In this document: positions 1 through 64,000 of the stretch, piece after piece | Position numbering within the stretch: position 1 is the first letter of the stretch | Layout of the letters: every line of letters begins with the position of its first letter | Virus record (IMG/VR): IMGVR_UViG_3300045988_141624 | Location: 1-64,000 of that record | Source: a virus | Reading direction: 5' to 3' (one strand) | Length of the DNA stretch: 64,000 nt | Notes under the pieces: generated by a model | Told to the model about the DNA's origin: nothing | The model's database searches: none | Seen by the model: only the letters and a program-made list of their open reading frames with translations | Position numbers and translations under genes: made by a program

Positions 1-120
1 ATATATATAAATATATATAATATATTATATATAATATAATAAATAATTATATATATAAATATATATAATATATTATATATAATATAATAAATAATTATAT
101 ATATTTATATATATAACTAA
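1..120. repeat. A/T-only tandem direct repeat (about 48-nt unit, two copies plus a partial third), cut by the window edge
   Basis: 13-50 is identical to 61-98, and each copy is preceded by atatataaat. There is no G or C in 1-116. Confidence 0.8.
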
Positions 121-128
121 TTACATAT

Positions 129-226
129 AATTTTCTTTTTATTATTTTTATATTTACGTTAGTAAATATAAATTTATTTTTCTATATTGCTTAAGCAATA
201 TAGAAAAAAATAATAAAAAGAAAATT
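129..226. repeat. Large inverted repeat with a perfect 32-nt palindromic core
   Basis: 177-208 (ttttctatattgcttaagcaatatagaaaa) is a perfect palindrome. The outer arm aattttctttttattattttt (129-149) is the reverse complement of 206-226. Confidence 0.8.
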
Positions 227-253
227 ATTTATAAAAGAAAAAATAAAAATTAC

Positions 254-343
254 GGGATTGCTTTTCATTGGTTATTTTTTAAAAATAAAAAGGATTTTGT
301 TCATTGGTAGAGAAAAATAAAACAAAGGGGTTTGTTTCATTGG
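254..343 (+). repeat. Three iteron-like direct repeats ending in TTCATTGG, with an exact 36-bp period
   Basis: gggattgcttttcattgg (254-271), aggattttgttcattgg (291-307) and ggggtttgtttcattgg (327-343). The copies end at 271, 307 and 343. Confidence 0.7.
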
Positions 344-755
344 AATTTTAAATTTTACTTTTTCTCAAATCATTAAGATACCCCTAAATAATTTAATATA
401 AAAAAGGGAGGGTTTTTGCGGAAATCCTCTCTTTTTGTTTATCCGGGGTTAAGTCATAAGTTTTATTTGTTTATTTTTATATAAACAATCAAGGAAAAAT
501 AGACCTATTAGACGTTTAAATTGCACCAAGGATAAATCCCTAGGGTAAGCAATTAAAATTGAAAATAGAGTTGATTTTTATATGAATACGTTATAAAAAT
601 AAAAAAGCGGGTTTTAATGCGAACTCGCTTAAAATTTAACAACACTCTGAATACTCAATATCAGAACGATTTACAACAATTGCTTTTGTAACATAAAATT
701 AAAAACTCCTTTTTTAATATTTACTTTACGAATTGAAACTGCGTAATAAAAACTC

Positions 756-784
756 TTGACAAAAGAAAAAATATCTTATATACT
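756..784 (+). promoter_or_regulatory. Sigma-A-type promoter
   Basis: TTGACA (756-761), a 17-nt spacer, then TATACT (779-784). Confidence 0.6.
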
Positions 785-813
785 TAATTCATAAAGAAAA
801 ATATTAATTATTG

Positions 814-842
814 TTGACAAAATGTAACAAATAATATATAAT
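814..842 (+). promoter_or_regulatory. Consensus sigma-A-type promoter
   Basis: TTGACA (814-819), a 17-nt spacer, then TATAAT (837-842). It lies just upstream of the AAGGAGG RBS of the 866 ORF. Confidence 0.7.
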
Positions 843-865
843 ATTCGTGACAAAAGGAGGCTAAC

Positions 866-1267
866 ATGGATACAAGCCAATCTCTTTCAGATTTTTTAGA
901 GTTTTTGCGCCAAAGTCAACAGGATTATAGTATAGCAGCTGACATTGAAACAACCAAAAGCAAAGAAACACAAGATATATTGCACAAAATAGAACTAGAT
1001 GATATTAAATATCATGAATATGCTAAGCTTGCAAAAGCACTAAAATCTATTAGAAATGAAAGACGAGAGGCTAAAAATATTCAGTTGCAATTGGCTCCCT
1101 TGGTTGGGTGGATTAAAGAAAATCAAAATGTCGTTCGGGGACTAGAGAGATTACTGGGTGAGGTTAGGAAAGCCGAGACAAATATTAAAAATGCGCATTA
1201 TTACCCCCGTACTGAAATTGTAGATGAAATATTAGAAAATAAGGAGAATATAAATGGAAAAAATTAA
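866..1267 (+). CDS. Hypothetical protein (K/E-rich, helical)
   Basis: AAGGAGG sits 5 nt before the ATG. The ORF overlaps the methyltransferase start. No family recognised. Confidence 0.6.
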   Translation: MDTSQSLSDFLEFLRQSQQDYSIAADIETTKSKETQDILHKIELDDIKYHEYAKLAKALKSIRNERREAKNIQLQLAPLVGWIKENQNVVRGLERLLGEVRKAETNIKNAHYYPRTEIVDEILENKENINGKN

Positions 1268-2219
1268 ATGTGCTTCTTTTTTTGCTGGTGTCGGAGGCAT
1301 AGACAAAGGTTTTGAAACAGCTAATGATTTTGAAATTGTTTACGCTAACGAATTTGACAAATATGCAGCGCTAACTTATGAATTAAATTCAAAAATAAAA
1401 ATTGACCAAAGAGATATTAGAAATATTTGCGCTGAAGAAATCCCTGACTTTGATGTTCTTTTAGCGGGATTCCCTTGTCAATCTTTTAGTATTGCTGGAC
1501 ATAGACATGGGTTCAAAGATGCAAAAGGAAGAGGAACATTATTCTTTGAGGTCGTGCGAATCGTTAAAACAAAGAAACCTAAGATTGTTTTCTTAGAGAA
1601 CGTAAAGAATCTTGTTACACATGATGATGGAAATACATTTGCTGTAATTTTAGATACGCTTACTCAGCTTGGTTATCATATAAAGTATAAAGTGCTTAAT
1701 GCAATGGAATATGGCAATATTCCGCAGAACAGGGAACGTATTTATATTATTGGCTTTTTGGATGAAAAGCAGTATAATAAATTTGAGTTTCCAGATGCTG
1801 TACCATTGACAACCCAATTGTCAGATATTATTGATTTCCATACAAAATTGAATGAGAAATATTACTATACACCGGGAAAATATAAAGGTGATATTTATGA
1901 TAAACTGGTAGAAGCAATGGATGATGATAGAGCTGTTTACCAATGGAGAAGACAGTATGTGCGTAAAAACAAATCAGGTGTAGTTCCAACATTAACTGCA
2001 AATCAGGGAATGGGTGGACACAATGTTTGTTTGATTAAGACAGATAATGGTATTAGAAAAATGACACCTCGCGAATGTTTTAATGCTCAAGGATTCCCTG
2101 AATGGTTTAGTTTGCCACGAAATATTAGCGATGGTCATTTATATAAACAAGCAGGAAATTCAGTATGTGTACCTGTAATTCAAAGAATTGCTTCTAATAT
2201 TTTAAAAGCTTTTAATTAA
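1254..2219 (+). CDS. DNA (cytosine-5)-methyltransferase
   Basis: Canonical C5-MTase motifs occur in order: FAGVGG (I), GFPCQSFS (IV), LENVKNL (VI), QNRERIY (VIII), GNSV (X). Confidence 0.9.
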   Translation: MEKIKCASFFAGVGGIDKGFETANDFEIVYANEFDKYAALTYELNSKIKIDQRDIRNICAEEIPDFDVLLAGFPCQSFSIAGHRHGFKDAKGRGTLFFEVVRIVKTKKPKIVFLENVKNLVTHDDGNTFAVILDTLTQLGYHIKYKVLNAMEYGNIPQNRERIYIIGFLDEKQYNKFEFPDAVPLTTQLSDIIDFHTKLNEKYYYTPGKYKGDIYDKLVEAMDDDRAVYQWRRQYVRKNKSGVVPTLTANQGMGGHNVCLIKTDNGIRKMTPRECFNAQGFPEWFSLPRNISDGHLYKQAGNSVCVPVIQRIASNILKAFN

Positions 2220-2260
2220 AATGTTTTACTTGTGGATAACATGTGGGAAAAGGAGGAAAA

Positions 2261-2482
2261 ATGAAAGTAAAACCGTTGTTTAAGCCCAATGAACACATTG
2301 ATATTTATTCTTATCTAAAGAAAAAAGGTATAGATAATGTAGAAGAATATTTACAACCGTCTATGGATAATGAAGAGCCTCCAGAGCTCTATGAAAACAT
2401 AGAAGAGGGATATAATGCTCTTATGGATGTTGTGAAAAATATTTTAGAAAACCCAGAAAAAAGTGTTGACAAAGAAAAATAA
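2261..2482 (+). CDS. Hypothetical protein
   Basis: The ATG at 2261 follows AAGGAGG. The upstream GTG start given in the ORF track is unlikely. Confidence 0.5.
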   Translation: MKVKPLFKPNEHIDIYSYLKKKGIDNVEEYLQPSMDNEEPPELYENIEEGYNALMDVVKNILENPEKSVDKEK

Positions 2483-2518
2483 AACTGGTATCATTAAATC
2501 AAGAAAGGAGTTTTGAAT

Positions 2519-2749
2519 ATGAAAGAAAAAACTAAAACAGTGATTACTTTGGAGAAATCTGATTTGGACACCATTGTTGATTTCTCAACTTTATTAACAA
2601 GTCTATGCGTTGCATCATTTGAATCAGATAGTAGCGTATGCGTTAAACACCAGTGCCTATTTAGAGAGTGGTGTGACGAAGATACTCTAATTGAGGCTAT
2701 TAAAGAGAATTTTACAACTGAAAACACGCAAATTATCATTGAGGAATAA
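2519..2749 (+). CDS. Hypothetical protein
   Basis: The ATG at 2519 lies 8 nt after AAAGGAG. Confidence 0.5.
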   Translation: MKEKTKTVITLEKSDLDTIVDFSTLLTSLCVASFESDSSVCVKHQCLFREWCDEDTLIEAIKENFTTENTQIIIEE

Positions 2750-2752
2750 GTT

Positions 2753-3316
2753 ATGAATCAAGTATATATTATCAATGGAAAACCCCGAATTGGGAAAGAC
2801 AGTTTTGTTAAAGAGGTAAAAAAATATTTAGCGAGTGTAAATTATCGAGTATACAATATTTCAGCCATAGAGCCGATTTTACACTTGGTTGAACAGATTG
2901 GGTTTGACGTAGCAAAGACCGCTATGAACAGAAAAATGTTTAGTTTGATTAAACAAGCTGTTGACCTTAGAAATTATACTTTTAATATAACTCAAAACAC
3001 TGTTCAAAACATTCTTACAAAAAAAGGTTCAGACGGAAATAATATTATCTTTATCCATTGTAGAGAGCCAAAAGAAATTGATAAATATGTTCGGGCTTAC
3101 AATGCGAAAACAATCTTAATTATGTCTCCTGAGATTGAAAAACTAAACATTGACTATGGCAATGATTCTGATAACAATGTAAACAATTATAATTACACTT
3201 ACATTATCGACAACCACAAGACATTAGAATTTAAAAGTGAAGAAGAAATAACAAAAGTGAACCATGAATTAGCTAAAAAATTTGTTGAGAATGTGGTTCT
3301 GAAAAGGAGATTTTAA
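2753..3316 (+). CDS. P-loop kinase, dNMP-kinase-like
   Basis: N-terminal Walker A-like GKPRIGKDSF. The size and its position next to dCMP deaminase fit phage deoxynucleotide kinases. Confidence 0.45.
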   Translation: MNQVYIINGKPRIGKDSFVKEVKKYLASVNYRVYNISAIEPILHLVEQIGFDVAKTAMNRKMFSLIKQAVDLRNYTFNITQNTVQNILTKKGSDGNNIIFIHCREPKEIDKYVRAYNAKTILIMSPEIEKLNIDYGNDSDNNVNNYNYTYIIDNHKTLEFKSEEEITKVNHELAKKFVENVVLKRRF

Positions 3317-3441
3317 TGATTTATTGTGAATATTACGAAAATTATAGTGGAGAGTGTGAACACCCAGATTATCCACAGAATGAAACAGGCGATTGCCTTT
3401 TAGAACTTTATGGTGAATGTGAACTTATGGATGAGGAGTAA
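3316..3441 (+). CDS. Small Cys/acidic protein (41 aa)
   Basis: TAATG stop-start overlap with the upstream gene, AAAAGGAG RBS, and the ORF fills the gap before 3444. It is below the ORF-track size cutoff. Confidence 0.4.
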   Translation: MIYCEYYENYSGECEHPDYPQNETGDCLLELYGECELMDEE

Positions 3442-3443
3442 AA

Positions 3444-3857
3444 ATGACTGACTCGCAAGTAAATAAATATTTTGACTTAGCTCGGAACGCAAGCTCCTTC
3501 AGCGATTTTCCCAGGGTGCATATTGGCGCAGTATTCGTTTATAAAAATAAAATTGTTGCGACAGGTTGGAACACAACAAAAGAAAATCCGATACAAAAAC
3601 ATTATAATCAGTGTCGTGGTTTTGACACCAACTCTTATAAAAACTCTCTCCATGCTGAAATGATGTGTCTTGTGCGCTCAAAAGATTATGATGTTGACTG
3701 GAAAAAGGTAAATGTGTTTGTATATCGTGCGCTGAAGAACGGGAAAATTTCATTAGCTAAACCATGTATTGCTTGCGAAACCGCACTCAAAGAAAAAGGA
3801 ATAAAGAATATATACTATACAACGGTTAATGGATATGCTCATGAAAGGTGGAATTGA
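3444..3857 (+). CDS. Deoxycytidylate (dCMP)/cytidine deaminase family protein
   Basis: Zinc-binding motifs HAEMMCL and PCIACETAL (HAE ... PCxxC). Confidence 0.8.
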   Translation: MTDSQVNKYFDLARNASSFSDFPRVHIGAVFVYKNKIVATGWNTTKENPIQKHYNQCRGFDTNSYKNSLHAEMMCLVRSKDYDVDWKKVNVFVYRALKNGKISLAKPCIACETALKEKGIKNIYYTTVNGYAHERWN

Positions 3858-4141
3858 TTTTGGCTCAATCTTTTAAAGAATTTTATTTAGAGTTTTTCTC
3901 TGATAGAGATTATATGGGAATTTCCACAAATGTAGGAAAATATGTTAATAAGCTTAACAAGCTCAAAGAAAAATATCCAGATGATGTAAATCTTGTGACA
4001 AATCCTGAAAACTGGGTTTATGCTAAAATTCCTATCTCTTGGTTTAAGTTTCCTTCGCCCAAAAGACAAGTTACAGATGAACAACGTCAAGCCGCAAGGG
4101 AAAGATTTGCTCAATATCATTTAAATAAAAAGGAGAGCTAA
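3848..4141 (+). CDS. Hypothetical protein
   Basis: ORF packed on the same strand. The start codon is uncertain. Confidence 0.5.
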   Translation: MELILAQSFKEFYLEFFSDRDYMGISTNVGKYVNKLNKLKEKYPDDVNLVTNPENWVYAKIPISWFKFPSPKRQVTDEQRQAARERFAQYHLNKKES

Positions 4142-4142
4142 A

Positions 4143-4532
4143 ATGGCTTTAACAATGAGTTTTATTAGACAAATTCCTAAGACGTGCATTGATTTTACTA
4201 AACTTCCTTTTATTAAAAAATTAACTTATGATAAAATGACAGATTCTTATGCCTGCCATATGAGCACAATTGGATACGCAAAAAATAAAAAAGAATTTGA
4301 TTTATGCGAATTGCGCATTTATAATAAACCAACGCTTATTGATGGGCCCTTAAAAGTTCATTTCTTTAGAAAAAGCACAAACAAATTGAGCCCTTATGTG
4401 TTTGAAAAATTTTTAGACGGAACCGAAATCAAATCTAAACATGACCTCTTGATTCAAAAGTATTTTTTGGAACTGTTTGAAACTTTAGTTAAAAAAGGAG
4501 CTATAAAACTTGAAGCCTCAGAAGAAAATTAA
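4143..4532 (+). CDS. Hypothetical protein
   Basis: The ATG follows AAGGAGAG. No family recognised. Confidence 0.6.
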   Translation: MALTMSFIRQIPKTCIDFTKLPFIKKLTYDKMTDSYACHMSTIGYAKNKKEFDLCELRIYNKPTLIDGPLKVHFFRKSTNKLSPYVFEKFLDGTEIKSKHDLLIQKYFLELFETLVKKGAIKLEASEEN

Positions 4533-4701
4533 ATTTTTAGAAGCAGTATATGATAACGCAATTGCTAACGACATTTGGAAAAAAGAGGAAGAATATGATG
4601 TTGTTGAAGAAACGCACACATACTATATTCTTCAATGGAACAATGGAATGAAAGTGGGCATTGGTAAAGAACTCGAGGGCAAAACCTACGAATTAATCTA
4701 A
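4510..4701 (+). CDS. Hypothetical protein
   Basis: TTG start 9 nt after AAGGAG. Confidence 0.45.
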   Translation: MKPQKKIKFLEAVYDNAIANDIWKKEEEYDVVEETHTYYILQWNNGMKVGIGKELEGKTYELI

Positions 4702-4712
4702 AGGAGAACACA

Positions 4713-5003
4713 ATGAAACAAACTACAACTTATTTGCTGCAAATGCCTGAACAAAATTTTACAGAAGATTTATACCTAGAATTTCCTTTTGAAAAAATCT
4801 TAACCCTCTCCATAGATTTGAATAAATATATTTATGAACACGCTCTCGGGTGGGATAAAATGTTGACCCTTGATGATTTTCAAACTGAGCTTATTAGAAT
4901 TATGTTTCAAGATGAAGATAAAATTTTTTGGTCTGCTTTCTTCAGAGATGAGGTAGAAAAAAATTTAATTGAATATGGAGGATATAATATTATTTTACAA
5001 TGA
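4713..5003 (+). CDS. Hypothetical protein
   Basis: The ATG follows AAGGAGAA. Confidence 0.6.
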   Translation: MKQTTTYLLQMPEQNFTEDLYLEFPFEKILTLSIDLNKYIYEHALGWDKMLTLDDFQTELIRIMFQDEDKIFWSAFFRDEVEKNLIEYGGYNIILQ

Positions 5004-6001
5004 GAGGAAAAGATTTAATGACGTTAGACAGTTTAGATTATGAAGCGCTAAACCGTCTAATTGAAGAAAAGAAAGAAATTACTTATAGACAATTGTGTCA
5101 AGAACTAAATATTCCGCAGCTCGGAGGCAGCTCTAAAATAAAACAACTAAATCAACTTGACGGCATTTGCGAATATGAAAAAAGGAATACGAAATATATT
5201 TTCTTAAGAATGCGAGATACAGAAGAAAGATTTTTGTTTAACAACAGAGCAATTTATGCGCCATATATTGAATATATTATTTCAGAGCTTTTTGCTAAAG
5301 AAGGGCCTCCGAATGATAATCTAATATTTTTCAACACAATGGAATTATTATATTGGTGCAACATGGTAAATAAAAATTTCAAACAAGTCAGATACGCAAG
5401 CGATTTTTCTAAAGTAGCAATTTGTGCGCTTAATGAGTTTAATTTAACTGATTTAGATTTCTTTGTGGATACGACATACGAAAAAATATTGAAACCTATT
5501 GTGCGCTCGGCACTTAAATCCATGGATAATAAAAAAAGCATTGTTATCAACAGAGGCTATAAACTATATTCCAAAACTCAAGACTGGATTAAGCATAAAA
5601 ATGTTCTCGCTACAAGCCCTGAAGGTAAAATTCTTGCTAAAATCGAGGCAGAATCTCTTACAGAATTAGGTATCAGAGGTATGACGGAACTCATGTTCTC
5701 TAAAAAACATTTGCTGCCAAAATATTATGCGCTCACAAGTCAAAAGTGTGAAGAACGGCTTGGATATGATGGATTCTATTCTTGTTATGCCATGATTGTG
5801 AACCCGAAAAGAATTAAATATAATATTGGCGAACTAAAGAAAGAGCTTAATGAAAAAATTCAAGCAAGAGTCTTGACCGCAAAAAGCCTGGACACTCTTA
5901 CAATGGTTAGCCGCAAAATGTTCATTGACTCAATGATTAATGATCGAACCCAATATGATTTCCAAAACGATGAGAACAAATATAAAAAAATCTTTGAATG
6001 A
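5000..6001 (+). CDS. Hypothetical protein (333 aa)
   Basis: Long ORF whose start overlaps the upstream stop. No family recognised. Confidence 0.6.
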   Translation: MRGKDLMTLDSLDYEALNRLIEEKKEITYRQLCQELNIPQLGGSSKIKQLNQLDGICEYEKRNTKYIFLRMRDTEERFLFNNRAIYAPYIEYIISELFAKEGPPNDNLIFFNTMELLYWCNMVNKNFKQVRYASDFSKVAICALNEFNLTDLDFFVDTTYEKILKPIVRSALKSMDNKKSIVINRGYKLYSKTQDWIKHKNVLATSPEGKILAKIEAESLTELGIRGMTELMFSKKHLLPKYYALTSQKCEERLGYDGFYSCYAMIVNPKRIKYNIGELKKELNEKIQARVLTAKSLDTLTMVSRKMFIDSMINDRTQYDFQNDENKYKKIFE

Positions 6002-6009
6002 GGTGTAAA

Positions 6010-6231
6010 ATGAAAGATACAATCTATACCCAAACTCAAAACGCATACACAGAAACGGGTTTCTTTATTATTAATACCGTGTTTAATAAAACTATTATGA
6101 TTCCCACGTCTTGCGTCCATGAATGGGAAGAACTTAATGGAGAATTGACCCCTAGAAAATATAAACAATTCTTAATTGATTATTTTGGTATTCCCCATGG
6201 GTTCACAGCTTTGGAGCCGAACCAAAGATGA
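6010..6231 (+). CDS. Hypothetical protein
   Basis: In-frame ATG at 6010 preceded by GAGGTG. Confidence 0.5.
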   Translation: MKDTIYTQTQNAYTETGFFIINTVFNKTIMIPTSCVHEWEELNGELTPRKYKQFLIDYFGIPHGFTALEPNQR

Positions 6232-6671
6232 AAAAAATAATTAAATTTATGCCCCTTGAGCTCTTCGCCACGAAAAAAGCTCATTGGGTGCGCCAAGGAA
6301 AATATCACGACCTCCAAAGATATTTCGTCAGAGATAACATCAAAGCAATGATGAAAGAAAATCATTCTTATGAAGAGTTCGCGCAAATGCAAAAGAACTT
6401 GTCTTATGGTGTTGAATATATTTGCAGCTCGATTGATGAATATATTTTTATCTCGGGCAAAGAGGCAATGGAAAAATCTTTAATCGAACTCAAAAAATTA
6501 ATTGAAAATAAAGAGCAAGATACACGCAAAATCGTGCGCTATATATGCACTCTCCAGTATTTTATCATCCGCACGTCCTCATTTATGTGCCACGCAAGGG
6601 ATAAAGAATATTGGGAAAAACTTAACTCTCTAAACACACAGAAAAATATGTTTGAAGAAGAGGATTTCTAA
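6228..6671 (+). CDS. Hypothetical protein
   Basis: ATGA overlap with the upstream gene. Confidence 0.6.
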   Translation: MKKIIKFMPLELFATKKAHWVRQGKYHDLQRYFVRDNIKAMMKENHSYEEFAQMQKNLSYGVEYICSSIDEYIFISGKEAMEKSLIELKKLIENKEQDTRKIVRYICTLQYFIIRTSSFMCHARDKEYWEKLNSLNTQKNMFEEEDF

Positions 6672-6937
6672 TGGAAGAATATTTCAAATTTAAAAAAGTA
6701 TACGATTCTTATACCGACCTCAGAGAACAATATTTAGCCCTCCTAGACGAAGGAGATTTTGTAATCGAAAAGAAAATGGATTTATATAAATCTTTCTATT
6801 ACTTTTGTCAAATCTATAACCCCGATATTTTGTTCTTTGATGAATATATCCTCATCTATGATTCCCGCCTATACAATATGTCCGAAGATGAAATTCATGC
6901 CCTTTTTCCAGACCATAAATGGAAAACTCTTATCTGA
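6671..6937 (+). CDS. Hypothetical protein
   Basis: TAATG overlap with the upstream gene. This is the last gene of the block and is followed by a hairpin. Confidence 0.6.
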   Translation: MEEYFKFKKVYDSYTDLREQYLALLDEGDFVIEKKMDLYKSFYYFCQIYNPDILFFDEYILIYDSRLYNMSEDEIHALFPDHKWKTLI

Positions 6938-6958
6938 ATTTGTCCAACTTCGCGGTCT

Positions 6959-7003
6959 GGGCTCGTTATTCATTTTTTGTCCTTGAGGACAAAAAAAGAG
7001 CCC
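6959..7003 (+). terminator. Compound hairpin terminator
   Basis: The inner stem pairs ttttttgtcc (6973-6982) with ggacaaaaaa (6987-6996). The outer stem pairs gggctc (6959-6964) with gagccc (6998-7003). Confidence 0.55.
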
Positions 7004-7077
7004 ATAAACCCTTAAAATTAATTTTTGTCTATTCTGCTCCTATATATATTCTATTAATACAAGAATAGACAAAAAAC

Positions 7078-7138
7078 TGTGGATAACCTGTGGATAAGTA
7101 TAAAGTTATCCACATATGGGCATAAAAACTGTGGATAA
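7078..7138. promoter_or_regulatory. Cluster of four perfect DnaA boxes (putative origin element)
   Basis: TGTGGATAA at 7078-7086, 7089-7097 and 7130-7138, and TTATCCACA at 7106-7114. A/T-only DNA follows directly. Confidence 0.6.
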
Positions 7139-7139
7139 C

Positions 7140-8330
7140 TTTTGTTTTTAGTATGAAATATTATTATATCTAGTATTGAAGTCTAGGTATATATAATTAT
7201 AATTTTTATATATATAAATAATATTTAATATATATTATATAATATATAATGGGGATTATATATTAAATGAAATTTAAAATATATCATATAATATCAAATG
7301 ATACTATATTAAGAAATAAAAAGAATACGAGAGAATATAAGAGAGAAAAATAATATTGATTGAGATAATACCATTTAGTATTAATTAAAAAAATGAAGTG
7401 AGAGAGAATAAGAGGAAAATAATACTAAATGAAATAATATCAAATGATATTATTTAAAGATAGAGAAAAAGAAATATGATATATAACATGTATTATATAT
7501 TAGACAGAAGGAATGAGATAGAGAGGGATATATAATGAGTATTATATATTAAAAAAAGAGAGAAATTATGCGTGAGGCAGAGAAGAGGGAATAATAAAAG
7601 TGTTGGATTTTTGTAGTAGCTACAGGTAAAATATTCAAAATTTCTGCATAAATATTCCAAAAAGTACCCCCTCTGGCATGCATAGGAGTTTGCATAATAG
7701 TCCATATAATATACATTATAAGTACTATAGTGGACTTTGGCAGCTCAGAAAATGGGATTTTTTAGGGGTAAATCCCTATTTTAATTATAATTTTATGCAA
7801 AAAAATGTATAATGCTTTTTTGATTTTAGGGTAGGGGGTAATAGCGAAACTATAAATTATATAATACAACAAACCCCATTATCTTCCCTTCTAACCCCTT
7901 TACCCCTCTATCCCTTGTCCCTATACCTTCCTTTTTCTTTCCTCTTATAACGTCCCTCAAAGCCTCACAAGGCCATACAATAATATTATAATAATATTAT
8001 ATTTATTTATTCTATTATATATATTATATTCCTGTATAATTTGCCTACTTCTACACAATCTATTTTATAAAATAAAAAAAAGATATAACTATTTTATTAT
8101 ATCTTTTTTATTCTATCTTATTCTATTATATTATATATGCCTTGCATTCTATTATTATATTATTGTATACAATATTCTATTTTATAATTTATATTTTATA
8201 TTTTATTTTTTGCGTATGTGCTATTATAATATCTTACTATCATACTATGATATAATATACAGCATTATAAAATAATATAATAAAAAATAATTATATATAA
8301 TATTTCATATATCCGATATTAAAATATAAA
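7140..8330. repeat. Noncoding A/T-rich island with internal direct repeats and strand-asymmetric purine and pyrimidine blocks
   Basis: There is no credible ORF. ataatatcaaatgata occurs at about 7299 and about 7435. GA-rich units lie at 7320-7560 and a CT-rich block at 7865-7975. Confidence 0.6.
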
Positions 8331-8337
8331 ATAAAAA

Positions 8338-8359
8338 AGAGGGATTTTTTTATCCCTCT
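8338..8359. terminator. Bidirectional hairpin terminator
   Basis: agaggga (8338-8344) pairs with tccctct (8353-8359). The hairpin is flanked by an A-run and a T-run. Confidence 0.55.
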
Positions 8360-8409
8360 TTTTTTGACTTTCATTTATGGCTGTCAACCCTTTTTAAAAA
8401 TTTTTAATT

Positions 8410-8562
8410 TTATTTTATACTTTGACATAATAGCGCCCCTATAATATACAATGTGTAAATCCATAATAACAATTTTAGCACTTCTAAAATCTCATGTTTT
8501 GAACGCCATAAGAAGCGGATTTTATCGACAAGGCTATTTTTTCTGATTTTATATTTTTTCAT
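8410..8562 (-). CDS. Small hypothetical protein (50 aa, hydrophobic C-terminus)
   Basis: Minus-strand ATG at 8562 with a weak RBS. It is the last ORF of the leftward cassette and is below the ORF-track cutoff. Confidence 0.3.
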   Translation of the reverse strand: MKKYKIRKNSLVDKIRFLWRSKHEILEVLKLLLWIYTLYIIGALLCQSIK

Positions 8563-8576
8563 TGATTTGTCCTCTC

Positions 8577-8741
8577 TTAGTCCCGATTATATTCTATATA
8601 ATTTTGCCAAGCTGCACGAGCCAAAAAAAACTTTTCTTCTTCTGTTAGTGTTTTATCCTGGTTTACCAGAAGATAAAAATCATCGTATTGCGCCCGTGTT
8701 TCAATGTCAAAAGTTTTTTCTTTGTACTGGTTATAAATCAT
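8577..8741 (-). CDS. Small hypothetical protein (54 aa)
   Basis: The minus strand reads AAAGGAGGAATAAAAATG, a strong RBS, and a consensus promoter lies just upstream. It is preferred over the plus-strand ORF 8567-8776. Confidence 0.5.
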   Translation of the reverse strand: MIYNQYKEKTFDIETRAQYDDFYLLVNQDKTLTEEEKFFLARAAWQNYIEYNRD

Positions 8742-8769
8742 TTTTATTCCTCCTTTTGTTTACATTTAT

Positions 8770-8798
8770 ATTATAAAAGATTTTATTGTATATGTCAA
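8770..8798 (-). promoter_or_regulatory. Consensus promoter (leftward)
   Basis: On the minus strand: TTGACA (8798-8793), a 17-nt spacer, then TATAAT (8775-8770). Confidence 0.6.
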
Positions 8799-8882
8799 TA
8801 GTTTTTTAAAAAATTTTTATAAATAAAAAAATAACCATTTCAGGCGTTAGAATAAAGAAGTGGATAGATTATACTATAAAAA

Positions 8883-8908
8883 ATAAAGCCCCCGTTCAGG
8901 GGCTTTAT
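8883..8908. terminator. Hairpin terminator
   Basis: ataaagcccc (8883-8892) pairs with ggggctttat (8899-8908), with a 6-nt loop. Confidence 0.65.
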
Positions 8909-8936
8909 TTTATGTTTTCAAAACAAGCAATATTTT

Positions 8937-9266
8937 TTATTGTATTTTACCCCTTTCTATTGTGATAGTCAAACCGTCACAATTGACAATGTAATATTTT
9001 TTTTGCGTTCCGTACATAATAAAATTTATTTGTTCGTTGTCAAAGTGTAAATATTTTTTTAAAAACAATGTCGCTATTTTTCTGGTGGTAGGTAAGGTTA
9101 TAAACGCCTGCGGGGCAATAGTTAATGTTTTCATGTCGGCGTTGTATTCCGCTATTATATCATTGTATGATTGCAAGGTGTAAAATTGATTGCAATCACC
9201 CCAGCGTATAATTGCCGCGTTTTTTATCGTGTTTCCATTCTCTTTTTTTAAAAATTCACAATACAT
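8937..9266 (-). CDS. Hypothetical protein, paralogue-like of the 9827-10123 product
   Basis: It shares the pattern Y.L.SY...I followed by (S/P)xTTR(K/H) and an F/L-rich tail with the neighbouring gene. Confidence 0.6.
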   Translation of the reverse strand: MYCEFLKKENGNTIKNAAIIRWGDCNQFYTLQSYNDIIAEYNADMKTLTIAPQAFITLPTTRKIATLFLKKYLHFDNEQINFIMYGTQKKYYIVNCDGLTITIERGKIQ

Positions 9267-9269
9267 TTT

Positions 9270-9800
9270 TTAGCCCTCCACCTTAAGGGGAATATCAGTT
9301 AAAACATAATCCCATGAGGTGCCCCAGTGCGTCACACCCCAAATATACAAATCTAGTTCTTCATTATAAAATACATTTTCACTTGTCAGCTCGCATAAAA
9401 TACGCGCGCCTTCATCCGATATAATATAATATTGAAATATCTCCGGCGGGTAGTCTTCTGCGTCTTTTAATTCCTGTATATCGGATTCGATTTCATTGTT
9501 TTTTTCTTCAAGTTTATTATATTCCTCCGTGTTTTCCTTGTCGTTGTCTATCATATCACGGAGAAGATCATCTATTTTTTCTTGTTTTTCAATTAGTTCT
9601 TCGATTTTATCGGAATTATCAATAATTCCGTTTATTTGCTCCCAAAAGCCTATTTCCATGGTTTTTTTCATTATGTCATTATTTAAAACCGTATCAAAGG
9701 CTTTTGCAAGCGTGGCATAATCAATATAACCATTTTCCAAGCCATAATCAGTAATTTTGTTCCTGTAAAAATATTTGCTTTTATGAATGTATTTTTTCAT
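9270..9800 (-). CDS. Hypothetical highly acidic protein
   Basis: D/E-rich coiled central region with a conserved-looking C-terminus, IWGVTHWGTSWDYV. No family assigned. Confidence 0.6.
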   Translation of the reverse strand: MKKYIHKSKYFYRNKITDYGLENGYIDYATLAKAFDTVLNNDIMKKTMEIGFWEQINGIIDNSDKIEELIEKQEKIDDLLRDMIDNDKENTEEYNKLEEKNNEIESDIQELKDAEDYPPEIFQYYIISDEGARILCELTSENVFYNEELDLYIWGVTHWGTSWDYVLTDIPLKVEG

Positions 9801-9826
9801 TGTTTTTACCCTCTTTTTTATTTATT

Positions 9827-10123
9827 TTAATAAACATACGGTTGACAGCATTTCAAAGAAACCCACCAATTTTTTCCATGTTTATCAATTCCTAAGTACT
9901 GCATGAAAGCGTTGACATGTCGTTGTGTTGTTTGTGACCATCCATTCCATAGTTTCTCAAACTCCCGTTTGTTTTTATCCCATTTACATATTAATGTAGT
10001 ATATGAATAGAGATAATAAGTACCGTGTCGTTCTAATAAGGTGCACTTATTATAGAATGATTTACGACCATCGACAGGTTTTAATTCAATTTTATTAATA
10101 AGTTTTCTCATTGTTTTTACCAT
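9827..10123 (-). CDS. Hypothetical protein (SY.T ... SQTTQRH motif)
   Basis: ORF with an RBS. It resembles the 8937-9266 product. Confidence 0.6.
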   Translation of the reverse strand: MVKTMRKLINKIELKPVDGRKSFYNKCTLLERHGTYYLYSYTTLICKWDKNKREFEKLWNGWSQTTQRHVNAFMQYLGIDKHGKNWWVSLKCCQPYVY

Positions 10124-10148
10124 CCTTTTTTTATTTTTTATAAAATTT

Positions 10149-10364
10149 TTACACGCGCAAAAAATCGCTTAAAAAATATTTTCTTCTATACCTATTAAAA
10201 TAAGCGTTGTCATTTGCGTCCCAAAAAATGCTGGTTGTTCGCACGCTTTCCTGTTTATCCATGTTATAAAAACACGATGTTATTTTATCCTCCTGTTCAT
10301 CTATCGCTAAAATAGCGATAGAGAATACGTTGGTCAATCCTTGTGCTGCGATTGGTTTTTTCAT
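10149..10364 (-). CDS. Hypothetical protein
   Basis: First ORF downstream of the leftward consensus promoter. The RBS is GGAGGT. Confidence 0.55.
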   Translation of the reverse strand: MKKPIAAQGLTNVFSIAILAIDEQEDKITSCFYNMDKQESVRTTSIFWDANDNAYFNRYRRKYFLSDFLRV

Positions 10365-10408
10365 TTTTTAATACCTCCGTTTTTTGTTTGTTCCTCTGAA
10401 CACTTTTA

Positions 10409-10436
10409 ATTATAATGATTTTTTTGTTTTTGTCAA
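10409..10436 (-). promoter_or_regulatory. Consensus promoter (leftward) for the 10364-to-8410 cassette
   Basis: On the minus strand: TTGACA (10436-10431), a 16-nt spacer, then TATAAT (10414-10409). Confidence 0.6.
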
Positions 10437-10949
10437 CACTTTTTTATAATTTTTTTGAAAATTTTTTATAGCCCCTTTATATATAACAAGGAATAAAATT
10501 ATATCATTTACATTTTTTTAATTTTGCAGCAAAAAACACTTGACTTTTTTATTCTACTTTGATATATTGACATTGTAAATTTTAATTCCGTTATAAAATC
10601 CAAAAGGATATAGGAAAAAATAAGCCTAAAAAGGTTGTTTTTCCTATATCCTTTTTTTATTGCACTTGTGTATAATTGTATATACATAGAAATGTATAAA
10701 ATTATATGTATAAAAATACAAACTATGCAAAATTCCTGCATAAAAAAATGTATATTTTGTGAATATTTTGCATAATTTTTAGGAGGCAAAATAGAAGATG
10801 GTAATAGCGAAACAAAAATTTTCCTGGGGCGAGGAAGATATGGTAATAGCGAAAATTAAAAATTCCACAGGAGAAATAATAAAATAACTATTGAAAAATT
10901 TTTAAAAGTGATATATAATAAAAACAAAAAAGAAAAGAGGTTGTGTTTT

Positions 10950-11642
10950 ATGAAAATTGGTTTTGATTGTAAGTATGTTTATGTGGAGCCTTTGGGTGTG
11001 AGAGAGGTATATGCTTCTCCAGCGAGTGAGAAAAATGCGTTTTGCAATCTCTGTGATGAAGAATTGGTTTTATCTTATGAAAATTCTAAGTTTTCTTATA
11101 GAGAATCATATTTGGGAATATTGAAAATTGTAGATGTACCATTTGACTATATTTACATTTGTCCATTTTGTTATTATTTAAATGACTACATTAATAAACT
11201 TACAGCTTGGGGCAAAACAGGATTTCATAAATATAAATTATTTCTTCCTAGTTTTCTGTCTTTAATGTTGGCAAGTAATTTAGCCACCGAAGAAAACAAT
11301 TATAAAACTCTTAACGATACAATTATTCTAAACAATACAAAACAAACTCTTTGGAAAGAATTTTTGGACATTAAATCTTTGGAGGGAAAACAAAATCCTG
11401 AATTAATTAAACGTATTCTCGAGCAAAGGTTTGATGTTTACAGTCATAAAGTTGTTAAGCTTTTAGAAAAACCGCTGACATTTAGCGAATATTGCAAGAT
11501 GTTTTTTAAGTCGTTGTTTTATCAAATGATAGAAGAAAAAGAAGGGGTAAGCAAAGATAATAAAAAGAATTCAAACCAAGAGGAAGGCGAGAACGTTAAT
11601 AAATCTGAATTTGGAAATTTCAAATTGATTTCCGAAATTTGA
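10950..11642 (+). CDS. Hypothetical Cys-containing protein
   Basis: The ATG at 10950 follows AAGAGG. It contains CNLC ... CPFC pairs. Confidence 0.55.
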   Translation: MKIGFDCKYVYVEPLGVREVYASPASEKNAFCNLCDEELVLSYENSKFSYRESYLGILKIVDVPFDYIYICPFCYYLNDYINKLTAWGKTGFHKYKLFLPSFLSLMLASNLATEENNYKTLNDTIILNNTKQTLWKEFLDIKSLEGKQNPELIKRILEQRFDVYSHKVVKLLEKPLTFSEYCKMFFKSLFYQMIEEKEGVSKDNKKNSNQEEGENVNKSEFGNFKLISEI

Positions 11643-11727
11643 AATTTTAAATCGTAATTAAAAGACCAAAACCTACCCCATATTTATTTAATCCAAAACC
11701 ACCCCTATATTAGAAAGGAAGATTATA

Positions 11728-11973
11728 ATGCAAGTTTATCATGGTGGCGAATATCCAATGACAGTTTATGATGTAGTGTATAAGGATGACTTAATATATT
11801 TTCTTATGTACCTTGGTGAAAAATGGACTTTGGTTGACGCAAGAGAATGTACTGTTAAGCCTATTTGGATGCCTAGTTATGAAGAAGAAATGGGATTCGA
11901 TGAATCAGATAAAACACTTAGTAATAGAGATTTCATAGAGATAACTGAACAATTGGAAGAATCAGATTGGTAA
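11728..11973 (+). CDS. Hypothetical protein
   Basis: The ATG follows AAGGAAG. Confidence 0.55.
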   Translation: MQVYHGGEYPMTVYDVVYKDDLIYFLMYLGEKWTLVDARECTVKPIWMPSYEEEMGFDESDKTLSNRDFIEITEQLEESDW

Positions 11974-12007
11974 TTATGTAAAATATTATTTTTAAAAAGG
12001 AGGAATT

Positions 12008-12823
12008 ATGATGAAAAAATATACAAAAGAAGACTTTGAAACATTCAAACGAGACGAACGCGGATGGCTAATCTGCCCTAGTGGGGATTATACAGAGATT
12101 AAAAAGTTCCCAAAGAGGTGTAAATTTGATGGTGAAAGCATATTCAGCAATTGGAGCAGATTCAGCGAGGAATGTAGATTTGTCAGCTGGTGTACCTTTG
12201 GATACAGGTGTAGTTTTGGTGAGAAATGCAGATTTGATAACAGATGTAAATTTGGTTTTTGTAGTAGATTCAGGGCGAGATGTAGCTTCGGCGAGACGTG
12301 TGTATTTGAAGAGAATTGTAGTTTTGGAGCTTGTTGTAAATTCGGAAATAGCAATATATTTCATGAAGCATGTATTTTTGACCAAGGCTGCATATTTGGA
12401 AAATATTGTTTGTTTTATAAAAAAAGTGTCTTTGGTTCTTACTCGAAATTAGGAGACGGCTGCGTTGTTAAAGAAGAATGTAGGTTTGGAAGAGATTCTT
12501 CTTTTGGGCGGGGTATTATTTTTGGACATAATTGTAAATTTGGTCTTAATGGTTTTTTTGATAAGCATTGCATTTGGGGCGAAAATTGTCTTTTCAATTG
12601 GACACCATATCAAACTAATAAATCACAGAGGGAGAAACAAATGAATGAAGAATTACAAAGTGCTTTCAATATTGTTGTAAAATATGGTTTTTGTGGTGAA
12701 TGTCGTTATAATTTAGATTCCAGATATTGCGAGGGAACAATGTGTTATAGAGATATGAATCTAATTCGAGACGCTTTAGAGGCGTTTTCAGAAAAGGAGA
12801 GTAATGAAAATGAAAAACTGTGA
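12008..12823 (+). CDS. Hexapeptide-repeat (CxFGxx) protein, copy 1 of a duplicated module
   Basis: About 25 consecutive 6-residue units, for example CRFDNR CKFGF CSRFRAR CSFGET CVFEEN CSFGAC CKFGNS. The N-terminus, MMKKYTKEDFETFKRDERGWLICPSGDYTEIK, is shared with the 15920 product. Confidence 0.75.
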   Translation: MMKKYTKEDFETFKRDERGWLICPSGDYTEIKKFPKRCKFDGESIFSNWSRFSEECRFVSWCTFGYRCSFGEKCRFDNRCKFGFCSRFRARCSFGETCVFEENCSFGACCKFGNSNIFHEACIFDQGCIFGKYCLFYKKSVFGSYSKLGDGCVVKEECRFGRDSSFGRGIIFGHNCKFGLNGFFDKHCIWGENCLFNWTPYQTNKSQREKQMNEELQSAFNIVVKYGFCGECRYNLDSRYCEGTMCYRDMNLIRDALEAFSEKESNENEKL

Positions 12824-13181
12824 AGATTGCAAATATTATGATGGATATGATTTTTGGAATGGAACAGTTTATTGTGAACGTAAAGGTGGATATGAAAACT
12901 GTCCGTATGATGACGAAACACCAATTAAAAATAATGGTGGTAAGATAGAAGTTGATGTTGGATTTATGCAAGATTACATCTATTACACATTAAAGAATAT
13001 AACAGAAAGAGAAATCATAGCCATTGCACAAAAAGAAATAAAATCTATTATTGCTGAAAACTTAACAGATAAAATCCTAGAGGATATGAGAGCGCAAATT
13101 AAAGACGTTGTCTCTAATTCAATATCTGAGACAATAGAAGATGAGTTGAAAGACAGATTTAAAAAAGAGCCAAACAGATGA
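12804..13181 (+). CDS. Cys-rich N-terminus plus coiled-coil protein, copy 1 of a duplicated module
   Basis: MKNCEDCKYYDGYD...YENCPYDDET.IKNNG.KIEVD.GFM.DYIY.TLKN aligns along its whole length with the 16518 product. Confidence 0.7.
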   Translation: MKMKNCEDCKYYDGYDFWNGTVYCERKGGYENCPYDDETPIKNNGGKIEVDVGFMQDYIYYTLKNITEREIIAIAQKEIKSIIAENLTDKILEDMRAQIKDVVSNSISETIEDELKDRFKKEPNR

Positions 13182-13303
13182 AGAAATTTAAACAAATTCT
13201 TAAAACAATATTACTTTGGATAGAATCAAGTTTATGTGTTGCATTTTTGTTGATTTTGTCTATAATAGGAATGAGTTGGTTGTTAAAATTATGGGGTGTG
13301 TAA
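13178..13303 (+). CDS. Small membrane peptide (41 aa)
   Basis: ATGA start-stop overlap with the upstream gene. Hydrophobic core LCVAFLLILSIIGMSWLL. It is below the ORF-track cutoff. Confidence 0.35.
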   Translation: MKKFKQILKTILLWIESSLCVAFLLILSIIGMSWLLKLWGV

Positions 13304-13565
13304 ATTGAGAACTAAGAAATGGATTTATATTTGTGACCACTGTGGGAAAGCAGAGATAGGAGGAAAATATAATTATTCTTTGCAGGCTTTTGAAGCCGCT
13401 CCAAAAGGTTGGTACAAATTAGGTCGCGAAGATTTGTGTCCAGAGTGTTATGAAATATATTTAAAATTCAAAAATGAAGTGAAAAATAAAGAAGTGAAAA
13501 ATGAAAAAGAAGATATTCTTACAAAAAATTGCACTTTTAGAAAAAACTGGCTGCGTTCAAATTAG
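13296..13565 (+). CDS. Zinc-ribbon-like small protein
   Basis: CDHC ... CPEC pairs. The start codon is uncertain (GTG 13296 or TTG 13305). Confidence 0.5.
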   Translation: MCKLRTKKWIYICDHCGKAEIGGKYNYSLQAFEAAPKGWYKLGREDLCPECYEIYLKFKNEVKNKEVKNEKEDILTKNCTFRKNWLRSN

Positions 13566-13604
13566 TAAATTTTGTGAAATTGATAAATTAAGGAGGCAAA
13601 ACTA

Positions 13605-14801
13605 TTGATTAAAATTGAAAATATTGATGTGTTTGGTTGGGAAGCAGCTATTCGTGGAATGCGTAATCCGATGAATAGTTGGGATAAGAGTGATAGCTGG
13701 AAATTTACGCATATGGACGCTTTTACTCAAGAACATCTTGGAGTAGGATTTCATATTGGTGAAAACGATCTTAAACTCATGAAATCACTCTCCAAAGCTG
13801 GCAACGACCATGCTAAGTTCTTGCGTATGATTAACGTAACGTGTGACATTACCGCTCCAAGATTTTGGTGGGAACAATTTTCGACATATCGTGTCGGGGT
13901 TGTGCAAAATAGTACGTCTACCATGCATCGACTGACGCATAAAGCTTTTGGAATAGAGGATTTTAGTTGTGAACATTTAAGAGGGTATTCTCCAACACAT
14001 AAAACTTTTATTCCTCCGTTAAGGGAAGATGAAGAAGTATGGCGAGTTTTCAACAATACTAATTATGAAGTTAGCAGCGAGGGTAGAGTTAAAGTTAAAT
14101 ATAATCAACATCATTTTGAAGACGGTAAACGAGGTTATTACGAACGAGAAATTGTAGGTTCCATACATAAAGATGGATATTTATTTGTAACAATTAAGGG
14201 AAAACAATATCCAAAACATAGACTAGTTGCTGAATTATTTATTAATAATCCATACAATAAACCGTTTGTTAATCATATTGATGGTAATAAACAAAATAAT
14301 CGTGTTGAAAATTTGGAGTGGTGTACACAAAAAGAAAATATTAAGCATTCTTATAAAACTGGTCTACAAGGAAAACCTGTTAAATCTCACCCCAGTAAAT
14401 TACTTCATTTAATTCCAGAAGCAAAAAAAATGTATTTAGAAGGATTGAGCAAAAGAAAAATAGCAAGTGAACTTGGTATTTCTCACCCTAGTGTAAGTTA
14501 TCTATTAGAATATGAAGAACCTAAAAATGAATTTAATGAATTATTAAAGACAATAGATAGGCTAAATATATTGAGAGAAGAGTATTTGGATACGAAAGAT
14601 AAAGTAGTATGGAGGAATATGATTGAACTGCTCCCGCAATCCTACAACCAAAAGCGCACGGTTCAGTTAAACTATCAAGTTTTAAAATCTATGTATTTTG
14701 CGAGACGAAATCATAAACTTGAAGAGTGGCATACATTCTGTGATTGGATTGAGAGTCTGCCATATTCAGAGTTGATTATCGAATGCGGAAGAGATAAATA
14801 A
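13605..14801 (+). CDS. Divergent ThyX-like (flavin-dependent thymidylate synthase fold) protein carrying an in-frame HNH endonuclease module
   Basis: The TTG start follows AAGGAGG. The flanks resemble the ThyX layout: GNDHAKFLRMINVTCDITAPRFWWEQFSTYR...NSTST, then LLPQSYNQKRTVQLNYQVL..MYFARRNHKLEEW. However, the RHRxxS motif is not conserved. Confidence 0.6.
   Translation: MIKIENIDVFGWEAAIRGMRNPMNSWDKSDSWKFTHMDAFTQEHLGVGFHIGENDLKLMKSLSKAGNDHAKFLRMINVTCDITAPRFWWEQFSTYRVGVVQNSTSTMHRLTHKAFGIEDFSCEHLRGYSPTHKTFIPPLREDEEVWRVFNNTNYEVSSEGRVKVKYNQHHFEDGKRGYYEREIVGSIHKDGYLFVTIKGKQYPKHRLVAELFINNPYNKPFVNHIDGNKQNNRVENLEWCTQKENIKHSYKTGLQGKPVKSHPSKLLHLIPEAKKMYLEGLSKRKIASELGISHPSVSYLLEYEEPKNEFNELLKTIDRLNILREEYLDTKDKVVWRNMIELLPQSYNQKRTVQLNYQVLKSMYFARRNHKLEEWHTFCDWIESLPYSELIIECGRDK
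14025..14520 (+). mobile_element. HNH (NUMOD4 plus HNH_3 plus HTH) homing-endonuclease-like module fused in frame inside the ThyX-like gene
   Basis: EVWRVF..NYEVSSEGRVK (NUMOD4-like), NHIDGNKQNNRVENLEWCTQKEN (HNH), and LSKRKIASELGISHPSVSYLL (HTH). Boundaries are approximate. Confidence 0.6.
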
Positions 14802-14837
14802 TACCTGATATTTTAAGCTAATAAAAGGAGAACAATT

Positions 14838-15038
14838 ATGATTAAATTTAATATTTCTATCTATTGCCAGGACTGTCCGGATTTTGAGCCCCAAGTAACC
14901 CAAAGACCAGAGCATATTAAATCAAATTATGGCGACTCATATTTTTATGGTGATACGCTTGTTGAGTGCAAATATCGGAATCGCTGTGAAACTATTTACA
15001 ATTATTTGAAAAAGGAGAAAAATAATGGCTCTTGCTAA
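14838..15038 (+). CDS. Small Cys-containing hypothetical protein
   Basis: The ATG follows AAGGAGAA. Confidence 0.55.
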   Translation: MIKFNISIYCQDCPDFEPQVTQRPEHIKSNYGDSYFYGDTLVECKYRNRCETIYNYLKKEKNNGSC

Positions 15039-15228
15039 GAAATGTGATCGTTGTGGACAATTGCATGAACATTATCCCCTCGGAAACCAGCCAGGGGTGT
15101 TTAATTCTATTGCTATATGTAGACGAAACGCAACCGGTACAACGGAATGCACAAAAACAGTTCTGGATTTGTGTCCAAATTGCATGGCGCTACTTGAAAA
15201 ATTTATTACGGAGGGAAAAACGACATGA
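15025..15228 (+). CDS. Small zinc-ribbon protein
   Basis: CDRC ... CPNC pairs. The RBS is AAGGAGAA. Confidence 0.55.
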   Translation: MALAKKCDRCGQLHEHYPLGNQPGVFNSIAICRRNATGTTECTKTVLDLCPNCMALLEKFITEGKTT

Positions 15229-15407
15229 TGCTTTCTTGTAATCGATTTGCGTTCGTTCCGCATTTATGCCTTGAATGCAAACGTTATATTTGGCTAGAAG
15301 GCTATAGAAAAGCAAAGGTCTGGAAGAAAATTTCAAATATGTACATCAAAGAAAATATTTGTAAAAGTTGTCTCACAAAATTTGATGTGATGACTAAAAA
15401 GGAATAA
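15225..15407 (+). CDS. Small zinc-ribbon protein
   Basis: ATGA overlap with the upstream gene. CLEC ... CKSC pairs. Confidence 0.5.
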   Translation: MMLSCNRFAFVPHLCLECKRYIWLEGYRKAKVWKKISNMYIKENICKSCLTKFDVMTKKE

Positions 15408-15422
15408 GAAAGGAGATTAAAT

Positions 15423-15875
15423 ATGATTATTGTTATTCTCGTCCTGGGTATTCTAATGGCTGTTTGGGGAATTAAGCTTGAACTCGATAAACCGATTGTT
15501 GGCGTTGCGTTTCAAATCATTGGTGCCGTTGTCAGCTTAGCCTCAATTATAGTTGTCGTTTTGTTGCTTGGATGTGTAATTGACCGAGTTGGCATTGATA
15601 AAAAAATAGCCATGTATGAGGAGGAAAATGCCGGAATCGAGCAGCAAATTACAGATGTGGTAAAGCAATATCAGGAATACGAAAGTGGTATCTTTAAAGA
15701 TATTGCTCCCGAAGGTGCTATGACACTTGTTACTCTTTACCCCGAGCTTAAATCCGATACTCTTGTCCAGTCTCAAATCGAGGTTTACATCGAGAACAAC
15801 AAGGCGATTAAAGAGCTTAAAAGCATGACTGTCAATGCGTCCTTTTATCGTTGGTGGTTATATTTTGGAAAGTGA
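15423..15875 (+). CDS. Membrane protein (two N-terminal TM helices)
   Basis: MIIVILVLGILMAVWGI and AFQIIGAVVSLASIIVVVLLLGCVI. The RBS is AAGGAG. Confidence 0.65.
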   Translation: MIIVILVLGILMAVWGIKLELDKPIVGVAFQIIGAVVSLASIIVVVLLLGCVIDRVGIDKKIAMYEEENAGIEQQITDVVKQYQEYESGIFKDIAPEGAMTLVTLYPELKSDTLVQSQIEVYIENNKAIKELKSMTVNASFYRWWLYFGK

Positions 15876-15919
15876 GAAATGAAAATGAAAGTCGATATAT
15901 ACACAAATAAGGAGATATA

Positions 15920-16492
15920 ATGATGATGAAAAAATACACAAAAAAGGATTTAGAAACATTTCAGAGAGATGAACAGGGAAGGTTAATCTGTCCCCACGGT
16001 GATTACACAGAGATTAAATTTTTCCCAGCGAGGTGCTGTTTTGCCATGGGAAGCACATTCGGTGAGCGGAGCAACTTTGGCCAAGAAAGTACATTCGGCT
16101 TGATGTGTGTTTTTGGCATGGAAAGCACCTTCGGCATGGGAAGTAGATTTGGAGGCGGGAGCAACTTTGGCGGGCAAAGCAACTTCGACACGGGATGTAG
16201 GTTTGGTAAATGGAGCCGCTTTGGCGAATTGAGCAGATTCGGCAAGGGATGCAGTCATGAAGGACTGACCAACAGCATATATGTGGCGGTTGACAGGATC
16301 GGCAGTGAGCTGCGGAAAACATATTTCTTCAAAGCAGAAGAGGGATACTTTGTCCGCGCCGGTTGTTTTTTCGGAACGCTTAATGAGTTCAAAACGAAGC
16401 TAAACAAAACGCACGGCGGCACAATTCACGAGATAACATATTTAATGGCATGTAATTTAGCGGTAAAATTGTTGGATTCGCAGTGGAAATAA
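15920..16492 (+). CDS. Hexapeptide-repeat (SxFGxx) protein, copy 2 of a duplicated module
   Basis: STFGER SNFGQE STFGLM CVFGME STFGMG SRFGGG SNFGGQ SNFDTG CRFGKW SRFGEL SRFGKG. About three quarters of the N-terminal 40 aa are identical to the 12008 product. Confidence 0.75.
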   Translation: MMMKKYTKKDLETFQRDEQGRLICPHGDYTEIKFFPARCCFAMGSTFGERSNFGQESTFGLMCVFGMESTFGMGSRFGGGSNFGGQSNFDTGCRFGKWSRFGELSRFGKGCSHEGLTNSIYVAVDRIGSELRKTYFFKAEEGYFVRAGCFFGTLNEFKTKLNKTHGGTIHEITYLMACNLAVKLLDSQWK

Positions 16493-16517
16493 AATAAATG
16501 AAACAGGAGGAAGAAAA

Positions 16518-17162
16518 ATGAAAGAATGTAGAGATTGTAAATACTTTGAGGGATATGACTATTCAGATGGTACACCATATTGTAAATATGAAAAGGGATA
16601 TGAAAACTGTCCGTACAATGATGAGACAGAAATTAAAAATAATGGTATTAAAATAGAAGTCGATGCAGGATTTATGCATGATTATATCTATCACACCTTA
16701 AAGAACACAATTGAAAAAGAAGCCAGCGGCATGGCACAAGAAGAAATAAAATCTATTATTACTGATAACTTAAAAGATGAAATTTTAGAGGAGATGAAAA
16801 GACAAATCAAAGAGACTGTTTCTGAGTCAATCTCTAATTTTATGATGAAAGAAATAACAATTGGTGGTGGGTGGAACAATCCTGAAAGGAAAGTAACTAG
16901 AGAAGAATATTTATCTGAAGTAATAGAAAACGAGTTAAAAGACAGGTTTAAATCTGATGTTTTAAGAAATTCTATCATAAATGAAATTGCAAAGAGTATA
17001 GATAATTATGATAGAAAACTTCGTGATGAGATAAACAAAGGTGTTAAAAATTATTTTGATGTAGCAACAAGACAAACTTTGACAGAGAATGTTGTTTCTA
17101 TGCTTATGACAAATGACACATATCAGAAACTTTCAAACAGCATGAAAACTTTCTTACCATAA
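16518..17162 (+). CDS. Cys-rich N-terminus plus coiled-coil protein, copy 2 (longer)
   Basis: It aligns with the 12804 product, with an insertion of about 30 aa and a C-terminal extension. Confidence 0.7.
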   Translation: MKECRDCKYFEGYDYSDGTPYCKYEKGYENCPYNDETEIKNNGIKIEVDAGFMHDYIYHTLKNTIEKEASGMAQEEIKSIITDNLKDEILEEMKRQIKETVSESISNFMMKEITIGGGWNNPERKVTREEYLSEVIENELKDRFKSDVLRNSIINEIAKSIDNYDRKLRDEINKGVKNYFDVATRQTLTENVVSMLMTNDTYQKLSNSMKTFLP

Positions 17163-17177
17163 TTAGGAAATACTCAA

Positions 17178-17228
17178 CATGAGGGATTGCCATATTTGGA
17201 GTTGATTACAGGCGGTACAGAAAAATGA
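17178..17228 (+). pseudogene. Orphan remnant of the ThyX-like gene's 3' tail
   Basis: It translates as HEGLPYLELITGGTEK*, compare ..WIESLPYSELIIECGRDK* at 14750-14801. No upstream gene body is present. Confidence 0.45.
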
Positions 17229-17309
17229 ACATGAATGACTGGGCAAAAAATTACATAGAAATTATTGCAAAAAGTGTGGTCAAGCTATTGATTGGAGTGA
17301 AAACAAATA

Positions 17310-17720
17310 ATGTATTTAGAAAACGCTATTAAAGTTATTGAATACGCTAAAGCGTATAATAAGAAAGATGCTACATTAAGGTTTGCTTTAAATTTGGCAA
17401 CCGTGGTATTAAAAAAAGTGTTAGAGGAAGAACAAGCAAAAGAAGAACACGAAGATTTGTCTGAAGAATATTATAAAGGATATATAGATGCTTATTACGA
17501 AATTATGACCAAACCAGCATATTTTCAACTTGAAAAAGTCGAAGACGATGTTGGAATTGTAAGGTGTAAAAATTGTGATATGTGGTGTGATGACAATATA
17601 ATTATAGAAGGGGGAATTAAAGAAAATATAAAACCTTGTGCGCAATGGTCTGGTGAAGGGCACATTGTTTTCACTAAGAAAAATGATTTTTGTAGTTATG
17701 GTGAGCGGAGGAATGAATAA
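17310..17720 (+). CDS. Hypothetical protein
   Basis: Clean ORF. C-terminal CKNCDMWC motif. Confidence 0.55.
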   Translation: MYLENAIKVIEYAKAYNKKDATLRFALNLATVVLKKVLEEEQAKEEHEDLSEEYYKGYIDAYYEIMTKPAYFQLEKVEDDVGIVRCKNCDMWCDDNIIIEGGIKENIKPCAQWSGEGHIVFTKKNDFCSYGERRNE

Positions 17721-17826
17721 TGAAAAGAAATAAAGTAAGTCGCATGAAGAGTTATGAATTGGTAAACTTTTGTGAAATTGATAAATTTGCTCTCAGAAAA
17801 AGCAATTTAAAAGTGGAGGTAATGTT

Positions 17827-18258
17827 ATGTTTTACTTATTTAATCAGAATAATTCAGGCGGCTCTTTTATTGTAAATGATAAAGTTTGTCATAGACTTTT
17901 TATTGAAGCTGATGACGGGAGAGAAGCACTCCGAGTAGCCGAAAGTCTTGGTTGCTATTGGGATGGCGTAAGCAAGGGTTTGGATTGTCCTTGTTGTGGC
18001 GATAGATGGAGTAGATATTACAATGAAATTGATATTAACAAATTTAAGAACGATGGATATGAGGTAAGTGTTTATGATAGTATTTATCATAATACTGTTC
18101 AAGAATGGGAAAAGAAATATGGTAAATTTACCATTGTTAAACAACCTCATTTTAAAAGTGATAAATATGGTAATTTTCGTTTATATGTTGGCTCTATCTC
18201 ATTCGCGTCCATTGAAGAATATGCGCAATATATGGCAAACTTTTTGTGGATGGATTGA
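17827..18258 (+). CDS. Hypothetical protein
   Basis: The ATG follows GGAGGT. It contains CPCCGDRW. Confidence 0.55.
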   Translation: MFYLFNQNNSGGSFIVNDKVCHRLFIEADDGREALRVAESLGCYWDGVSKGLDCPCCGDRWSRYYNEIDINKFKNDGYEVSVYDSIYHNTVQEWEKKYGKFTIVKQPHFKSDKYGNFRLYVGSISFASIEEYAQYMANFLWMD

Positions 18259-18298
18259 AACATTACCTTATGCAAAGGAACTGATTTGTCTTGAATGA
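18233..18298 (+). pseudogene. Second orphan remnant of the ThyX-like gene's 3' tail (out of frame with the 17827 gene)
   Basis: It translates as WQTFCGWIETLPYAKELICLE*, compare WHTFCDWIESLPYSELIIE. Confidence 0.45.
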
Positions 18299-18341
18299 AA
18301 TTTAGTTAAACAAAATTAGTGAAAGAAAGAGTAGGTAAAAT

Positions 18342-18518
18342 ATGACTGTTAAAAAATTAAAAGAATATCTTGAAAAGAACGAAGTTCCAGACAGTGCAGA
18401 AATTTTTATCTATGCGGATTATGGGAATTATGGAAAAGTAAGCGGAGAATTTGTTATTTTCAAAAATGGTTCTACAAACGATTGTAATGAGATAATTTTT
18501 GAGTTTAATGACAAATAA
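18342..18518 (+). CDS. Small hypothetical protein (58 aa)
   Basis: ATG ORF that fills an intergenic gap. The RBS is weak. It is below the ORF-track cutoff. Confidence 0.3.
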   Translation: MTVKKLKEYLEKNEVPDSAEIFIYADYGNYGKVSGEFVIFKNGSTNDCNEIIFEFNDK

Positions 18519-18646
18519 AGGGAAAATAAAATTTGTGTCGAATATATAAATATAGATGTTACATTTTTGTAATATCTGGTTGAATTGCTAATATTTTTCA
18601 TGAAGCCTATCACAAAATGGGCTTCAAAATTTTGTTAAAAAACATA

Positions 18647-18675
18647 TTGCAAAAGGTGGTGGTATATGCTATACT
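18647..18675 (+). promoter_or_regulatory. Promoter upstream of the recombinase gene
   Basis: TTGCAA (18647-18652), a 17-nt spacer, then TATACT (18670-18675). It abuts a TAATAGCGAAA motif. Confidence 0.5.
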
Positions 18676-18699
18676 AATAGCGAAAGGAAGGGAATAAGA

Positions 18700-19515
18700 A
18701 TGGAAAACATGGAGTTATTTTTGAAGAATTTACAAGGTGAGGGAAAATCTAAAAACACAATTGTAAATTATCAAAAAGATGTTCGAGATATGTTGTCTTT
18801 TGTAAATAAGAATGAGGCTGTAATCACGGTTGAAGATTTAGTGGTTTGGAAGGCAAGTTTAGATACTTATGCTTCGGCCTCTATTTATAGAAAAATTAGT
18901 GCTGTGAAAAGCTACTTTGGTTTTTTGAATGGAATTAATCGAATTAAAAATAATCCAGCCAAAAACCTAAAAAATGTAAAGGTTAAAAATAAAGAAAAAC
19001 CTTATATTCCCATGGAAGAAGCAGTAGACTTGATTAAATATGGGAAAAATGCAAGAGATAAAGCTATTGTTGCAATGTATTTGAGTACAGGATTGCGGGT
19101 TTCCGAACTAATTAGAATCACTTTGGAACAATATGAAAACGATGATATTTATATTGAGACAAAAGGTGGAAGCTTTAGGCGAGTTTATTTAAACCAATCC
19201 TGTAGAGAATATGTTGACAAATATCTTGAAACTAGGAAGAACGGCGCAGAGAACTTGTTTGTTTCTAATCAAGGGACTCCAATGCGCCCAGAGTGTATAA
19301 ATAGAACATTGAAGAATATTGCGAAAAGAGCAGGAATTACCAAAAATATCAGCAATCATAGCTTGCGTTATACTTTTGTAAGTGATGTGTGTGATAATTA
19401 TGGTATTAGAGTGGCCCAAGAAACAATTGGTCATAAGTCTATCAAAACAACTGAAAGATATTCCAAAGTGAAAGAAGAAAAAATAAAAGATGTAATGTTG
19501 TCTATTGCATTTTAA
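18700..19515 (+). CDS. Tyrosine site-specific recombinase (XerC/D-like integrase)
   Basis: Catalytic signature GLRVSEL (R), HSLRYTF (HxxR) and GHKSIKTTERY (H...Y), plus an N-terminal SAM-like domain. Confidence 0.85.
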   Translation: MENMELFLKNLQGEGKSKNTIVNYQKDVRDMLSFVNKNEAVITVEDLVVWKASLDTYASASIYRKISAVKSYFGFLNGINRIKNNPAKNLKNVKVKNKEKPYIPMEEAVDLIKYGKNARDKAIVAMYLSTGLRVSELIRITLEQYENDDIYIETKGGSFRRVYLNQSCREYVDKYLETRKNGAENLFVSNQGTPMRPECINRTLKNIAKRAGITKNISNHSLRYTFVSDVCDNYGIRVAQETIGHKSIKTTERYSKVKEEKIKDVMLSIAF

Positions 19516-19530
19516 CAAGGAGTTTATTGT

Positions 19531-20211
19531 ATGAAAAATTTATTTAAATTGTTTGTAGAAAAGAAGGTGTTTCATTGCATATTTTTATGTAGTGTTATGG
19601 GAATGACATTGGTGGATACAACAGGGATGAGCGCTCAAGATATGGCAATAGCTAGTGTTGAACCTAGTATTGTTGCTACAGCGTCTCCAACTGTTGAGAC
19701 AACTTCCGTGCCAACTCAAATCACAACTCCCAAACCAACTAAGGAACCAATTAAAAAAACAAAAAAACCTACTAAAAAACCCAAGAATACCCAGAAACCT
19801 AAGACAGTTCAGCAACCAAAACAAGAAGTTACTAATCATGGTAAAGGAAAATATTCTGGAATTAAAGTAAGTAGTAGCGACAGAAAATTATTAGCTCAGC
19901 TTGTAAAAAGAGAAGCGGGGGGCGAAAGTTTTAAGGGGCAAAAAGCTGTTGTAGAGGTTGTATTGAATCGTGTGTTAGATAGTCGTTTTCCTAATACAAT
20001 TAGAGGGGTTGTTTTTCAAAAAGGACAATTTTCTACTGCCTCTAAACTATCAAAAACCACTCCAACACAAACCAATTATGACGCTGTAGATTATGTGCTA
20101 GAACATGGTGCAACTGTTCTTCATGGTAATTATGTATATTTCTCTGCTGGGAAATGTCATGGCTCTGGCAGAATTAAAATTGGAAATCAATGGTTTGGAA
20201 AAGGAAAATAA
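19531..20211 (+). CDS. Secreted SleB-type cell-wall hydrolase (Hydrolase_2 family)
   Basis: N-terminal hydrophobic signal/anchor, a P/T/K-rich linker, then REAGGES..QKAVVEVVLNRV.DSRFPNTIRGVVFQKGQFS. Confidence 0.7.
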   Translation: MKNLFKLFVEKKVFHCIFLCSVMGMTLVDTTGMSAQDMAIASVEPSIVATASPTVETTSVPTQITTPKPTKEPIKKTKKPTKKPKNTQKPKTVQQPKQEVTNHGKGKYSGIKVSSSDRKLLAQLVKREAGGESFKGQKAVVEVVLNRVLDSRFPNTIRGVVFQKGQFSTASKLSKTTPTQTNYDAVDYVLEHGATVLHGNYVYFSAGKCHGSGRIKIGNQWFGKGK

Positions 20212-20235
20212 TTTAAAAATTTTTTATAAAGATAG

Positions 20236-20280
20236 TTGACAGATATAATTCCTTGTGTCATAATATTAACACAAGGAATT
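20236..20280 (+). promoter_or_regulatory. Promoter overlapped by a perfect 12-bp inverted repeat (operator-like)
   Basis: TTGACA (20236-20241), a 17-nt spacer, then CATAAT (20259-20264). aattccttgtgt (20247-20258) is the inverted repeat of acacaaggaatt (20269-20280). Confidence 0.55.
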
Positions 20281-20310
20281 ATTTTAATTAGGAGGCGAAA
20301 CAAAGAACAA

Positions 20311-20529
20311 ATGGAAGAAAATGGAAAAAGACCAGAACAAATTATTGTGGACTATGTAGAAGAAAAGATGAAAGAAGTTCATCTTAAATCTTTTACAGAT
20401 GGATTCTACGGCTGCCTTAATGCTGTTATTCGACAATTCAATGAAGGGAGAACTAAAAACGAAATTTTAAATTGGTGTAAAAGTGTAAGAGATAACAGGC
20501 AAATTATTATTCCAGAAAAAAAAGATTAA
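20311..20529 (+). CDS. Hypothetical protein
   Basis: In-frame ATG after GGAGG. The ORF-track start at 20236 is in fact the -35 box. Confidence 0.45.
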   Translation: MEENGKRPEQIIVDYVEEKMKEVHLKSFTDGFYGCLNAVIRQFNEGRTKNEILNWCKSVRDNRQIIIPEKKD

Positions 20530-20560
20530 AAAAATTATTAAATTTAAGGAGAAAATTATT

Positions 20561-21550
20561 ATGAAAGAAGTATTACAGACAAGAAGTTATGGTATGGTTT
20601 CAGGAGTTCTTTCCGAAAAAGACATTGAAGTAAAACAGCTTCCTGACGGACGAGAAAAAATTCAAGGGGCAGTTACCATTGAAAACAAACAGGGTGTTTA
20701 TCGAGTTAGTGTAAATAACATTTTTCACTATACTAAGGGTGCCGAAGAAACAGAAGAAAACGAAACCAGAGGTTGGAAAAATTGGATTGGTTTTATGAGT
20801 AGTGGTATTGATAAAAAAGAAGCTGCTAAAAATGGTGTAACTCCCTCTTGTGTAAATTGCACTATTTCATTGAACACCTATGAACGAGCCGATAGAAACG
20901 GTAATGGGGTTGCCTCTTATACCAATTTATCTGGTAATTTTATTACAGTTGTAGATGAAAACTCTGTTGGTGAAGGTGCGGCAGAATTTTCTATGGATTG
21001 TATTATTAAAAGCATTAAACCCGAAACAGACAACAATGGTGAAACAGGTCGTGCTTTAGTTGATGTCTATACGGTAGATTATTTCAAAAATATGCACGTT
21101 GTTCATATTGTAGTTCCCGAAGAATATTATGACGCAATTATGCAGGGCTATGTAGATGAAGTTTCGGGTGAATATGTGGACAAATTAGAGGCTGGAGATA
21201 CAATCACTCTTTATTGCGAAGTGGCTAATGTGGGTGGTTCTACTCAACCTGTTCATAGTGGTTTCGGACGCAAGGTGACAACTCGTCAAGGTTTTACAAG
21301 ACAAGAGTTCCAGTTAGTAGGCGCAGATATTCCTAAAAATAAAAGCAATAACCCCATGGAGTTGGAAGGCTCCTTCGATGAAGAAACAATTAAACAACTA
21401 GAAAAAGAAATGAATATTCGCTTGGAAGAGATTCAATCTAATAATACTGCGACTTCTGCATCTACTCAAAGTTCTCAGCCCAAGTTTGGAAACAAATCTT
21501 CCATTAAAGAACGCATGGCTAGCATGAGTCTTGATGATATGCCGTTTTAA
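20561..21550 (+). CDS. Putative ssDNA-binding protein
   Basis: The C-terminus ends ..MSLDDMPF, an SSB-type acidic tail ending in Pro-Phe. It lies directly upstream of the recombination ATPase. The N-terminal fold is not recognised. Confidence 0.45.
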   Translation: MKEVLQTRSYGMVSGVLSEKDIEVKQLPDGREKIQGAVTIENKQGVYRVSVNNIFHYTKGAEETEENETRGWKNWIGFMSSGIDKKEAAKNGVTPSCVNCTISLNTYERADRNGNGVASYTNLSGNFITVVDENSVGEGAAEFSMDCIIKSIKPETDNNGETGRALVDVYTVDYFKNMHVVHIVVPEEYYDAIMQGYVDEVSGEYVDKLEAGDTITLYCEVANVGGSTQPVHSGFGRKVTTRQGFTRQEFQLVGADIPKNKSNNPMELEGSFDEETIKQLEKEMNIRLEEIQSNNTATSASTQSSQPKFGNKSSIKERMASMSLDDMPF

Positions 21551-21569
21551 TAAAGAGGAGGAATAAAAT

Positions 21570-22631
21570 ATGGCTACTAAAATTGATATTTTTGCAAAAC
21601 AAGATAGTAATATGGTTATGGATTTATCTGGACAAAAAATCATGATTTATGGCCCCAATGATACGGGGAAAACAAAACAATCTTGTAGATTTCCTAAACC
21701 TCTTTTGTTAATGGCTGAAAATGGCGGTAATGCTGTTAATTGTCCTAAGTTTGCTATTAGAGATTGGAATACTTTTGTTACAATTAATAATCAGCTTGTT
21801 AATATGTATGATAAGGCGCATGAACTTTATAATACTATTATTATTGACACTGCTGAGGAATTGGTAAATATTTGCGAGGCTCAAGTTTGTAAAATGTATG
21901 GGGTAAACGACATTGGATTGGTTCAAGACTCTTCCGATAAAAACAATCGTAATCCTAATGGTTATCTTTTGGCTCGAAAAATGTTTAGAAATCAAATCAA
22001 TATGCTGACCTCTTATGGATATACTGTTATTTTTATTTCACATGAAGAAGAGGTAGAAAAGAAAGAAGAAATCATTGATAAGGATAACAAAGTCAAAATA
22101 GTAACTAAAATGTTTACAGTGCCTTTTGGAACGGAGAAAAAGAAGGGTTCTACACGCTTTTTGAGAAATTTGTGTGACTTTGTTATTTATGCTCGTCCCA
22201 ACGGTATTGACCAGAATGGCGATGCTATTCCCTCTTCTGCTATTTGTAAACAAACTCATACAATTTTTGCTCGAAGCCGATATAATATGCCTGTTATGGT
22301 GGATGTGTTTACAGCGGAGAATATGCAGAAAACAATGTTGGAAGCAATTAAAAGCAGCGCCGAAGAATCTAATAGTGTTCTAGTGCCTTTTGAGAAAAAA
22401 GAAGATAAGTTCTCACTAGAAGATTATTTTGAAATTATTCCAAAGGTAATGCAAAAAGTGTTCGCTGTTGCACCTGAAACCGTGCAGCTGATTGTAGAAG
22501 AAGAATTGGGATACGATGATGAAGGAAAAGTAAGGAAAGTATCTTCGGCCAAAGAGAATGATATTCCTAAACTTGCTAACATTTATACAAAACTAACTAA
22601 TTTAGCAACTGAATACGAAATTTCTTTTTAA
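21570..22631 (+). CDS. AAA_24/Sak4-like RecA-fold ATPase
   Basis: Walker A IMIYGPNDTGKT, then LLLMAENGG, then Walker B-like TIIIDTAEEL. Confidence 0.6.
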   Translation: MATKIDIFAKQDSNMVMDLSGQKIMIYGPNDTGKTKQSCRFPKPLLLMAENGGNAVNCPKFAIRDWNTFVTINNQLVNMYDKAHELYNTIIIDTAEELVNICEAQVCKMYGVNDIGLVQDSSDKNNRNPNGYLLARKMFRNQINMLTSYGYTVIFISHEEEVEKKEEIIDKDNKVKIVTKMFTVPFGTEKKKGSTRFLRNLCDFVIYARPNGIDQNGDAIPSSAICKQTHTIFARSRYNMPVMVDVFTAENMQKTMLEAIKSSAEESNSVLVPFEKKEDKFSLEDYFEIIPKVMQKVFAVAPETVQLIVEEELGYDDEGKVRKVSSAKENDIPKLANIYTKLTNLATEYEISF

Positions 22632-22642
22632 GGAAACGATTT

Positions 22643-22668
22643 AGAGAGTGGAAAATTTTCTACTCTCT
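22643..22668 (+). terminator. Rho-independent terminator
   Basis: agagagtgg (22643-22651) pairs with ctactctct (22660-22668), followed by a T-run. Confidence 0.65.
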
Positions 22669-22679
22669 TTATTTTTTTA

Positions 22680-22708
22680 TTGACAAATTCAATTTAATCC
22701 TCTATAAT
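22680..22708 (+). promoter_or_regulatory. Consensus promoter
   Basis: TTGACA (22680-22685), a 17-nt spacer, then TATAAT (22703-22708). Confidence 0.65.
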
Positions 22709-22740
22709 AAGTGTACAAAGAAAAGACAAGGAGTATATTT

Positions 22741-23247
22741 ATGGCTAAACCTACATATGTTAAATGTCGTTTTTGCAAAAAAGAAATAGAAAGGGACAAA
22801 GCTTTTAATCCAAAAGAACGTCAATATTTTTGTGATGAAAATTGTTATAACAAACTTCAAAAGAAGCAAAATCCTGCTCCACCAAAAAGCGAATTTAGGC
22901 AACTAACAGATTTTATTGATGAAATTTATGAAAAAGATTGTAACTGGGCTTGGATTACTAAACAAATTAAACACTATAAAGAGGAATACGGTTGGTCAGA
23001 CAAAGAATTGTTACTAACCTTGCGCTATTATGTGTTAATTTTAGAGAAACCTTATGATGTAACATTGGGTTTGGGGCAAGTGTTTCCCCGCTATTATAAA
23101 GAAGCCATGGAATATACTAATGAATGTTTCCATAATAAAGAGAAATATCAAGACATGGAATTTAAAGAAGAGGTAGTTTATGTGCCCAACACTTCTAAAA
23201 GCTATTATCATCGACTGAAAGGGAAGGACAATGATTTATTCATTTAA
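22741..23247 (+). CDS. Hypothetical zinc-ribbon protein (possible helicase-loader position)
   Basis: The ATG at 22741 lies 8 nt after AAGGAG. CRFC ... CDENC pairs. It overlaps the DnaB-like gene start. Confidence 0.5.
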   Translation: MAKPTYVKCRFCKKEIERDKAFNPKERQYFCDENCYNKLQKKQNPAPPKSEFRQLTDFIDEIYEKDCNWAWITKQIKHYKEEYGWSDKELLLTLRYYVLILEKPYDVTLGLGQVFPRYYKEAMEYTNECFHNKEKYQDMEFKEEVVYVPNTSKSYYHRLKGKDNDLFI

Positions 23248-24742
23248 TGACGCTTATATGACATTAGGTTGTTTGCTGAATAACACCGACTTGTTACTAA
23301 ACAAAAAATTTCCAATTAATAAAGATGATTTTCTGCCGTGTTCTTTCCATATGATTCTATTTTCTGCTATTGCTCATTTAGCGACCGAAGGGGCTATGGA
23401 AGTAGATGAAATCATGGTAGATAATTTTTGTAAACACTATAAAGCTCAATATGAAGTATTAGAGGATAATAATTTTTTAGAGTTTATTCCCACTGTAAAA
23501 GATTTAGTTAATCCTGACAATTATGAGGTCTATTATAACAATGTGCGTAAATTAAGTTTGCTTCGCCAGTATGAAGAAATGGGTGTTGATATTTCTGAAA
23601 TTTATGAAGAAAATGAAAATGGTGAAATCAATTTTGAAAAATTAAATCAATATTCTATTAAATACATACTTAACTTCTATGAAAGTAAATATAATCAATT
23701 AAGAAAGAAATTTGATAGTAGAAATGTTCGCGCTGAAATGTGGGCTGGTGAGGGCTTTGAAAAAGTGTTGGATGAGTTTCAACTAGAACCTTCTTTTGGA
23801 GCAGTTCTTAATTCACCTTATTTAACATCTATTTATAGAGGTTGGCAAAGAGGGCATTTGTTATTACGTTCTGCACCTTCAGGTTTTGGTAAAACATCCG
23901 CAGCTATTGGGGATTTGTGCTCTGTTTCTGTAACTCATTTATGGGATAAAGAAAAACAAGAGTTCGTAGAGAACCCTAATTATCAAGGAAATGGGTTCTA
24001 TATTCATACTGAAATGGAACAAGAAAGAGAATTACAACCCAGATTTGCGGCATATGTGGCAGATGTGCCCACTCATAAAATTTTAGACGGCAAATTCACA
24101 CAAGAAGAAAAAAATAGATTGATTAAAGCGGGACAAATTCTCAGAGAATCCAATATTCGTTTAATTGATATGCCAGATTTTACTTTAACTAATTTGCGCA
24201 GAGTAATTAAAGAGTGTTCTATTATTCACCAATGCAAATATGGTGTATTTGATTATATCTGGGATAATGGCATAGTGGGCAAAGACTATAAAGAAAGAAT
24301 TGGCACTTCTTTAAGACAAGATATGTTGTTGTTGGCTATTTCTAATGAGTTGAAAATGTGCGCAGAAGATTATAGTTTAGGTTTGTTATCAATGACGCAG
24401 TTAAACGGCAATGAAAAAACAAATGATTTAATTGATGAAAATTGTTTATTTGGCAGCAAACAATTAAAAACTAAGTTAGACAATGGTTGTATTGTTTTGA
24501 AACCTAGAAAAAAAGAGCTGTCTTTAGCTCAAACAATTATTAACCGCAAAAGACTAGAAGAGAAAACTGAGCCAAACATTATTACCCATGTTTATAAAGC
24601 TAGATATTCTCAATATGGTCAAAATGTTAAAGTATGGCAGAGCTTTGACTTCAGCACAGGACGTGTTAAAGATTTATTTTGCACGGATGAAAAAAATAAT
24701 TATTTAGATTCTATTCCAAAAACCTTTGTGAAAAATAAATGA
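23231..24742 (+). CDS. dnaB: DnaB-like replicative DNA helicase
   Basis: Its size, the Walker A SAPSGFGKTS, the RecA-like C-terminal half and its position upstream of primase. Confidence 0.7.
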   Translation: MIYSFNDAYMTLGCLLNNTDLLLNKKFPINKDDFLPCSFHMILFSAIAHLATEGAMEVDEIMVDNFCKHYKAQYEVLEDNNFLEFIPTVKDLVNPDNYEVYYNNVRKLSLLRQYEEMGVDISEIYEENENGEINFEKLNQYSIKYILNFYESKYNQLRKKFDSRNVRAEMWAGEGFEKVLDEFQLEPSFGAVLNSPYLTSIYRGWQRGHLLLRSAPSGFGKTSAAIGDLCSVSVTHLWDKEKQEFVENPNYQGNGFYIHTEMEQERELQPRFAAYVADVPTHKILDGKFTQEEKNRLIKAGQILRESNIRLIDMPDFTLTNLRRVIKECSIIHQCKYGVFDYIWDNGIVGKDYKERIGTSLRQDMLLLAISNELKMCAEDYSLGLLSMTQLNGNEKTNDLIDENCLFGSKQLKTKLDNGCIVLKPRKKELSLAQTIINRKRLEEKTEPNIITHVYKARYSQYGQNVKVWQSFDFSTGRVKDLFCTDEKNNYLDSIPKTFVKNK

Positions 24743-24772
24743 TAACAATGGTAACAAGGAGGGGAGTGACAA

Positions 24773-25864
24773 ATGAAACAAATCAATCTTAAAGAAATAA
24801 AAAACAAGATGAATAGTAAAAATATTCATACATTAATAACATCTTTAGGTGGATATGTTTATGAAGAAAATGATAAACATATCATTTGTTCATCTATTTG
24901 TCACAACTCATCTAGTCATAAATTATATTGGTATAAAGATAGCAAACAATTTTTTTGTTTTTCACAATGCAGTAGAGCTTATAGTGTTTTTGATTTAGTA
25001 ATTAAAGTAAAAAATATTTCTTTTGTAGAATCTATAAAATATATTTGTACTGTTTGTAATATTCCAATTCAAGACGTAGAAAGGTATCAAGAGAAAAAGA
25101 AACAAGATAACTGGGAAGATAATCTTTCTAAATATATTAAAATAAAAAGAAAAGAAAACTTATATAAGACTTATGATAAATCCATTTTAAATTTTTTTGA
25201 TAAAAGCTATCATAAATCTTGGATTAAAGACGGTATTTCCATAGAAACAATGCAAAAATATCATATCGGTTTTTATCCTTATAAACAAATGATAACTATT
25301 CCTGTTTTTGATAAAGAAGGCAATTTAATGGGAATACATGGACGCAATTTAAATCCAGAATTAATAGAGTTTGGATATAAATATATGCCTGTTAAAATGT
25401 TGGATGAAACAGAATATAAGTTTTCAACTAGTCAAGTTTTGTATGGATTAAACATGAATCAATACAATATAGAAAATACAAAAGAAGTTAATATTTTTGA
25501 GGCACCAAAATCAGTTCTTCAAATGGAAACTATGTTATCTTGTAATAATAGTGTTGGATTATTTGGAACAAACATAAGCAAAAGTAAAAGAAATTTGTTG
25601 TTAAATTTAGGAATTGATACTGTCAACATTTGTCTTGATAAACAGTATCATCATTATTTCGATGAGGTTACCAACGATGAAGAAAAACGAGAATACTTAA
25701 GATGGGAAAGAATTGTAAGCAAAATTGCACAACAATTCAAAGGGTTCTGTCAGGTTTATGTGGTTTATGATAGAGGGGATTTGTTGGATTATAAAGACAG
25801 TCCCTCTGACAAAGGCATAAACACATGGAAAATATTATATAAAAATAGAGAAAATATTTTTTGA
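24773..25864 (+). CDS. dnaG: DNA primase (zinc finger plus TOPRIM)
   Basis: CHC2-type finger CHNSSSH...FFCFSQC. A TOPRIM-like EAPKS and downstream acidic motifs. Confidence 0.7.
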   Translation: MKQINLKEIKNKMNSKNIHTLITSLGGYVYEENDKHIICSSICHNSSSHKLYWYKDSKQFFCFSQCSRAYSVFDLVIKVKNISFVESIKYICTVCNIPIQDVERYQEKKKQDNWEDNLSKYIKIKRKENLYKTYDKSILNFFDKSYHKSWIKDGISIETMQKYHIGFYPYKQMITIPVFDKEGNLMGIHGRNLNPELIEFGYKYMPVKMLDETEYKFSTSQVLYGLNMNQYNIENTKEVNIFEAPKSVLQMETMLSCNNSVGLFGTNISKSKRNLLLNLGIDTVNICLDKQYHHYFDEVTNDEEKREYLRWERIVSKIAQQFKGFCQVYVVYDRGDLLDYKDSPSDKGINTWKILYKNRENIF

Positions 25865-25874
25865 GGAGGTCATA

Positions 25875-27317
25875 ATGAAAAATAAAATTTATATTCTGCA
25901 AGACTGCGATGTAGATGGTTTGGTGTCAAGTGTTTTAGCATATAAATATTTAATTCATCTTAATGTGCCAAAAGACAATATTGTTGTTTTATATCACGAA
26001 GATAAAAGACATGGGTTAAATGATGATATTATGGGGCAAATTAAGGATGATTGCGCTCTTTTATGGATACCTGACGCAAACGCAAGTAAATCTAAATATG
26101 TTGAGAAATTAAATTGCAAAATTGTTCAAACAGACCATCATGCTATTCTTCCATTAGATGGGGTTATTTCAATTAACAATCAATATAGCCCCAAAATTCA
26201 AAATAAATATTTAAGCGGCGCTGGGGTAACGTATAAATTTATTATGTATTGCTGTCAAAAACAAAATGATAAATTCTATGAAGAATTAAGAGATTTAGTA
26301 GCATTAAGTAATATTGCTGATGTTATGGATATTAGAAATATTGAAAATAGATTATATAATTATGTAGGATTGTCTAAAATTAACAATCCATTTTTGCTAT
26401 ACTTAATTAATAATTTAGCAAAAGGAACTGCAACACCCACTAGTTTCGCTTGGGACATTGTTCCGAAGCTAAATGCCACGATTCGTTCTTCTAATATGGC
26501 ACTTAAAGAAGATATTTTTAATTGCTTTGTTGGGAACCAAGACAATTATGAAGAAATAACTAAAGAAATAAAAAAAGAACGCAACAATCAAAACAAAACG
26601 GTGCAAAAATTATTAAAAGATTGTACTATAAAAGAATATGATAAAGTAGTTATTGGGAAGTTAGAAGAAAGTAGTGCTTATACAGGGTTAATTGCTAATA
26701 AAATCATGAGCAAATATAACAAACCTACGCTTTGCATCCATGAAAACGAAAAGGGTTTTATGGGTTCGTGTCGTTCTCCTGTTGATATGAAAGACCAATA
26801 CAACGATAGTAATTTATTGTATTTTGCCGAGGGTCACCAAGCTAGTTTTGGGATTTCAATTCCTAAAGATAATTTTGAAGATTTTTTAAATTATATAGAA
26901 CACAATATTACCGTTGATGAGCCTTACCTAGAAGTGTGTGGTAAATATACAAAAAATAACATTCCTAGCTACTTGTTTGGTTATTGGGACAAATACTCCA
27001 CTCTATGGGGAAACGGCTTAAATAGCCCTGTTTTTTATATGGTAGACATACAAATTTCAAGTAAAAACATACAAGTTTTGGGGCGCAACCAAACAACGCT
27101 GAAATTTGAGATGAATGATGTAGAATATATTATGTTTTTTGTCACAAAAGAATTGAAAAAAGAACTTCATGTAGGAGAAAATGTGCCTCTTAATATTTCC
27201 GTTATTGGAAAATTAGGAATTAATGAATGGAATGGTAATAAAAAGAAACAAGTTATTGTTGACAAAATTGAGGCCGAAGTGTATAATAAAGAAAAAACTT
27301 GGGAAGATTTATTTTAA
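25875..27317 (+). CDS. DHH-family phosphoesterase, RecJ-like exonuclease
   Basis: DHH motifs LQDCDVDG, WIPDAN and QTDHH. Confidence 0.7.
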   Translation: MKNKIYILQDCDVDGLVSSVLAYKYLIHLNVPKDNIVVLYHEDKRHGLNDDIMGQIKDDCALLWIPDANASKSKYVEKLNCKIVQTDHHAILPLDGVISINNQYSPKIQNKYLSGAGVTYKFIMYCCQKQNDKFYEELRDLVALSNIADVMDIRNIENRLYNYVGLSKINNPFLLYLINNLAKGTATPTSFAWDIVPKLNATIRSSNMALKEDIFNCFVGNQDNYEEITKEIKKERNNQNKTVQKLLKDCTIKEYDKVVIGKLEESSAYTGLIANKIMSKYNKPTLCIHENEKGFMGSCRSPVDMKDQYNDSNLLYFAEGHQASFGISIPKDNFEDFLNYIEHNITVDEPYLEVCGKYTKNNIPSYLFGYWDKYSTLWGNGLNSPVFYMVDIQISSKNIQVLGRNQTTLKFEMNDVEYIMFFVTKELKKELHVGENVPLNISVIGKLGINEWNGNKKKQVIVDKIEAEVYNKEKTWEDLF

Positions 27318-27327
27318 GGGGGTTAAA

Positions 27328-27819
27328 ATGGCACGAAAAACAAAAACTCATTACAATTATACAAAATTAAATTTATGGCATTATGAATTATTGCCATATC
27401 TACCCAAACACTATTTTCATCAAACGTCTCTTATTATTCGTAATGCAATGGATGGTTTAAAAAAAAGAGCAAAAGAGCAGAAAGGAGAATTAACTCATGG
27501 TGTTTTATCAGAATATGATGATTTAGATTTCATGCTTTATGTGAAGAAATATGTGGCTGCATATAAAGCCAGAAGTCGTTATTATAGTAGATGGACTCAA
27601 CAACTGTTATTAGATATTAGCGATTTTGATATGATTTTCTGGCCCGATGATGCTAAAATTTTTGCTAATTGGCATACAAGAGAATATCTAAGAGTTTGCA
27701 TGGCTAAGTTATATGAAAAATATATGTGGCCTCTTGGTGTTCCTAAAGTGTCCGATGAAGAATGGAAAACTTTAAAAGAGGGTTATTATAAAATAACAGG
27801 AGAAAAATATAAGCTCTAA
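27328..27819 (+). CDS. Hypothetical protein (resembles the TIGR02328 / pyrimidine-dimer-glycosylase-like family)
   Basis: The ATG at 27328 follows AAGGGGG. The N-terminal LNLWHYELLPYLPKHYF resembles the RLWHxxLIPYLPRQQL signature. Confidence 0.4.
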   Translation: MARKTKTHYNYTKLNLWHYELLPYLPKHYFHQTSLIIRNAMDGLKKRAKEQKGELTHGVLSEYDDLDFMLYVKKYVAAYKARSRYYSRWTQQLLLDISDFDMIFWPDDAKIFANWHTREYLRVCMAKLYEKYMWPLGVPKVSDEEWKTLKEGYYKITGEKYKL

Positions 27820-27831
27820 AGGGGTGATGAA

Positions 27832-30800
27832 ATGTATTTTAACAATCATGTTCATGATGAATACAGTAATGCTGCTTTAGGTTTTCCCGATGTAGTCAAC
27901 AAAGTAGAAGATGTAATTCAAAAAGCTTATGACTTGGGATTAAGTGGTATTGCAATTACTAATCATGAATGTGTTTCCTCACATATTAAAGCATTACAAT
28001 ATTATGAGAAAATGGAAAAAGACAGACCTTTTAAAATTGCTTTGGGGAATGAAATTTATTTAATGGACGAAAGTGAGGACGAAGAAAACAGAACAGAAAA
28101 AAGAACAGTTTATCCTTATTATCATTTTATTTTAACAGCTTTAGACACCTTGGGCCATAAACAAATCAGAGAGCTTTCAACAAGAGCTTGGAAAAGAGCC
28201 TATTTCTCTAGGGGTTTAATGAGGACACCCACTTATTATAGTGATATAGAAGAGGTTGTTGGACAAGAAAAAGGCCATATTATTGCCTCGACCGCTTGTC
28301 TTGGAAGCTTTTTAGATAAGATGATTTTGCAATGGAAAAATGGGGATAATACAGCAAAATTAGCTATTCATAGCTTCATAACGTGGTGCATTGATACTTT
28401 TGGTAAAGATAATTTCTTTTTAGAAATTCAACCATGTTATGAAGATAATGTAGAACAAGTGACAGTTAATTCAGCAATGAAAGAATTATCTAAAGCATAC
28501 AAACTAGGAATCATTCCTACTACTGACGCTCATTATTTAACAAAAGACATGGCTTTTGTGCATAAAACCTATCTAAATTCTAAAGAGGGTGAGCGAGAAG
28601 TAGATAAATTTTATGCCATGACTTATCTAATGGACGAGGAAGAATTGAGAACGTTTCTCAAATTGCAATTTTCCATTAAAGAAATAGATGAAATGTACAA
28701 GAATACGTTGTTAATTTGGGATAGAATTGAAAAATATGATTTACAACACAATCCTATTATTCCTCAAATTCCCGAAGAGAAGTTACCTCAATTTAAAATC
28801 AGACATTTGTTTAAGGAATGGTATTCTAAATATCCTAATTTTGCTTTTTATAGTAACAACGAGAGAACACTCCATGAACAATATTTCTTTTATCAAATTG
28901 AAAAAGGATTTGAAAAAAAGGTTTGTAATAGTGTAAAACCTAAGAATATAGAACAATATATAGCAAGATTAGATGAAGAATTTGAACAATTTCGCTTAAT
29001 AAGTGAAGCATTGGGTACATCTATCCCCTGTTATTTTAGCTCTATGTCCCGAATAATAGATATAATATGGGACATTGGTAGTTTAGTTATGCCAGGGAGA
29101 GGTAGTGCGGGTGCATGTCTTTCTTGTTATTTATTGGATATTACACAAATAGACCCCGTTCCTTTTGGTGATTATATGCCGTTTTGGAGATTCCTTAAAT
29201 AATTTTTTATCCTAAATCATTAAGACATGGATAAAAAATTTAGGGCCTTATATTAGGAATGATATAAGTGGAGACTGTGAACTATCTAACCAATAGGTGT
29301 GAGAATGTAATTCTTGCTAACGAGGAAAGTCTAAGGATGAAAATCTATGATAATCTCGTGCCAAGCCCTTTGTCAAGGAAAGGTGTAACGACTAAGCAAG
29401 CTGAATGTGGTTACAGCTTTAGCGCAGTCTACCCCAACTGAAATAAGTGGGTAAAGAAATAGTCTATCCCGCTATGGAAACATAGCGGTAGTGAGAAACG
29501 TACAACGCGGCGTAGAACTTCCAGATTAATAACATAGTTTGGCTATATGGTGACATATAGAAAATAAAGTGGCTAACCAGTGAAAGTGCTGGGTGTGAGG
29601 AAAATCCTTGCTAACAGTGAAAACCTTGTTCATCCTGAATCGTGAACATGGCGATACTGTGCCAAGTTTTGTATTAAAAATACATTAAAGGTGCAACGAC
29701 TAAGCCCCGTAGGGTGAAACTCCCCGCGGTTAATGCCACTCTCTCCAATTGGAGATGAAGATATAGTCTAAACCGACTGTTTATTCAGTGTTAAAGTATT
29801 GGGAATAAATAACCAACGGTATAATTGATTGACACAGATTCAGAATCATCAAAAAAGAATGAAATTGTTCAGGGTGTTGTAGATTTCTTTGGTGAAGATA
29901 GGGTGTTAAGCATTGCAACATTTTCTGCCTTAACCAGTAAAACGGCAATAGAGAAAAGCTGTAAAGGCTTGGGAATTAATAATGATACAGCTAACTACAT
30001 TAAAGCTATGATACCTATTGAGCGTGGTTTTACTTGGAGCTTAAAAGATTGTTTTGAGGGTGATTTGGAAAAGCAAAGAAAACCAATTCAAACATTTATT
30101 AATGAAGTCAACAAATATCCTAAGCTAAAAGAATGTGCTTTGGCTTTAGAAGGATTGATAACAGGAAGAAGCACTCATGCAGCGGGCATCTTAATTGGGA
30201 ACGAACCTTATACCAATTTCATAGCTGCAATGCGATCTCCCAAAGGCGATTTATGTTCTTGCTATGACCTAATAGACGCTGAACACTGTGGGGAAATTAA
30301 ATTTGACTTGTTAAAAACCAATGCAACAGATAAAATTCACACAACGTTAGATTTGTTACTTAAAGACAATTTAATTGAATGGCAAGGAAGTCTAAAGAGC
30401 ACCTATGAAAAATATATTCATCCCGATGTATTAGATTATGAAAACCCTAAAATGTGGGATATAATTAAAAATATATATAGTGTTTTTCAATTTGATACAA
30501 ATGTCAGTGTCCGCGCTTTAAATGCTACTCATCCTAAAAGCGTTATGGATTTATCTGCAACAAACAACCTGTTAAGGCTTATGTCTCAACCAGGACAAGA
30601 ATCTCCCCTAGATAAATATGCACGTTTTAAAAACAATATTAATGAATGGTATAATGAAATGGAAAGCTATGGGCTTTCTAAAGATGAACAAAAATGCTTA
30701 GAGGAATATTTAATTGATTCTTATGGACTAGCAGACAGTCAAGAAAAAGTAATGCGTCTAAGTATGGATAAAAGAATAAGTGGTTATACATTAAAAGAGG

Positions 30801-32710
30801 CAAACAAACTTCGTAAAAGTATTGCGCGGAAATCACAGAAATTACAAGAAGAAGCTAAGCAACAATTTTTTGAATATGGAGAGAAATTAGGCACCAGAAA
30901 AGAATTTTTAAATTATGTATGGAATGTTATTTTTGGTGCGTCATTTGGCTATGTAGAAATGGTCATGATTTGTGAACCTTACCAGGGGTGTGCTGTTATT
31001 TAACAGTGCTAACGGTATCAGCTGAATAAGACTGTTGTTCAAGAGTTACAACTAGATAACAACGTTAAAAAAGACGAAGCAGCTGACTAAGAAAATCTAA
31101 GGTCTATGTAAAATAGATAGCTGACAATACCGTGCGGTTTCTTATGAGGTCGTGTAGAGACTATTCCGATAGGAAGTACACTAACTATTGGTACGTTGGT
31201 GGAAGTGCAAATCTATAACAAATTTTGTTATAAAGATATAGTCCGATGGATTAATATGAAAATTCATATGTTGTAGAAATACAAAAATCCACTCGATTCC
31301 TTCTCCCAAATTCATTCAACCTCTTATTCTATTATCGCCCTACAAGAATTAAATCTTAATTATTATTACCCCTCAGTCTATTGGAATTGTGCTTGTTTAA
31401 CAGTGGAAAGTCAATCAGACGATGACACAGATAAAAGAACAGCAATAGATTATGGCAAAATGGCTCGCAGTATTTACAAGATGAAACAACATGGTATTGA
31501 TGTTTTGCCTCCTTCTATCAACAAATCCAATATTTCTTTTACACCCAATAAAGAAAACAACACTATTTTGTTTGGATTAGGTGGTATTTCAGGGATAAAC
31601 AATGAAGCAGCTAGAGAAATAGTTAATAATCGTCCATATAGTTCTTTTGAAGATTTCTACAACAAAGTTCAAAAGAATAAAAATACGTTATTAAAAAATC
31701 AAAAAATTATAACTTTAATTAAATCTGGTTGTTTTGATGAGTTTGATACTAGCAGAACAAATATTATGAAACAATATTTTGCTTTAATGTATGAACCAAA
31801 AGAAGAGTTGACTTTGCAAAATATGAGCAAAATATTAGAGTATGATATTCCTGTTCCCGAAGAGCTATTAAACCCTTATTTGTTAAGTAAACAAATAAAA
31901 CAGAAAAAGAATTTCTATAAAAACGATGAAAAAGCTAAGAGTAAAAAACATTATAGAGTGCCACATGATTTACAAAATGATTTATTAATTATGTTCCCTG
32001 AATTAAAAGAAGATGTTGATTATTATTATGATAGTGACATAATGATAATTATTGATAAAGCTTTAGACAAACAAATGAAAAAGATTAATGAAAAAATTAA
32101 AGAGTATATTACACAGGATAAAGTAAAGGATGAGTTTAATTCTAGGGGTAGAGAGTTGTTATACCATGAGAACATAAAACAAGAAAATGAATTGCAATGG
32201 GCTTTTTCTTCCACGTCTTTTTATCCAAACAATGAACATGAATTAAATAACATTGATTGTGATAAATATAATATTATTGATTATAATCTTTTACCAGAGA
32301 ACCCTGAATTTGAAACTAAGTATTATGTTAAGAAAGATGGTGAAGAGGTTGTTTGGAACCAATATTATCTTTATAGAATTTGTGGTACAGTAACAAGTAA
32401 GGATAAAAATAAAAGGACAGTAGATATTTTGACTCCCACCAATGATGTGGTAACAATTCGTTTAAATGATGAAGTTTATACTTATTATGAACAAAAAATA
32501 TCTGAGGGCACAGATACAAATAAAACCGTAATTGATGATAGCTGGTTTACAAGAGGAAAAATGTTATGTGTTGTAGGATATAGACAAGGGGACGGGTTCA
32601 GAGGAAAAAGATATAGAAGCTCAATTTTCAAACATACAATTATGTTAATAGAAAAAGTAAATCAAGACGGTTCTTTAGAGTTAAGAACAGAAAGAAAAAT
32701 AAAAGACTAG
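27832..32710 (+). CDS. dnaE: DNA polymerase III alpha subunit (PHP plus polymerase core), interrupted by three group I introns. Exons: 27832-29195, 29496-29526, 29828-30950, 31296-32710.
   Basis: PHP motif HVHDEYS, plus GRGSAGACLSCYLLDITQIDP. Spliced joins restore FWRFL-NVQRGVELPD-IDTD and GY-SFSQIHS. The exons sum to 3933 nt, which is 1311 codons. Confidence 0.85.
29196..29495 (+). mobile_element. Group I intron (PolIII intron 1, no ORF)
   Basis: The 5' exon ends in U and the insert ends in G. Core-like strings ttgctaacgaggaaag, ctcgtgccaag, gtgtaacgactaagc and aaatagtct. It is a paralogue of the next intron. Confidence 0.75.
29527..29827 (+). mobile_element. Group I intron (PolIII intron 2, no ORF)
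   Basis: The exon end ccagaU can pair with the intron sequence gtttgg (P1-like). Core-like strings ttgctaacagtgaaaac, ctgtgccaag, gtgcaacgactaagc and gatatagtct. It ends in G. Confidence 0.75.
30951..31295 (+). mobile_element. Group I intron (PolIII intron 3, no ORF)
   Basis: It splits GY|SFSQIHS. It contains agatatagtccga. The 5' exon ends in U and the insert ends in G. Confidence 0.7.
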
Positions 32711-32729
32711 AGAAAATCTAGTCTTTTTT
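32705..32729 (+). terminator. Rho-independent terminator
   Basis: gactag (32705-32710) pairs with ctagtc (32718-32723), followed by TTTTTT. Confidence 0.6.
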
Positions 32730-32731
32730 AT

Positions 32732-32760
32732 TTGACTTTTTTTATTTTATGATGTATAAT
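32732..32760 (+). promoter_or_regulatory. Near-consensus promoter
   Basis: TTGACT (32732-32737), a 17-nt spacer, then TATAAT (32755-32760). Confidence 0.65.
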
Positions 32761-32789
32761 ACAGACAAAAGATAGAGAGGAGAACAAAA

Positions 32790-34943
32790 ATGGAATTAGA
32801 AAAGAAAATAATTCCTTACAAGACAGTATATGAGAATGATTCTTATGGTATTAAATTATGTAATGATAAAGAAACTTTAGAAAGCATATGTATTGTAGGC
32901 AATGTTGGCTGCTTGCAAAATAATATTGAATATAGAGTTATTCTTAAAAAGAAAACTCATCCTAAATATGGTGAGCAATACGAATTAATTAGCGTTCCAA
33001 GTTTAGACGATATAGAAATCAGTGATGAAGATGAGGTTTCTGTATTATTGTCTGTTATGAACGAAACACAGGCCAACAAGGTTCATGAAGCTTATCCACG
33101 TTTTGTCCAGATGATTATTAATGGCGATGAGGATAAAATTGATATAGATAACATTAAAGGGGTTGGCAAAAAGCGTCTTAATGAATACATTGATAAAATT
33201 AGTGGGGTTTATAAGTATCAGAAAATTATTAATACTTTTCCTAAATATGGATTGAATCTCAACGATTGTAAAAAACTATTTAAAAAATATCATTCTTTAG
33301 ACGAAATTAAGAATAAATTAGATGAAAATCCATATCATATACTAATTGATGTATTAGAAAAAAGTTTTCTTAAAGCCAACACTGTCATTATTGAAAATGC
33401 TCCAAAGTTTTTGGGGAGCAAAATTCAAACCGAATATTTATTATTGTATGTTCTTGGAATGAATGAAAACGAAGGAAACACAAAAGTTAATGCCAATGTT
33501 GCTGCTTATATAGCTAAAGATATTGTGCCTGAGTGTATTTCAGCAATGAAGGAAGTGGCTGAGAATAGCCCTCTAATTTTCTATGATAATAGTACAAAAT
33601 TCATGGCTAAAATGGATACTTATCAAGCAGAGGTAAATATATCCAAAGAACTAATTAAACGCCTAAATAGCAACAAAAACCTTAATATTAGGTGGGAAAA
33701 ATACAAGGGTTTTTTAAGTGATGAACAAGCAAATGTATTGAAAACTATTAACGAGAAAAATATTGTTATTTTATGTGGCCCTGCTGGTTCAGGTAAAACA
33801 TCTTCTGTTAAAGCTTTAATAAATATGTTAGATGAAGAACTATTTACATACGAATTATTAGCTCCCACTGGTATTTCAGCTAAAAGATTGGCTGATGTAA
33901 CAGAAAGACACACTCAAACGATTCATAAAGAATTGGCGCTTCAAAGCTATATAACACAAGATGTTTTGATTGTAGATGAATTTTCTTTTGTGGGTGTAAA
34001 ACTTTTTGCTCAATTATTGGAAAATGTGTCTCCTGAAACAAAGATTTTATTGGTTTGTGATGATGAACAATTGCCCTCAATTCCGTGTGGTAATGTTATT
34101 AAAGACATTATGAGAGCTGACATTGTTCCAACCATTAAACTAACCAAAATATTTAGATATGGGAACAATGCTTTGTTGACCGTTGCAACAGATATTAGAA
34201 ACAAAAAACCATATTTAAATGAAACGGGCTGCATATTTGAGGGACATAAGACAAATAAAGAATATTCTTTTATAGAAATAAATGACAATCCTTTATCTCA
34301 AGTTATGGAACAATATAAAAAAATGTTGCAAAAATACAAACAAAGTGATATTATTATATTGTCTCCATTTAATATTGGTGATTTCGGTACATATGCTATC
34401 AACAATAAAATTCAAGACACTTATAATCCATTAATCAACGATGAAGAAATAGTAAAAAGCGTCCAAACTTCACACGGAAGTACGAAAGTTCATTATAGAA
34501 AAGGTGACAGGGTTATTAATACTAAAAACATTTATCATGCTGTTACACCTTCTGAATTTTATGATATTGGATTAAAAGAGGGTAGCACAACAATTGTTAA
34601 TGGAGATATTGGTGTTGTAAGGATGGTGGATTTAGAAAATAAATGTTTGATTATTAATTTTAGTGAAAATACAGTAGTCTTTACATTTAATGATCTTGCT
34701 CATTTGCTGCTAGGCTATGCTATTTCTACTCACAAATCACAGGGGTCAGAATTTCCAGTAGTAATTAACATTGTTCATCCTCAACACTCAAGAATGTTGA
34801 CAAAAAATTTGCTCTATGTAGCCAATACAAGAGCAAAAGAATTACTTATAGAGATAGGAGATGTTGCTACAATTAATAAAGCGATTCAAATTGAAGCCAC
34901 GGAAGATAGAGAAACTTTTTTGTACGAACTACTTACAAATTAA
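32790..34943 (+). CDS. RecD/YrrC-like SF1 DNA helicase
   Basis: Walker A LCGPAGSGKTS, motif II LIVDEFSFV, and C-terminal AISTHKSQGSEF and YVANTRAK. Confidence 0.8.
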   Translation: MELEKKIIPYKTVYENDSYGIKLCNDKETLESICIVGNVGCLQNNIEYRVILKKKTHPKYGEQYELISVPSLDDIEISDEDEVSVLLSVMNETQANKVHEAYPRFVQMIINGDEDKIDIDNIKGVGKKRLNEYIDKISGVYKYQKIINTFPKYGLNLNDCKKLFKKYHSLDEIKNKLDENPYHILIDVLEKSFLKANTVIIENAPKFLGSKIQTEYLLLYVLGMNENEGNTKVNANVAAYIAKDIVPECISAMKEVAENSPLIFYDNSTKFMAKMDTYQAEVNISKELIKRLNSNKNLNIRWEKYKGFLSDEQANVLKTINEKNIVILCGPAGSGKTSSVKALINMLDEELFTYELLAPTGISAKRLADVTERHTQTIHKELALQSYITQDVLIVDEFSFVGVKLFAQLLENVSPETKILLVCDDEQLPSIPCGNVIKDIMRADIVPTIKLTKIFRYGNNALLTVATDIRNKKPYLNETGCIFEGHKTNKEYSFIEINDNPLSQVMEQYKKMLQKYKQSDIIILSPFNIGDFGTYAINNKIQDTYNPLINDEEIVKSVQTSHGSTKVHYRKGDRVINTKNIYHAVTPSEFYDIGLKEGSTTIVNGDIGVVRMVDLENKCLIINFSENTVVFTFNDLAHLLLGYAISTHKSQGSEFPVVINIVHPQHSRMLTKNLLYVANTRAKELLIEIGDVATINKAIQIEATEDRETFLYELLTN

Positions 34944-34961
34944 AAGGAGTATACCACATCT

Positions 34962-35162
34962 ATGTCGAATATATTAATTACCCTACTAAATATAGTGTCT
35001 ACATTGGTTCTTATATGCTTGTGTATTACTTTCTATTTTTGGTATTGGCACCCTGATGAAAATATTGAATTGCAAAAGAAAATCTTAACACTCTTAATGA
35101 TTTTTGCTATTATAGTAGCAGCTCTAGTATTGTGTTATATTTTTATTATGATTTTTGAGTAA
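34962..35162 (+). CDS. Small membrane protein (two TM helices)
   Basis: Hydrophobic segments ILITLLNIVSTLVLICLCITFYFW and LLMIFAIIVAALVLCYIFIMIF. Confidence 0.5.
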   Translation: MSNILITLLNIVSTLVLICLCITFYFWYWHPDENIELQKKILTLLMIFAIIVAALVLCYIFIMIFE

Positions 35163-35176
35163 TAAGGAGAAACAAA

Positions 35177-35380
35177 ATGGAAGAAAAAATTGTTTTGTAC
35201 ACCACAAAGACCTGTCCCAGATGTAAAATCTTGGAACGCAAACTAATTGAGAAAGGAGTTAAATTTGAAAAATGTGATGATATGACAGAGCTTGAAGAAA
35301 GAAAAATGTATTCTGTGCCTGTTCTTCGTATAGGAGACAAATTTTTAAACTATGCTGAAGCATTTCAAAAATTTATTTAA
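35177..35380 (+). CDS. Glutaredoxin/NrdH-like redoxin
   Basis: CPRC active site after a beta-strand (VLYTTKTCPRCK), and the cis-Pro region YSVPVL. 67 aa. Confidence 0.7.
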   Translation: MEEKIVLYTTKTCPRCKILERKLIEKGVKFEKCDDMTELEERKMYSVPVLRIGDKFLNYAEAFQKFI

Positions 35381-35398
35381 TATCAGGGAGGATATAAA

Positions 35399-38300
35399 TT
35401 GTCAAAGTTATTGGAAAAATATCAAGAACAATATAAGCCTTATGTAAAGTTTATTGATTCTTATCGTAAAGCTTCCAATGCAGCTAGTGGTAGTGAAGTA
35501 GACTCTAACGCAAATGTAGAGAATAAAAACATTACCACTTTACAAGGAGAACTAAACAAAAAAGAAATTATTGGAACAAATCGCACTCTAATGATTGAAA
35601 AACTTACAGAACTGTATGGCGAAGAAACCGCAAAAGAATACATTCGTCAACTTGAGGCCCATGAAATTTATAAACATGATGAAACCAGTATTATGCCGTA
35701 CTGCGTTAGCATTACAATGTATCCTTTCTTATTCGATGGGCTAACCAACATCGGTGGTTTATCTACGGCACCCAACAATTTGGATTCTTTTTGTGGGAGC
35801 TTTGTTAATTTAGTATTTGCCATTGCTTCTCAATTCGCAGGAGCAGTAAGCACACCAGAGTTTCTAATGTATATGGATTATTTCATTAGAAAAGAATATG
35901 GAAATGATTATTATTTAAAACCTGATTCTGTAGTATCAGCCATTGGTAGAAAAAGAACTATTCATTCTGTTATTCATGATAAGTTCAGCCAAGTTGTTTA
36001 TTCATTAAATCAACCAGCTGCCGCAAGGAATTTTCAAAGCGTAAACTAAAATGCGCCTATATGTAGTAATAGATATAGCAAACTCCTTTAATTTCTGGGA
36101 AATCTTATTATAATTATAGTTTTATCATTCATAATAAGACAATCAGAAGCGAAGCCCTATAAAGGGAACGTTCAACGACCATTGCGAAAGCAAGTACACT
36201 ATAAGCGTTTGATAGTGGAAATGGGGAGTATCCTTTCAAAGGATAGTGATATGGTCTACTCTTTATGGTGACATAAAGCAGTTCATAAGAGAACGCATAC
36301 AACGTAGCGCATTGTATGGAATACAAGGGTTTTGGAATATTGCTTATTTCGACCAACCTTATTTTAACGGTATGTTTGAAGATTTTGTTTTTCCCGATGG
36401 TTCTGAACCTTGTTGGGATAGTGTGAATTGGCTCCAAAAAGACTTTATGAAATGGTTTAATGCAGAAAGATTAAAAACAGCTACATCGTTCTTATCTTTC
36501 CCTGTTGAAACTGTTAATCTTTTGGATAATGGGACAGATTATGTGGATAAAGAATGGAAAGATTTCACAGCACAAATGTGGGCAGAAGGACATTCATTCT
36601 TCTGTTATAGAAGCAATAGTGTTGACTCGTTGGCATCGTGTTGTAGGCTCAGAAACGAAATTCAAGAAAACACGTTCTCATTTACGTTAGGTGCCGGAGG
36701 TGTGTCTACAGGTTCTAAAGGCGTTATTACCATTAACATCAATAGATTGGTGCAAAATGTTTATAAAAAGAATCCTCACGCAACATTAAAAGATATTTCT
36801 AAAACTGTTAGAGAACAAATTCATAAAGTACATTGTTACTTAACAGCATTTAATGAAATTATAAAAGATAATTTTAAATCTAAAATGCTTCCTGTTTATG
36901 ATGCAGGATATATTGCTTTAGAAAAACAATATTTAAGTTTAGGTATGTAATTTAATGCCTTACATTGCTTTTCCAGTTATCGCTGGGGTACTAAGGAGTG
37001 CTAACGAGGAAACCTGACTACCATAAGGTAAAAGGCAATCTCGTGGGAAGGAAGTTTTTGTATGGAAATTTATATGATTCAAAATGATATTAATAATATG
37101 GTTTATATAGGACAGATAAATAATTCAAAACATAGGTTGAAGCAACATGTTTCAGCAGATTTATTAAAAAGACTGTTTTATTCATTGAAATATGAACAAG
37201 ATAAAACTATGACTCAAATCGCTAGAGAGTATAAAATTGACATAAGTCAACTGAATAAAATTAACCAAGGACGCGACCACAGGGTTGATTGGCAAACATA
37301 TCCTGTTAGAAAAGGCAAAGTATCCAATCCGTTATACAAACATGCTGAGGAAATAAGAAACTTGCTTAAAAACACAGATATTCCACAAAAAGACATAGCC
37401 AGAAAATTTAATGTTTCTGTTTCCTCGGTGCGTGCTATCAATAAGGGGAGCTATTATAGAGATAATAAACTATCTTATCCTTTAAGATATAATTATCAAT
37501 GCTATAATAGTGGAAGAACCGCTCTGTCTCCTAGTGAGGTTTGTGAAATAGAAGAGAAATTAAAAAACACTAATATTTCAATGCGCTCCATTGCTGCGGA
37601 ATACGAAATCGCATTGACAACTGTTACAAATTTAAATATTGGCTCAATAAAAAAATATCGTAAAGAATCATTAAATTATCCATTGCGGAAACTTTAACCT
37701 GTATCGACTATCCTCGCATAGAGGAGTAAAAAAACTATTGATACGTTTTTTGAAATGGCAATGGCACTATCAAGGGATAGTAATTAAGAAATAGTCAGTT
37801 CTATTAGAAATAATAGGTTAAACGATTAACGGTTTTCTTGAAGGGGCAGAATTTTTAGGCATTGAGATTTCACCCAATGAGGAATATTTTGCCTATGGTG
37901 AAGCCATTCTAAAACCAATCTACGAAGAAAACAAAAAAGATAAAACATCAGAGATTATGTTTAACACGGAGTTCGTGCCTGAAAAGAGTGGGCACTAAGT
38001 AGGATAATCCATAAACTACTTATAGGAAATTTTCTTTAATTGACTCGGAAATCCAGAGGTGGACAACGAGGGGCAAGTTTAAATACAGCCTGAACGACTA
38101 AATAAGAAAACTTCATAGGAAATTAAATGAAGGTGCAATAGTCTGAACTCATATACAACCTAACTAAAGTATGAGAAAGAAAGTCAGATGTACAGACATC
38201 TTAAAGAAGAACTTTCTTCGCCAAGCTATCTTGGTCATTAAAGTAACAGAATTGGCAGAAAATCTCGGTGTTAAAAATGCAAAATGGGATAGAGAAGATG

Positions 38301-38966
38301 GATATTATGTTCCCAGAGATTGTTACAATAGCTATTTTTATATAGTAGAAGATGAAAATACTAACCTTTTAGATAAGTTTATTCTACATGGAGATAAATT
38401 AACCAAATATTTAGATGGTAGACAAAACTGCCTGTTACACCTTTTCCACTAATCAGTGGGGTATACAAAATATGCTAACGGTGAAGGCTAAGTCTTATTG
38501 ATACGCTAATACCGTGGGAAAGATTTTTACTATACAGTTAAAATCCAATCCTGTATCGACTATCTCCGTATCGGGAGAGTAGGGTTGTTATTGATACGCA
38601 ACCCGAAATGGGTGTTGCTGCGCAAAGCAGTTAAAATATAGTCAGCGCCGTTTGGAAACAACGGATAAAGTGGGTTCAGCTCTCCATGCTAACTTAGAAG
38701 AACATTTATCTAAAGAACAATACTTAAAAATGCTTGAAGTAGCTATTAAAACTGGTTGCAGTTATTTCACATTTAATATCCCAAATACAGCCTGTAATGA
38801 CTGTGGATATATTTCTAAACATAAACTAACCAAATGTCCTAAATGCGGAAGTGAGAACTTAGATTATATAACAAGAGTAATTGGTTACATGAAAAGAATT
38901 TCTAGTTTCTCAGAAGCAAGACAAAAGGAAGAAAAACAAAGATATTATGACAAAGTTAAAGTATGA
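35399..38966 (+). CDS. nrdD: Anaerobic ribonucleoside-triphosphate reductase (class III NrdD), interrupted by four group I introns. Exons: 35399-36042, 36329-36944, 37825-37980, 38255-38419, 38673-38966.
   Basis: Joins restore NFQSV-FWNIAYFDQPYF, KQYLSLG-INGFLEGAEFLG, NTEFVP-AENLGVKNAKWD and KYLDG-GSALHANL. The C-terminus has a CNDCGY..CPKCGS zinc ribbon and a glycyl-radical-type RVIGYM. The exons sum to 1875 nt, which is 625 codons. Confidence 0.85.
36043..36328 (+). mobile_element. Group I intron (nrdD intron 1, no ORF)
   Basis: The exon end agcgU can pair with the intron sequence gcgc 12 nt downstream. It contains ttcaacgacc and gatatggtct, and ends in G. Confidence 0.7.
36945..37824 (+). 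mobile_element. Group I intron (nrdD intron 2) carrying an endonuclease-like ORF
   Basis: Core strings gtgctaacgaggaaacc, ctcgtgggaagg and gaaatagtca flank ORF 37062-37697. The 5' exon ends in U and the insert ends in G. Confidence 0.75.
37062..37697 (+). CDS. Intron-encoded GIY-YIG-type endonuclease relative with three NUMOD1-like HTH repeats. The catalytic domain appears truncated.
   Basis: The N-terminal IYMIQNDINNMVYIGQ...RLKQH matches GIY-(x10)-YIG...R..H. Three repeats of the form (M/Q)..IA.(E/K)(Y/F).(I/V)..(S/T).(L/V)..(I/L)N.G follow. No downstream conserved Glu/Asn region is seen. Confidence 0.6.
   Translation: MEIYMIQNDINNMVYIGQINNSKHRLKQHVSADLLKRLFYSLKYEQDKTMTQIAREYKIDISQLNKINQGRDHRVDWQTYPVRKGKVSNPLYKHAEEIRNLLKNTDIPQKDIARKFNVSVSSVRAINKGSYYRDNKLSYPLRYNYQCYNSGRTALSPSEVCEIEEKLKNTNISMRSIAAEYEIALTTVTNLNIGSIKKYRKESLNYPLRKL
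37981..38254 (+). mobile_element. Group I intron (nrdD intron 3, no ORF)
   Basis: It splits FVP|AENLG. It contains ctgaacgactaaataag and gcaatagtctga. The 5' exon ends in U and the insert ends in G. Confidence 0.7.
38420..38672 (+). mobile_element. Group I intron (nrdD intron 4, no ORF)
   Basis: It splits LDG|GSALH. It contains atgctaacggtgaagg, accgtgggaaag, cctgtatcgactatc (also present in intron 2) and aaatatagtcag. Confidence 0.7.
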
Positions 38967-39465
38967 GTCTTATTCAATTATTTTCCAAGAAGTTCCTGAT
39001 GAAATAACTTTGGGATTTAATATCAGTGGTTGCCCTTACAAGTGTGAGGGCTGCCACTCCCCCTTCTTATGGGAAGATATAGGAACACCTTTATTAGAAA
39101 ACATTGAATCTGTTATTAAAAAGTATGAAAACCTAATAACTTGTGTTTGTTTTTTTGGCGGTGACCAAAACAAAGACGAACTCCTGGAATGCCTTAAAAT
39201 TTGCAAAACTTATAATTTAGCCACTTGTTTATATTCTGGTTACGGCAAAGGGCGACGACATGAATCAGAAGAATTGAAATATTTTTTGCCGATAATCCCT
39301 TACCTAGATTATCTTAAAATAGGTGAATATAATAAAAAATTAGGTGGGCTAGCCTCTAAGAATACAAATCAAATCTTTTATAAAATCGAACACCAAGGAA
39401 ACAACAAGCGCATGTTAAGTGATATAACTTCTTTATTCACTGAAAAATCGGAGGTAATTAGATAG
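38947..39465 (+). CDS. nrdG: Anaerobic RNR activating protein (radical SAM, NrdG)
   Basis: GCPYKCEGCHSP (CxxxCxxC cluster motif). It overlaps the end of nrdD. Confidence 0.8.
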   Translation: MTKLKYESYSIIFQEVPDEITLGFNISGCPYKCEGCHSPFLWEDIGTPLLENIESVIKKYENLITCVCFFGGDQNKDELLECLKICKTYNLATCLYSGYGKGRRHESEELKYFLPIIPYLDYLKIGEYNKKLGGLASKNTNQIFYKIEHQGNNKRMLSDITSLFTEKSEVIR

Positions 39466-39917
39466 TGCTTACATATGCTAATTATTATATAGATAACATA
39501 CTTCCAAAAGAAAAAGTTCTTATTATTAACACATATCAAGAAAAGGTATCTTCTTATGATAAAAGATTGGTAAAAGACATTTCTAAAATCCTCCCTAAAT
39601 TTAATGATGTAACCTGTGTTTGTTTCTGGGAAGTTTACGATGATTTTTTCTATGAAGAAATAAATCTGGATGAACTTAAAAAGATTTTATCTTATTGCAA
39701 AGAACTAAACTATAAAACGTTTCTATATAGTTCCTATCACAGTGACAAAGAACGTGAAATCAAACGATTTGAAACGATTGCAAAAAACTTAGATTATTTG
39801 CGCATAGGATATTACAATCAACAAGGTAAGACTTATAAGGTTACATTGGACAAAAATCATGTATATCTTGAAAACATTAATAATAAATTCAGAAAGGACA
39901 ATAAACAAATACTATGA
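39465..39917 (+). CDS. NrdG paralogue lacking the radical-SAM cysteine motif
   Basis: It aligns with the NrdG C-terminal two thirds: VTCVCFWEV..ELKKILSYCKELNYKTFLYSSY..LDYLRIGYYN against ITCVCFFGG..ELLECLKICKTYNLATCLYSGY..LDYLKIGEYN. It has no CxxxCxxC motif. Confidence 0.6.
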   Translation: MLTYANYYIDNILPKEKVLIINTYQEKVSSYDKRLVKDISKILPKFNDVTCVCFWEVYDDFFYEEINLDELKKILSYCKELNYKTFLYSSYHSDKEREIKRFETIAKNLDYLRIGYYNQQGKTYKVTLDKNHVYLENINNKFRKDNKQIL

Positions 39918-40102
39918 CTATTCTAATCAACCCGGACGCAGATTTTGTAAAACAATTTAAAAAAGAACTCAAAGACAACAACAACTATTGCCCTTGTAAA
40001 ATCAAAAAAACACCTGAAACAAAGTGCATGTGTAAAGAGTTTGTTGACAGCACCGAAGAAGGATATTGTGAATGTGGTTTATATTATAAAACAAACAAAT
40101 AA
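39914..40102 (+). CDS. Small triple-CxC protein, ferredoxin-thioredoxin-reductase catalytic-subunit-like
   Basis: YCPCK..(x10)..CMCKEF..(x12)..CECGLYY recalls the FTR-B CPC/CPC/CHC pattern, but with a Glu in place of the His. Confidence 0.4.
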   Translation: MTILINPDADFVKQFKKELKDNNNYCPCKIKKTPETKCMCKEFVDSTEEGYCECGLYYKTNK

Positions 40103-40116
40103 TTTTCAAAAAAGTG

Positions 40117-40145
40117 TTGACATTATCATCAAAAAGTGATAATAT
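40117..40145 (+). promoter_or_regulatory. Promoter of a non-coding unit
   Basis: TTGACA (40117-40122), a 17-nt spacer, then TAATAT (40140-40145). Confidence 0.55.
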
Positions 40146-40151
40146 AAGCAT

Positions 40152-40238
40152 GTAAGGTGTTGGGAAGCCTTACATTGTTACCTCCTTTCTTTGTTTGATG
40201 AGACTCTCTAAAAAATATTAAGAGAGTCTCATTTTTTT
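40152..40238 (+). ncRNA. Candidate small RNA (about 87 nt) with an exposed anti-Shine-Dalgarno CCUCCU
   Basis: The unit has its own promoter. A 5' hairpin pairs 40151-40157 with 40168-40174. A single-stranded uuaCCUCCUuuc lies at 40178-40189. A perfect 10-bp terminator hairpin pairs 40200-40209 with 40221-40230 and is followed by U7. No ORF is present. Confidence 0.4.
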
Positions 40239-40239
40239 G

Positions 40240-40268
40240 TTGACAATATTATAAAAAAGTGTTATATT
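40240..40268 (+). promoter_or_regulatory. Promoter for dut
   Basis: TTGACA (40240-40245), a 17-nt spacer, then TATATT (40263-40268). Confidence 0.55.
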
Positions 40269-40307
40269 AAACATAGAAAAAATGCCCAATTAAAGGAGAT
40301 GTTTTTA

Positions 40308-40751
40308 ATGGAACAAACTATCGTACAAGTAAAGAAAATGTCTAACACTGCTAAAATTCCCTTATTAACTACACGGTTTTCAGCTGGTGTAGACATGTAT
40401 GCAAACATTCCTAAAGTTACAATGATTAGGCCCCATGAAACTGTTAAGGTTCCCACTGGAATTGCCATGAGTATTCCTAAAGGATACTTCGGTGCTCTTG
40501 TGGCTCGTAGCGGTATTGCAACAAAACGTAATCTAGCCCCCATTAATTGTATTGGAATTATTGATAGCGATTATCGAGGAGAAATCTTGGTTCCCTTACA
40601 TAACCATGGAGATGAAACTCAAATCATTGAACCAGACGAAAGAATTGCGCAACTTATTGTAATGCCTTATTTGCCTATTGCTTTTGAAGAAGTAGATGCT
40701 TTGGATTCAACAAAACGTGGAGATGGTGGTTTTGGAAGCACAGGAGTATAA
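40308..40751 (+). CDS. dut: dUTP pyrophosphatase (trimeric dUTPase)
   Basis: The five dUTPase motifs: AGVDMY, ARSGIATK, GIIDSDYRGE, RIAQLIV and RGDGGFGSTG. The ATG at 40308 lies 9 nt after AAAGGAG. Confidence 0.9.
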   Translation: MEQTIVQVKKMSNTAKIPLLTTRFSAGVDMYANIPKVTMIRPHETVKVPTGIAMSIPKGYFGALVARSGIATKRNLAPINCIGIIDSDYRGEILVPLHNHGDETQIIEPDERIAQLIVMPYLPIAFEEVDALDSTKRGDGGFGSTGV

Positions 40752-40753
40752 AA

Positions 40754-40981
40754 ATGGCTCAATTTTATAAAATGACAATTCATATATGCGATTTAGAAGA
40801 TAATCTAAACATAAAAGAAATCGAAAGATTGATTGAAGACAAAGCTTTGAACGGGATTAGCACCAGCGCTATATGTCATTTCTCTGAAGAAGAAAAAGGT
40901 GCTAAAATAGAATGGAATGAAGATATAGATGTGAATTATAGAGACTGTCCCACATCTGCTTGGGAAAAATATTTTACTTAA
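40754..40981 (+). CDS. Hypothetical protein
   Basis: ORF tightly packed after dut. Confidence 0.55.
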   Translation: MAQFYKMTIHICDLEDNLNIKEIERLIEDKALNGISTSAICHFSEEEKGAKIEWNEDIDVNYRDCPTSAWEKYFT

Positions 40982-40995
40982 ATAAAGGAGAAAAA

Positions 40996-41382
40996 ATGAA
41001 TAAAGACCCAGTGATTCAGCGTATGATAAATCTAATTCAAGAAAATCCCGAACTTGATATTATTCCTATTGTGAATAGTGACATGTATGGAAACAAAACA
41101 CAGTATCCTAATTATAAATATTGGACTGGTAAAATCGTTGATTCTGAATTAGATGAAGTAATGGACACCACGGCATGGGAATGCGAACCTAGATTAATTT
41201 CCCGAAAGTGTTTACACCCTTTTGAAAAAGTCGAACTTGTTTCTGATATAGCTGAATACAAATATGGTAATAGAAAAGCCTCAACTGTAAACAAGGTAAT
41301 AGATGAAGAATTTGATAAAATGTGGAAAAAAGTTATCTTGATTTATATTGACAATCCAGAAGAAGAGGAGGGAGAAGAATGA
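40996..41382 (+). CDS. Hypothetical protein
   Basis: The ATG at 40996 follows AAAGGAG. Confidence 0.55.
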   Translation: MNKDPVIQRMINLIQENPELDIIPIVNSDMYGNKTQYPNYKYWTGKIVDSELDEVMDTTAWECEPRLISRKCLHPFEKVELVSDIAEYKYGNRKASTVNKVIDEEFDKMWKKVILIYIDNPEEEEGEE

Positions 41383-41480
41383 GTTTACGTCCCATTGACG
41401 CAGTTATAATTGATGATGTTATGGGCACTTTCTTCGGTATTGAAGATGAAATGCCCGAAGAAGACGATGACGAAGAATAA
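41379..41480 (+). CDS. Small acidic peptide (33 aa)
   Basis: ATGA overlap with the upstream stop. It ends just before the convergent terminator. It is below the ORF-track cutoff. Confidence 0.3.
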   Translation: MSLRPIDAVIIDDVMGTFFGIEDEMPEEDDDEE

Positions 41481-41485
41481 CCAAA

Positions 41486-41526
41486 AAAATAAGGTAGAAA
41501 GAGATAAACTCAATCTACCTTATTTT
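41486..41526. terminator. Bidirectional terminator at the convergence of the early (+) and late (-) gene blocks
   Basis: aaaataaggtaga (41486-41498) pairs with tctaccttatttt (41514-41526). The A-run and T-run arms serve both directions. Confidence 0.75.
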
Positions 41527-41529
41527 CAT

Positions 41530-42522
41530 TTATTTGACTTTGCTCCTATAGTTAGGCAAACAGAAACCACGAATAAAACGACCATTAATTTCCACATTTC
41601 GATAACCTACCGCGTCAGATTTATTTCCTTCTATGATTTTCATATTGTTTCCAGACACTTCAACAACGATACCAACGTGTTCAGGCCACCCAGTATCATC
41701 ACCTTTTCCATTGTCATCCCAATCATACATTAGAATATCACCAATTTGGGGAACATAAGCGTCATTTTCTTCCCAGCGACCAATCTTTTTGTACAACTCA
41801 ATCATTTTACCACAACTACATTCTGTTGGCATAATGTCGGTTAAACCGCATTGGATAGCCACAAAAGAAACAAAAGTAGCACACCAAGAACCCGTATATT
41901 TCATTCTATAGTTGCGTGCTAAAGGTTTATGCGCATTATATCCATCAATAATTACTTTATGACTTCCATCAGATTCTTTACAGCCTAAATATTTCTTAGC
42001 TTCATTAACCACCTTTTGACGCAAAGACATTTCAGTAGTTTTTGTAGAGCCACCAGAACTAGGTGTAGAGGGTTTTGCAGGAGAAACAGCTCCATCTAAT
42101 ACAACCCAAGTCTTAGCCCCACAAATACCATCAGCGGACAATCCTTTTGCTTTTTGAAAAGCAATACAAGCTGCTTTTGCTTTTTGTCCATAAATAGAAT
42201 CAATAGCACCACAATTAAACCCATGTTTGGTTACTTTGGTTTGAAATTCTTTAACATCCTCGCCTTTCATCATCGGAGAGGTTAGTTTTAGAGTGCGCCT
42301 TGTTTTAGTTTCCAACTTTCCCCATGTTTTAGAACCACAAATGCCGTCTGCACTTAGCCCAACAGACGCTTGAAATTTCTTGCATGCACTCACAGATTTT
42401 TTTCCATATTTTCCATCAATAGCACCACAACTAAACCCCTTGCTTGTAACCAACTTTTGAAAATCTGTTACATCAGACCCACTCATTAGAGGGGTAGTAA
42501 GTTTTAAAGTTTTTCTTGCCAT
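41530..42522 (-). CDS. Endolysin: two PG_binding_1 repeats plus a C-terminal CHAP/NlpC-P60-type cysteine peptidase domain
   Basis: Two repeats of the form G.DV..FQ..V...GF.CGAIDG.YG.K...A...FQ...GLSADGICG.KTW. The C-terminal domain has SWCATFV (Cys) and PEHVGIVV (His). Confidence 0.85.
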   Translation of the reverse strand: MARKTLKLTTPLMSGSDVTDFQKLVTSKGFSCGAIDGKYGKKSVSACKKFQASVGLSADGICGSKTWGKLETKTRRTLKLTSPMMKGEDVKEFQTKVTKHGFNCGAIDSIYGQKAKAACIAFQKAKGLSADGICGAKTWVVLDGAVSPAKPSTPSSGGSTKTTEMSLRQKVVNEAKKYLGCKESDGSHKVIIDGYNAHKPLARNYRMKYTGSWCATFVSFVAIQCGLTDIMPTECSCGKMIELYKKIGRWEENDAYVPQIGDILMYDWDDNGKGDDTGWPEHVGIVVEVSGNNMKIIEGNKSDAVGYRNVEINGRFIRGFCLPNYRSKVK

Positions 42523-42558
42523 TTATATTCTCCCTTTCTCTATTGTTTTTGAGGAATA

Positions 42559-42723
42559 TTATTTGAACTCTTCGCATTTCTTTAATTGATTGATTTGTGT
42601 TTTTGTCAATTTTGGATATGATTTAACAGCCTCATCAAATGTCACACCCTCGGTTCCCATTCTTTTCAAAATAGCTCGAGCCGTTATCCTCAATAAAACA
42701 TTTTTTAATTCTTCGATTCTCAT
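42559..42723 (-). CDS. Small hypothetical protein (54 aa, no TM segment)
   Basis: The ATG at 42723 lies 8 nt after GGGGAGTG. It fills the gap upstream of the endolysin and is below the ORF-track cutoff. Confidence 0.4.
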   Translation of the reverse strand: MRIEELKNVLLRITARAILKRMGTEGVTFDEAVKSYPKLTKTQINQLKKCEEFK

Positions 42724-42729
42724 TTAATA

Positions 42730-43059
42730 TCACTCCCCATAAGCCATGAGTGCCACTGCTTCTTCAATATCACTCATTCTTTGTTCTAAACTTGGAGGAT
42801 TGTTGCTTTGTTCTTCTTGTAGTTCCTGAGCCAATTCTTCTTGTGTTCTTTCTACAATTGCCCCATCTACCACTTTATATTTATATTGATTTAACATAGT
42901 AAGAGCACTATATTTTAGTTGAACATGAACATGATACTCTTCATTACCTTCTTCTACAAAAATATCTGTGTCTAATGGTTTTTCAAACACGGTAGAAAAG
43001 AATTTAATAACTCGATTCTGTTCGTCAGCTCTTGCATAAATTTTATGTACTTTTTTCAT
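42730..43059 (-). CDS. Hypothetical protein downstream of the tail fibres (XkdW-like position)
   Basis: Soluble, with an acidic C-terminus, ..PPSLEQRMSDIEEAVALMA. Confidence 0.5.
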   Translation of the reverse strand: MKKVHKIYARADEQNRVIKFFSTVFEKPLDTDIFVEEGNEEYHVHVQLKYSALTMLNQYKYKVVDGAIVERTQEELAQELQEEQSNNPPSLEQRMSDIEEAVALMAYGE

Positions 43060-43076
43060 TTAATCTCCCTCTTTTC

Positions 43077-44036
43077 TTAAGCATAATATTCTGCGTCAAA
43101 ATCCATGTATTGGTTACCAGAAATAATTAAGTTCCATTGAGAATACCCAGTCACGGATTTGTTTACCTTAGCGTTAAGAGTGAATTGACCAGGGACTTGT
43201 TTGTTTGTGGAAAAACTGGTTACTGTATACCCCGTCCCACCGTTGCCGTTTTGATTAGCAAACCAAGGACTCCCGCTATAGGTAACGGTTGGAAGAATCC
43301 TCATTTCCACAGGTGGATAAATAGGAACCCCGATTTCTGTTTGATAATAACTCATACTTGGATACAAAACCGCGCCATTATCAGAAGAATATCTTAAATA
43401 ATATCTTTGGCAACGCAATAGTTCGTCAGCATACAAAGGATAAGAATAAGCAGTTGGTACATCACTTACTTCTACTTTAGCCCATAAAAGATACAGTCCA
43501 TTACCAAAGCCCCATGTACTCGGCGGCAAAAAGTTTTTAATCAAAAAATGAAGCGTCCCAGTTACACCATTGTAATCTGGATTCAGTGCAAAACACATAT
43601 TACTAATTCCACTTGAAGTCATAGTATCAGTTAAAGTAATCACTAATTCTTTACCCTCGCCGTCACAAAACTTTGCCGAAGCAGAAATAGTTTTGCCCAC
43701 TGAGTTAGGGAACTCTATATATTGCCCTATAGATAGGAATTTAATATTTAATCCATATGTAGAAGAAATGGTTAAAGCGGTAGGAACACCGCTTATTTTA
43801 TACCATCTATCAATAAAATATTTATCCACTGTAAGAGTAGTGGCTCTTCTTTGATTAACTGGATTAGTAAAATCAGTATTAATCAACAAATTGGGAGAAG
43901 GTATCTTTTTTAATGAACTTTGTATGTTTTCCAATTCTGTTTGAACATTAGAGCCATCAGAAGTAAGAGTAACACTGGCTTCCGTTTCAAAATGAACTGT
44001 TTCACCATTTTCTTGTACCCTATAATTTATCGCCAT
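43077..44036 (-). CDS. Tail fibre / receptor-binding protein, paralogue B2
   Basis: It shares NLLIN..F.NP, DRWY, ELL(R/K)CQRYY(L/M)RY and the C-terminal FDAEY with the 44048 gene. Confidence 0.55.
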   Translation of the reverse strand: MAINYRVQENGETVHFETEASVTLTSDGSNVQTELENIQSSLKKIPSPNLLINTDFTNPVNQRRATTLTVDKYFIDRWYKISGVPTALTISSTYGLNIKFLSIGQYIEFPNSVGKTISASAKFCDGEGKELVITLTDTMTSSGISNMCFALNPDYNGVTGTLHFLIKNFLPPSTWGFGNGLYLLWAKVEVSDVPTAYSYPLYADELLRCQRYYLRYSSDNGAVLYPSMSYYQTEIGVPIYPPVEMRILPTVTYSGSPWFANQNGNGGTGYTVTSFSTNKQVPGQFTLNAKVNKSVTGYSQWNLIISGNQYMDFDAEYYA

Positions 44037-44047
44037 GATTTACACCT

Positions 44048-45106
44048 TTAACCCACTGTTTGCCAACTAGGATGATATTCAGCGTCAAAAGCCATATAAG
44101 CACCCGCTACATAAGAATAGAAAATAATAGCTTGACCATATGTTAATGCTGTTCCACCAGCAGGGAACACAGCCCTTATAGAGTATTCATTTCCACTATT
44201 ATAACTCATTTCTAATGTTGTGACTTGTGCGTCTAACATTTCATTTGTGCCAGGGTACTGCACCTGAAAAGTTCCGTGTTGAACCAAAGTAGGTACTGAA
44301 ACTCTCATTGTCGTAGGCAACCAAAAAGCAATTGCAGCCGAAGTTCTGGACGTAGCTACACCAATTGAGAAAGGCAACTTATCATTGGGAGAACTAGCGG
44401 AATTAGGCTTATAGCCATAACGCATATAATAACGTTGACATTTCAATAGTTCTTCACTATAATTGGGCAACTGATATTTAGTTAAATACTTACCAAACTC
44501 AAATTTGGCCCATTGAATAGCTACATAATTATCAGCTGGCGTTTCCCCTGTTGCAGGAGTAGCATATTTTGAAATAATTTTAACAATAACTACATTGTCA
44601 TTCGGCAATAAATAAAAAGATAAATTATCATTTGTTACTGCATTAGCTTCGCCAGCATTAAGAGTCCCCGTGACATAATCCGTTGTACCATCTTCATAAC
44701 CCACAGAAAGCGTAAAGAACTTACCTAAATAATCGGATAAACCATAAATAGCTTGACACAACCCTGTTTCCACTCTAATTCCTCGCCCAGTGTCATAACG
44801 AGTCACATTTCCAGTAGACGTACCTTCAGCGGGATACCATCTATCTAACCAGTATCCAGCATCTGTTACCCCAGCTGTAGAACCACTTAAATCAGCCAAA
44901 TTCCCAGAACCATATTGATAAATTGGATTCAAGAAATTTGAATTAATAAGTAGATTATCATTACTACTACCCTCTTCTAACCTAGTAATTTCATCTTGTA
45001 AAGTGGTGGTTCCATCACCCATAATAACCATGTCAGAATTGGTTTTAAAAATTAATTCATTGTTTTGTCCACTTTGATGAACAAAAGGTTGAACATTTAT
45101 TTGCAT
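44048..45106 (-). CDS. Tail fibre / receptor-binding protein, paralogue B1
   Basis: The ATG at 45106 follows AAAGGGGTGG. Motifs are as for the 43077 gene. Confidence 0.55.
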   Translation of the reverse strand: MQINVQPFVHQSGQNNELIFKTNSDMVIMGDGTTTLQDEITRLEEGSSNDNLLINSNFLNPIYQYGSGNLADLSGSTAGVTDAGYWLDRWYPAEGTSTGNVTRYDTGRGIRVETGLCQAIYGLSDYLGKFFTLSVGYEDGTTDYVTGTLNAGEANAVTNDNLSFYLLPNDNVVIVKIISKYATPATGETPADNYVAIQWAKFEFGKYLTKYQLPNYSEELLKCQRYYMRYGYKPNSASSPNDKLPFSIGVATSRTSAAIAFWLPTTMRVSVPTLVQHGTFQVQYPGTNEMLDAQVTTLEMSYNSGNEYSIRAVFPAGGTALTYGQAIIFYSYVAGAYMAFDAEYHPSWQTVG

Positions 45107-45119
45107 AAAATCCACCCCT

Positions 45120-45827
45120 TTATAATTGTAATAAATAAATTTGTCCTTCATAAAGAGAAGAAGGCGCTTGTGTATATAAATCTATTGTCGATGTTATAAA
45201 CTCAAAAAACACACCCCAATACTGTGAAGTTGTTGAAGGCGTATTACCCGTGTTATTATCCTGTTTGGAATAATATAAATAATCTCCATCTATACACAAA
45301 TCATTCTTATTATATGTAATAGTTTCATCATAAACACCTCTATAAGTGCAATCAAAACCTAAATATCCCTTTTCTCCCTTTAATCCAATATACAACCAAT
45401 TCTCTGAGTCTGTTAAGCCGTTTTCTACTGCTGTATTTTCCTTTATACATACATATAAATTGCCGCTATTATCCGTTACAAAATTCAATGGACAATAAGT
45501 CTCACCCACAGTAAAAACGCCTTTAGAGATGAGATTTTGTATATTGTAGTCATAGTTTTCTTGTAATTCTTTTAACTTATCCTCTACGTTTATATAATAA
45601 TAGTTTTGCAACACTGTAAACGCACTATTTAGATTGTTTACTAAAGTTGCATTAGTAACTTTATTTTTTAATGTAGATAAATTGTTATTTACAAAATTAA
45701 TAGCGTTACTATAATTTCCTTGAATATAATATTGTTGAAAAGTATTCCAACTATCTTTATCACTCAAATGTATATCTTCTTTAATAGAAAATTTTACATC
45801 AGTGTTTGGGTTTGCTTTTTCTGCCAT
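45120..45827 (-). CDS. Tail fibre-associated structural protein, paralogue A2
   Basis: Similar layout to the 45832 gene: an N-terminal helical part, Y/W-rich beta repeats, and the C-terminus PSSLYEGQIY. Confidence 0.5.
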   Translation of the reverse strand: MAEKANPNTDVKFSIKEDIHLSDKDSWNTFQQYYIQGNYSNAINFVNNNLSTLKNKVTNATLVNNLNSAFTVLQNYYYINVEDKLKELQENYDYNIQNLISKGVFTVGETYCPLNFVTDNSGNLYVCIKENTAVENGLTDSENWLYIGLKGEKGYLGFDCTYRGVYDETITYNKNDLCIDGDYLYYSKQDNNTGNTPSTTSQYWGVFFEFITSTIDLYTQAPSSLYEGQIYLLQL

Positions 45828-45831
45828 AATA

Positions 45832-46572
45832 TCACTCCACTATCCCAAACCATAGCTCTCCTTCTTCCAAAGAACTAGGTGGTTCATTAATGGGCACAAT
45901 AGAATAAGTGGCTGTAGTTAAATTACCAATTAATTCCCAATAAGCTAAAGAATCTGGTGGAACGTTACCAGTGTTAGGTGTTTGCAGAGATAGATACAAA
46001 CCGTTTTGATATGTTACCAAAACATTTGTTTCATAATTCTCTGTTGAACTCCAATCACCTAAATAGCTAATTCCATCACCTTTATCACCTTTTTCGCCTT
46101 GAATAGTTAATTGTCGCCAATAAGAAGGGTTTAAAGGCGTTACGCCAACAGGAACATCACTCAAAGCAATATAAACGACATTAGAACTCTTGTCAGGAAA
46201 ATACACTAAATTGTGTTGTTTATAAGACGATGTATTACTATATTCCCCAATCAAGCTAAATTGATTAATAATATCTAGCCACTCTTGTTGTTTTTGAGCA
46301 ATATAAGTTGTCAAATCGCTTTTAAAAAATCTTTCCAGAGCCATAGCAGTATCTTGCAAAGCATTTATTTTTATACTATTAATAATTTTATTGTCAGCAT
46401 TAGGAATTTGTTGATAAATTGTTTGCGCTGTTGCAATGTCACCATTCTCTATTGCTGTCTGATATTGTTTAATCAATGCACCATCCGTTGATTCAACATC
46501 TTGCATTGTTGTAAACGTTTGAATAGAATCTGGAAAACTTGTAAATCCTAAATCTTTATATGTAACACTCAT
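45832..46572 (-). CDS. Tail fibre-associated structural protein, paralogue A1
   Basis: A short collagen-like GEKGDKGDG, and the C-terminus PPSSLEEGELW paralleling the 45120 gene. Confidence 0.5.
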   Translation of the reverse strand: MSVTYKDLGFTSFPDSIQTFTTMQDVESTDGALIKQYQTAIENGDIATAQTIYQQIPNADNKIINSIKINALQDTAMALERFFKSDLTTYIAQKQQEWLDIINQFSLIGEYSNTSSYKQHNLVYFPDKSSNVVYIALSDVPVGVTPLNPSYWRQLTIQGEKGDKGDGISYLGDWSSTENYETNVLVTYQNGLYLSLQTPNTGNVPPDSLAYWELIGNLTTATYSIVPINEPPSSLEEGELWFGIVE

Positions 46573-46585
46573 TTTTTCACCGTCC

Positions 46586-47971
46586 TTAAATATCAGGATA
46601 TAAGGGATAATAACGCACCATGTTTATAGTTTGCGAACCATCGGGCGATAAACTGGTGTCAATACTTTTAATAATATATTGGTTTGTTTCTGCTGAATTT
46701 ACACGAGTATAATCCACCAAAATATTTACATCAAGCCAATACAGAGGCACAACAGATAAAGAAATACTATCGTTTAACCGAGTGTGGAGCCAAAGCTCAT
46801 AATTTGCTCTTTGTTGCGCCAAATCATTACTCCAAATATTTTCATATTCGTCCCCATAAAACACTTGACGAATTTCACCTATGGTATTTATATAAAAAGG
46901 TGAGTCAGGATTTTCATCTTTTGCTATTGCATAAGGTTGTTGGTATCCTAAAAACAGAAAATTTTCTTCACCCTTATATTGAACCACATAAAATTTGTTA
47001 GCTTGAGGAATAACAGCAGTCGTTCCATCTTCATTAACCAATGGGTAGGCTGGAAGAGAATTTATCTTTAGCATTGGATTTTCTACAATAGATGGAGCCT
47101 TAAATCCATAAATCAATCCCTTGGTCAATGAATTCACACCAGCCATTGTAACATTATATGTATTTCCATCGACCGCAGCTTCGCCATAATGAGAAGGGTC
47201 ATGAGACATTCCATATACCTCAACCACATTCTTAACTTCACCAAAATCAACACTGGTAGATTCAGATAAAACAATTTGCTTCCACATATCATCTTGAATA
47301 TAAGAGGCTTCATTTTGTCCACTAGGAATTCGTTGATAATGAAAAACGCCATCCACATCAAAGAATATCTCATAATTAGGCGTAATATCCCTTAATTCAG
47401 ATAAAATATCATAAACAGTTCCACCTTGATCAATTTTTATTTCATAAGGCACTGGTTGAGGGTTATCTTCAATAACATAATTATTAAACCCACCCAAATC
47501 AACCAATGTACTTATCATTGAATCACGAATACTACTGTCTTGAGGAATAATAGTCGGGATACCTTCAAGATAACCATTCCTCTGCCCTGTTAATTTCGAC
47601 ATTAAATCCAATCCTTGTAAAGACAATGTAGAATTACCAGGGTCATAGCTCCAAGAAGGGGCGTCTACCAAATAAATACCCATATTTATCCAATCGCCGC
47701 TGTTTAAATAATCAACAAACACTTGAAAATATTTATCAACCCAAATTCTTCCACCAGGTTGCAATTCTAATGTACTGTCTTTAACTACCAATGAAAGACT
47801 ACAAGTTCTTCGTATATCTGCTGTTGCGTCTACATTAATGCTTCCATCCAACACCACACCAGTAATTTCATCAACTGTTTGCATGTTAAAATTTAAAATA
47901 TTTATTTTAACCCTTAAATCACGAATATTCTTTTTAGCATCTTTGTACATTGCTCCCGTGATAGACGCCAT
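46586..47971 (-). CDS. Tail tip/baseplate structural protein (hub/Tal-like position)
   Basis: 461-aa late-operon ORF next to the 47976 gene. The family was not resolved by eye. Confidence 0.4.
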   Translation of the reverse strand: MASITGAMYKDAKKNIRDLRVKINILNFNMQTVDEITGVVLDGSINVDATADIRRTCSLSLVVKDSTLELQPGGRIWVDKYFQVFVDYLNSGDWINMGIYLVDAPSWSYDPGNSTLSLQGLDLMSKLTGQRNGYLEGIPTIIPQDSSIRDSMISTLVDLGGFNNYVIEDNPQPVPYEIKIDQGGTVYDILSELRDITPNYEIFFDVDGVFHYQRIPSGQNEASYIQDDMWKQIVLSESTSVDFGEVKNVVEVYGMSHDPSHYGEAAVDGNTYNVTMAGVNSLTKGLIYGFKAPSIVENPMLKINSLPAYPLVNEDGTTAVIPQANKFYVVQYKGEENFLFLGYQQPYAIAKDENPDSPFYINTIGEIRQVFYGDEYENIWSNDLAQQRANYELWLHTRLNDSISLSVVPLYWLDVNILVDYTRVNSAETNQYIIKSIDTSLSPDGSQTINMVRYYPLYPDI

Positions 47972-47975
47972 CTAC

Positions 47976-48881
47976 TCATCCCTCCTTTACTAATCCGTTG
48001 TCATTCCAATCTTCTTGACTGCTTAAATCACCTACTTCTGTCCATGAGAAATCAACAGAAGTTAAACCCATACCATAATTGGAATCATAATTTATTGTTG
48101 GTGAATCTGTTACAAAGACACACCATATATTTCCGTTCCAGTCTTTCAAAACTTTAGCTGATTTTGTAGTCAAGAAATCCTCTACCGCTTTGCGCTCTTC
48201 AGCCATTTCATATCTGTCTAAAATTCTATTCTTCAAATAATCTTTGGGTAAAATATTCCCAGATACGCTACCTGTTTCATAATTTAACAAAGAATTAGAT
48301 ACAACAATAGGATATTTCTTGCCAATAGGTTCAAAAACGCCTACTTTTTGAACTCTAGTAGAAGAACCATAACTAACTCCTGAATAGAATTTATATATGG
48401 AATCTATATCCGCAATAAAAATTCCGTCAAATTGACTGAATACTTCATTAATAATATATTGGCCCTCAATGCCTTGTACAACGGGCACAAAAGCATATTC
48501 ATATGTGACATTGTTTTCATTGAAATAATCGTTAAACACTAATTTTGTAATATCGGAAAAACTTGTTACTTCGTATGAGCCAATAGTCAACCAATCAAAT
48601 GTCCCTTTAACACGTCTCTTAACCCTAATTTCAGAAATCTGCGTAGATAAGAACCCAATGTTCCCCGCAGACAAATCCCCCTCGAATTTAGCGTCAAAAA
48701 TAGTATTATAATCCCAATCAGGGAAAGTTGTTGTATATGAGAAATTTGTATCTTTTGTGATTAACATCTCATCATAAATTCCGTTTTGAATTTGAATTTG
48801 ATTAATTTTCTCCACAGAGGTAGGCGTTGGGTCTAAACTGTTTTTATCTAAAGCAAAATTGTAGCCTAAAAATTCAAACAT
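47976..48881 (-). CDS. Tail/baseplate structural protein (Dit-like position)
   Basis: 301-aa late-operon ORF with stop-start abutment to its neighbours. Confidence 0.4.
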   Translation of the reverse strand: MFEFLGYNFALDKNSLDPTPTSVEKINQIQIQNGIYDEMLITKDTNFSYTTTFPDWDYNTIFDAKFEGDLSAGNIGFLSTQISEIRVKRRVKGTFDWLTIGSYEVTSFSDITKLVFNDYFNENNVTYEYAFVPVVQGIEGQYIINEVFSQFDGIFIADIDSIYKFYSGVSYGSSTRVQKVGVFEPIGKKYPIVVSNSLLNYETGSVSGNILPKDYLKNRILDRYEMAEERKAVEDFLTTKSAKVLKDWNGNIWCVFVTDSPTINYDSNYGMGLTSVDFSWTEVGDLSSQEDWNDNGLVKEG

Positions 48882-49475
48882 TTAAGACACTCTTTTCCAA
48901 AAATATACGCAATAATACGGGGGAATGTTATTATGAGACTGTCCATCCCCCGCACTGGAAATACCGCTAGTGGAACCAGGGCCCCACCAGTTGGCAATAT
49001 AATCTTGATATATTCTAATAGGATAAGCGCCTGTTTTCTTTGTTAGTTTAGAGCCAGAGTTTACCCCATTATAAGCATGTGTATGAGAAGGCATTTGTGC
49101 TGTTGTAAGAGTAACTCTCTTTTCGCCCCCTGTTTTTCCTGTTGTGGAAAAATCTGTGTCACTTGTGTTTACACCCACTAAAAAATTACCAGGAGCAATC
49201 TGTTGCCAAGTTCCGCTTAAATAGTTATTAGGGTTTGCACTGGAAGAATCCAATACAATTACTGACCCAACTGGAAACATTGTTTCAGTAATATTGGATA
49301 CAATATTTTGAACAGCTGATTGAATATCTGCTTTCCACAGAGTTTGAATATTCTGCAAATCAATTTGCTTAATATTTTGATTGTTATTTATAATGAACCC
49401 ATCAGTGGTTCCCATTGAATCAGTGGTATCCACTGAAGATAATAATTTTGTTTGTTCTCCTGCCATAAATATCAC
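48882..49475 (-). CDS. Phage tail-collar domain protein (MdpB-like)
   Basis: GGEKRVTLTTAQMPSHTH and GQSHNNIPPYY are the tail-collar signatures. An alternative ATG start lies at 49466. Confidence 0.7.
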   Translation of the reverse strand: MIFMAGEQTKLLSSVDTTDSMGTTDGFIINNNQNIKQIDLQNIQTLWKADIQSAVQNIVSNITETMFPVGSVIVLDSSSANPNNYLSGTWQQIAPGNFLVGVNTSDTDFSTTGKTGGEKRVTLTTAQMPSHTHAYNGVNSGSKLTKKTGAYPIRIYQDYIANWWGPGSTSGISSAGDGQSHNNIPPYYCVYFWKRVS

Positions 49476-49483
49476 CAGCCTTT

Positions 49484-50656
49484 TTATTCAACATAGAAAG
49501 AATCATCGGCATCAACAAAATATACATCAGGGTTTATAGAATCCATGTAATATGTTATTCTGTTATAAATAGCACCTAAATTCTCTATCTGTAATTCATA
49601 AAGATTTTGCACTCGTCTAAACCAAATGAAAATATAATCTTGCCCACTTGCTTCATCAATGTAATTGCTATGAATATAATAAGACATTCCATTCAAAGGA
49701 GTTACTTTAGCGCTCACATAATCTTTATAAATATCCGCTTCATCGTAACCTTTTTGATAAAACAACTCTATTTTATCCCCATTGGTATTAGAATAGGTTA
49801 TAATATTGGTGTAAGGATTGAATTTGCGCCCTAAAACCATTGTTGTAAAGCCGCCATTAATTTCAAAGCCATCTGTCCATTTAACCCAAACACCGTTATC
49901 TGTTAAATCTATTTCCTCATTGCCATTATATTTAGGAGGATTTGCATTTGTTTCCCCATCAATACTAATCAAATTAGAAGTAATATTTACATATCCTTCA
50001 TCACACATATTCGTTATTTCCAACAAAGTAAACATAGTTGGTCTTGTATAACGAACAGTAAACTCAATTAAACCAGTTGTAGTTGCTAAATTATTAACAG
50101 TTACACCAGTAATTTCTATGTAATATATAGTAGCGTTGTCAAACCCAGAAATAGTGTATGATAAATCTAAAGGAACTTCCGTGCTGTTAGCATAAAGTTC
50201 GCCGCTTGTAGATATTAATCTTTTATTTGTATCATACAAATTCACCACATAAGTATTCAACGCTTGATTTTGTGCTTGTGTATATTGAAATGTAAAATTA
50301 TATGTGGCATTTTCAATTACATTACCTATTGGAATATTAGTTAATGTAAAAACAGGTTGTGCATAACAATAAAACTGTATAGGGGAACTTGCAGGGCTTT
50401 CAGCTCCCGTAGAATCCGACACAGTTAAATAAGCATTATAATAGACACCATTTGTTAAAGTGTTAGCAGGTAGAATGTGTTCGTACTTTAACCCTTCTTG
50501 ACTTTGTGAATAAACAACTTGGTTTTTTGTGTTTTCTCGAATTGTTAAAGTGTTCTTTACAATCTGTTGAGAACCATTATAATTAAAAGTAAATATTTGC
50601 TGTTGTGTTGCGTCAAACGCATTAACAGTATTTAAAACAGGTTTAACCAATGCCAT
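49484..50656 (-). CDS. Tail structural protein with Ig/FN3-like beta-rich repeats
   Basis: 390 aa, rich in T/N/Y, with no TM segment, in the late operon. Confidence 0.4.
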   Translation of the reverse strand: MALVKPVLNTVNAFDATQQQIFTFNYNGSQQIVKNTLTIRENTKNQVVYSQSQEGLKYEHILPANTLTNGVYYNAYLTVSDSTGAESPASSPIQFYCYAQPVFTLTNIPIGNVIENATYNFTFQYTQAQNQALNTYVVNLYDTNKRLISTSGELYANSTEVPLDLSYTISGFDNATIYYIEITGVTVNNLATTTGLIEFTVRYTRPTMFTLLEITNMCDEGYVNITSNLISIDGETNANPPKYNGNEEIDLTDNGVWVKWTDGFEINGGFTTMVLGRKFNPYTNIITYSNTNGDKIELFYQKGYDEADIYKDYVSAKVTPLNGMSYYIHSNYIDEASGQDYIFIWFRRVQNLYELQIENLGAIYNRITYYMDSINPDVYFVDADDSFYVE

Positions 50657-50670
50657 TCTATCACCTCCGC

Positions 50671-51039
50671 TCAGATTTGTACATATGTGAATCTACCCGC
50701 TATCGCTTGTAATTGCTCTACTTGAGTTTGTAATTGTGTAATTTGGTTTTGCAAATCTTCTGCCACCGTATCTGTTTTTAAGTTCGCCGCCGCAATTCCA
50801 TCTTCAATATCTGACAAAGCAGTAGTTAATCCGCTTACATATTGTTGTTCTATTTCAAAATAAGGCAAAGCACTCCAATCAGAAGTGCCGTCCCCTATTT
50901 TTACCTTATAAGGCGTACCAGAAGTATCAATCCCGATTTCGCCTTTTGAAAGAATTGGGTTGGCCGTTCCCCATTCAGAAGAGCCATCATTTCTTAAAAT
51001 AATTTTCCCTTTTATTTCTCTTTGCGCCATAGCAGTCAC
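50671..51039 (-). CDS. Short fibre protein with an Mtd_N/HylP-type N-terminal domain and a coiled-coil C-terminus
   Basis: IILRNDGSSEWGTANPILSKGEIGIDTSG..KIGDGTSDWSALPY. Confidence 0.55.
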   Translation of the reverse strand: MTAMAQREIKGKIILRNDGSSEWGTANPILSKGEIGIDTSGTPYKVKIGDGTSDWSALPYFEIEQQYVSGLTTALSDIEDGIAAANLKTDTVAEDLQNQITQLQTQVEQLQAIAGRFTYVQI

Positions 51040-51042
51040 ACC

Positions 51043-52356
51043 TTAGACAGTAGCGCCGCCACCGTTAATAATATATGTATCCGTAGAAAGTAGAACATCA
51101 TCCCCTACGGTCATAACACCTTCTGCGTCTACATTTACATTATTCCCACCTGTTGAAGCTTTTACTACACCAACTTGAGTAGTCGTTGCAATCTGTGTGT
51201 TTTTAACAAAAGAAGCAGAAATTGTACCCTTCCCACTAACAAAGTTAATGTCATCAGAACTCTCTACAATACCTGCTGTGTCACCATTAGCAACCTGGAC
51301 ACCCGTTGTAGAATAATACAAAAATACCCAAGCACTACCATTATAATAATAAATAGCGTCTTTTACTACATCAGACGGAGTAAAAGTAATCTGAACATCG
51401 CAAGCATCCCATTTAGCTGGAGATGTGTGTTGTGCTGTAATAGCAGCAATAGCAGCTGTGTCAATGGTTGATTGGTTTGCGCCATCTACCACAGAAGTAG
51501 ACACACCAGTTAAATAATTATATTTAGGAATGTTGTTAATCTGTTCCTGAATACCACTTGTTACACCAGACAAATATCCCAATTCCGTTTTGGTAACATC
51601 ACTTGCTTCCAAAGCACCTGTTGACCCAGAAACAATGGCTCTATCAGGTGTCAAACTAATTGAATCCTGTTTGCCGTCTACCTCTTGTTGCAACTCATCT
51701 ATCGCCAATTGTACATTGGTTGCACTTCCAGCCATGCCCGAAGGAGGTGTGATAGACACATTCGTACCACTCACCGTGCCATTAGAATCTAATTTCCCAT
51801 CTAATTGTGTTTTGATTTTATTAGCTGTCCATAAAGCATTATTAGCACTTGCGTCTGCGCCCGTTACATTATCATTAACCACTAGATTCCCCGACGCCGA
51901 AGGAGTGCTATTTTTAATAGCGTCAGCGCTATCGGCTTTAATAGCAGCGTTTACATATCCCTGATCGGCTTTGGGGTTGTTAGCGAACTGAGATTTTAAC
52001 ATATCCCCCGCGCCTAAATCAGATAAATCATCAGGTGTTACTAACTGTTTCCAGACCGCATTTTGACTGGCATTGCTATAAATTAAATATGCTTTATTGT
52101 TTGTTGTGTCCAACCATAATGTGCCTAGTTTATAATCACTATCACTTGCCGTTGGTGCAGCGGCTTTAACAACCACACTAGACGCATTAATAGTAAGAGC
52201 ATTGTCCCAAGTAGCAACCCCGTCACCATATTTAACCACACCTGTATCAGTCTCAATGCCTAATTCACCTTTTAATAACACAGGATTAGCACTAGACCAA
52301 TTAGCAGCTGTGTCGTTTCTAATAATAATTCTACTATTTAATTGTCTTTGTGACAC
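51043..52356 (-). CDS. Tail fibre protein with an Mtd_N/HylP-type N-terminal domain
   Basis: IIIRNDTAANWSSANPVLLKGELGIETDTGVVKYGDGVATW, followed by a long G/S/T/A/N-rich fibre region. Confidence 0.6.
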   Translation of the reverse strand: MSQRQLNSRIIIRNDTAANWSSANPVLLKGELGIETDTGVVKYGDGVATWDNALTINASSVVVKAAAPTASDSDYKLGTLWLDTTNNKAYLIYSNASQNAVWKQLVTPDDLSDLGAGDMLKSQFANNPKADQGYVNAAIKADSADAIKNSTPSASGNLVVNDNVTGADASANNALWTANKIKTQLDGKLDSNGTVSGTNVSITPPSGMAGSATNVQLAIDELQQEVDGKQDSISLTPDRAIVSGSTGALEASDVTKTELGYLSGVTSGIQEQINNIPKYNYLTGVSTSVVDGANQSTIDTAAIAAITAQHTSPAKWDACDVQITFTPSDVVKDAIYYYNGSAWVFLYYSTTGVQVANGDTAGIVESSDDINFVSGKGTISASFVKNTQIATTTQVGVVKASTGGNNVNVDAEGVMTVGDDVLLSTDTYIINGGGATV

Positions 52357-52379
52357 ATTATCTCGCCCCTTCTTTATGA

Positions 52380-52874
52380 TTATGTGGCACTGCCACCATT
52401 TATAACTTCAATATCATCATAGTTGGAACCTATACAAAAATATTTCATATCTGTTGTATCCCATCTATAAATCTTATTGTTTGTTGTGTCTAAAAATATA
52501 TCTTTTTCCCATCCACTATTAGGAATAACTGGAAATTCTAAATAAGTAACATAAGAATGTAGCTCACCCAATAAATCTAATTGCCCAGAGGTTTTGTTTC
52601 CAACCAGTTCATGACCATTAATACTAGGCTTATTGTCAAGCTTGTTATAATCGCCTTCTTTATAAACTACTTGACTACGATTAAACTCTACTTGAATATC
52701 AGTCACTACATTCCCTTGAATTGTTTCTACATCAGTTGTTTTCGCACCATCTAAAACTACACTTGTCTCAAGAACATTTCCTTGACTAGATTGAACCTCT
52801 GTGACTACATTCCCTTGGTTTGATTGAATATTAGTGACTGCGTCCCCCCCATTGGAAACAACAACCGTGCTCAT
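52380..52874 (-). CDS. Tail fibre-like protein with internal short repeats
   Basis: Three repeats of the form (S/T)(N/S/I)QGNVVT(E/D)(V/I)Q, then LDNKPSINGHELVGNK. Confidence 0.45.
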   Translation of the reverse strand: MSTVVVSNGGDAVTNIQSNQGNVVTEVQSSQGNVLETSVVLDGAKTTDVETIQGNVVTDIQVEFNRSQVVYKEGDYNKLDNKPSINGHELVGNKTSGQLDLLGELHSYVTYLEFPVIPNSGWEKDIFLDTTNNKIYRWDTTDMKYFCIGSNYDDIEVINGGSAT

Positions 52875-53263
52875 ACACTCACCGTATTTTCAACACAAAT
52901 AGTAGAAGCGGGTAATAAAGTGGTTATATCATCGTTTTCCATTTTAACCCCTACTTTATAAAAACCATAAGGAAATAAAGCTGTAATTTCAGGTGTGAAC
53001 TCCATTTTTATTGTATTATCAGTATATTCTTGATTTTCAAAAACAAAAGTATAAATACTTTTATCTGTATGTAAATTCTTTTTAAAATCTACTATAATTT
53101 TGTCAGTCGATTGCAAAACATAATCCGTGCCATCACATTGTTTTATAGTAAATTTTAAGCTCCATACAAAGGTATCCCCTTCGTACCAATAAATTTTACC
53201 ATTTCTAATTCGTGGAGAACTCCCCCCACCCATTAGAAAATTTTCACATTGACATTGACACAT
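52871..53263 (-). CDS. Hypothetical structural protein
   Basis: Overlapping stop-start with its neighbour. Beta-rich. Confidence 0.45.
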   Translation of the reverse strand: MCQCQCENFLMGGGSSPRIRNGKIYWYEGDTFVWSLKFTIKQCDGTDYVLQSTDKIIVDFKKNLHTDKSIYTFVFENQEYTDNTIKMEFTPEITALFPYGFYKVGVKMENDDITTLLPASTICVENTVSV

Positions 53264-53279
53264 CTAGTATCACGCTCTT

Positions 53280-53525
53280 TCACATTATGAAAGCTAGATT
53301 CATATTATTTTGAGGAATACATATCTTAACTGTTGCGCCAACTGTTAATGTTTTATCCCCATATAATGGCAATGTATAGCTTTTGCCATTCATTACAACT
53401 TTATAACCAGTAGAATCTATACTTTCTATTAAACCAGTATAAATTTTTGTTCCTGTATCATTCTTTTTAATTAAATATTCTATTGCCTTAACAATTTCAA
53501 CCATTGCCTGTTTTTCTTCGTCCAT
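53280..53525 (-). CDS. Hypothetical small protein
   Basis: First ORF after the tape-measure gene. Confidence 0.45.
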   Translation of the reverse strand: MDEEKQAMVEIVKAIEYLIKKNDTGTKIYTGLIESIDSTGYKVVMNGKSYTLPLYGDKTLTVGATVKICIPQNNMNLAFIM

Positions 53526-53566
53526 TTATTCATCACTCACATTTTATAGCTAATAAGCAGAGAGCC

Positions 53567-56500
53567 TTAGCGTAGGCTCCCCACTTGAATAGCTGTTGAC
53601 ATAAAATTGTTTTTCAATGTATTTACAAAAGAACTTGCGTCTTTAACATTCGGTAGTACCAACTTTTCAAAATTAAACTGATTATTGGTGTCTCCACTTC
53701 CAGAATTATTATTTGCCCCCAACATGCTTAACCATTGTGACGGATGATATTGTCCAATTTCCATTAAATTTTGCGCCAATGTATGAGGAACAATACCAGA
53801 ACCACGACTCAAAGGTGCTAAAATATTCTGTTGTGACGGAATATATAATTCGCTACCATTTTCGTTAATATTTCCTATCATGTTTCTAGGAATATATGCA
53901 CTACCAGAAGCAAAGCCCTTGGCTGATAAAGCGCTTTGAGTTTTGCTACCAAACACACCATCAACAGATAAGCCAGAATCTTTTTGGAATTTCTTTAGCG
54001 CATTTACGGTTTGAGTTCCCATAACGCCATCGACCGCCAAGTTCCCATAACCCAAAGAATTTAAAGCGTTTTGCAAAGCCTTTACATTATCGCCTTTACT
54101 GCCTTTTTTCAGCGTTCCAGAAGATTTAGTTGATGAACTTCCTCCACCACTGCTTTTTCCAGGAGAAATGTAATTATCATCCAACTGCTGAAGAATAGAG
54201 TTATATTGACTAATGAAACTCTTTAAATTACCAAGTCTCTTTTCCCAATTCTTTTGTTCTTCATTTACACCAAATATCTGTTGAGCAATTAATCTCTTTT
54301 GGTTATTTTCATAAGAATCAGCAGCTTCTTGCCACAAATCCTTATAATCTTCCCAATATTGTATTTTCTCATCATATTTATCTTCGGAAGCTTGCTTTTG
54401 ATTTTGTAAATCCTCTAATTCTTTTTCATAAGCTTGTTTTCGTCTTACTTCATCTAAGTTCTTTTGAGCTTCATTTACAGCGCCTATGTCACTTTCATAA
54501 ACAAAGCCCTTTCCCTCACGATATATTCTAACTCGCGTGTTCTCAGCTTTAGCAAGACTCTCCAATGCTTCTTCTAATTCTAATTGCTTATCTAACTCTT
54601 CATTTTGCTTTTGCAACGCTTTTATTTTAGCATCCCAATACTCTTGCTCTTTCTTCTTTTGTTTTTCTAACGCTTTTATCTCTTTATCAGCTAAATCATT
54701 GATATAGTCTAAAGCGTCTTCGTAGTTTTCTTTTTGTCTTTGTAGCGCTTCTTTTGCTGCATCGGACGTTTGCTTAGAAGCAGAACTTGTTTTAGATTTA
54801 GACTTAGAGCTAGATTTTTTAGAAGATTTTTTACTAGAACTTTTTTTCTTTACACCAGGAGCAGACCAATTTTGAGCAATAGGCGAAACACCGTCAATTG
54901 TTCCGTCCCCACTTAAAATATCTCTGGTGTCTTGAGCATTATATACCACATCGCCTTTGTGTAGGTATCCTAATTCAGCTCCATGTTCACCCGCTATATA
55001 AGCATTTCTACCATGTTTATCTGTTACAAGCTCAGGCCCTTTTTCACCCAACCAAGATAATTCATTCTTGGGTGCACCGGTCGGAGGAGTGCCCGTCCAA
55101 CTACCTTTTACTTTTGATAAATAATTGTTTACAATATCGTCATAACTCGGGTTTCCTGCGCCTGGCCCCGTCACTTTTGTTTGTATCGTAACCGTTTTAA
55201 CAATGTTTGGCATTTTGCGCACATCGTTAAATTGGTCTTGAACAGTAGTTAAATCTTTTTGAGCGTCCTCAGAATCAACATCAACATGCAATAAAGCTCT
55301 AAGCTCAACATCAGACGCCTCTTTAGCTTTGGCTATTTCCTCATCAATTTTTTCCAACGGAGTATTACCGTTTTCATCGCTTACATCAGTTTTAATATTT
55401 ACTTTCTTAATTATCTCACTGATTTCAGAGCTTGTAAAGCCCATTTTTGATAAGAAAGCCACCAAATCAGATAATTTAGCAGTCGCTTGACCCGTACTAG
55501 CGTCAACACTAATAATCTTTTGTTGAGTTAATAAATCCGTCCAAGCCTGAGTAGAAGATTGTAAATCTAATATTTCAACCCCAGCTGCTTTAGCTTGTTC
55601 TATAAAATTATAAAACTCAACATCGGTCATACCCATGGCTGTTTGAGCATCAGCACCAAGCATTAATAATTTTTTACCATTATCATCTACAACTAGACCA
55701 AGTTCACTAGCTTTTGACATCAATGAATCAAAATCGTATTCTATAACCCCGCCTGTTTGTTTGTAAGCTTCCAACAAAGCAGAAAGAGCTTCTCGTGGTA
55801 TGCCTAGTGCTTGTGCTAATTTTTCAGCATTTTTAATCATAATATTGCCTGCGGCGTCAACACTAGCAATATCAGGAGTTACCCCAGCGCCTGAAATAAG
55901 GTCACCTAGCTTAGAATAATCTCCATCTTTAATAAACTTATAGAAGCTTTGGTATCTTTCTCTCGCAGTTTTCTCAGCTAAATCCCAATTACCATTGAAA
56001 TCAGCATACCAATTCTCACCAAAGAATATGCTCATTAACTCTTGGGTCTGAGCACCACGATTTCCTTCAGCAAGATTTTTCATCAACTGCTCATAACCTT
56101 TTGACATATTAGCTAAATGAGCGGTTTCAGGTTCTATTTTTAAAGCAGCTGTTACTCTATCAGAAATGCCTTGTGCACCAGCTTCAATTTCATCGCCTTC
56201 TGCCTTTAAGGCATTGCGCATTTGGGCTAAAGAATCTTTAAACTTAGGAGCATATTCAGACTCGGCTAAATTTAATAAAATTTTCCTAGATTCTTCTATG
56301 CTCTTGTTACCAATCGAAAAATCAGAACTATTAATAGTTTTTACAAGATTATCATAGTCTTGAGCATTTTTAATTTCAGCTGCGCCCATTTGAGTAAGAG
56401 CTTCAATACCCTCTTTTTTAATGGACTCAATATAAGCGTCTTGGGCTGAATTTACTTTATCTTGAGCCTCTTGCAGACTTGACAACTTGGTAGAAACAGC

Positions 56501-59500
56501 ACCCAGTGCATCTGATACATCCATTCCTGCTCCTTCGGCTTGTCTAAGCTTATTGAGCATTATAGAAAGTTTAGATATTTGTTCTTCAACAGGGGCGTTA
56601 TTGTCCCACATTTTGCCCCACTCGTCACCAAAGACTTGTCTAAATTGCCTTAATGCGGAACCCGTTGCTTCCACAGACGCAGTTTGAGCTTCCTTTAACC
56701 CCTTCTCAGCTTCTACTATTTGAGCTTGTAAATATGTACTATTGTTTGCTAATCTCTTACTATAAATTCCACCAAGAATTTGAGATTGCTCTTCATACTT
56801 CCCATTAACTAAATCTATACCAGCTGCCTCATCGCCAATTGAATCTACAATCTTGCCTTGTAATTCACTCAACTGTTTGTTTATAGCAACTCTTTCTTCA
56901 TCACTCTCAGCGTTTTTCTTTTGAGCTGCTAATTCTCTGTATTGAGCTAATTGCTCACCTAGAGTGGTAGTTAATTCACTTTCCTTTTGGCGCAATTCTT
57001 CAGCTTTTTGTTGCTGCTCAGCTCTAACTTGACTAGCATGAGCAGAAAGAGCAGAAAAAATACTAATACCAGCGCTTAAAATGCCTAGGAATCCACCGAC
57101 CCCCATAACCCTTGAGAAAGCACCTACGCCACTTGCTAAAGAACTAAACGCACCCTCGCCAACAGAACGTAAAGAACTAAATGCAGAAGTCGCTGCTTTT
57201 ATAGCTACTGGAATGTTTTTAAACGGTTCTATTAAACTAGTAAAACTATTTTTTAAATTGTTTACTGCATTAGGAAATTGATTTCCTATAAAAATTCCCG
57301 CAAATGTTACCAAAACGGGTATAAAAGTTTGTAGTCCACCCAAAGCATTTGCCACTTCTAAAATAGATGTAGCAAAACTAAGTATAGTTTTTACAGCGCC
57401 TGAACTAATACCTTTTGTAAAGAAGGCTTCAAACTGAGCCGTAAGCCCCGCTATTTTACCTTCAATAGAATCAAGATATGCCGCATTTTCTCTTGAGGCA
57501 GAACCAAAAGAGTTCATAGCGACTTCACTTGCACCAACCGCGCTATCAAAGTTTGAAAGCACACTGTTTACAACGTCTCATTTGTATTAAGTTAATATAA
57601 TTAACCGTAAATAAATTTAGCTAACTCCTTTTTATAAGAACCATCTCTAAACGTCCAATATGGCAATCTCAATAAAGGAATATTATTATTTTTACAATAT
57701 TTATTTTTTATTTCATCTCTTTTTTTCTGATTTAATAAACACTCTTCATCTGTTTTTTGCGTGGTTGTAAAATGAAATATGCCGTCCACTTCTATTAGTT
57801 TTAAATTAGAATCTTGTTTAATACAATAATCAAACCTTAATTTTCTTTTATAAACACAATCATCAAAAGAAAATTCTTTAATATATTTTATATTATTATT
57901 GTTCAACCAATCTTCTACCAAAAACATTATAGAAGAAGTAGCTTTTGTACAAACCGTACATCTTGTTTGTCCTCTTAAAAAAGAAGCTAAACTTACTGTA
58001 AAAAATTTCCCACAACCACACTTCATAATTAAATGTTTTTTATTTGTATCAATTTCTTTTAAACAACACGACAGCTTATTTCTAACAATATAGTGTTTAA
58101 TATTATAAATAAAATAAGGATTATCCCATTTGAAAAACCGAGTTTTTAATTTGTTATACCTGTTTAAAGATAAATAACTTATAACACTTCTATACCCTTC
58201 CTTGTTTTCAAACGGCAATAACTCTTTAATATTATTATACTTATCAAACAATGGAATTAATTCCAAACTTTCAAATGTCTTTTTAACGTATTCTATCTTG
58301 TGTTGCTTATATTCATGAGCTCTTTTTATCGAGCATTTTTGACAAGTACAACATTCACTTTCTAAAAAATGATACAAAGTCTTTGGATAAATTTCCCCAC
58401 ACTTCTCACAAACAAAAAACAGAGGGCTTTTATTTGCGTTTATATATTCTTCACTAATCAAAGACGTATTTTTATGCATTATTTTAATATAATGTCGTAT
58501 ATTTTCTATGGTGTAAGGATTATACTTAGAATATCTTTGAAACTTATAAGTATTACTCATTTTTATTGCTTCCTTTGATAATAAATACTTATAACCTTCA
58601 CCATCTACACAAAAAATTTTATCCTTTATTCTTCGGACGTTTACATATCCATTCTTTAATAATTCTTTAATTTCTTCCATTTTATTTCCTTGCTAAATTT
58701 ATTCACTCTTATACTTTCATATAAGATTAGACTATATTTTTATCACAATATAAAATCGTAATAACTGGCTCTTTCCACATAAATACTATGTGTACCCTAC
58801 TTGCTTCGTCTATTAAAATAGCTTATTCTATTATATAATAGTTACATTTATTAATTCTTATAAAAACTTATTAATTCTTATAGAAACTAATTGCTTTTGG
58901 TAGTCGTTGAACCTTATTCTATATTTCAATAGAATCTTGGCTGCGGATTGACCATATATCTTTACGCTTTTTACCATACTCTAGTTAGTTACTCTAAACC
59001 ATTGAAACATTGCTGTCTCAACTTGGTACGCAAAGCTTTAGGCTTCCATGTCTTTTACACAGAAATAGTAAACCACTCTATCTTCCCCGCAATTTAGCCA
59101 GTACGGGCTTATGTTGCAAAACCTGGGTTTTCTTGTTTGTTAGCTTTTGCTTTCACAAAAGAACGGATTATATTTTAATATTGTTCAAAACAATACCGCA
59201 GACTCTTTCCATATATACATATGTACTCTACTCGCTTCGTCCATTTATATGGCTTATTCTATCATACGATAGTTACATTTGTCAACTTAAAGTCAACTGC
59301 TTTTGATAATCTCTGAACCTTATTCTATATTTCAATAGAATCTTGGCTGCGGATTGACCATATATCCTTATACTTTTTACTATATCTTAGTTAATTACTC
59401 CAAGCCCCTAATATATCACTATATTAAGTTAGTATATAAGGCTCTTAGGCATCCATGTTAAACACAGATAAAAGTGATGAACCTTTTCTTTCCCGCAATT

Positions 59501-60864
59501 AAGTCTGTCCGTGGCTCAACCCTAGAGTCAACCACCTATCAAAGAGGCATAATAATTTTTAGTATTCTGGTCTAACGTATCCCAAATACCAGATAATTCC
59601 GAAAAAATTTCAAACGTAGATTTTAACTGTCCACCAGTACCCATTAGGGTTATACCGATTTTGTTAAAATCTTTTTCCATAGAGGCTAATAAGTCAAGGT
59701 TTTGTTCCCCTGAATCATCCATAGCCTGTAAATTCAATGTAATGGTTCTTAAACCACGAGCAACACGACTTGCTTGCCCAGGCATCATCTCGGTGCCTGC
59801 TGTTAGTACATTATATTAATAAAGAATCGTTACTTCTTTATGAATTGCACAAAACAATTCCTTACACTTTCATGTAAGATTAGATTATATCTTGTTTATA
59901 ATAAAATATAAACTGCCCCGTTTCCCCGCACTTGCGAGTATGCTATATTACAATAGACTTACTAATCGTTGAACTTTTTTCCATTGTCTATGGAAACTTA
60001 GCTGCGGATAACCCAATATTTATTTTTGTTACTATACCAAAAACATTACTTTTTGCCATCATAATATTACTATTATAATTTAGTAAATAAATCTCTAAGG
60101 GCTTCCCCGTCAATTAGAGGCATTTTACTAGACCAACTATTTTAGCCTAATGTTTGTTCCATGCTATTCCCAGCTTGCGCCATCGTAGCGGCAACTTTAG
60201 GAACAGCCGTGGCTAAATCACCTGAAGATACTGCAAACTTATTTGCTACTTCGTTTACAGCGTCTACAATATGCTCTGAATCTGCTGCTGTAATATTAAA
60301 TGCTTTCATTTGAGAAATCAAGAAAGCAGCAGCGTCACCAGCACTTACTTCTTCATCAGCAACATTCTGGAACATAGAAGCAACTTCAGCCAATTGAAGA
60401 GATTCTACATCATTAAAACCAGATTTAGTAAATTCAGTTGCAGCTTCAATTACTTGTGTAGCCGTTCTCGCAACCTTTTCACCAACCTGTAAAGCTCTAT
60501 TGCCAAATTGCTCTAGTTCAGCACCCGTCATGTCACTGACTTTTCTTAATTCTGTCATAGCTGCGTCTAATTCAAAAACAGAAGACACACCTTTTCTAAA
60601 AGAATTGTAAACAGAATCAATTATTTTTGTACCAATTTGCCATCTTGAGTTCTTATCAATAATACTGCTCAAGGACTGACTAGTTTTGTCCATGGCTTTA
60701 TTCATTTTATTGAAACCAGAAGTGGCAGATTTAGTACCAGCGTCACCAAATTTAAAACCCTTAAAGTTTGAAGCAAGCTTATTAAGCTGTCCTTGTAAAT
60801 TGTTTTCATCTAAAAGGGCTTTAACGTTAATACTATAATTATTACTTCCTGGCAAATAAACCAC
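53567..60864 (-). CDS. Tail tape-measure protein interrupted by three group I introns. Proposed exons: 60864-60150, 59808-59531, 59153-59121, 59559-53567 corrected to 57559-53567.
   Basis: The N-terminal fragment has a TP901-type TMP core (MTELRKVSDMTGAELEQFG...). The fragment 59788-59528 continues it (AGTEMMPGQASRVARGLR). The large C-terminal ORF is coiled-coil rich and carries a PG_binding_1 domain. The proposed exons sum to 5019 nt, which is 1673 codons. Junctions are uncertain by a few nt. Confidence 0.75.
57560..59120 (-). mobile_element. Group I intron (TMP intron 3) with an endonuclease ORF in its 3' region
   Basis: Core strings aattgcggggaag, atccgcagccaagattc, ggttcaacgactacc and aatatagtct precede ORF 58680-57601. 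It is a paralogue of intron 2. Confidence 0.65.
57601..58680 (-). CDS. Intron-encoded putative homing endonuclease: repeated zinc-ribbon modules plus a C-terminal PD-(D/E)XK (Vsr/DUF559-like) domain
   Basis: Several CxxC...CxxC pairs (CEKC..CCTCQKC, CGC..CTVC). The C-terminus reads RFDYCI...LIEVDGIFH...K..D, then PLLRLPYW. Confidence 0.5.
   Translation of the reverse strand: MEEIKELLKNGYVNVRRIKDKIFCVDGEGYKYLLSKEAIKMSNTYKFQRYSKYNPYTIENIRHYIKIMHKNTSLISEEYINANKSPLFFVCEKCGEIYPKTLYHFLESECCTCQKCSIKRAHEYKQHKIEYVKKTFESLELIPLFDKYNNIKELLPFENKEGYRSVISYLSLNRYNKLKTRFFKWDNPYFIYNIKHYIVRNKLSCCLKEIDTNKKHLIMKCGCGKFFTVSLASFLRGQTRCTVCTKATSSIMFLVEDWLNNNNIKYIKEFSFDDCVYKRKLRFDYCIKQDSNLKLIEVDGIFHFTTTQKTDEECLLNQKKRDEIKNKYCKNNNIPLLRLPYWTFRDGSYKKELAKFIYG
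59154..59530 (-). mobile_element. Group I intron (TMP intron 2, no ORF)
   Basis: The exon end gtggU can pair with the intron sequence gccac (P1-like). Core strings aattgcgggaaag, atccgcagccaag and atataatcc. It ends ..ttgtG. Confidence 0.65.
59809..60149 (-). mobile_element. Group I intron (TMP intron 1, no ORF)
   Basis: Minus-strand core strings aattgacggggaag, atccgcagctaag, ttcaacgatta and gatataatct. An alternative in-frame 5' splice site lies at 60144. Confidence 0.7.
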
Positions 60865-60882
60865 CTCATTATTGCCATAAGA

Positions 60883-61422
60883 TTATTTCTTTTTCAAATT
60901 CCCACTAACCCTATATTTTTTCATTGTTGAAGCGGCGATTAAAATAGAATCAGAAATATCATCATCATTTTTAGAAGAACCAGGAGACACAAAAATTAAA
61001 TTCAGATTAAACATCTGATTGGCCAACTTAATAGAGTTTTCTTTTAATTTATCCCTCTTTTGGTCAGCTCTGTCCCCACTAAATATCCCAATATTTTTCC
61101 TCCAAGTAGAAACAGGAATAAAATCTATCATTAAATCAGGATAATCTTTTTTAAACAACAACAAAGACCCCTGTACAGCCCCTAATTGCACCAAAGTTTT
61201 CTTCCCTTTTTGAGAAAATAAGGGCACATCTTCTACTACTAATCTATCTGGACGATATTGTTTAATTACATCATTTAACTGTGTAAAAATATCTACTATT
61301 CTTTCACGCCAATCTTCATGTTTACGCTTTGGCACAATTTTACCATAAGCCAATAATTCATCATTAAAAAAAATGCTCCAACCAGTACAATTGGTTGAAG
61401 CATCTACACCCATAATTATCAT
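60883..61422 (-). CDS. ruvC: RuvC-like Holliday junction resolvase
   Basis: MGVDASTNCTGWSIF (first Asp), LVVEDVPLF (Glu) and DDISDSILIA (Asp pair). Confidence 0.75.
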   Translation of the reverse strand: MIIMGVDASTNCTGWSIFFNDELLAYGKIVPKRKHEDWRERIVDIFTQLNDVIKQYRPDRLVVEDVPLFSQKGKKTLVQLGAVQGSLLLFKKDYPDLMIDFIPVSTWRKNIGIFSGDRADQKRDKLKENSIKLANQMFNLNLIFVSPGSSKNDDDISDSILIAASTMKKYRVSGNLKKK

Positions 61423-61431
61423 TTTGTTCCC

Positions 61432-61899
61432 CTATCTCATTTCTATTCCCTGTTGTTCCATTCCTTCATAAAACCACTGTTTTAGTTTTCCACCATCTAA
61501 TTTAGCAAGCAAAGGAGTGAACGCATTTCTAGCGCCTCGCCATGGGCCATCACCAAAATAAGGGCCCGATAACCCCTCATAAATAATTTCTGCTAAATCT
61601 TTTGTCACACTGCCCGAATATGGACTACCATGCTGATAGATTGATTCATTTACAGTCATCTTAGAATAGTCTTGTTTAAGTTCACCCTCAGCCCCATGAG
61701 ACAAAGAATTGACCTCTGTTACCCAACTATCCCTAAATTGTCCTGTTCGTTGATAAACACTAGGAGCATAAGAGCCATAAACAATATCATCTATTTCCAT
61801 TTTATATTCTTCCAACATTTTATCCATAACATATTGAACGGCTTTTTGAACAGGAATCCGAAATAAATTGTAAAACTCAGTAGGATTATTCGCAGGCAT
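61432..61899 (-). CDS. Putative head-tail/tail-completion protein (HK97 gp10-like hint)
   Basis: YQRTGQFRDSW resembles the TGxLRxS motif of gp10-family proteins. This is weak evidence. Confidence 0.35.
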   Translation of the reverse strand: MPANNPTEFYNLFRIPVQKAVQYVMDKMLEEYKMEIDDIVYGSYAPSVYQRTGQFRDSWVTEVNSLSHGAEGELKQDYSKMTVNESIYQHGSPYSGSVTKDLAEIIYEGLSGPYFGDGPWRGARNAFTPLLAKLDGGKLKQWFYEGMEQQGIEMR

Positions 61900-61901
61900 A
61901 A

Positions 61902-62387
61902 TTATTCCTTCTTTAATAACTCGTCAGATAAATTCATCTTACTAGCTTTTTCTGCCTGTTTAAGAACCTTTTTCCAATTTACTTTTTTACCACTCTCAAT
62001 AAGCTTTTCTAATTCTTTCAACAACTTGCACACTTCCTTATTGGGATTGGTTTCATGTTCAATATATTCATCAATCTTATCAATGTTGCGAATATGGGAC
62101 TCAATCTCATCAATATATCCATTTGCCCAAATGGTTTCAAAATCCAACCCTGAAATCTCATCATCTGTTAAATCGGTACAGAATTTTAAAATTAAAGCGT
62201 GTTTGGAAACCTCTCTCACGTCATAAGTATCATCTAATTGAATTAAAACATCACCAATATACTTAATAACTTCCCAAGTCAAAAAAGGAATAATCTCTAT
62301 TTCCAAATCCTCTAAATAAATATTCGCAGGACGTTTTAGTTCTGCAATTTTTCTTACCTTTTTTCCCATGCGTTTCACTTCCATCAT
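61902..62387 (-). CDS. Hypothetical acidic protein (possible chaperone)
   Basis: Acidic 161-aa ORF just downstream of a leftward promoter. Confidence 0.4.
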   Translation of the reverse strand: MMEVKRMGKKVRKIAELKRPANIYLEDLEIEIIPFLTWEVIKYIGDVLIQLDDTYDVREVSKHALILKFCTDLTDDEISGLDFETIWANGYIDEIESHIRNIDKIDEYIEHETNPNKEVCKLLKELEKLIESGKKVNWKKVLKQAEKASKMNLSDELLKKE

Positions 62388-62422
62388 ATGTAATGCGGGA
62401 AAATCCCGCTGTTTATATTGAC

Positions 62423-62452
62423 ATTATACTAATTTTCTGTTTAAATGTCAAT
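62423..62452 (-). promoter_or_regulatory. Leftward promoter inside the late region, followed by a small hairpin
   Basis: On the minus strand: TTGACA (62452-62447), an 18-nt spacer, then TATAAT (62428-62423). A hairpin gcggga/tcccgc lies at 62395-62409. Confidence 0.5.
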
Positions 62453-62456
62453 ACCT

Positions 62457-62849
62457 TTATTTCGTATTGGCAATAATAGCCTCTACTGTATTTCTTACCC
62501 AAGCATCATAGTCTGCTACGGTTGATTTAATAGCATTTTTAATTTCAGTGCTTGCAATCTGTTCAAACGCATTTTTGGTAATCTCAAAAGCCTGTTGTTG
62601 TTCTTCAATATCAAACTTACCATCAGCTTTTAAAGATTTAACATAGGTTTCAGAAGTTGTTACAACAATATCTTCTAGCATAGAATAAGCACGACTTAAA
62701 TATGTATCCACCGTTTCATTTTCAGTCTTACTCTTTAGCCAATTTGTTGCTTTCTTGACCCCATAAACAATCAAAGCAGACACCAATGGAACCGTAACAG
62801 TAATAATTGTTTGTAGCGCAGTCATAATAACATCATTAAAACTTCCCAT
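62457..62849 (-). CDS. Putative holin (LL-H-family-like: a single N-terminal TM helix plus a long helical tail)
   Basis: TM helix VIMTALQTIITVTVPLVSALIVYGV, then a charged helical C-terminus ending ..VEAIIANTK. Confidence 0.45.
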   Translation of the reverse strand: MGSFNDVIMTALQTIITVTVPLVSALIVYGVKKATNWLKSKTENETVDTYLSRAYSMLEDIVVTTSETYVKSLKADGKFDIEEQQQAFEITKNAFEQIASTEIKNAIKSTVADYDAWVRNTVEAIIANTK

Positions 62850-62895
62850 AACATAGCCTCCTGTTAAAATTATTATTACTTAACAACTAGTCCTT

Positions 62896-63279
62896 TTAAA
62901 GTGTTGATACACTCTTTACATAGTAGAAAACAAAAGCCCCAAACAACACAATGGTAATAAAATTCTTTTTCAAAAATCCCAAAATATCAAATTTACCCTT
63001 TTCATCCACTTCTTCTACTTCATTCTCTATCCTCATTAAATTCTCTTCCATTTTTTTAACTACTTCTCGGTTATGCTCTACGTCTTTTATATTTTGTTCC
63101 AACAAATAATTAGTTTTCATCATTGTTTTATTTAATTCGCTCAACATATTATTGTTGTTTTTTACCATTGTTGTTAGATTTGTTATTTGAACCTCTGTTT
63201 TCGCTAAACTTGTCTCGGCTTTCCCCAATCTCTTTTCCAAATTTCGATAATCGTTTTTTATATCTGTAATCCCATCCAT
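62896..63279 (-). CDS. Coiled-coil protein with a C-terminal TM anchor (XhlA-like lysis accessory?)
   Basis: A long heptad-like N-terminus and the C-terminal ITIVLFGAFVFYYV. Its start overlaps the end of the MazF-like gene by 22 nt. Confidence 0.4.
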   Translation of the reverse strand: MDGITDIKNDYRNLEKRLGKAETSLAKTEVQITNLTTMVKNNNNMLSELNKTMMKTNYLLEQNIKDVEHNREVVKKMEENLMRIENEVEEVDEKGKFDILGFLKKNFITIVLFGAFVFYYVKSVSTL

Positions 63280-63656
63280 CCTCTTCCCCTCCCCTTTTTA
63301 TATTTATTATCAAAAATGCCTAGTGCTTTCTTCATTCTGTATTCAATTCTTATCATATCTTTCGGCTCTATCTCTCCTAAATACTGTAATAATTGTCTTT
63401 CTTCCACTGGCATTATTTGTTCTGTTAAAATTGTATTAGATTCCTTCCACAAAAAAGGATATTTATTAACCTCTAAACTATAATGAGTCGGAAGCCATGT
63501 CTTTTGTTTGCTTGTTAAAGGGACACACAAGAACACCGTGCTATAGTGACAACTATAATTATTACCCACTATTAAAACTGGGCGCACACCAAACTGTATA
63601 CTCCCCACTCTTTTCCCTAAGTCAGCTAAATAAATACCTCGCCTCTTAATCAACAT
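63258..63656 (-). CDS. mazF: MazF/EndoA (PemK) family endoribonuclease toxin homologue
   Basis: It aligns end to end with B. subtilis EndoA: KRRGIYLADLGKRVGSIQFGVRPVLIV against [34 protein letters not shown] against LPTHVEI, and TILTEQIMPVEERQL against VILLEQIRTIDKQRL. Confidence 0.8.
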   Translation of the reverse strand: MLIKRRGIYLADLGKRVGSIQFGVRPVLIVGNNYSCHYSTVFLCVPLTSKQKTWLPTHYSLEVNKYPFLWKESNTILTEQIMPVEERQLLQYLGEIEPKDMIRIEYRMKKALGIFDNKYKKGRGRGWMGLQI

Positions 63657-63657
63657 T

Positions 63658-63987
63658 TTATAATTTTTCCTTTTTTACATAAAACTCTCCGCTTTTACGT
63701 CTTATACCTATTTTAACATAATCAGGGACAATATCATAAGGGTTCGCCACAGCAATAACCCTATTTTCATAATCAACGTACAACTTCCCCTTTTTCTCAA
63801 AGCGAACATTGCAATATCCTTCAGGTATTTCTTTTTTTGTCCTTAGCGTACAATTATCTTGTGAATTAGTTGGAATCACTTTGTTTTGAGTTCTACAAAA
63901 TCTTGAAAATGGACAAATGTCATTAGACTTTTTGCAAAATAAATACAATCTACCATTTTCATCTTTATAATAAACATAAGGACACAT
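63658..63987 (-). CDS. Cys-rich hypothetical protein, translationally coupled to the MazF-like gene
   Basis: The junction reads TAAAATG (a 1-nt gap). It has six Cys. It has no MazE/AbrB or RHH features. Confidence 0.55.
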   Translation of the reverse strand: MCPYVYYKDENGRLYLFCKKSNDICPFSRFCRTQNKVIPTNSQDNCTLRTKKEIPEGYCNVRFEKKGKLYVDYENRVIAVANPYDIVPDYVKIGIRRKSGEFYVKKEKL

Positions 63988-64000
63988 ACAATCACTCTCT

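Follow-up and report, generated by a model that had tools for sequence, protein, structure and literature searches.

We analysed a stretch of 64,000 nucleotides (the window; positions 1 to 64,000 of IMG/VR record IMGVR_UViG_3300045988_141624) from a phage whose genome measures 136 kb or more. An earlier note on this DNA had described four open reading frames as two paralogous pairs, each joining a hexapeptide-repeat protein (family A) to a cysteine-rich, helical partner (family B). All four are present on the plus strand, in the following setting:

10436-10409, minus strand: candidate divergent promoter, 12/12 matches, consensus match only
10891-10919, plus strand: candidate sigma-70-like promoter, near-consensus, 11/12 matches, consensus match only, where the rightward operon with A1, B1, A2 and B2 begins
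12008-12823, plus strand: A1, 271 aa
12804-13181, plus strand: B1, 125 aa, a truncated B-family gene
15920-16492, plus strand: A2, 190 aa, a canonical A-family protein
16518-17162, plus strand: B2, 214 aa, a full-length B-family protein
18601-18626, plus strand: hairpin resembling a terminator, downstream of the accessory genes and immediately ahead of the tyrosine recombinase gene
18700-19515: tyrosine recombinase gene

Promoter matches are no more numerous in this region than shuffled sequence would lead one to expect. Relatives of the phage carry SPbeta-type YorF/YorH replication genes, and the occurrence of A-family genes in Christensenella sp. MSJ-20 and in Christensenellaceae metagenome-assembled genomes gives an indication of the host. 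At the DNA level, a search of cultured phages matched only the neighbouring HNH gene. The accessory-gene block appears to open an extended rightward operon, probably an early one, of a gut Clostridia phage.

As the earlier note proposed, the two members of each family are paralogous. A1 and A2 share 51% identity across their N-terminal 110 aa (BLASTP E 2e-30), and their C-termini are indeed unlike, A2 ending in a domain (AC) for which A1 gave no HMM match. B1 and B2 are 54% identical (BLASTP E 1e-52). Here the paralogy holds but the completeness of B1 does not, as this gene arose from a full-length B by deletion. It keeps the N-terminal Cys4 knuckle together with the first of the long helices and has lost approximately 40% of the protein, with no counterpart of B2 residues 108-134 and nothing past about residue 150. 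Set against relative L114, the window copy is short of about 344 nt in the 3' half of B, and almost every listed B homolog is at least 212 aa long.

Proteins of family A follow a common plan. A 38-aa N-cap (AN), a domain of its own with an ICPxGDY motif, is followed by 0 to 28 hexads with the consensus F-G-E-x-C-S and then by a C-terminal module, usually AC, a 75-aa alpha/beta domain of four strands and two helices. These parts are placed in the window copies as follows:

12011-12124, plus strand: A1 N-cap domain (HMM match to AN, 4e-23)
about 12125-12600, plus strand: about 27 A1 hexads, F-G-x-x-C/S-x
about 12635-12800, plus strand: A1 Cys4 module, 55 aligned residues
15926-16039, plus strand: A2 N-cap (HMM match to AN, 7e-23)
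16040-16255, plus strand: 12-13 A2 hexads, with the small inward position mostly Ser, not Cys
16256-16483, plus strand: A2 AC domain (HMM match to AC, 5e-43)

The Cys4 module that ends A1 is found in relatives as a free-standing gene of 54-56 aa, and the C-terminal 55 aa of A1 are 71-73% identical to two such genes (L109 9834-9998 and L114 4380-4550). A fused reading frame like that of A1 recurs in L113 (8155-8825), and in L114 the same frame is split by one additional G within a G-run. Since L113 is an independent contig, a sequencing error as the origin of the A1 fusion was ruled out. The first pair is derived, A1 carrying the Cys4 module without AC and B1 being truncated.

The strict six-residue period claimed for the A repeats was borne out far above chance. 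Among 160 distinct family members, the stretch between the conserved end domains is a multiple of six residues in 134, and the six hexad positions are occupied by F (99%), G (85%), E/A/K, any residue, C (85%) or S (12%), and S/R/I. The hexapeptide register is kept, hydrophobic at i, Gly at i+1 and small at i+4 (C/S together reach 97%), and Phe and Cys/Ser fall on those two positions that point inward in its classical form. The remaining positions are exposed and hypervariable. The solenoid contains no conserved polar or catalytic residues and no loop insertions; its exposed positions are the most variable. In the AlphaFold2 model of A2 (pLDDT 93.8, pTM 0.77), residues 22-118 form a two-residue strand every six residues. 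Together, the model and the repeat statistics support a hexapeptide beta-solenoid. Foldseek comparison of A2 with the PDB gave nothing significant (best E 0.04, to other solenoid types), and the matches in BFVD were phage beta-solenoid proteins.

The number of hexads varies widely between relatives. Members with only 0-2 hexads exist, so the rod itself is dispensable, and A proteins whose end domains are 97-100% identical differ by up to 19 hexads. For near-identical genes, part of this variation could be an artefact of short-read assembly. A repeat indel between L045 and L058 is flanked by short identical stretches, the L058 gene has a 90-nt higher-order period, and A2 contains an internal DNA duplication of 54 nt (3 hexads) at 16122-16226. 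Odd repeat counts are mildly in excess (81 vs 53). A left-handed triangular coil of 18 residues per turn would suit the 54-nt duplication and a weak lag-3 signal in the lag correlation of the repeats (0.271 vs 0.236-0.259), but not the 90-nt period of L058. Family A is also present in multiple copies within single genomes (L031, L111 and L113).

The closest known proteins are the YdcK-type families phrog_7964 and phrog_20532, of unknown function, which likewise consist of a solenoid followed by the same C-terminal alpha/beta domain. The AC domain of A2 (residues 118-181) matches phrog_20532 at 6.7e-12 with the whole protein and at 1.2e-12 when isolated, as well as the C-terminal end of phrog_7964 (2.6e-6). 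One phrog_7964-type protein (L077 6733-7572), whose C-terminal end matches AC, adjoins an A gene. A2 matched cultured phages (50,697 records) via this C-terminal domain only, and stand-alone AC-type copies occur in Ruminococcus phage phiRM10 (gp34) and Clostridium phage Amboise. A search with AC by itself returned no named proteins and no informative fusions. In contrast to the YdcK-type proteins, family A has its own N-cap, a repeat of the form F-G-x-x-C-x rather than G-N-A-x-V, and a hypervariable repeat number that goes down to zero.

B2 begins with the Cys4 knuckle and a helix of about 60 residues, after which come a GGGW beta-hairpin and three further helices; its pI is 4.9. Its AlphaFold2 model (pLDDT 78, pTM 0.30) likewise predicts long helices. 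The description of B as a Cys4 N-terminus joined to long acidic helices agrees with the alignment, in which the four N-terminal cysteines (C4, C7, C22 and C31) are invariant, and with the pI of both window copies (4.7-4.9). We identified 157 homologs of B2, and the family forms 187 clusters at 50% identity. No relative was found in the PDB by sequence-profile search, none was significant by Foldseek of the model, and tblastn of B2 against the 50,697 phage records gave no match. The helical core of several members shows a recurrent weak similarity to DUF445 (PF04286), always below the gathering score of 33.8: B2 reached 12.8 bits (E 0.11) and the best relative, P0405, 32.4 bits. DUF445 is itself uncharacterised, usually longer and membrane-associated, whereas family B has a Cys4 knuckle, which is optional, and no predicted membrane segment. 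Larger proteins matching the B profile share no consistent fused domain; one match, to a protein with ribosomal L1, is probably a spurious low-complexity hit.

Scans of all four proteins against Pfam, PHROGs, NCBIfam and PADLOC returned only sub-threshold hexapeptide matches and PHROGs of unknown function. The best PADLOC match (E 0.0057, to short helical stretches) was not significant, and sequence-profile searches of the PDB found no relative of either family. We found no functional study in the literature on YdcK, on hexapeptide or solenoid phage proteins, or on Christensenellaceae phages. The statement that the pair belongs to no described system is thus consistent with all of these searches.

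Whether the pair is a system at all is a separate matter, and the earlier note had presented it as a duplicated two-gene module. On this reading, a basic solenoid A and an acidic helical B would cooperate as two components and would have been duplicated together. In its favor, the two genes adjoin twice in the window, where the copies carry opposite charges. Of the 8 B genes that are at least 71% identical to B2, 7 have an A gene no more than 2.3 kb upstream, and in L113, L131, L132, L136 and the window, A is directly upstream with gaps of 19-35 nt. The wider survey argues strongly against a module. Among the 40 distinct B genes, none of the 32 that are at most 65% identical to B2 has an A gene nearby, and two surveys of A loci outside the window's lineage (about 90 in all) found no B gene (0/79 and 0/14). 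No IMG/VR contig is common to the A and B sets. Even syntenic relatives of the window depart from the arrangement: L111 and L112 have three A genes and no B, and other genes lie between A and B in L109, where they are 2.3 kb apart, and in L114. Moreover, the charge of A is not conserved across its family.

Duplication of the pair as a unit also fails at the DNA level. In blastn comparisons, the 5' end of A and the 5' half of B align as separate blocks and none spans the A-B junction, where homology breaks. A mosaic map instead shows the two pairs to be collinear with two different relatives. We conclude that A and B are uncharacterised, probably early gene families of gut Clostridia phages that are independent of each other and adjoin only in close relatives of the window phage. 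As a general two-component system the pair is largely refuted, and we regard cooperation of this kind as improbable. Given their immediate adjacency and opposite charges in the window, A and B may nevertheless interact in a lineage-specific manner. The earlier note had named in advance non-conservation of the pair as neighbors elsewhere as the observation that would speak against it, and this is the arrangement found outside the window's immediate lineage.

The earlier note had further speculated that A, as a rod-like beta-helix of repeating charge, could act as a DNA or protein mimic. In imitating DNA, it might inhibit restriction enzymes, topoisomerases or further defence proteins that bind DNA. 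Pentapeptide-repeat proteins mimic DNA to block gyrase, and they resemble A in several respects: a small residue at i-2 and an inward Phe/Leu at i, capped solenoids of variable length, and a place among the best, albeit weak, Foldseek matches (EfsQnr and phage pentapeptide-repeat proteins). The solenoid shape of the A2 model and a solenoid net charge of -0.5 per hexad or lower in 18% of A members would also suit a mimic. The period of A, however, is strictly six and not five as in the A(D/N)LXX repeats of Qnr, MfpA and phage pentapeptide-repeat proteins, and its surface lacks their consistent negative charge. Nor does the repeat surface carry a consistent repeating charge: per hexad, the solenoids of the family lie between -0.88 and +0.56 (median -0.17). 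DNA mimicry is unsupported because both window copies are basic (A1 +5, pI 8.2; A2 +6, pI 8.9), and a family that can dispense with its rod fits poorly with an activity residing in it. We therefore consider DNA mimicry unlikely.

Slightly less probable still is that the Cys-rich hexads bind metal instead of forming a solenoid core, whether as zinc knuckles of the CCCH kind in tandem or as a cluster resembling metallothionein. One hexad position is predominantly Cys, several homologs have faint precomputed matches to zf-CCCH_2 (PF14608), and a weak PDB sequence match to the CCCH protein 6nzl was obtained (E 0.1). In contrast, the CCCH ligand set (C-x-C-x-C-x3-H) is not conserved, as the His partner is absent. 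Ser replaces Cys at most A2 hexads and at 12% of positions family-wide, the Cys occupies the core-pointing position of hexapeptide helices, and the beta-solenoid model is very confident.

Left-handed beta-helix proteins (PF00132 and LbH; LpxA, LpxD and GlmU) share with A the period of six and the register described above (large hydrophobic, Gly and small at i, i+1 and i+4), except that A has Phe in place of Ile/Leu/Val and Cys in place of Ser/Thr/Ala/Val almost invariantly. A hexapeptide-repeat acyltransferase is the poorest of the explanations: the register equals the classical [LIV]-G-x2-[STAV]-x motif, but the matches lie far under curated cut-offs (A1, 16.8 vs 27 bits for Hexapep and 24.5 vs 54 for LbH_EIF2B; NCBIfam LpxD and NeuD, 19-23 bits vs 160-242, for example 22.8 vs 207; none of the Hexapep/LbH Pfam profiles for A2), the hexad number varies, the solenoid is without catalytic features, and the PDB fold search gave no significant acyltransferase match.

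Overall, we favor the reading, with a probability of roughly 0.7, that the region is a plastic accessory-gene block holding two unrelated families that move, duplicate and decay independently of each other, with A a capped beta-solenoid that may serve as a binder or decoy. The neighborhood of A and B in this lineage would reflect descent. The window appears to join two alternative cassettes that are separate in relatives, A-Cys4 gene-B (L114) and A-B (L113 and L131), and it would carry two pairs because these arrangements were joined; the first pair would have degenerated afterwards through truncation of B1. From the architecture of A, its hypervariable exposed positions, changing repeat copy number, multi-copy status and early-operon position, we infer a binder or decoy without enzymatic activity, produced early in infection. 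Its solenoid could act as a fast-evolving surface or spacer of adjustable length, holding the conserved C-terminal module out to a target in the host or the phage. B would have a role of its own, probably in the form of a helical oligomer. As the earlier note suggested, the function may lie in anti-defence or host takeover.

A bolder version of this reading is more tentative, and we think it rather less probable than not by a wide measure. Family A might be an undescribed class of capped Phe/Cys-ladder hexapeptide solenoids that serve gut Clostridia phages as arms-race binders, for instance as anti-defence decoys or host-takeover inhibitors. Their length (0-28 hexads) would be quickly retuned by recombination in the repeat array, swappable C-terminal modules (AC or the Cys4 mini-domain) would act as effector or anchor, and a partnership of A with B may have been added in the window lineage.

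These findings alone make no long-standing question directly testable. They do illustrate that what looks convincingly like a duplicated module in a single genome may amount to lineage-specific synteny of independent accessory genes, which guards against over-calling phage systems. Family A also offers a case for protein design and evolution, a natural solenoid that tolerates 0 to 28 units on a near-invariant Phe/Gly/Cys skeleton with exchangeable end modules. The phages of gut Clostridia (Christensenellaceae) are poorly studied, and A would be a reasonable candidate for functional screening, given that its multiple copies, early-operon position and hypervariable exposed positions resemble those of known phage counter-defence genes.

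The duplicated arrangement proposed in the earlier note is correct at the level of the genes themselves, which form two pairs, each with a hexapeptide-repeat protein (family A) and a Cys4/helical partner (family B). A1 and A2 share 51% identity across their first 110 residues (E 2e-30), and B1 and B2 are 54% identical (E 1e-52). The features of the region are as follows.

10436-10409, minus strand: sigma-70-like promoter, 12-of-12 consensus match
10891-10919, plus strand: near-consensus sigma-70-like promoter
12008-12823: A1, 271 aa
12804-13181: B1, 125 aa
15920-16492: A2, 190 aa
16518-17162: B2, 214 aa
18601: terminator-like hairpin, near the end of the A/B block
10908-11642, 13296-13565, 14838-15407 and 17310-17720: small Cys-rich proteins

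The window is phage-like and low in GC (~32%), and identical proteins were found on a 136-kb contig. Both families belong to a rightward block with divergent near-consensus promoters at its head (the plus-strand sigma-70-like matches at 10540-10568 and 10891-10919 score 10-11 of 12) and the hairpin near its end. The 544-nt intergenic region at 10364-10908 divides leftward small genes from a rightward accessory/replication operon, a layout kept in relatives; genes for a tyrosine recombinase, a cell-wall hydrolase, YorF, AAA_24, YorH and DnaB lie a short distance downstream in syntenic relatives. Like many of the loci examined, the block is crowded with small proteins of unknown function that are rich in Cys (CxxC…CxxC). 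The commonest neighbor of A genes in other phages is a zinc-ribbon family (cluster 0; C-terminus …YCPNCGAKM), lying at most five genes away in 13 of 39 distinct loci. Between the pairs, a 398-aa ORF (13605-14801) has a homing-endonuclease core of HNH_3 and NUMOD4 that is extended at length on both the N- and the C-terminal side. Its C-terminal motif, FCDWIESLPYSELI, reappears as FCGWIETLPYAKELI in a short ORF (18068-18298) that overlaps the last part of the DUF7296 gene (17827-18258); the short ORF may be what is left of a second endonuclease copy or of the gene that the endonuclease targets.

With A2 as query, 123 homologs were retrieved, nearly all of them unnamed metagenomic proteins of 106-260 aa. 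Their alignment has three parts: a conserved 38-aa N-terminal domain or N-cap (MKKYTxKDLExFERDExGxLICPSGDYTxIKxFP), a variable hexapeptide run, and a conserved C-terminal domain of ~75 aa (…SHEGLTNSIYVAVDRIGSELRKTYFFKAEEGYFVRAGCFFGTLDEF…), here called AC. When both end domains were set by HMMs in 160 distinct members, the segment between them ranged from 0 to 169 aa and was an exact multiple of six in 134, confirming that the strict six-residue repeats are real. Across these members, hexad positions 1 and 2 are Phe (99%) and Gly (85%), position 3 is Glu, Ala or Lys (47, 14 and 11%), position 4 is variable (G/W/R…), position 5 is Cys or Ser (85 and 12%), and position 6 is Ser, Arg or Ile (45, 15 and 10%). 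The register is that of the classical hexapeptide motif (hydrophobic i, Gly i+1, small i+4), but the inward residues of family A are Phe and Cys.

AlphaFold2 run on a 98-sequence alignment gave a model of A2 (pLDDT 93.8, pTM 0.77) with two-residue strands at six-residue spacing from residue 22 to 118, followed by a C-terminal domain of four strands and two helices. Foldseek against the PDB gave no significant match, the best (E 0.04) being assorted solenoids: the SV2 luminal domain, the CAP C-terminal domain, Qnr and ice-binding proteins. In BFVD, Foldseek gave ten matches below 1e-3, each of them a phage beta-solenoid protein, variously annotated. A2 also aligns over ~70 residues (RMSD 1-2 Å) with several small BFVD proteins, a stretch that in the model is probably AC. 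AC also matches phrog_20532 (1.2e-12), and it matches phrog_7964 at the C-terminal end. Members of phrog_7964 are YdcK-type solenoids; one of them (L077 6733-7572; 8e-76, YdcK_fam 1.9e-27) adjoins an A gene. Given the solenoid model and these C-terminal matches, family A, whose hexad is of an unusual Phe/Cys type and is repeated 0-28 times, is a new variant within a broader, functionally unknown phage class of "solenoid plus C-terminal domain" proteins.

Family A genes are often multi-copy (two in L031 and the window; three in L111/L112 and L113). Among 16 pairs of A proteins with 97-100% identical end domains, 11 differ in solenoid length, by up to 114 aa. The flanks of loci L045 and L058 are identical but for four substitutions, and a clean 216-nt indel separates their arrays; the L058 array (6098-6494) is highly regular in its DNA, with 21.6 copies of an 18-nt period and a 90-nt higher-order period. 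Because the indel sits between short identical stretches, it may reflect either real recombination or an assembly shortcut. Three IMG/VR viral contigs, those behind L076/L099, L086/L092 and L082/L104, open in the 3' portion of an A gene and close in its 5' portion, so both contig ends lie within the hexapeptide-coding array; this suggests that the assembly cut circular genomes there. Where arrays have diverged, as between A2 and the homolog P0122, differences in length are independent of this caveat. So is the difference between the window and L131, which is collinear with it on both sides of the array yet shorter by ~135 nt of repeats.

HMM search showed that A1 lacks AC. Of its C-terminal tail, 55 residues are 71-73% identical to the stand-alone Cys4 genes (54-56 aa) that precede B in L109 and L114, and match the tail of an L113 ORF that also starts with an N-cap at 89% identity. 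The ORF is split in L114 by one extra G in a G-run and fused in the window and L113. By these alignments, the same N-cap and solenoid carry either AC or a Cys4 domain as C-terminal module.

B2 has 157 homologs, and a profile search of 1.84 billion representatives gave 187 clusters, many of which begin no earlier than profile position 44 and so have no Cys4 knuckle. C4, C7, C22, C31 and a GGGW motif are among the invariant residues, and the family is uniformly acidic (pI 4.6-5.4). In the AlphaFold2 model of B2 (pLDDT 78, pTM 0.30), a small N-terminal knuckle precedes a 60-residue helix, after which come a beta-hairpin and three further helices. No PDB relative was found by sequence or by fold, and matches to DUF445 were recurrent but sub-threshold (best 32.4 bits; cut-off 33.8). 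Family B is thus uncharacterized. Directly 3' of B1 lies a gene for a 41-aa hydrophobic peptide (MKKFKQILKTILLWIESSLCVAFLLILSIIGMSWLLKLWGV; 13178-13303); the same 41 residues are encoded behind full-length B in L114 (5175-5342), in an ORF one codon longer.

The suggestion that A and B constitute a module did not hold beyond one lineage. Scanning six-frame ORFs of every fetched locus with HMMs for both A domains and B, we found no A near 29 B loci (27 from IMG/VR plus L001/L002, ±6-8 kb) and no B near 79 A loci (78 from IMG/VR plus L003, ±6-8 kb) or 14 bacterial-genome A loci (±10 kb), the last including the Christensenella sp. MSJ-20 chromosome and several Christensenellaceae MAGs. The two sets had no IMG/VR contig identifier in common. 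Of eight distinct B genes at least 71% identical to B2, seven have an A gene 19-2308 nt upstream, and the eighth is flanked by just 1.3 kb of sequence; no A accompanies any of the 32 distinct B genes at or below 65%. Arrangements also vary: B directly follows A in L113, L131, L132 and L136; a 56-aa Cys4 gene intervenes in L114, L115 and L130, and eight genes and a 54-aa Cys4 gene in L109; the three A genes of L111/L112 are accompanied by no B. These neighborhoods indicate that A-B adjacency is inherited synteny of one phage lineage rather than coupling kept over evolutionary distance. An interaction specific to the window's lineage is possible, given the close spacing and opposite charges of A and B, but comparison lends it no support.

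Between the two pairs, blastn matched only the A 5' end (12004-12180 and 15919-16095, 72%) and the B 5' half (12799-13127 and 16507-16835, 77.5%), with nothing across the A-B junction. L114 is collinear with window 12004-13129 and 13172-15028 and has no counterpart of 15630-18511; B1 is short because ~344 nt matching the 3' half of L114's B are missing. That B is 92% identical to B2 but only ~56% to B1 (147 aligned positions). L131, with B directly after A, is collinear with 14571-17164. Collinearity with different relatives in separate parts indicates that the window joins two alternative cassette arrangements, the first B copy having decayed.

Members of family A are present in the complete genome of Christensenella sp. 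MSJ-20 (L119, NZ_CP076563, 1398921-1419550) and in several MAGs of Christensenellaceae (L117, L123-L125), which suggests prophages of, and hosts in, that family for A-bearing phages generally rather than for the window phage in particular.

Neither A nor B matched a family of known function. An acyltransferase role for A was rejected because profile scores stayed below threshold, the repeats contain no conserved polar residues, and some members have zero repeats. Metal binding by the repeats was rejected because Ser replaces Cys at most A2 hexads, His is lacking and the solenoid model is confident. The proposed DNA mimicry is contradicted by charge, which is net positive in this phage (A1 +5, A2 +6) and ranges across the family from -0.88 to +0.56 per hexad. 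In the best-supported reading, A would be a protein made early that binds or acts as a decoy without enzymatic activity, in which exposed hexad positions and length would evolve fast around an invariant Phe/Gly/Cys skeleton and the solenoid would display a conserved C-terminal module. B would be an independent early helical protein, probably oligomeric.

Follow-up and report, generated by a model that had tools for sequence, protein, structure and literature searches.

In the textbook view, homing endonuclease genes persist inside other genes only in self-splicing introns or inteins, and otherwise lie between genes. Group I introns of phages often house HNH genes, an example being the intron that encodes the HNH nicking endonuclease I-HmuI (PDB 1u3e) in Bacillus phage SPO1. 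The locus described here has its closest precedents in the ShiLan domain and in the rps3-LAGLIDADG fusions of fungi, the latter compared as in-frame fusions and not as internal insertions. The ShiLan domain and the Pacc40 insertion reside in DNA methylases of actinobacteriophages (Arsenault, Gosselin & Gogarten 2025, PMC11855218), and this methylase family also has a "lone LAGLIDADG" insertion, which seems to be inherited vertically (PMC11855218). In-frame rps3-LAGLIDADG fusions occur in fungal mitochondria according to Gibb & Hausner 2005 and Sethuraman et al. 2009, as these are cited in PMC7902536. Free-standing phage homing endonucleases move by intronless homing, as do T4 Seg and Mob and the mobE gene that splits nrdA in Aeromonas phage Aeh1 (PMC2790892, PMC3045599, PMC2988022).

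The window, which is the whole stretch of 64,000 nucleotides of viral DNA analyzed here (IMG/VR record IMGVR_UViG_3300045988_141624, positions 1 to 64,000), contains a gene for a ThyX-fold protein with an HNH module in its middle. We consider it likely that this insert is an unspliced, in-frame, mobile endonuclease of the I-HmuI/NUMOD4-HNH-HTH type, without a start or stop of its own, seated in a variable surface hairpin of the ThyX-fold protein. ShiLan resembles this insert in lying in frame and without stops inside a phage gene, in showing no sign of an intein or intron, in a disjunct distribution that indicates homing, in its HNH endonuclease cargo and in being predicted to loop out of its host protein (PMC11855218). 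The HNH gene of ShiLan is read in another frame, from a GTG start to a TAA stop of its own, and translation in the host frame yields only a loop without meaning (PMC11855218), whereas the HNH of the window is in the host frame, has neither start nor stop of its own and would be a folded internal domain of a chimera. The window thus has the stop-free unspliced insertion and disjunct distribution of the ShiLan type but not its alternative-frame HNH; the host is a ThyX-fold family here and a methylase in ShiLan, and the phages are of a gut Clostridia type here and infect Mycobacterium there. The lone LAGLIDADG and, as far as the citing account goes, the rps3-LAGLIDADG fusions share with the window a homing endonuclease fused in frame without its own intron or intein, although their nuclease is LAGLIDADG rather than HNH and the rps3 cases are organellar. 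T4 Seg and Mob and Aeh1 mobE resemble the insert in placing a stand-alone-type nuclease in poorly conserved sequence adjoining a conserved target, in double-strand-break repair with co-conversion of flanks, and in carrier flanks that differ from the targets; each of those genes is bounded by start and stop codons of its own and is either intergenic or divides the host into two polypeptides, whereas the frame of the fusion gene runs through. A Staphylococcus phage IME1318_01 "dUTPase" was considered as a parallel case and set aside, as it is an N-terminal HNH-dUTPase fusion with no internal insertion.

The fusion gene and its endonuclease module

The fusion ORF at 13605..14801, on the plus strand like all of its parts described below, comprises 398 codons plus a stop codon and is stop-free throughout. 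Its TTG start is preceded, 8 nt upstream, by the Shine-Dalgarno sequence AAGGAGG (13590..13596); no other good ribosome-binding site precedes the HNH coding sequence. In PHROGs, phrog_6721 is matched in two stretches on either side of HNH-family matches; without the insert, the host is a phrog_6721 phage protein of ~225 aa. The host N-terminal half, codons 1-129 (13605..13991), matches phrog_6721 positions 7-120 and includes the degenerate ThyX-motif region TYRVGVVQNSTSTMH, and the host C-terminal half occupies codons 302-398 plus the stop codon (14508..14801). Alignment to the insert-free homolog P0002 places the insert, a linker followed by the NUMOD4-HNH-HTH homing endonuclease, at codons 130-301 (13992..14507), exactly 172 codons that are missing from the empty allele P0002/L001. 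Read in the two remaining frames, the insert has 10 and 30 stops. A megablast search of GenBank phages with 13000-15500 gave no match and no close sequenced phage there.

Within the insert, Pfam NUMOD4 is matched at residues 144-197 (14034..14195; E 3e-5, 24.6 bits against a gathering cut-off of 23.4), a region equivalent to the N-terminus of free-standing relatives, and Pfam HNH_3 at residues 203-245 (14211..14339; E 1.4e-10, 41 bits against a cut-off of 24.8). A putative C-terminal helix-turn-helix DNA-binding module follows at residues ~269-301 (14409..14507), where HTH models match weakly, below their cut-offs, and helices are predicted at 263-302. The insert therefore has both the His and Asn residues of an HNH catalytic motif and the accessory DNA-binding modules, N-terminal NUMOD4 and C-terminal HTH, and in 19 aligned carriers of such an insert H224, N228, N236, and N245 of the HNH motif are invariant. 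The catalytic core aligns to I-HmuI by sequence over VNHIDGNKQNN...NLEWCTQKEN (E 1.6e-8), the full-length model matches I-HmuI 1u3e in Foldseek (E 2.6e-6; 186 aligned columns, 1u3e having 174 residues), and free-standing phage HNH genes are ~40% identical across 85-94% of the insert. From its sequence, the insert is predicted to encode a complete NUMOD4-HNH-HTH endonuclease resembling I-HmuI, with which it shares the order of N-terminal beta/NUMOD4 region, HNH core, and C-terminal helix-turn-helix; I-HmuI is a separate ORF in a group I intron, whereas no intron was found at the fusion locus. An earlier note on this DNA had proposed an ORF without a stop codon in which a stand-alone-type HNH endonuclease, at residues 141-305, separates the two halves of a ThyX-fold protein (1-140 and 306-398). 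The open frame, the type of endonuclease and the general anatomy were borne out, and the alignment to insert-free homologs that it had called for moved the boundaries to codons 130-301.

Between the window and carrier L166, the insert has an omega of 0.13 (seven synonymous and four nonsynonymous changes), and between the window and carrier L167 a pN of 0.15 and a pS of 0.76, a pattern that is indicative of purifying selection on the insert in the host frame. The NUMOD4 region of the insert has kept no start codon, and in five carriers the surroundings of the HNH N-terminus contained no in-frame start preceded by a Shine-Dalgarno sequence. Internal restart, which would yield the HNH or the C-terminal half as a separate product and which the earlier note had named as a possible refutation, was discarded for want of a credible Shine-Dalgarno sequence or internal start; the GGAG 4 nt before M339 was rejected as a restart signal, since it is dictated by the conserved W-R-N-M codons.

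A ThyX fold without the ThyX motif

The model of an insert-free homolog (pLDDT 88.8) matches the ThyX proteins of T. maritima and H. pylori in Foldseek with E ~8e-7 and TM 0.59-0.66. Against the PDB its best E is 7.7e-7, with 147 matches at E<=1e-3, and phage ThyX models from BFVD match the host family at E ~1e-5. In the full-length model of the fusion protein, both host halves jointly align to ThyX. On the evidence of these models, a ThyX fold is present in the host family, in agreement with the split ThyX-fold protein proposed earlier.

Pfam Thy1 (PF02511) gave no match at E<=1 for the window protein and was sub-threshold in 2 of 45 family members (best E 0.0099); an NCBIfam search of the host family returned no match and no name; a profile of the 45 insert-free members found nothing at E<=10 among PDB sequences; and hhalign of the host family against TM0449, the T. 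maritima ThyX, gave E 0.12, with a local block in which AGNDH...APLYW is aligned with ThyX HGHETPFEH...APIFV. Since the sequence searches against the PDB and TM0449 gave no significant result, the ThyX relationship is demonstrable by fold only.

The ThyX motif is RHRxxS...SxR, in which R78, H79, R80, S88, and R90 of TM0449 contact dUMP and FAD. Gapless extension of the weak hhalign block, which gives a presumptive register, places T/Q-Y-K/R of the host family at the RHR position, and in the same weak alignment C-S-T, with T as the first residue in the window, would correspond to S88-G89-R90. Empty alleles have TYKVGTVANSCS in place of the ThyX motif, and the absence of RHR is family-wide; the replacement of RHRxxS described in the earlier note is therefore real but is a property of the whole host family, not of this gene alone. 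ThyX (Pfam Thy1, e.g., TM0449) and the host family are of similar length and share a whole-chain fold (TM ~0.6, E ~1e-6), whereas RHRxxS...SxR is not retained in the host family and there is no significant sequence similarity between them. The models tie the host to ThyX through its fold alone, so that of the earlier description, an endonuclease domain inserted into a metabolic enzyme, the insertion is confirmed and the label "metabolic enzyme" is not supported. Elsewhere in the window, at 18233-18296, lies a relic of a second ThyX-like gene, which suggests that the gene can be lost.

Distribution of carriers and evidence for homing

The host protein has at least 8000 homologs, mostly of ~220 aa and insert-free. 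Since most homologs lack the insert, the middle region is no original part of the host family; a native middle region is what the earlier note had named as overturning its reading. The best IMG/VR loci to an insert-free profile were all without the insert (80 of 80), a result to be read with the fact that this profile returned empty alleles only, since contiguous matches rank first; a carriers-only profile was used to find DNA loci, and most of its 80 loci are unrelated free-standing HNH genes. An insert at the same loop is carried by at least 23 independent proteins or contigs from metagenomes, which fall into at least four divergent lineages, and this recurrence indicates that the arrangement is neither chance nor an assembly artefact. 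All are single uninterrupted ORFs, 19 being carrier proteins from a protein-database set biased to long intact ORFs and the others carriers found from DNA, a small set (n=4). The carrier inserts are 30-98% identical in amino acids to that of the window.

In the insert-free model, the insertion site is a beta-hairpin (residues 127-137) preceding a long helix. This stretch, rich in indels, is where the host gene is least conserved. The prediction that the insert is a surface excursion, for which the earlier note had suggested a structural check, draws on this hairpin and on the low confidence with which the linkers are modeled. Insert types A and C have linkers that look homologous, and all carriers may, to go by these sequences, stem from a single ancient insertion, which would make the common frame a matter of persistence and not of repeated in-frame events; an argument from several independent in-frame insertions was dropped for this reason.

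A near-isogenic phage with an empty allele, L001, is ~100% identical to the window in this gene outside 13807-14648, with one mismatch in 201 nt and one in 150 nt, whereas inside 13807-14648 the alignable codons are ~55-60% identical. This imported patch (13807..14648), a putative co-conversion tract, consists of the insert and the foreign host-gene sequence on both sides of it, ~186 bp upstream and ~141 bp downstream. Carrier L166 is 97.5% identical to the window at 13827-14626 and only 50-69% identical in its N-terminal backbone, and L165 and L166 have a common backbone with different insert types. The collapse of identity with L001, together with the patch shared with L166, points to homing with co-conversion of flanks. 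The insert shows the signature of homing in its sporadic occurrence at one site, in the empty alleles of close relatives and in the co-converted flanks. Carrier-specific flank residues at positions 110, 111, 114, 116, 323, and 335 are constant across all insert types.

The homing could have come at the expense of the host gene, if the insertion inactivated a dispensable gene and the chimera is a mere expression vehicle whose host halves are kept by repeated homing. All of 76 empty alleles have Cys104, whereas the window and 78% of carriers have Thr there; with this substitution, the host part of the carrier protein may have changed or lost its function. The relic at 18233-18296 would fit a dispensable gene, and repeated homing into fresh alleles could preserve the host halves without selection for function. 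Nevertheless, we regard inactivation as unlikely, because both host halves of carriers stay open, with omega 0.08-0.47 even between distant carriers, and the C-terminal half is in frame in 23 of 23 carriers though the endonuclease would not need it.

Another possibility, a domesticated and vertically inherited HNH domain that is not mobile and serves, for example, as a DNA-targeting module for a ThyX-fold enzyme, would be compatible with the conserved catalytic motif, the purifying selection on the insert, its fixed position and the lack of separate expression signals. It is quite improbable in the face of an empty allele in a near-isogenic genome with practically identical gene ends, a nearly identical patch in a gene of diverged backbone, different insert types on alleles of the same backbone and carriers that form a scattered minority. 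Domestication would entail congruent insert and backbone trees with a single carrier clade, which the mosaics already contradict.

No recognizable splicing element

We give very little credence to an atypical intein, or another protein-splicing or self-cleaving element, from which the HNH would be excised after translation with ligation of the ThyX-fold halves. The insert is in frame and stop-free, as inteins are, and phage inteins with in-frame HNH domains exist (bioRxiv 10.1101/2025.01.02.630785), but no Hint or intein Pfam family is matched at E<=1 in the fusion protein, the I-HmuI-like module fills all 172 codons and leaves no space for a ~130-aa splicing domain, the junctions of insert types A-D have no conserved nucleophile (Cys/Ser/Thr) or His-Asn, and the site is a variable loop rather than a conserved active-site motif. 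The earlier note had reported neither an intein signature nor group I core strings, and both observations withstood the profile searches.

An unrecognised self-splicing intron, whether group I, group II or novel, with an endonuclease ORF that is by chance in frame with both exons, might be entertained on the grounds that HNH genes are frequent in phage group I introns and that the same genome has three of these elsewhere in the window, in the pol III alpha and nrdD genes. These serve as a positive control (Intron_gpI, 52-84 bits), while Rfam gave no match over 12500-16000 even at E<=10; all 516 nt of the insert are coding under purifying selection, with no non-coding ribozyme core remaining; the reading frame is continuous through the insert in 23 of 23 carriers, unlike the interrupted exon frame expected of an intron, and stays open across lineages only 30-50% identical; and the in-frame stop that most group I introns have shortly past the 5' junction (PMC3073962) is missing, all of which makes an intron highly improbable.

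Discussion

If the insert is, as we think likely, a mobile endonuclease read in the frame of its host, the HNH would be translated from the host TTG and its AAGGAGG as an internal domain of a 398-aa chimera, with no removal of the insert at the RNA or the protein level. In a mixed infection, or between phage and prophage, the nuclease would cut or nick empty alleles in the conserved coding sequence beside the loop. Repair from the carrier allele copies the insert with ~150-200 bp of flank per side, as the sequence mosaicism shows. The carrier-specific substitutions nearest the insert may confer immunity to cutting. With an insertion-tolerant loop and in-frame halves the host protein can probably still fold, and the tolerant loop and kept frame would in this way substitute for an intron or intein.

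At the level of sequence, the locus is an exception to the rule that endonuclease genes inside genes belong to introns or inteins: a complete HNH in the frame of its host, in a tolerant loop, has spread between alleles with its flanks, and the arrangement has been kept through deep divergence. An in-frame mobile endonuclease without an intron or intein inside a gene is a rarely documented lifestyle, and the locus complements the recently described ShiLan-type insertions. It also draws attention to a large family of phage proteins, as yet unnamed, that have the ThyX fold and not the ThyX motif. A further proposal, which we advance tentatively and which falls a little short of being probable, is that of a third, splicing-free lifestyle, in which endonucleases persist in essential or useful genes as folded in-frame domains of tolerant surface loops and are expressed only in the host polypeptide. 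The ThyX-fold::HNH chimera would in that case be both a working host protein and an active homing enzyme, probably as a tetramer that displays four nucleases. Such a lifestyle may be common in gut-phage metagenomes, masked under "hypothetical protein" or the names of host genes. The empty allele, the filled allele and several insert lineages together form a tractable test system, which bears on homing by an embedded nuclease, on the tolerance of the ThyX fold to insertion and on the origin of multidomain proteins from chimeras.

Results

The fusion ORF (13605-14801, + strand) runs uninterrupted for 398 codons from a TTG start codon with AAGGAGG 8 nt upstream. Pfam matches are to NUMOD4 (residues 144-197, score above the gathering cut-off) and HNH_3 (residues 203-245, E 1.4e-10), with weak matches to helix-turn-helix models at about residues 269-301; the 398-aa protein matched neither Thy1 nor intein/Hint families at E≤1. 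In PHROGs, phrog_6721 (218 positions, annotated as unknown function) matches in two stretches on either side of strong HNH-family matches, and a search against PDB sequences matched the intron-encoded endonuclease I-HmuI (1u3e) at E 1.6e-8. Because of these Pfam, PHROGs and PDB-sequence matches, the split host protein with a central HNH module described in an earlier note is real. Alignment to insert-free homologues, which that note had proposed, fixed the insert at nt 13992-14507 (+ strand), codons 130-301, exactly 172 codons, relative to P0002, the closest empty (insert-free) allele.

A model of an insert-free homologue (pLDDT 88.8, pTM 0.81) matched T. maritima and H. pylori ThyX in Foldseek at E ~8e-7 with TM 0.59-0.66, with 147 matches at E≤1e-3, and phage ThyX models in BFVD match it at ~1e-5. 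These predicted structures bear out the assignment of the two halves to a ThyX fold. The insertion site in this model is a beta-hairpin (residues 127-137) followed by a long helix. The model of the whole chimera (pLDDT 78, with low confidence in the linkers at 131-134 and 255-265) aligns to ThyX over both host halves. A PDB profile search with the insert-free family was empty, Thy1 was sub-threshold in 2 of 45 family members, and hhalign against T. maritima TM0449, its sequence confirmed beforehand against 1kq4, gave E 0.12 over one block only. Gapless extension of this weak block, with the register inferred, places T/Q-Y-K/R at ThyX RHR and, at Ser88, Cys104 (Thr in the window); the host family would then lack the ThyX motif, in line with the replacement of RHRxxS noted earlier. 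Because of this apparent motif loss and the absence of sequence membership, the host is a ThyX-fold family not filed as a thymidylate synthase. NCBIfam has no named family for it, and in GenBank phages of Clostridium, Enterocloster, Clostridioides and Fusobacterium it is annotated as hypothetical.

The host sequence, spliced in silico to remove the insert, returned at least 8000 relatives, mostly of 210-240 aa and lacking any Pfam domain; among the best 120, about 19 are 378-401 aa long and have HNH_3 or NUMOD4. In the alignment, the extra segment of every long protein lies at one common site, after DFS(C/H)EHL and before LNxxRExYL, in a loop that is also length-variable among the short proteins, and the inserts fall into at least three lineages (A, B and C). 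DNA patterns retrieved four further carriers among IMG/VR contigs, including a very divergent fourth lineage in L086 (439 aa); in all four, the N-half, HNH and C-half share one frame in a single ORF. With most relatives short and the insert absent from all of the 80 IMG/VR loci that best matched the insert-free profile, the host halves normally occur without the middle region. Among viral structures, the insert-free model best matches BFVD A0A8S5MTU4 (Siphoviridae sp. ctb1k4, 365 aa; UniProt label 'Uncharacterized protein'), with TM 0.86 (query-normalised) or 0.54 (target-normalised) at 51% identity; this protein is far longer than the family norm and is probably a further carrier. At L088 5042-5317 (IMG/VR 3300045988_071221), an insert-free ThyX-like gene has a related free-standing HNH gene in another frame ~1.3 kb downstream; this gene is possibly a stand-alone relative of the insert.

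The insertion point is the gene's least conserved, indel-rich part (~0.2 bits per nt), bracketed ~10-45 codons away on both sides by conserved nucleotide blocks of 1.3-1.7 bits. Free-standing phage endonucleases likewise have a conserved cut target beside their own poorly conserved landing place, whereas the sites of introns and inteins are the most conserved motif. When flank residues of 23 carriers and 76 empty alleles were compared, window positions 110, 111, 114, 116, 323 and 335 split the groups almost perfectly, whatever the insert type. The Cys of NSCSTMH is invariant in the 76 empty alleles, whereas 78% of the 23 carriers, including the window, have Thr there. Such carrier-specific residues may either confer immunity or be mere hitch-hikers. 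The same Cys-to-Thr change, together with the unassigned host function, makes an inactivated host gene, kept merely as an expression vehicle, the most serious rival explanation; we consider it improbable.

P0002 is encoded on the 58.5-kb contig L001, syntenic with the window at ~92% identity across 5381-25673. Window and L001 differ by 1 mismatch in 201 nt over codons 1-67 and 1 in 150 nt over codons 349-398; alignable codons within nt ~13807-14648, the stretch containing the 516-nt insert, are ~55-60% identical. Against carrier L166 (protein P0003), on another backbone, identity is 50-69% over the N-terminal 73 codons and 97.5% (20 mismatches in 800 nt) over nt 13827-14626. L166 and a second carrier, L165 (P0043), are 84-100% identical in their N-terminal backbone, yet have type A and type B inserts, respectively. 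This mosaic is the pattern expected of homing with co-conversion, and the mobile unit is the insert with ~186 bp of upstream and 141 bp of downstream flank. That the nuclease is a domesticated, fixed domain is quite unlikely, since the mosaic alleles show that it moved between alleles along with its flanks.

Two HNH-less metagenomic family members, P0018 (305 aa) and P0021 (310 aa), have their C-terminal ~50 residues tandemly duplicated, with SYEVLANIYKSRRNHKLDEWHTFCDWIESLPYSELITGG twice, another sign of frequent recombination at the host gene.

Rfam gave no match in window 12500-16000, even at E≤10. Elsewhere in the window, three group I introns score above the Rfam gathering thresholds, so the phage uses introns and the search can detect them; the reported lack of a group I core thus stands, and a cryptic intron is very improbable. 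Two of these introns (29223-29487 and 29535-29788, +), just 47 nt apart, lie in the first gap of the DNA polymerase III alpha gene (27832-32707, +; ORFs 27832-29199, 29825-31000 and 31403-32707); the second gap (31004-31402) had no Rfam match. In window 35399-37694 (+), the third (36033-36278) splits nrdD, the anaerobic ribonucleotide reductase gene, into two parts (35399-36046 and 36246-36947), and a GIY-YIG and HTH endonuclease ORF lies downstream (37062-37694). Other endonucleases and introns of this genome use classical arrangements.

An I-HmuI-like fold covers the whole insert in Foldseek (186 aligned columns against the 174-residue 1u3e, E 2.6e-6), leaving no space for a Hint domain. No conserved junction nucleophiles were found across the compared carrier proteins and contigs, and with the lack of Hint/intein Pfam matches this upholds the reported absence of an intein signature; an atypical intein is scarcely credible. 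No known splicing element is present in the insert. It is open in the host frame only (10 and 30 stops in the other two) and differs from L166 by 7 synonymous and 4 nonsynonymous changes (omega 0.13), from carrier L167 with pN 0.15 and pS 0.76, and from distant lineages with omega 0.16-0.40, evidence that it is coding sequence in the host frame, persisting under purifying selection. An internal restart, which the earlier note had named as refuting, was not found: five carriers have no in-frame ATG/GTG/TTG with a Shine-Dalgarno sequence ahead of the NUMOD4 region. Because of this, and because free-standing relatives begin exactly at the NUMOD4 motif, the endonuclease has lost its own start and stop, and the chimera is apparently the sole form in which it can be produced.

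Beyond the fusion ORF, one frame at 18233-18296 (+), after ORF 17827-18258, ends in WQTFCGWIETLPYAKELICLE and a stop; it is the remnant of a second, diverged ThyX-like gene, preserving its C-terminal ~21 residues. The remnant directly follows a DUF7296-like gene, and in L001 that gene is the next one upstream of the intact ThyX-like gene, suggesting that the block was duplicated or rearranged and its second copy mostly deleted. Paralogous ORFs 12008-12823 and 15920-16492 (+) have near-identical N-termini (MMKKYTKEDFETFKRDE) and bodies of Cys-rich CxFGxxCxF-type short repeats. In Staphylococcus phage IME1318_01 (KY653116.1, 13613-14536), a CDS annotated as dUTPase (307 aa) encodes an N-terminal NUMOD4-HNH module, a terminal endonuclease-enzyme fusion concealed by the host-gene name; being terminal, it was rejected as a parallel for internal insertion.

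Discussion

The alignments show that a complete HNH endonuclease sits in frame within a tolerant loop, which supports the domain insertion proposed in the earlier note, and the mobility evidence extends it. The endonuclease would be translated as an internal domain of the 398-aa chimera, whose nuclease would cut or nick the conserved coding sequence beside the insertion site in empty alleles; recombinational repair would then copy the insert into them. If the host moiety still folds, splicing would be unnecessary.

The closest precedent is the ShiLan domain of actinophage methylases, which is stop-free in the host frame, is neither intein nor intron and is actively homing (PMC11855218). Its HNH occupies a different frame and has a start and stop of its own (PMC11855218), whereas the window HNH is in the host frame and has neither. 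A 'lone LAGLIDADG' lies in frame within the same methylase family (PMC11855218), and in-frame fusions of rps3 to LAGLIDADG genes occur in some fungal mitochondria (PMC7902536). Inteins with in-frame HNH domains are known (bioRxiv 10.1101/2025.01.02.630785), but have splicing domains, which were not found in the window insert. Free-standing T4-type endonucleases share the co-conversion genetics but retain their own ORFs (PMC2790892, PMC2988022, PMC3045599), unlike the window insert. What appears new here is an HNH domain, in the host frame and with no start or stop of its own, inserted between both host halves, an arrangement that recurs in many gut-phage alleles.

Follow-up and report, generated by a model that had tools for sequence, protein, structure and literature searches.

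Three predicted mobile group I introns in a phage DnaE-type replicase gene, two of them flanking a 31-nt exon

The window analysed here is a 64,000-nt stretch of viral DNA (positions 1 to 64,000 of IMG/VR record IMGVR_UViG_3300045988_141624), which includes a dnaE gene in pieces (Table 1). The ORF list holds three fragments of this gene, at 27832-29202, 29825-31003, and 31403-32710. A preliminary description made from the sequence alone proposed that these fragments, together with a 31-nt piece between the first two, rejoin into one protein with PHP and DNA polymerase III (Pol III) alpha domains once three inserts are taken out. This reassembly held: conceptual splicing of the four exons (1364 + 31 + 1123 + 1415 nt) yields a 3933-nt ORF of 1310 codons plus a stop, with 0 internal stops. 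The spliced product matches the Pfam families PHP (PF02811), DNA_pol3_alpha (PF07733), DNA_pol3_finger (PF17657), and HHH_6 (PF14579), in that order. Exon 1 encodes PHP and, of the Pol III alpha palm, the N-terminal part, ending in WRFL with a final base U; exon 3 runs from IDTDSE to ASFG and one further base, the first of a Tyr codon, covering the remaining palm, the thumb, and the start of the fingers; and exon 4 holds the fingers GYSFSxxHS motif, the HhH, a C-terminal OB-like region, and the stop codon.

Table 1. Predicted exons and introns of the dnaE gene in the window, with the evidence for each
Feature	Coordinates	Strand	Evidence
dnaE exon 1	27832..29195	+	ORF, spliced translation, Pfam, tblastn vs intron-less PMBT24 and L010
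Group I intron 1 (300 nt, ORF-less)	29196..29495	+	Rfam Intron_gpI, P1 hairpin, same-site orthologues
Exon 2 (31-nt mini-exon)	29496..29526	+	Colinearity with Taq, PMBT24, and L010; L032/L033 counterpart
Group I intron 2 (301 nt, ORF-less)	29527..29827	+	Rfam Intron_gpI, P1, same-site orthologues
dnaE exon 3	29828..30950	+	ORF, spliced translation, Pfam, Taq DnaE alignment, tblastn vs relatives
Group I intron 3 (345 nt, ORF-less)	30951..31295	+	Same-site homologues, family covariation, P1
dnaE exon 4	31296..32710	+	ORF, spliced translation, Pfam, Taq DnaE alignment, tblastn vs relatives

The spliced product is colinear with Taq DnaE (3e0d, E 1.7e-74), and likewise with the Taq structure 2hpi. 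As had been supposed, the 10-aa mini-exon peptide takes part in this colinearity: Taq NPER-VSMPD aligns under NVQRGVELPD, and Taq NYGFNKSHA aligns under GYSFSQIHS. The product thus has the ordered features of a DnaE-type (C family) Pol III alpha, namely PHP, palm PDIDxD, thumb, fingers GYxFxxSH, and HhH. A megablast search for near-identical DNA in phage records returned a sole match of 50 nt, and relatives were reached by protein-level and distant searches. One of these, the IMG/VR contig L010, carries an empty allele whose coding sequence is exactly 3933 nt and aligns ungapped with the spliced coding sequence (89.3% DNA identity). This ungapped match sets the junctions to the nucleotide, save for slides that yield the same mRNA.

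Intron 1 interrupts the Leu455 codon (CT|A), between WRFL and NVQR, and matches the Rfam group I model (Intron_gpI, RF00028) at 29223-29487 with 62.5 bits (gathering score 50; E 1.8e-13). Intron 2 falls between the Asp and Ile codons of PD|IDTD (GAT|ATT) and matches at 29535-29788 with 52.7 bits (gathering score 50; E 1.5e-10). Both matches span the full-length model, 1-253. In minimum free energy (MFE) folds, the P1 of intron 1 covers just three exon bases and pairs U29195 with G29243, while that of intron 2 pairs U29526 with G29537 and is followed by a P2 hairpin; the introns end at G29495 and G29827, respectively. In both, the 3′ strand of P3 comes directly after P7, and a by-eye look for P10 in the two found none convincing. 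The mini-exon between them supplies the third base of Leu455 and then encodes NVQRGVELPD. Its final 6 nt, CCAGAU, form a strand of the intron 2 P1 in the P1 fold. Its peptide is colinear with STERGIEIPD of phage PMBT24, and its DNA is colinear with L010.

Intron 3 interrupts the Tyr codon of FGY|SFSQIHS (T|AT). The preliminary description had taken all three inserts for group I introns, with RF00028 as the check; this was borne out for introns 1 and 2, both above the gathering score, and failed for intron 3, which went unmatched even at E<=10 when Rfam (RF00028 included) was searched over 29100-31500. The RF00028 check alone would therefore wrongly reject intron 3, and its assignment was based on homology and covariation instead. 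Intron_gpI likewise gave 0 matches on relatives L001/L002 and L008-L012, despite orthologues of all three introns there, and the model appears to be insensitive to ORF-interrupted or elaborated cores. It misses at least half of the window's introns. Elsewhere in the window, a P7-like motif on the minus strand near 58739 was dropped for want of profile support.

Same-site inserts in five Enterocloster phages and L009 are 80-96% identical to intron 3, and members of the family are frequent where Firmicutes phages have a split dnaE. One family member, from Lactobacillus phage SA-C12, does match Intron_gpI over its full length, at 32 bits (E 1.6e-4), under the gathering score. We aligned eight family sequences, some of them close kin, after hand-trimming ORF-bearing loops (alignment A3). 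The resulting structure has 92 pairs, with 94% of cells paired compared to 37-43% in slid controls, and compensatory changes occur in 48/92 pairs compared to 10-19 when slid, a level that 0/500 shuffles reached. The supported helices are P1, a long-range P3, P4, P6, P7.1, P7.2, and P8. P7 itself (GACUA at 31159-31163 with UAGUC at 31239-31243) is invariant in A3. A hand assignment of P3 as GUGCU/AGUGC proved wrong; RNAalifold and covariation favour GAUUUGUG with GUGCAAAUC. The MFE fold and covariation agree on a P1 in which U30950 pairs with G30961, and the intron ends at G31295. The splice-site pair is U·G in 7/8 rows of A3; the SA-C12 row differs, which we judged to be a MAFFT misalignment of the 5′ end. 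Typical phage group I introns belong to subgroup IA2, in which two hairpins, P7.1 and P7.2, separate P7 from the 3′ strand of P3. Intron 3 has P7.1 and P7.2 hairpins, and in its family both (helices 17 and 18) show compensatory changes; further hairpins lie between P3 and P4 and in the P5 region. Altogether, strong covariation points to a group I fold for intron 3, with a P3/P7 pseudoknot, a P4-P6 domain, and P8.

The two Rfam matches, the ungapped match to the empty allele, and the covariation of intron 3 exclude chance as an explanation of the split gene. The preliminary description also rightly noted that every 5′ exon ends in T (U in RNA) and every insert in G. Independent MFE folds place a U·G wobble at the 5′ splice site of 3/3 introns, and the terminal G is likewise found in 3/3.

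Intron 3, and possibly the others, could still be a group I derivative that is unable to self-splice, either depending on a protein of the phage or host or splicing so poorly as to limit the polymerase. The lack of an Rfam match for intron 3 fits such a reading, as do its P6, which is shortened, contains G·U pairs, and is without the usual CCAAG motif, its non-consensus J6/7, and a related copy in CB457P1 whose 3′ end is apparently A, not G. However, intron 3 retains all core helices with compensatory changes, as well as the splice-site U·G and the terminal G, and its identity to the L009 copy, in which an HNH ORF is still intact, is 96-100%. This near-identity to an endonuclease-bearing copy suggests that intron 3 of the window is evolutionarily young. 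We consider the derivative reading unlikely.

The preliminary description called introns 1 and 2 a duplicated ribozyme lying 31 nt from its copy, and the similar strings that it quoted from the two inserts are present. A recent tandem duplication in place, with the mini-exon as a by-product, would account for their near-equal lengths (300 and 301 nt) and for their being more similar to each other (alignment z 7.2) than either is to intron 3 or the nrdD intron (z <=2.3); core identity between the two lineages is 0.63-0.73, compared to 0.51-0.60 with the nrdD intron. But the two introns share only about 62% identity overall (about 66% in the core), and each is closer to orthologues at its own site: intron 1 is 81-96% identical to its orthologues elsewhere in phages, and intron 2 aligns to Enterocloster intron A with z 15.5. 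Each also occurs without the other in relatives (intron 1 in L008; intron 2 in L011 and the Enterocloster phages), and the ORF-bearing members of the two lineages encode endonucleases of different families, LAGLIDADG and HNH, at different positions in the ribozyme. Across both sites, the exon sequence is present once, runs colinear with empty alleles, and shows no duplication of the target. We therefore regard recent duplication as improbable, and introns 1 and 2 appear instead to be related lineages that settled at neighbouring sites. The likeness of intron 2 to introns of Twort-like phages ends exactly at 29827, and its final 72 nt are 82% identical to an intron 3′ end in these phages. The matching Twort region has no feature in AY954970 and is labelled terminase large subunit in MT151386.

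Relatives carry these introns in varied combinations. L010, L012, and PMBT24 have 0 introns; L008, L011, and L009 have one each (introns 1, 2, and 3, respectively); introns 2 and 3 occur together in the Enterocloster phages; and four are present in L033. Site 1 is empty in L009-L012 and PMBT24, and each of the three sites is found both empty and occupied. Orthologues at site 1 bearing a LAGLIDADG ORF occur in L008 and L032/L033, and orthologues at site 2 in the Enterocloster phages, L011, and L033. The intron/31-nt exon/intron layout is itself shared with L032/L033, a phage 56-59% identical in protein. Bigger copies in the relatives hold LAGLIDADG_3 or NUMOD4+HNH_3 ORFs within hairpin loops, and exon differences between occupied and empty alleles peak within 6 nt of site 1, where they include FL|NV to FM|NI. 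Presence and absence at identical sites in colinear alleles, along with intron-encoded endonucleases in relatives, are the marks of homing introns, and the varied combinations and endonuclease ORFs suggest that the three introns are independent mobile elements. The related phages with 0 to 4 dnaE introns are of gut and sewage origin. Across phages, introns have entered at three different positions (L|N, P|D, and D|I) within 34 nt of the gene, and the Pol III active-site motif appears to be an intron hot spot. Insertion at PDIDxD and GYxFxxSH may be explained by these motifs being conserved targets of spreading homing endonucleases.

The analysis thus shows how the gene is laid out, which RNA families and structures its inserts belong to, and that related alleles differ in which introns they carry; splicing, its efficiency, and its order are inferred. 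One DnaE-type phage replicase gene has very probably been entered by three independent mobile group I introns that are spliced out. In the predicted scheme, dnaE would be transcribed as a single pre-mRNA, and each ribozyme would choose its 5′ splice site through P1, where a G in the internal guide pairs with the U that closes the upstream exon. The 5′ site would first be attacked by an external guanosine, and the freed exon would then attack the bond 3′ of the terminal G; excision of the three introns would leave an mRNA for a 1310-aa polymerase. The mini-exon would serve both of its introns, its last six bases as the P1 target of intron 2 and its first base as the ligation point of intron 1. 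Since the recognition elements of introns 1 and 2 do not overlap, each should be able to splice alone.

Competition between the two flanking ribozymes over including or skipping the mini-exon, as in Twort, might also act as a switch at the level of splicing, given that this exon encodes some of the catalytic-aspartate motif and that 31 nt is not a whole number of codons. In silico, skipping it causes a frameshift and a stop after 472 aa. Under such a switch, full-length polymerase would be made just when introns 1 and 2 splice independently, and skipping would give a 472-aa product with only the PHP domain. A related option is that introns 1 and 2 form a composite homing unit, in which case they could spread jointly because any co-conversion that follows a cut by either endonuclease would take both along. 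We think both ideas improbable.

That the gene is not spliced at all, whether as a pseudogene in decay or as a replicase assembled from separate polypeptides, is very improbable. The large fragments are all ORFs that could begin at a start codon (ATG, TTG, or GTG), and GenBank records of related phages give such fragments as separate proteins; however, the 31-nt piece that encodes some of the catalytic motif is without a start codon and cannot be translated by itself, the breaks fall within codons and within the PDIDxD and GYxF motifs, the exons are protein-constrained and ungapped relative to intact alleles, the inserts have conserved, covarying ribozyme structure, and the cultured Enterocloster phages bearing the same inserts are viable isolates. 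Inteins are ruled out by in-frame stops in the inserts and no intein ORF, and group II introns by insert lengths of 300-345 nt and the group I matches.

With removal of three introns as the preferred reading, the C-family (DnaE) replicase of Firmicutes-type phages would join the phage genes colonised by group I introns. There is also a lesson for annotation, as several GenBank phage records call dnaE exons separate hypothetical proteins. The two introns around a 31-nt exon are a natural construct on which one could study how neighbouring ribozymes evade exon skipping or put it to use.

Our literature searches on phage dnaE introns turned up no account of group I introns in that gene. GenBank phages do carry the intron 2 and 3 families of the window, often with HNH endonuclease ORFs, in the same gene at the same or adjacent sites (D|I or P|D; GY|S): Enterocloster CB457P1/CB473P3, Enterococcus EF1, Staphylococcus SPbeta-like, Lactobacillus SA-C12, and Bacillus phage G. 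Unlike the window, these phages have no site-1 intron and no mini-exon. Their records mostly list separate proteins, with a "Phage intron" note in EF1 only.

The C-family DnaE of the window and the polymerases of SPO1 and Bastille come from different polymerase families. Polymerase genes in SPO1/SP82, Bastille, and other Bastillevirinae carry up to three group I introns each, often with HNH endonucleases, and exon skipping has been observed (PMC11878797). Like these, the window has putative mobile group I introns in conserved replicase motifs. An exon of tens of nucleotides also parts two group I introns in the 23S rRNA gene of Coxiella burnetii, where it is 34 nt long (PMC10136302); unlike the window dnaE, this is a bacterial rRNA gene, and its two introns fall into separate subgroups, IB2 and IA3.

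The preliminary description considered the architecture unfamiliar in phage replicase genes, but besides these two cases there is a direct precedent in orf142 of phage Twort. This gene has three group I introns, two similar ones around a 23-nt exon (Landthaler & Shub 1999, as summarised in PMC10136302 and PMC11878797), and both self-splicing and exon skipping have been demonstrated (PMC10136302). As in orf142, one phage gene here has three apparent group I introns and a short exon, in this case 31 nt, between two related ones, both Rfam-positive, and the obvious alternative outcome would be skipping of the short exon. Unlike orf142, the host gene is a DnaE-type polymerase, the flanking introns are about 62-66% identical, and splicing is predicted from sequence. 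By this comparison, the window gene appears to repeat a layout already known from Twort.

Joining the four exons of the phage DnaE-type Pol III alpha gene (dnaE; see table) gives 3933 nt, which conceptually translate into 1310 aa with one stop only, the terminal one. Pfam places PHP, DNA_pol3_alpha, DNA_pol3_finger, and HHH_6 in the usual order, and the spliced protein aligns end to end with the Thermus aquaticus (Taq) DnaE structures 3e0d and 2hpi (E 1.7e-74). In that alignment, ..WRFL-NVQRGVELPD-IDTD.., in which NVQRGVELPD is the mini-exon peptide, lies colinear over Taq ..ERFLNPER-VSMPDIDTD.., and FGY-SFSQIHS, at the third junction, falls on NYGFNKSHA. The preliminary description, which had read these pieces as one split gene, was correct in its coordinates, arithmetic, and motifs. 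dnaE is part of a module for replication and nucleotide metabolism, with a RecJ-like DHH protein upstream and a RecD2-like helicase, then nrdD (anaerobic ribonucleotide reductase), downstream; the ORF after nrdD is taken to be a putative NrdG activase.

Coordinates of dnaE, nrdD, and their introns in the window
Feature	Position	Strand	Basis
dnaE ORF fragments	27832-29202, 29825-31003, 31403-32710	+	ORF calling
dnaE exons (second, mini-exon)	27832-29195, 29496-29526, 29828-30950, 31296-32710		
dnaE intron 1	29196-29495		Intron_gpI match 29223-29487, 62.5 bits
dnaE intron 2	29527-29827		Intron_gpI match 29535-29788, 52.7 bits
dnaE intron 3	30951-31295		
nrdD	35399-38966		Pfam NRDD pieces, profile positions 4-158, 174-356, 470-560
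nrdD intron, first	about 36043-36278		Rfam, 83.7 bits
nrdD introns, second and third	about 36951-37830, about 38453-38665		nhmmer profile and core motifs by eye
ORF in second nrdD intron	37062-37697		GIY-YIG domain, 23.9 bits (cut-off 22.6); HTH motifs

A protein-guided scan of IMG/VR yielded close relatives from one metagenome. One of these contigs, L010, has a single uninterrupted ORF of exactly 3933 nt for the same protein (93% aa identity); the conceptual spliced CDS aligns to it without gaps at 89.3% DNA identity. Enterocloster phage PMBT24 (57% aa identity) likewise lacks interruptions in dnaE, with STERGIEIPD as the counterpart of NVQRGVELPD. At the sequence level, the empty allele fixes the junctions; the remaining freedom is only slides yielding identical mRNA, among which the rule that exons end in U and introns in G picks the original boundaries.

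A search with Rfam Intron_gpI (RF00028, gathering score 50), the check proposed earlier for all three inserts, placed introns 1 and 2 above the gathering score, both as full-length matches, and left intron 3 with no Rfam family match, even at E<=10. Folding each 5' end independently by MFE gave P1 hairpins that include the last exon base, U29195-G29243 for intron 1 and U29526-G29537 for intron 2, the latter followed by a P2 hairpin. Introns 1 and 2 are, by these models, group I ribozymes that presumably self-splice. The last 72 nt of intron 2 resemble introns of Twort-like phages, and the likeness stops exactly at 29827. This 3' domain (P7' to end, 29756-29827) is ~82% identical to the Twort-like intron 3' ends, in a region (L028 2501-2567) that some records annotate as terminase large subunit. 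A Staphylococcus SPbeta-like dnaE intron has a similar 3' end (L005 5380-5445) and a 5' part from the intron 3 family. The introns have the look of modular mosaics.

Intron 3 shares 80-96% identity with inserts at exactly its own GY/S site (slashes mark insertion points) in five Enterocloster phages and contig L009, and 72-83% identity, over stretches of 130-230 nt, with unannotated gaps in split dnaE genes of five further phage groups (Lactobacillus phage SA-C12, Enterococcus phage EF1, Staphylococcus phage SPbeta-like, Mammaliicoccus phages, and Bacillus phage G). Clostridium phages CS266P1-4 carry an insert of similar identity that holds an I-HmuI-like endonuclease ORF. For eight family members, a small and partly redundant set aligned with ORF-bearing loops trimmed, RNAalifold predicted 87 pairs, with compensatory changes in 48. 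With the P7 pseudoknot added before counting, 94.0% of cells pair, a share that drops to 37-43% on sliding the partners by 1-3 columns; both-side changes occur in 48 pairs versus 10-19 in the slid controls, and none of 500 shuffles reaches any measure. The helices comprise P1 (U·G at the splice site in seven of eight rows), long-range P3, P4, the P5 region, P6, P7 (invariant GACUA with UAGUC), P7.1, P7.2, and P8. The window copy has a U30950-G30961 pair and the terminal base G31295, and the SA-C12 member matches Intron_gpI over its full length (32 bits, E 1.6e-4). Altogether, the covariation model indicates that intron 3 is a group I intron overlooked by Rfam, and one that would self-splice; extra hairpins (between P3 and P4, and in the P5 region) and a shortened P6 plausibly explain the miss.

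In cultured Enterocloster phage CB457P1, the site-3 intron (L001 4671-5142) apparently ends in A (..CAATTCA/ATTCC) and not the usual G. A sequencing variant, a defective intron, or use of another 3' splice site could account for this; the copy in CB473P3 ends in G. Family members in Staphylococcus SPbeta-like, Enterococcus EF1, and Bacillus phage G lie at the P/D site (CCT/GAT) of PDIDxD, which precedes the site of window intron 2 by 3 nt. Loci with P/D-site and ..ACCT/AAA introns are L005 4969-5445, L004 2699-3538, L007 about 3988-5143, L030, and L031; the CS266P phages share the ..ACCT/AAA 5' junction, in a gene annotated as hypothetical proteins only. The GenBank records of L001, L002 (OP172753, OP172757), L005, and L006 give the dnaE exons as two or three separate genes ("hypothetical protein" or "dnaE_1/dnaE_2") and leave the introns unannotated.

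Occupancy of site 1 (L/N), site 2 (D/I), and site 3 (GY/S) varies: none is occupied in L010, L012, and PMBT24, only site 1 in contig L008, only site 2 in contig L011, only site 3 in L009, and sites 2 and 3 in CB457P1 and CB473P3, while L033, a diverged phage, has four inserts, at all three sites and at a new one after ..KLRKSVA. Larger copies in the relatives have the same ends as the window introns, with ORFs lodged in hairpin loops: a 307-aa LAGLIDADG_3 ORF at site 1 and a 246-aa NUMOD4+HNH_3 ORF at site 3. In the L011 site-2 copy, NUMOD4- and HNH-like motifs were read by eye in two overlapping ORFs, neither with a Pfam match, and the CB473P3 site-2 copy is annotated as I-HmuI-like. Window introns 1-3 contain no ORF of >=60 aa and are ORF-less versions of these copies. 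Since occupancy varies and the larger copies carry endonuclease ORFs, the three introns are independent mobile elements. The exons of occupied and empty alleles differ most at site 1 (58% identity within 6 nt versus 89% overall; 5/12 bases around the site differ between window 29184-29207 and L010). Alleles bearing intron 1 (window, L008, L033) code ..RFL/N.., and close-relative empty alleles (L010, L009) code ..RFM/N.. (FL/NV versus FM/NI), which could fit co-conversion or endonuclease target change or resistance.

Introns 1 and 2, previously described as tandem paralogues, are more alike than other pairs (alignment z-score 7.2 versus <=2.3 for either against intron 3 or the nrdD intron; core identity 0.66 versus 0.51-0.60 to the nrdD intron), and so are related lineages. 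A recent duplication did not produce them: same-site orthologues are much closer (0.81-0.96 identity for intron 1; z 15.5 for intron 2 versus Enterocloster intron A), each intron occurs alone in other phages, and the ORF-bearing relatives of the two encode different endonucleases. The L033 site-2 intron has 0.70-0.73 identity to site-1 introns.

In the MFE fold, intron 2 P1 draws on mini-exon bases 26-31 (CCAGAU), and intron 1 would need only the first base(s), for ligation. Since these modelled demands fall on separate bases, 31 nt would be enough for independent splicing; no clear P10 was found in either intron. Skipping the mini-exon in silico causes a frameshift and a stop after 472 aa. 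We infer self-splicing, splicing order, and exon skipping for the dnaE introns. When IMG/VR was searched for the pattern of intron 1 end, 28-34 nt, and intron 2 start, a single additional phage came up, which an ENA assembly contains as well (L032 and L033). It too has a 31-nt mini-exon, and its exon proteins share just 56-59% identity with those of the window, so the layout persists or recurs. Its L033 locus (965-8802, ERZ772821 NODE_75; same phage as IMGVR_UViG_3300045988_128355) has the ..KLRKSVA insert at about 5537-7031 and a ~1 kb intron 2 with three small ORFs, unlike classical homing endonucleases.

Three group I introns also cut nrdD, so the window holds at least six in ~11 kb. Rfam detected one of the nrdD three; their boundaries are approximate, and one trial excision of the first broke the reading frame. 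The 211-aa GIY-YIG ORF, probably a homing endonuclease, is the only endonuclease-like ORF found within the six.

Similar arrangements are known. According to PMC10136302, Twort orf142 also has three group I introns, with a skippable exon of 23 nt, versus 31 nt here, between two highly similar IA2 introns; in Coxiella 23S rRNA, the exon between two introns is 34 nt (PMC10136302). Bastillevirinae DNA polymerase genes have up to three introns, with exon skipping (PMC11878797), and conserved active-site motifs are known targets of introns and inteins (PMC2814812). Our literature searches found no description of group I introns in a phage C-family DnaE gene. What is new is C-family DnaE as a host gene, the clustering of three insertion sites used by different phages (L/N, P/D, D/I) within 34 nt of the catalytic motif, and a wide spread of 0 to 4 introns per dnaE among relatives.

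What the first reader, a model, noticed from the sequence alone, without database searches (positions are those of the whole stretch)
29196..60149. Ten introns in 64 kb: intron families spread across three essential genes on both strands
The plus-strand introns share tgctaacg(a/g)(g/t)gaa.. , ..cgtg(c/g)(c/g)aag, (c/g)aacgacta and a(t/a)atagtc. nrdD introns 2 and 4 additionally share cctgtatcgactatc(c/t)(t/c)cg and ttattgatacg. The three TMP introns form a second, Tetrahymena-like set. Only two of the ten retain an endonuclease ORF, and at least one of those looks degenerate. This suggests repeated within-genome spread, whether by tandem duplication, reverse splicing or trans-acting endonucleases. 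By my recollection this count is more than T4 (3 introns) or phage Twort (about 5).
Basis: inference. Interest (0 to 1): 0.65.

Follow-up and report, generated by a model that had tools for sequence, protein, structure and literature searches.

The report
Ten group I introns, three phage genes
[quoted passage not shown] This is an unusually dense case of a known phenomenon, and most of the introns arrived separately from related phages rather than by copying within the genome.

Summary
Ten inserts interrupt dnaE (3), nrdD (4) and the tape-measure gene (3). Removing them restores clean ORFs that align without gaps to uninterrupted homologs. Every insert follows a U and ends in G. All ten have group I support, either from RF00028 hits or from covariation with diverged homologs.

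Only tmp_B/tmp_C and nrdD_I2/nrdD_I4 are paralogous families inside this genome, and both are old (roughly 73% identity or less). The other shared motifs are the generic group I core.

Most introns have site-specific orthologs at 95–100% identity in other phages. There they carry different homing endonucleases (LAGLIDADG, HNH+NUMOD4, HNH, GIY-YIG) that have been deleted here. A relative with 93–98% identical proteins lacks six of the ten. Independent homing followed by endonuclease-gene loss is therefore the best explanation.

The TMP introns have extra hairpins between P7 and P3' (IA-type), so they are not Tetrahymena-type IC1.

Intron-rich phages are already published: crAss-like Zeta phages have up to 14 introns and Jug phages average 18.5. 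TMP introns are also documented. This is a new member of a known kind.

Notable details are the density (10 in 31 kb) and two tandem intron pairs separated by mini-exons of 31 and 11 nt.

The parts
27832..32710 (+). dnaE-type DNA polymerase III alpha gene in four exons: 27832–29195, 29496–29526 (31-nt mini-exon), 29828–30950, 31296–32710
   Evidence: Pfam PHP, DNA_pol3_alpha, finger and HHH_6 domains are spread over the pieces. The spliced ORF is 1310 aa. It is collinear with the uninterrupted L087 gene at 93%.
29196..29495 (+). dnaE_I1, group I intron, 300 nt, no ORF
   Evidence: RF00028 62.5 bits. P1 is cct|TAAAT/ATTTAGGG with U•G. The L086 ortholog is 95% identical and carries a 307-aa LAGLIDADG ORF in the P1 loop.
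29527..29827 (+). dnaE_I2, group I intron, 301 nt, no ORF
   Evidence: RF00028 52.7 bits. P1 is ccagat|TA/TAGTTTGG. The same site is occupied in CB457P1, L090 and L094.
30951..31295 (+). dnaE_I3, group I intron, 345 nt, no ORF, extended P5 and P7.1/P7.2
   Evidence: No RF00028 hit. Consensus fold with the CB457P1 and SA-C12 site-orthologs gives 57 pairs, 15 compensated. The L088 ortholog is 96–100% identical and carries an HNH+NUMOD4 ORF.
35399..38966 (+). nrdD (anaerobic ribonucleotide reductase) in five exons: 35399–36042, 36329–36944, 37825–37980, 38255–38419, 38673–38966
   Evidence: The Pfam NRDD profile is spread over the pieces. The spliced ORF is 624 aa. All four junctions are gap-free against L001, L003, L005 and L069.
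36043..36328 (+). nrdD_I1, group I intron, 286 nt, no ORF, P7 = GACCA/TGGTC
   Evidence: RF00028 83.7 bits. Orthologs in L051, L007, L086 and L088 are 98–100% identical and carry a 243-aa HNH ORF. Core homologs occur in hundreds of GenBank phages.
36945..37824 (+). nrdD_I2, group I intron, 880 nt, with a degenerate GIY-YIG ORF (37062–37697) in the P6 loop
   Evidence: Family fold with nrdD_I4 and L098 gives 53 pairs, 22 compensated. The ORF lacks about 134 aa of the 345-aa L004 endonuclease.
37981..38254 (+). nrdD_I3, group I intron, 274 nt, compact core without P7.1/P7.2
   Evidence: RF00028 19.3 bits, E 0.044. Fold with the L009 same-site intron (69% identical) gives 54 pairs, 18 compensated, 4 of them in P3.
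38420..38672 (+). nrdD_I4, group I intron, 253 nt, P7.1/P7.2 present
   Evidence: RF00028 28.4 bits. Family covariation. 99% identical to the L004 intron.
53567..60864 (-). tape measure protein gene in four exons: 60864–60144, 59808–59531, 59131–59121 (11-nt mini-exon AAAACCCAGGT), 57578–53567
   Evidence: Pfam PhageMin_Tail and PG_binding_1. The spliced 1673-aa ORF reads …ASLIGGKTQVDVVNSV…, matching the uninterrupted L081/L083 genes.
59809..60143 (-). tmp_A, group I intron, 335 nt, no ORF, P7 = GATTA/TAATC
   Evidence: RF00028 45–49 bits. 10-bp P1 with U•G. Absent from the close relative L084.
59132..59530 (-). tmp_B, group I intron, 399 nt, no ORF, paralog of tmp_C
   Evidence: 95.5% over 67 nt and 85% over 59 nt to tmp_C. 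Trio fold gives 103 pairs, 97% paired, 28 compensated versus 10.9±2.5 in shuffles.
57579..59120 (-). tmp_C, group I intron, 1542 nt, with a 359-aa endonuclease-like ORF (58680–57601) downstream of P9
   Evidence: RF00028 28.4 + 19.0 bits for the two halves. Covariation. The ORF hits PHROG 559, 9084 and 7140, annotated as HNH, homing and intron-encoded nuclease. CB457P1 has a homolog at the same site.

Best explanation
The ten inserts are self-splicing group I introns. Each removes itself from the dnaE, nrdD or TMP pre-mRNA by the usual two transesterifications: P1 carries a U•G pair at the 5' splice site and the intron ends in a terminal G. Full-length proteins are therefore made.

The introns are a heterogeneous collection. 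Seven have extra hairpins between P7 and P3' (IA layout). Three appear to lack them; this is firm for nrdD_I3 (covariation) and rests only on the RF00028 alignment for dnaE_I1 and dnaE_I2.

Most were acquired one at a time, by endonuclease-driven homing during co-infection with related phages that carried the same intron at the same conserved site. The endonuclease genes were then lost by deletion. That left eight ORF-less ribozymes, one remnant ORF and one apparently intact ORF.

Only tmp_B/tmp_C and nrdD_I2/nrdD_I4 reflect copying of one intron lineage to a second site, and those events are old.

What is shown: the introns are real, their junctions are exact, their folds are conserved, their presence varies between relatives, and orthologs elsewhere carry endonuclease genes. 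What is inferred: that they splice in vivo, the direction of change (gain versus loss), and homing as the transfer mechanism.
For: Junctions:
- Spliced ORFs are clean and collinear with uninterrupted homologs.
- U at −1 and a terminal G in 10 of 10.
- P1 with U•G near the 5' end in 9 of 10, weaker in tmp_C.

Folds:
- RF00028 passes the gathering score for three introns, gives 45–49 bits for tmp_A, and gives sub-threshold hits for five more.
- Covariation: TMP trio 28 compensated pairs versus 10.9±2.5 in shuffles, 0 of 500, and 0–2 in slid controls. nrdD_I2/I4/L098: 22 of 53 pairs. dnaE_I3: 15 of 57. nrdD_I3: 18 of 54.
- P7 appears in four mutually compensated versions: GACUA/UAGUC, GACCA/UGGUC, GAUUA/UAAUC, GCAUA/UAUGC.

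Independent acquisition:
- Orthologs at the same sites are 95–100% identical and hold LAGLIDADG, HNH+NUMOD4, HNH or GIY-YIG ORFs.
- nrdD_I1 is 98–100% identical to orthologs whose flanking exons are 82–86% identical.
- Contig 139153, with 93–98% identical proteins, lacks dnaE_I1–3, nrdD_I1, nrdD_I3 and tmp_A.
- Substitutions against that relative cluster at the dnaE I1/I2 sites. The mini-exon is 24/31 identical to it but 28/31 identical to the I1-bearing L086.
- Each intron has different nearest relatives in GenBank phages.
Against: - No RNA data, so splicing is not demonstrated.
- tmp_C has a weak P1 (4 bp plus a mismatch).
- The tmp_C endonuclease family is unresolved: no significant Pfam nuclease-domain hit (only a weak zinc-ribbon HypA match, E 0.006).
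- The direction of change cannot be told from presence/absence alone. The near-twin could have lost six introns precisely rather than this phage gaining them.
- With only 2–3 sequences per family, the covariation counts rest on few independent events, and the structures were predicted from the same sequences.
- The window is a metagenome-type sequence. An assembly chimera of co-existing strains could inflate the number of introns on one molecule.
Confidence: 0.85

Rival explanations
1. One or two founder introns multiplied inside this genome and colonised new sites in three genes, by tandem duplication, reverse splicing or a trans-acting endonuclease.
For: tmp_B and tmp_C are paralogs 11 nt apart. 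CB457P1 has only the tmp_C-site intron, so tmp_B looks like an ectopic copy. Its guide sequence fits its own exon: GCCAC pairs with GTGGT, whereas CB457P1's GCCTG pairs with CAGGT. nrdD_I2 and nrdD_I4 are one family in one gene. TGCTAAC-type P3–J3/4–P4 motifs are shared by four or five plus-strand introns.
Against: The paralogs are old. tmp_B/tmp_C are about 73% identical and roughly equidistant from the CB457P1 copy, and both are already present in the relative L084. The remaining introns share only core motifs. They differ in architecture, have separate same-site orthologs with four different endonuclease families, and have different nearest relatives in GenBank.
Confidence: 0.12
2. The count on a single genome is inflated. 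The window is a consensus or chimeric assembly of several co-occurring strain variants, each with fewer introns.
For: Related contigs from the same IMG sample series (3300045988) carry different intron subsets, so mixed populations exist. The exon mosaicism near insertion sites could also come from chimeric assembly.
Against: All exons are in frame and continuous with no breakpoints. Intron/exon junctions are exact at all 20 boundaries. Tandem pairs (I1+I2, B+C) lie within read-pair distance. B+C is seen independently in L084.
Confidence: 0.08
3. Some inserts no longer splice. The host genes would then be expressed as separately translated fragments (genes in pieces) or would be pseudogenes.
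For: Three inserts score under 20 bits against RF00028 and dnaE_I3 is not detected at all. tmp_C has an imperfect P1. The CB457P1 ortholog of dnaE_I3 lacks a G before the 3' exon.
Against: Fragments such as the 31-nt and 11-nt exons cannot be translated on their own. Exons lack start codons and ribosome-binding sites at the junctions. Exon sequences stay conserved and in frame. Helices are maintained by compensatory change, which implies selection on the RNA fold.
Confidence: 0.05

Closest known systems
Phage group I introns of the T4 td/nrdB/nrdD (sunY), SPO1 and Twort type (subgroup IA2)
   Same: Self-splicing introns in DNA-metabolism and structural genes of tailed phages. They insert at the most conserved codons and have hairpins between P7 and P3'. 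The ORF sits in a peripheral loop (P6 in nrdD_I2, as I recall for T4 td). They move by homing. nrdD_I1 and dnaE_I3 match introns of T4-like, Staphylococcus, Bacillus and Enterococcus phages at 70–80%.
   Different: Many more per genome than T4 (3) or Twort (about 5 by my recollection). Eight of ten are ORF-less. Three appear to lack P7.1/P7.2; for dnaE_I1 and dnaE_I2 this rests only on the RF00028 alignment. In the nrdD_I2/I4 family and dnaE_I3, one or two hairpins lie between the P3 5' strand and J3/4.
Intron-rich gut phages: crAss-like Zeta/Delta groups (PMC7886860) and Jug jumbo phages (PMC12880540)
   Same: Massive infestation of core genes, including nrdD and DNA polymerase, by group I introns and homing endonucleases in gut phages. 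Intron content varies between close relatives.
   Different: Those genomes are 145–402 kb, with up to 14 introns or 18.5 on average. Here there are 10 in a 64-kb window (31 kb span) of a roughly 100-kb-class DnaE-encoding phage related to Enterocloster phages. Density per kb is at least as high. No inteins or recoding are seen in the window.
Spliced tape-measure and tail genes: Vibrio phage ICP1 TMP intron (PMC10448857), Cluster J mycobacteriophages (PMC3706429), Twort orf142 with three introns (cited in PMC11878797)
   Same: Group I introns interrupt tail-morphogenesis genes. HEG content varies between isolates. Several introns can sit in one structural gene.
   Different: There are three introns in one TMP. 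Two of them are paralogs only 11 nt apart.
Bastillevirinae introns and exon skipping (PMC11878797)
   Same: Multiple introns in a polymerase gene, with short internal exons flanked by group I introns.
   Different: Exon skipping is documented there by nanopore RNA sequencing. Here it is only a possibility raised by the 31-nt and 11-nt exons.

Membership tests
Group I intron (Rfam RF00028) | Match to the family covariance model at or above the curated gathering score (50 bits) | tested here: inconclusive
   Three of ten pass: nrdD_I1 83.7, dnaE_I1 62.5, dnaE_I2 52.7 bits. tmp_A scores 45–49. nrdD_I4 28.4, tmp_C 28.4+19.0, nrdD_I3 19.3, nrdD_I2 17.9, tmp_B 16.6. dnaE_I3 gives no hit. Large peripheral insertions explain the low scores.
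Group I intron | Precise excision restores the host reading frame at a conserved site | tested here: met
   All ten junctions are gap-free against uninterrupted homologs.
Group I intron | 5' splice site after U paired with G in P1; intron ends in G | tested here: met
   U at −1 and a terminal G in 10 of 10. P1 with U•G of 5–10 bp in nine (nrdD_I4's 5-bp ggtAG/CTGCC read directly from the sequence, the rest), and 4 bp plus a mismatch in tmp_C (read from the sequence by homology with tmp_B).
Group I intron | Conserved core P3–P4–P6–P7–P8 with the P3/P7 pseudoknot, kept by compensatory change | tested here: met
   Covariation for tmp_B/C, nrdD_I2/I4, dnaE_I3 and nrdD_I3. P7 occurs in four compensated versions. 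The core of dnaE_I1, dnaE_I2, nrdD_I1 and tmp_A comes from RF00028 alignments.
Group I intron | Self-splicing with a guanosine cofactor | not testable with these tools
   Needs in vitro transcription with GTP, or RNA-seq.
Subgroup IA (IA2-like phage introns) | Extra helices P7.1/P7.2 between the P7 5' strand and P3' | tested here: met
   Met for nrdD_I1, nrdD_I2, nrdD_I4, dnaE_I3, tmp_A, tmp_B and tmp_C. Not met for nrdD_I3. Apparently not met for dnaE_I1 and dnaE_I2, based on the RF00028 alignment only. The set therefore mixes at least two architectures.
Subgroup IC1 (Tetrahymena-like), as proposed for the TMP introns | P3' directly following P7 with no P7.1/P7.2, plus the P2.1 and P5abc layout of IC1 | tested here: not met
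   The TMP introns have four hairpins between P7 and P3'. The resemblance is limited to conserved P4/P6/P7 sequence, which RF00028 shares. An extended P5 is present, but I could not formally classify the subgroup.
Mobile intron with homing endonuclease | Intact intron-encoded endonuclease ORF | tested here: not met
   Eight introns have no ORF. The nrdD_I2 ORF lacks most of the GIY-YIG domain. Only the tmp_C ORF looks intact. Orthologs in relatives do encode endonucleases.

The most novel reading that the evidence does not exclude
The two tandem intron pairs could impose ordered splicing or programmed exon skipping. The 11-nt TMP mini-exon (AAAACCCAGGT) must act both as the P10 partner of tmp_B (AACCC with GGGTT, intron nt 9–13) and as the P1 substrate of tmp_C (GGU). 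The two ribozymes would therefore compete for it.

Skipping the 11-nt or the 31-nt exon shifts the frame. That would give a truncated TMP (about 333 aa plus a short tail) or a truncated DnaE (PHP domain only). Intron density might in this way tune the amounts of full-length and truncated essential proteins, instead of being neutral.
Probability: 0.1. Interest if true: 0.6.

Novelty: new member of a known kind. Interest (0 to 1): 0.4.

Why it matters
- It is a compact natural example of the homing-endonuclease life cycle of invasion, fixation and endonuclease-gene decay. Ten introns at different stages sit in one genome, and intron-less and endonuclease-bearing alleles of the same sites exist in near relatives.
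- Uncorrected gene calling would report fragmented dnaE, nrdD and TMP genes. GenBank records of Enterocloster, Lactobacillus SA-C12 and Staphylococcus SPbeta-like phages already carry such unannotated introns.
- The 31-nt and 11-nt mini-exons are convenient substrates for studying how adjacent group I ribozymes share exon guide sequences.

Tried and rejected
- My first by-eye junctions for dnaE_I3, nrdD_I3/I4 and the TMP mini-exon were wrong. I corrected them against homologs. The TMP mini-exon lies in the other frame and is 11 nt, not 33 nt.
- A single MAFFT alignment of all ten inserts was useless outside the core. I therefore did not build a common covariance model and used per-family alignments with diverged homologs instead.
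- A megablast of the region against GenBank phages found only a 50-nt match.
- I looked for extra introns elsewhere in the window. There were no RF00028 hits in 1–27900 at E≤1, no tRNAs, and every large non-coding gap inside the span is one of the ten inserts.
- I tested whether the free-standing HNH at 13605–14801 could be the lost endonuclease of dnaE_I3. It is only 31% identical, so no link.
- I considered inteins and rejected them, because the inserts contain stop codons in the exon frame.
- The large protein-database searches and structure prediction were not needed and were not used.
Full report
**What is there**

The window is a low-GC (32.6%) tailed-phage sequence with no close GenBank relative. 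Its nearest cultured relatives are Enterocloster bolteae phages, with DnaE about 55% identical.

Pfam shows three genes in pieces. They are a DnaE-type Pol III alpha (PHP, NTPase, finger, HhH), NrdD, and a tape measure protein (PhageMin_Tail, PG_binding_1).

I derived exon boundaries by eye and then corrected them against uninterrupted homologs fetched from IMG/VR. The ten inserts are:

| Intron | Coordinates | Length |
|---|---|---|
| dnaE_I1 | 29196–29495 | 300 nt |
| dnaE_I2 | 29527–29827 | 301 nt |
| dnaE_I3 | 30951–31295 | 345 nt |
| nrdD_I1 | 36043–36328 | 286 nt |
| nrdD_I2 | 36945–37824 | 880 nt |
| nrdD_I3 | 37981–38254 | 274 nt |
| nrdD_I4 | 38420–38672 | 253 nt |
| tmp_A | 60143–59809 (−) | 335 nt |
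| tmp_B | 59530–59132 (−) | 399 nt |
| tmp_C | 59120–57579 (−) | 1542 nt |

Removing them gives clean ORFs of 1310, 624 and 1673 aa. All ten junctions align without gaps to intron-less homologs (and for TMP B/C). Examples are RFL|NVQRGVELPD|IDTD, FG|YSFSQIH, QS|VFWN, LG|INGF, FVP|AENL, LDG|GSALH, TLG|LLTAG and IGG|KTQV|DVVNSV.

Two intron pairs are tandem. dnaE_I1 and dnaE_I2 are separated by a 31-nt exon. tmp_B and tmp_C are separated by an 11-nt exon.

**Are they group I introns?**

Every insert follows a U and ends in G. Nine have a 5–10 bp P1 near their 5' end, with the splice-site U paired to G. tmp_C has a weaker P1 that is homologous to tmp_B's.

RF00028 passes its gathering score for nrdD_I1 (83.7 bits), dnaE_I1 (62.5) and dnaE_I2 (52.7). 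It gives 45–49 bits for tmp_A. It gives sub-threshold hits for nrdD_I4, tmp_C, nrdD_I3, nrdD_I2 and tmp_B. It gives nothing for dnaE_I3.

For the weak cases I used diverged homologs to test the folds by covariation:
- **tmp_B, tmp_C and the CB457P1 TMP intron** (72–76% identical). 103 pairs including the P7 pseudoknot, 97% of cells paired. 28 pairs changed on both sides, against 10.9±2.5 in shuffles (0 of 500) and 0–2 when partners are slid.
- **nrdD_I2, nrdD_I4 and an L098 intron.** 53 pairs, 22 compensated.
- **dnaE_I3 with its CB457P1 and Lactobacillus SA-C12 site-orthologs.** 57 pairs, 15 compensated, with P4 and P7 invariant.
- **nrdD_I3 with the L009 same-site intron.** 54 pairs, 18 compensated, four of them in P3.

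P7 occurs as GACUA/UAGUC, GACCA/UGGUC, GAUUA/UAAUC and GCAUA/UAUGC, and it is always complementary.

The caveat is that these structures were predicted from the same few sequences.

**Are they one or two families that spread within the genome?**

Mostly not.
- All-vs-all blastn finds extended similarity only between tmp_B and tmp_C: 95.5% over 67 nt and 85% over 59 nt, about 73% overall. There is a 30-nt stretch between tmp_A and tmp_C.
- nrdD_I2 and nrdD_I4 are a real family once aligned structurally.
They are statistically real in the window, but they show common ancestry of group I introns, not recent copying.
- The architectures differ. Seven introns have hairpins between P7 and P3' (IA layout). 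nrdD_I3 does not. dnaE_I1 and dnaE_I2 apparently do not either, though that rests only on the RF00028 alignment.
- Because the TMP introns have the IA layout, calling them 'Tetrahymena-like' (IC1) is not right.

**Where they came from**

Seven introns have same-site orthologs at 95–100% identity in other IMG/VR phages.

Three of these orthologs are longer by 700–900 nt because they carry endonuclease genes:
- LAGLIDADG in the dnaE_I1 ortholog (L086)
- HNH+NUMOD4 in the dnaE_I3 ortholog (L088)
- HNH in the nrdD_I1 orthologs (L051, L007, L086, L088)

The nrdD_I2 ortholog in L004 is about 400 nt longer and encodes the full 345-aa GIY-YIG enzyme. The window's nrdD_I2 ORF keeps residues 1–31 and about 161–345 of that enzyme, so it is an in-frame deletion.

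The nrdD_I4, tmp_B and tmp_C orthologs in L004/L084 are 97–99% identical and about the same length.

Intron identity exceeds exon identity. nrdD_I1 is 98–100% identical, against 82–86% for 400-nt flanks. dnaE_I1 and dnaE_I3 show high identity on the upstream flank (93–97%) and low identity downstream (79–83%).

Contig IMGVR_UViG_3300045988_139153 has 93–98% identical proteins. Its dnaE is uninterrupted. It lacks nrdD_I1, nrdD_I3 and tmp_A, and it keeps nrdD_I2, nrdD_I4, tmp_B and tmp_C. Differences between it and the window cluster at the dnaE I1/I2 sites.

Other phages have inserts at the same dnaE and nrdD sites, or none at all. Nearest GenBank relatives differ for each intron.

This is the pattern expected from repeated homing between co-infecting relatives, followed by endonuclease-gene decay.

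**The one good case of ectopic copying**

CB457P1 has a single TMP intron at the tmp_C site, after AAAACCCAGGT. Its guide GCCTG pairs perfectly with the exon CAGGT. In the window, tmp_B sits 11 nt upstream, after GTGGT, and its guide is GCCAC. The three copies are roughly equidistant, so the duplication is old. It is also already present in L084.

**Comparison with what is known**

Intron-rich phages are published:
- crAss-like Zeta genomes have up to 14 introns plus 3 inteins (PMC7886860).
- Jug phages average 18.5 group I introns, with nrdD fragmented in 95 of 104 genomes (PMC12880540).
- Bastillevirinae have 45 introns in 37 genes, with exon skipping (PMC11878797).

TMP introns are documented in ICP1 and in Cluster J mycobacteriophages (PMC10448857, PMC3706429).

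The finding is therefore a new member of a known kind. Its distinctive points are:
- the density (ten in 31 kb)
- the predominance of ORF-less forms whose endonuclease-bearing alleles are still circulating
- the two tandem pairs with very short exons
- a family (nrdD_I2/I4, and probably dnaE_I3) in which hairpins separate the P3 5' strand from J3/4. I could not check this last feature against the literature.

**Limits**

There is no expression data. Subgroup assignment is by inspection, not by subgroup models. The direction of gain versus loss is inferred. Co-occurrence of all ten introns on one physical genome rests on the assembly.

Noticed in passing
window 6938–8409: About 1.5 kb of very AT-rich non-coding DNA with many short direct and inverted repeats. 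It lies between a plus-strand gene block and a minus-strand block. There is no Rfam or tRNA hit. It may be an origin or regulatory region.
   Followed up: partly
window 13605–14801 (+): A 398-aa ORF whose ends match PHROG 6721 (unknown function), with a NUMOD4+HNH_3 endonuclease domain at aa 142–264. It is either a free-standing HEG fused to another protein or an in-frame HNH insertion. It is only 31% identical to the HEG of the dnaE_I3 ortholog.
   Followed up: partly
window 18700–19515 (+): A tyrosine recombinase/integrase (Phage_integrase plus SAM-like N domain). The phage may be temperate or may use a Xer-like resolvase.
   Followed up: no
L103 and L104 (Enterocloster phage CB457P1, OP172753.1): A cultured phage whose dnaE is in three pieces, with introns at the I2 and I3 sites. 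Its TMP is split by a tmp_B/C-like intron. All pieces are annotated only as hypothetical proteins.
   Followed up: yes
L105 686–1006 (Lactobacillus phage SA-C12) and L106 about 1476–1945 (Staphylococcus SPbeta-like phage): Unannotated group I introns split dnaE in both records, which are annotated as two genes. The SPbeta-like intron is mosaic. Its P3–P5 half resembles dnaE_I3 (80%) and its 3' end resembles dnaE_I2. It sits 3 nt from the I2 site.
   Followed up: partly
L103 about 6937: By alignment, the CB457P1 ortholog of dnaE_I3 has an A, not a G, immediately before the 3' exon. Either its 3' splice site is elsewhere or the terminal nucleotide is unusual.
   Followed up: no
L006 1631–2851: A related phage has an intein (Intein_splicing plus LAGLIDADG) in nrdD at residue 101, a site that is empty in the window.
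   Followed up: partly
window 38439–38485, 36963–37010 and 30967–31013: In nrdD_I4, nrdD_I2 and probably dnaE_I3, the strand that pairs just upstream of P8 (the P3' position) lies right after P1. One or two hairpins separate it from the conserved UGCUAA–P4. The pairing covaries (ACACC/GGTGT versus CATTGC/GCAATG). P7.2 carries a conserved loop, UAUUGAUAC or UAUUGGUAC.
   Followed up: partly
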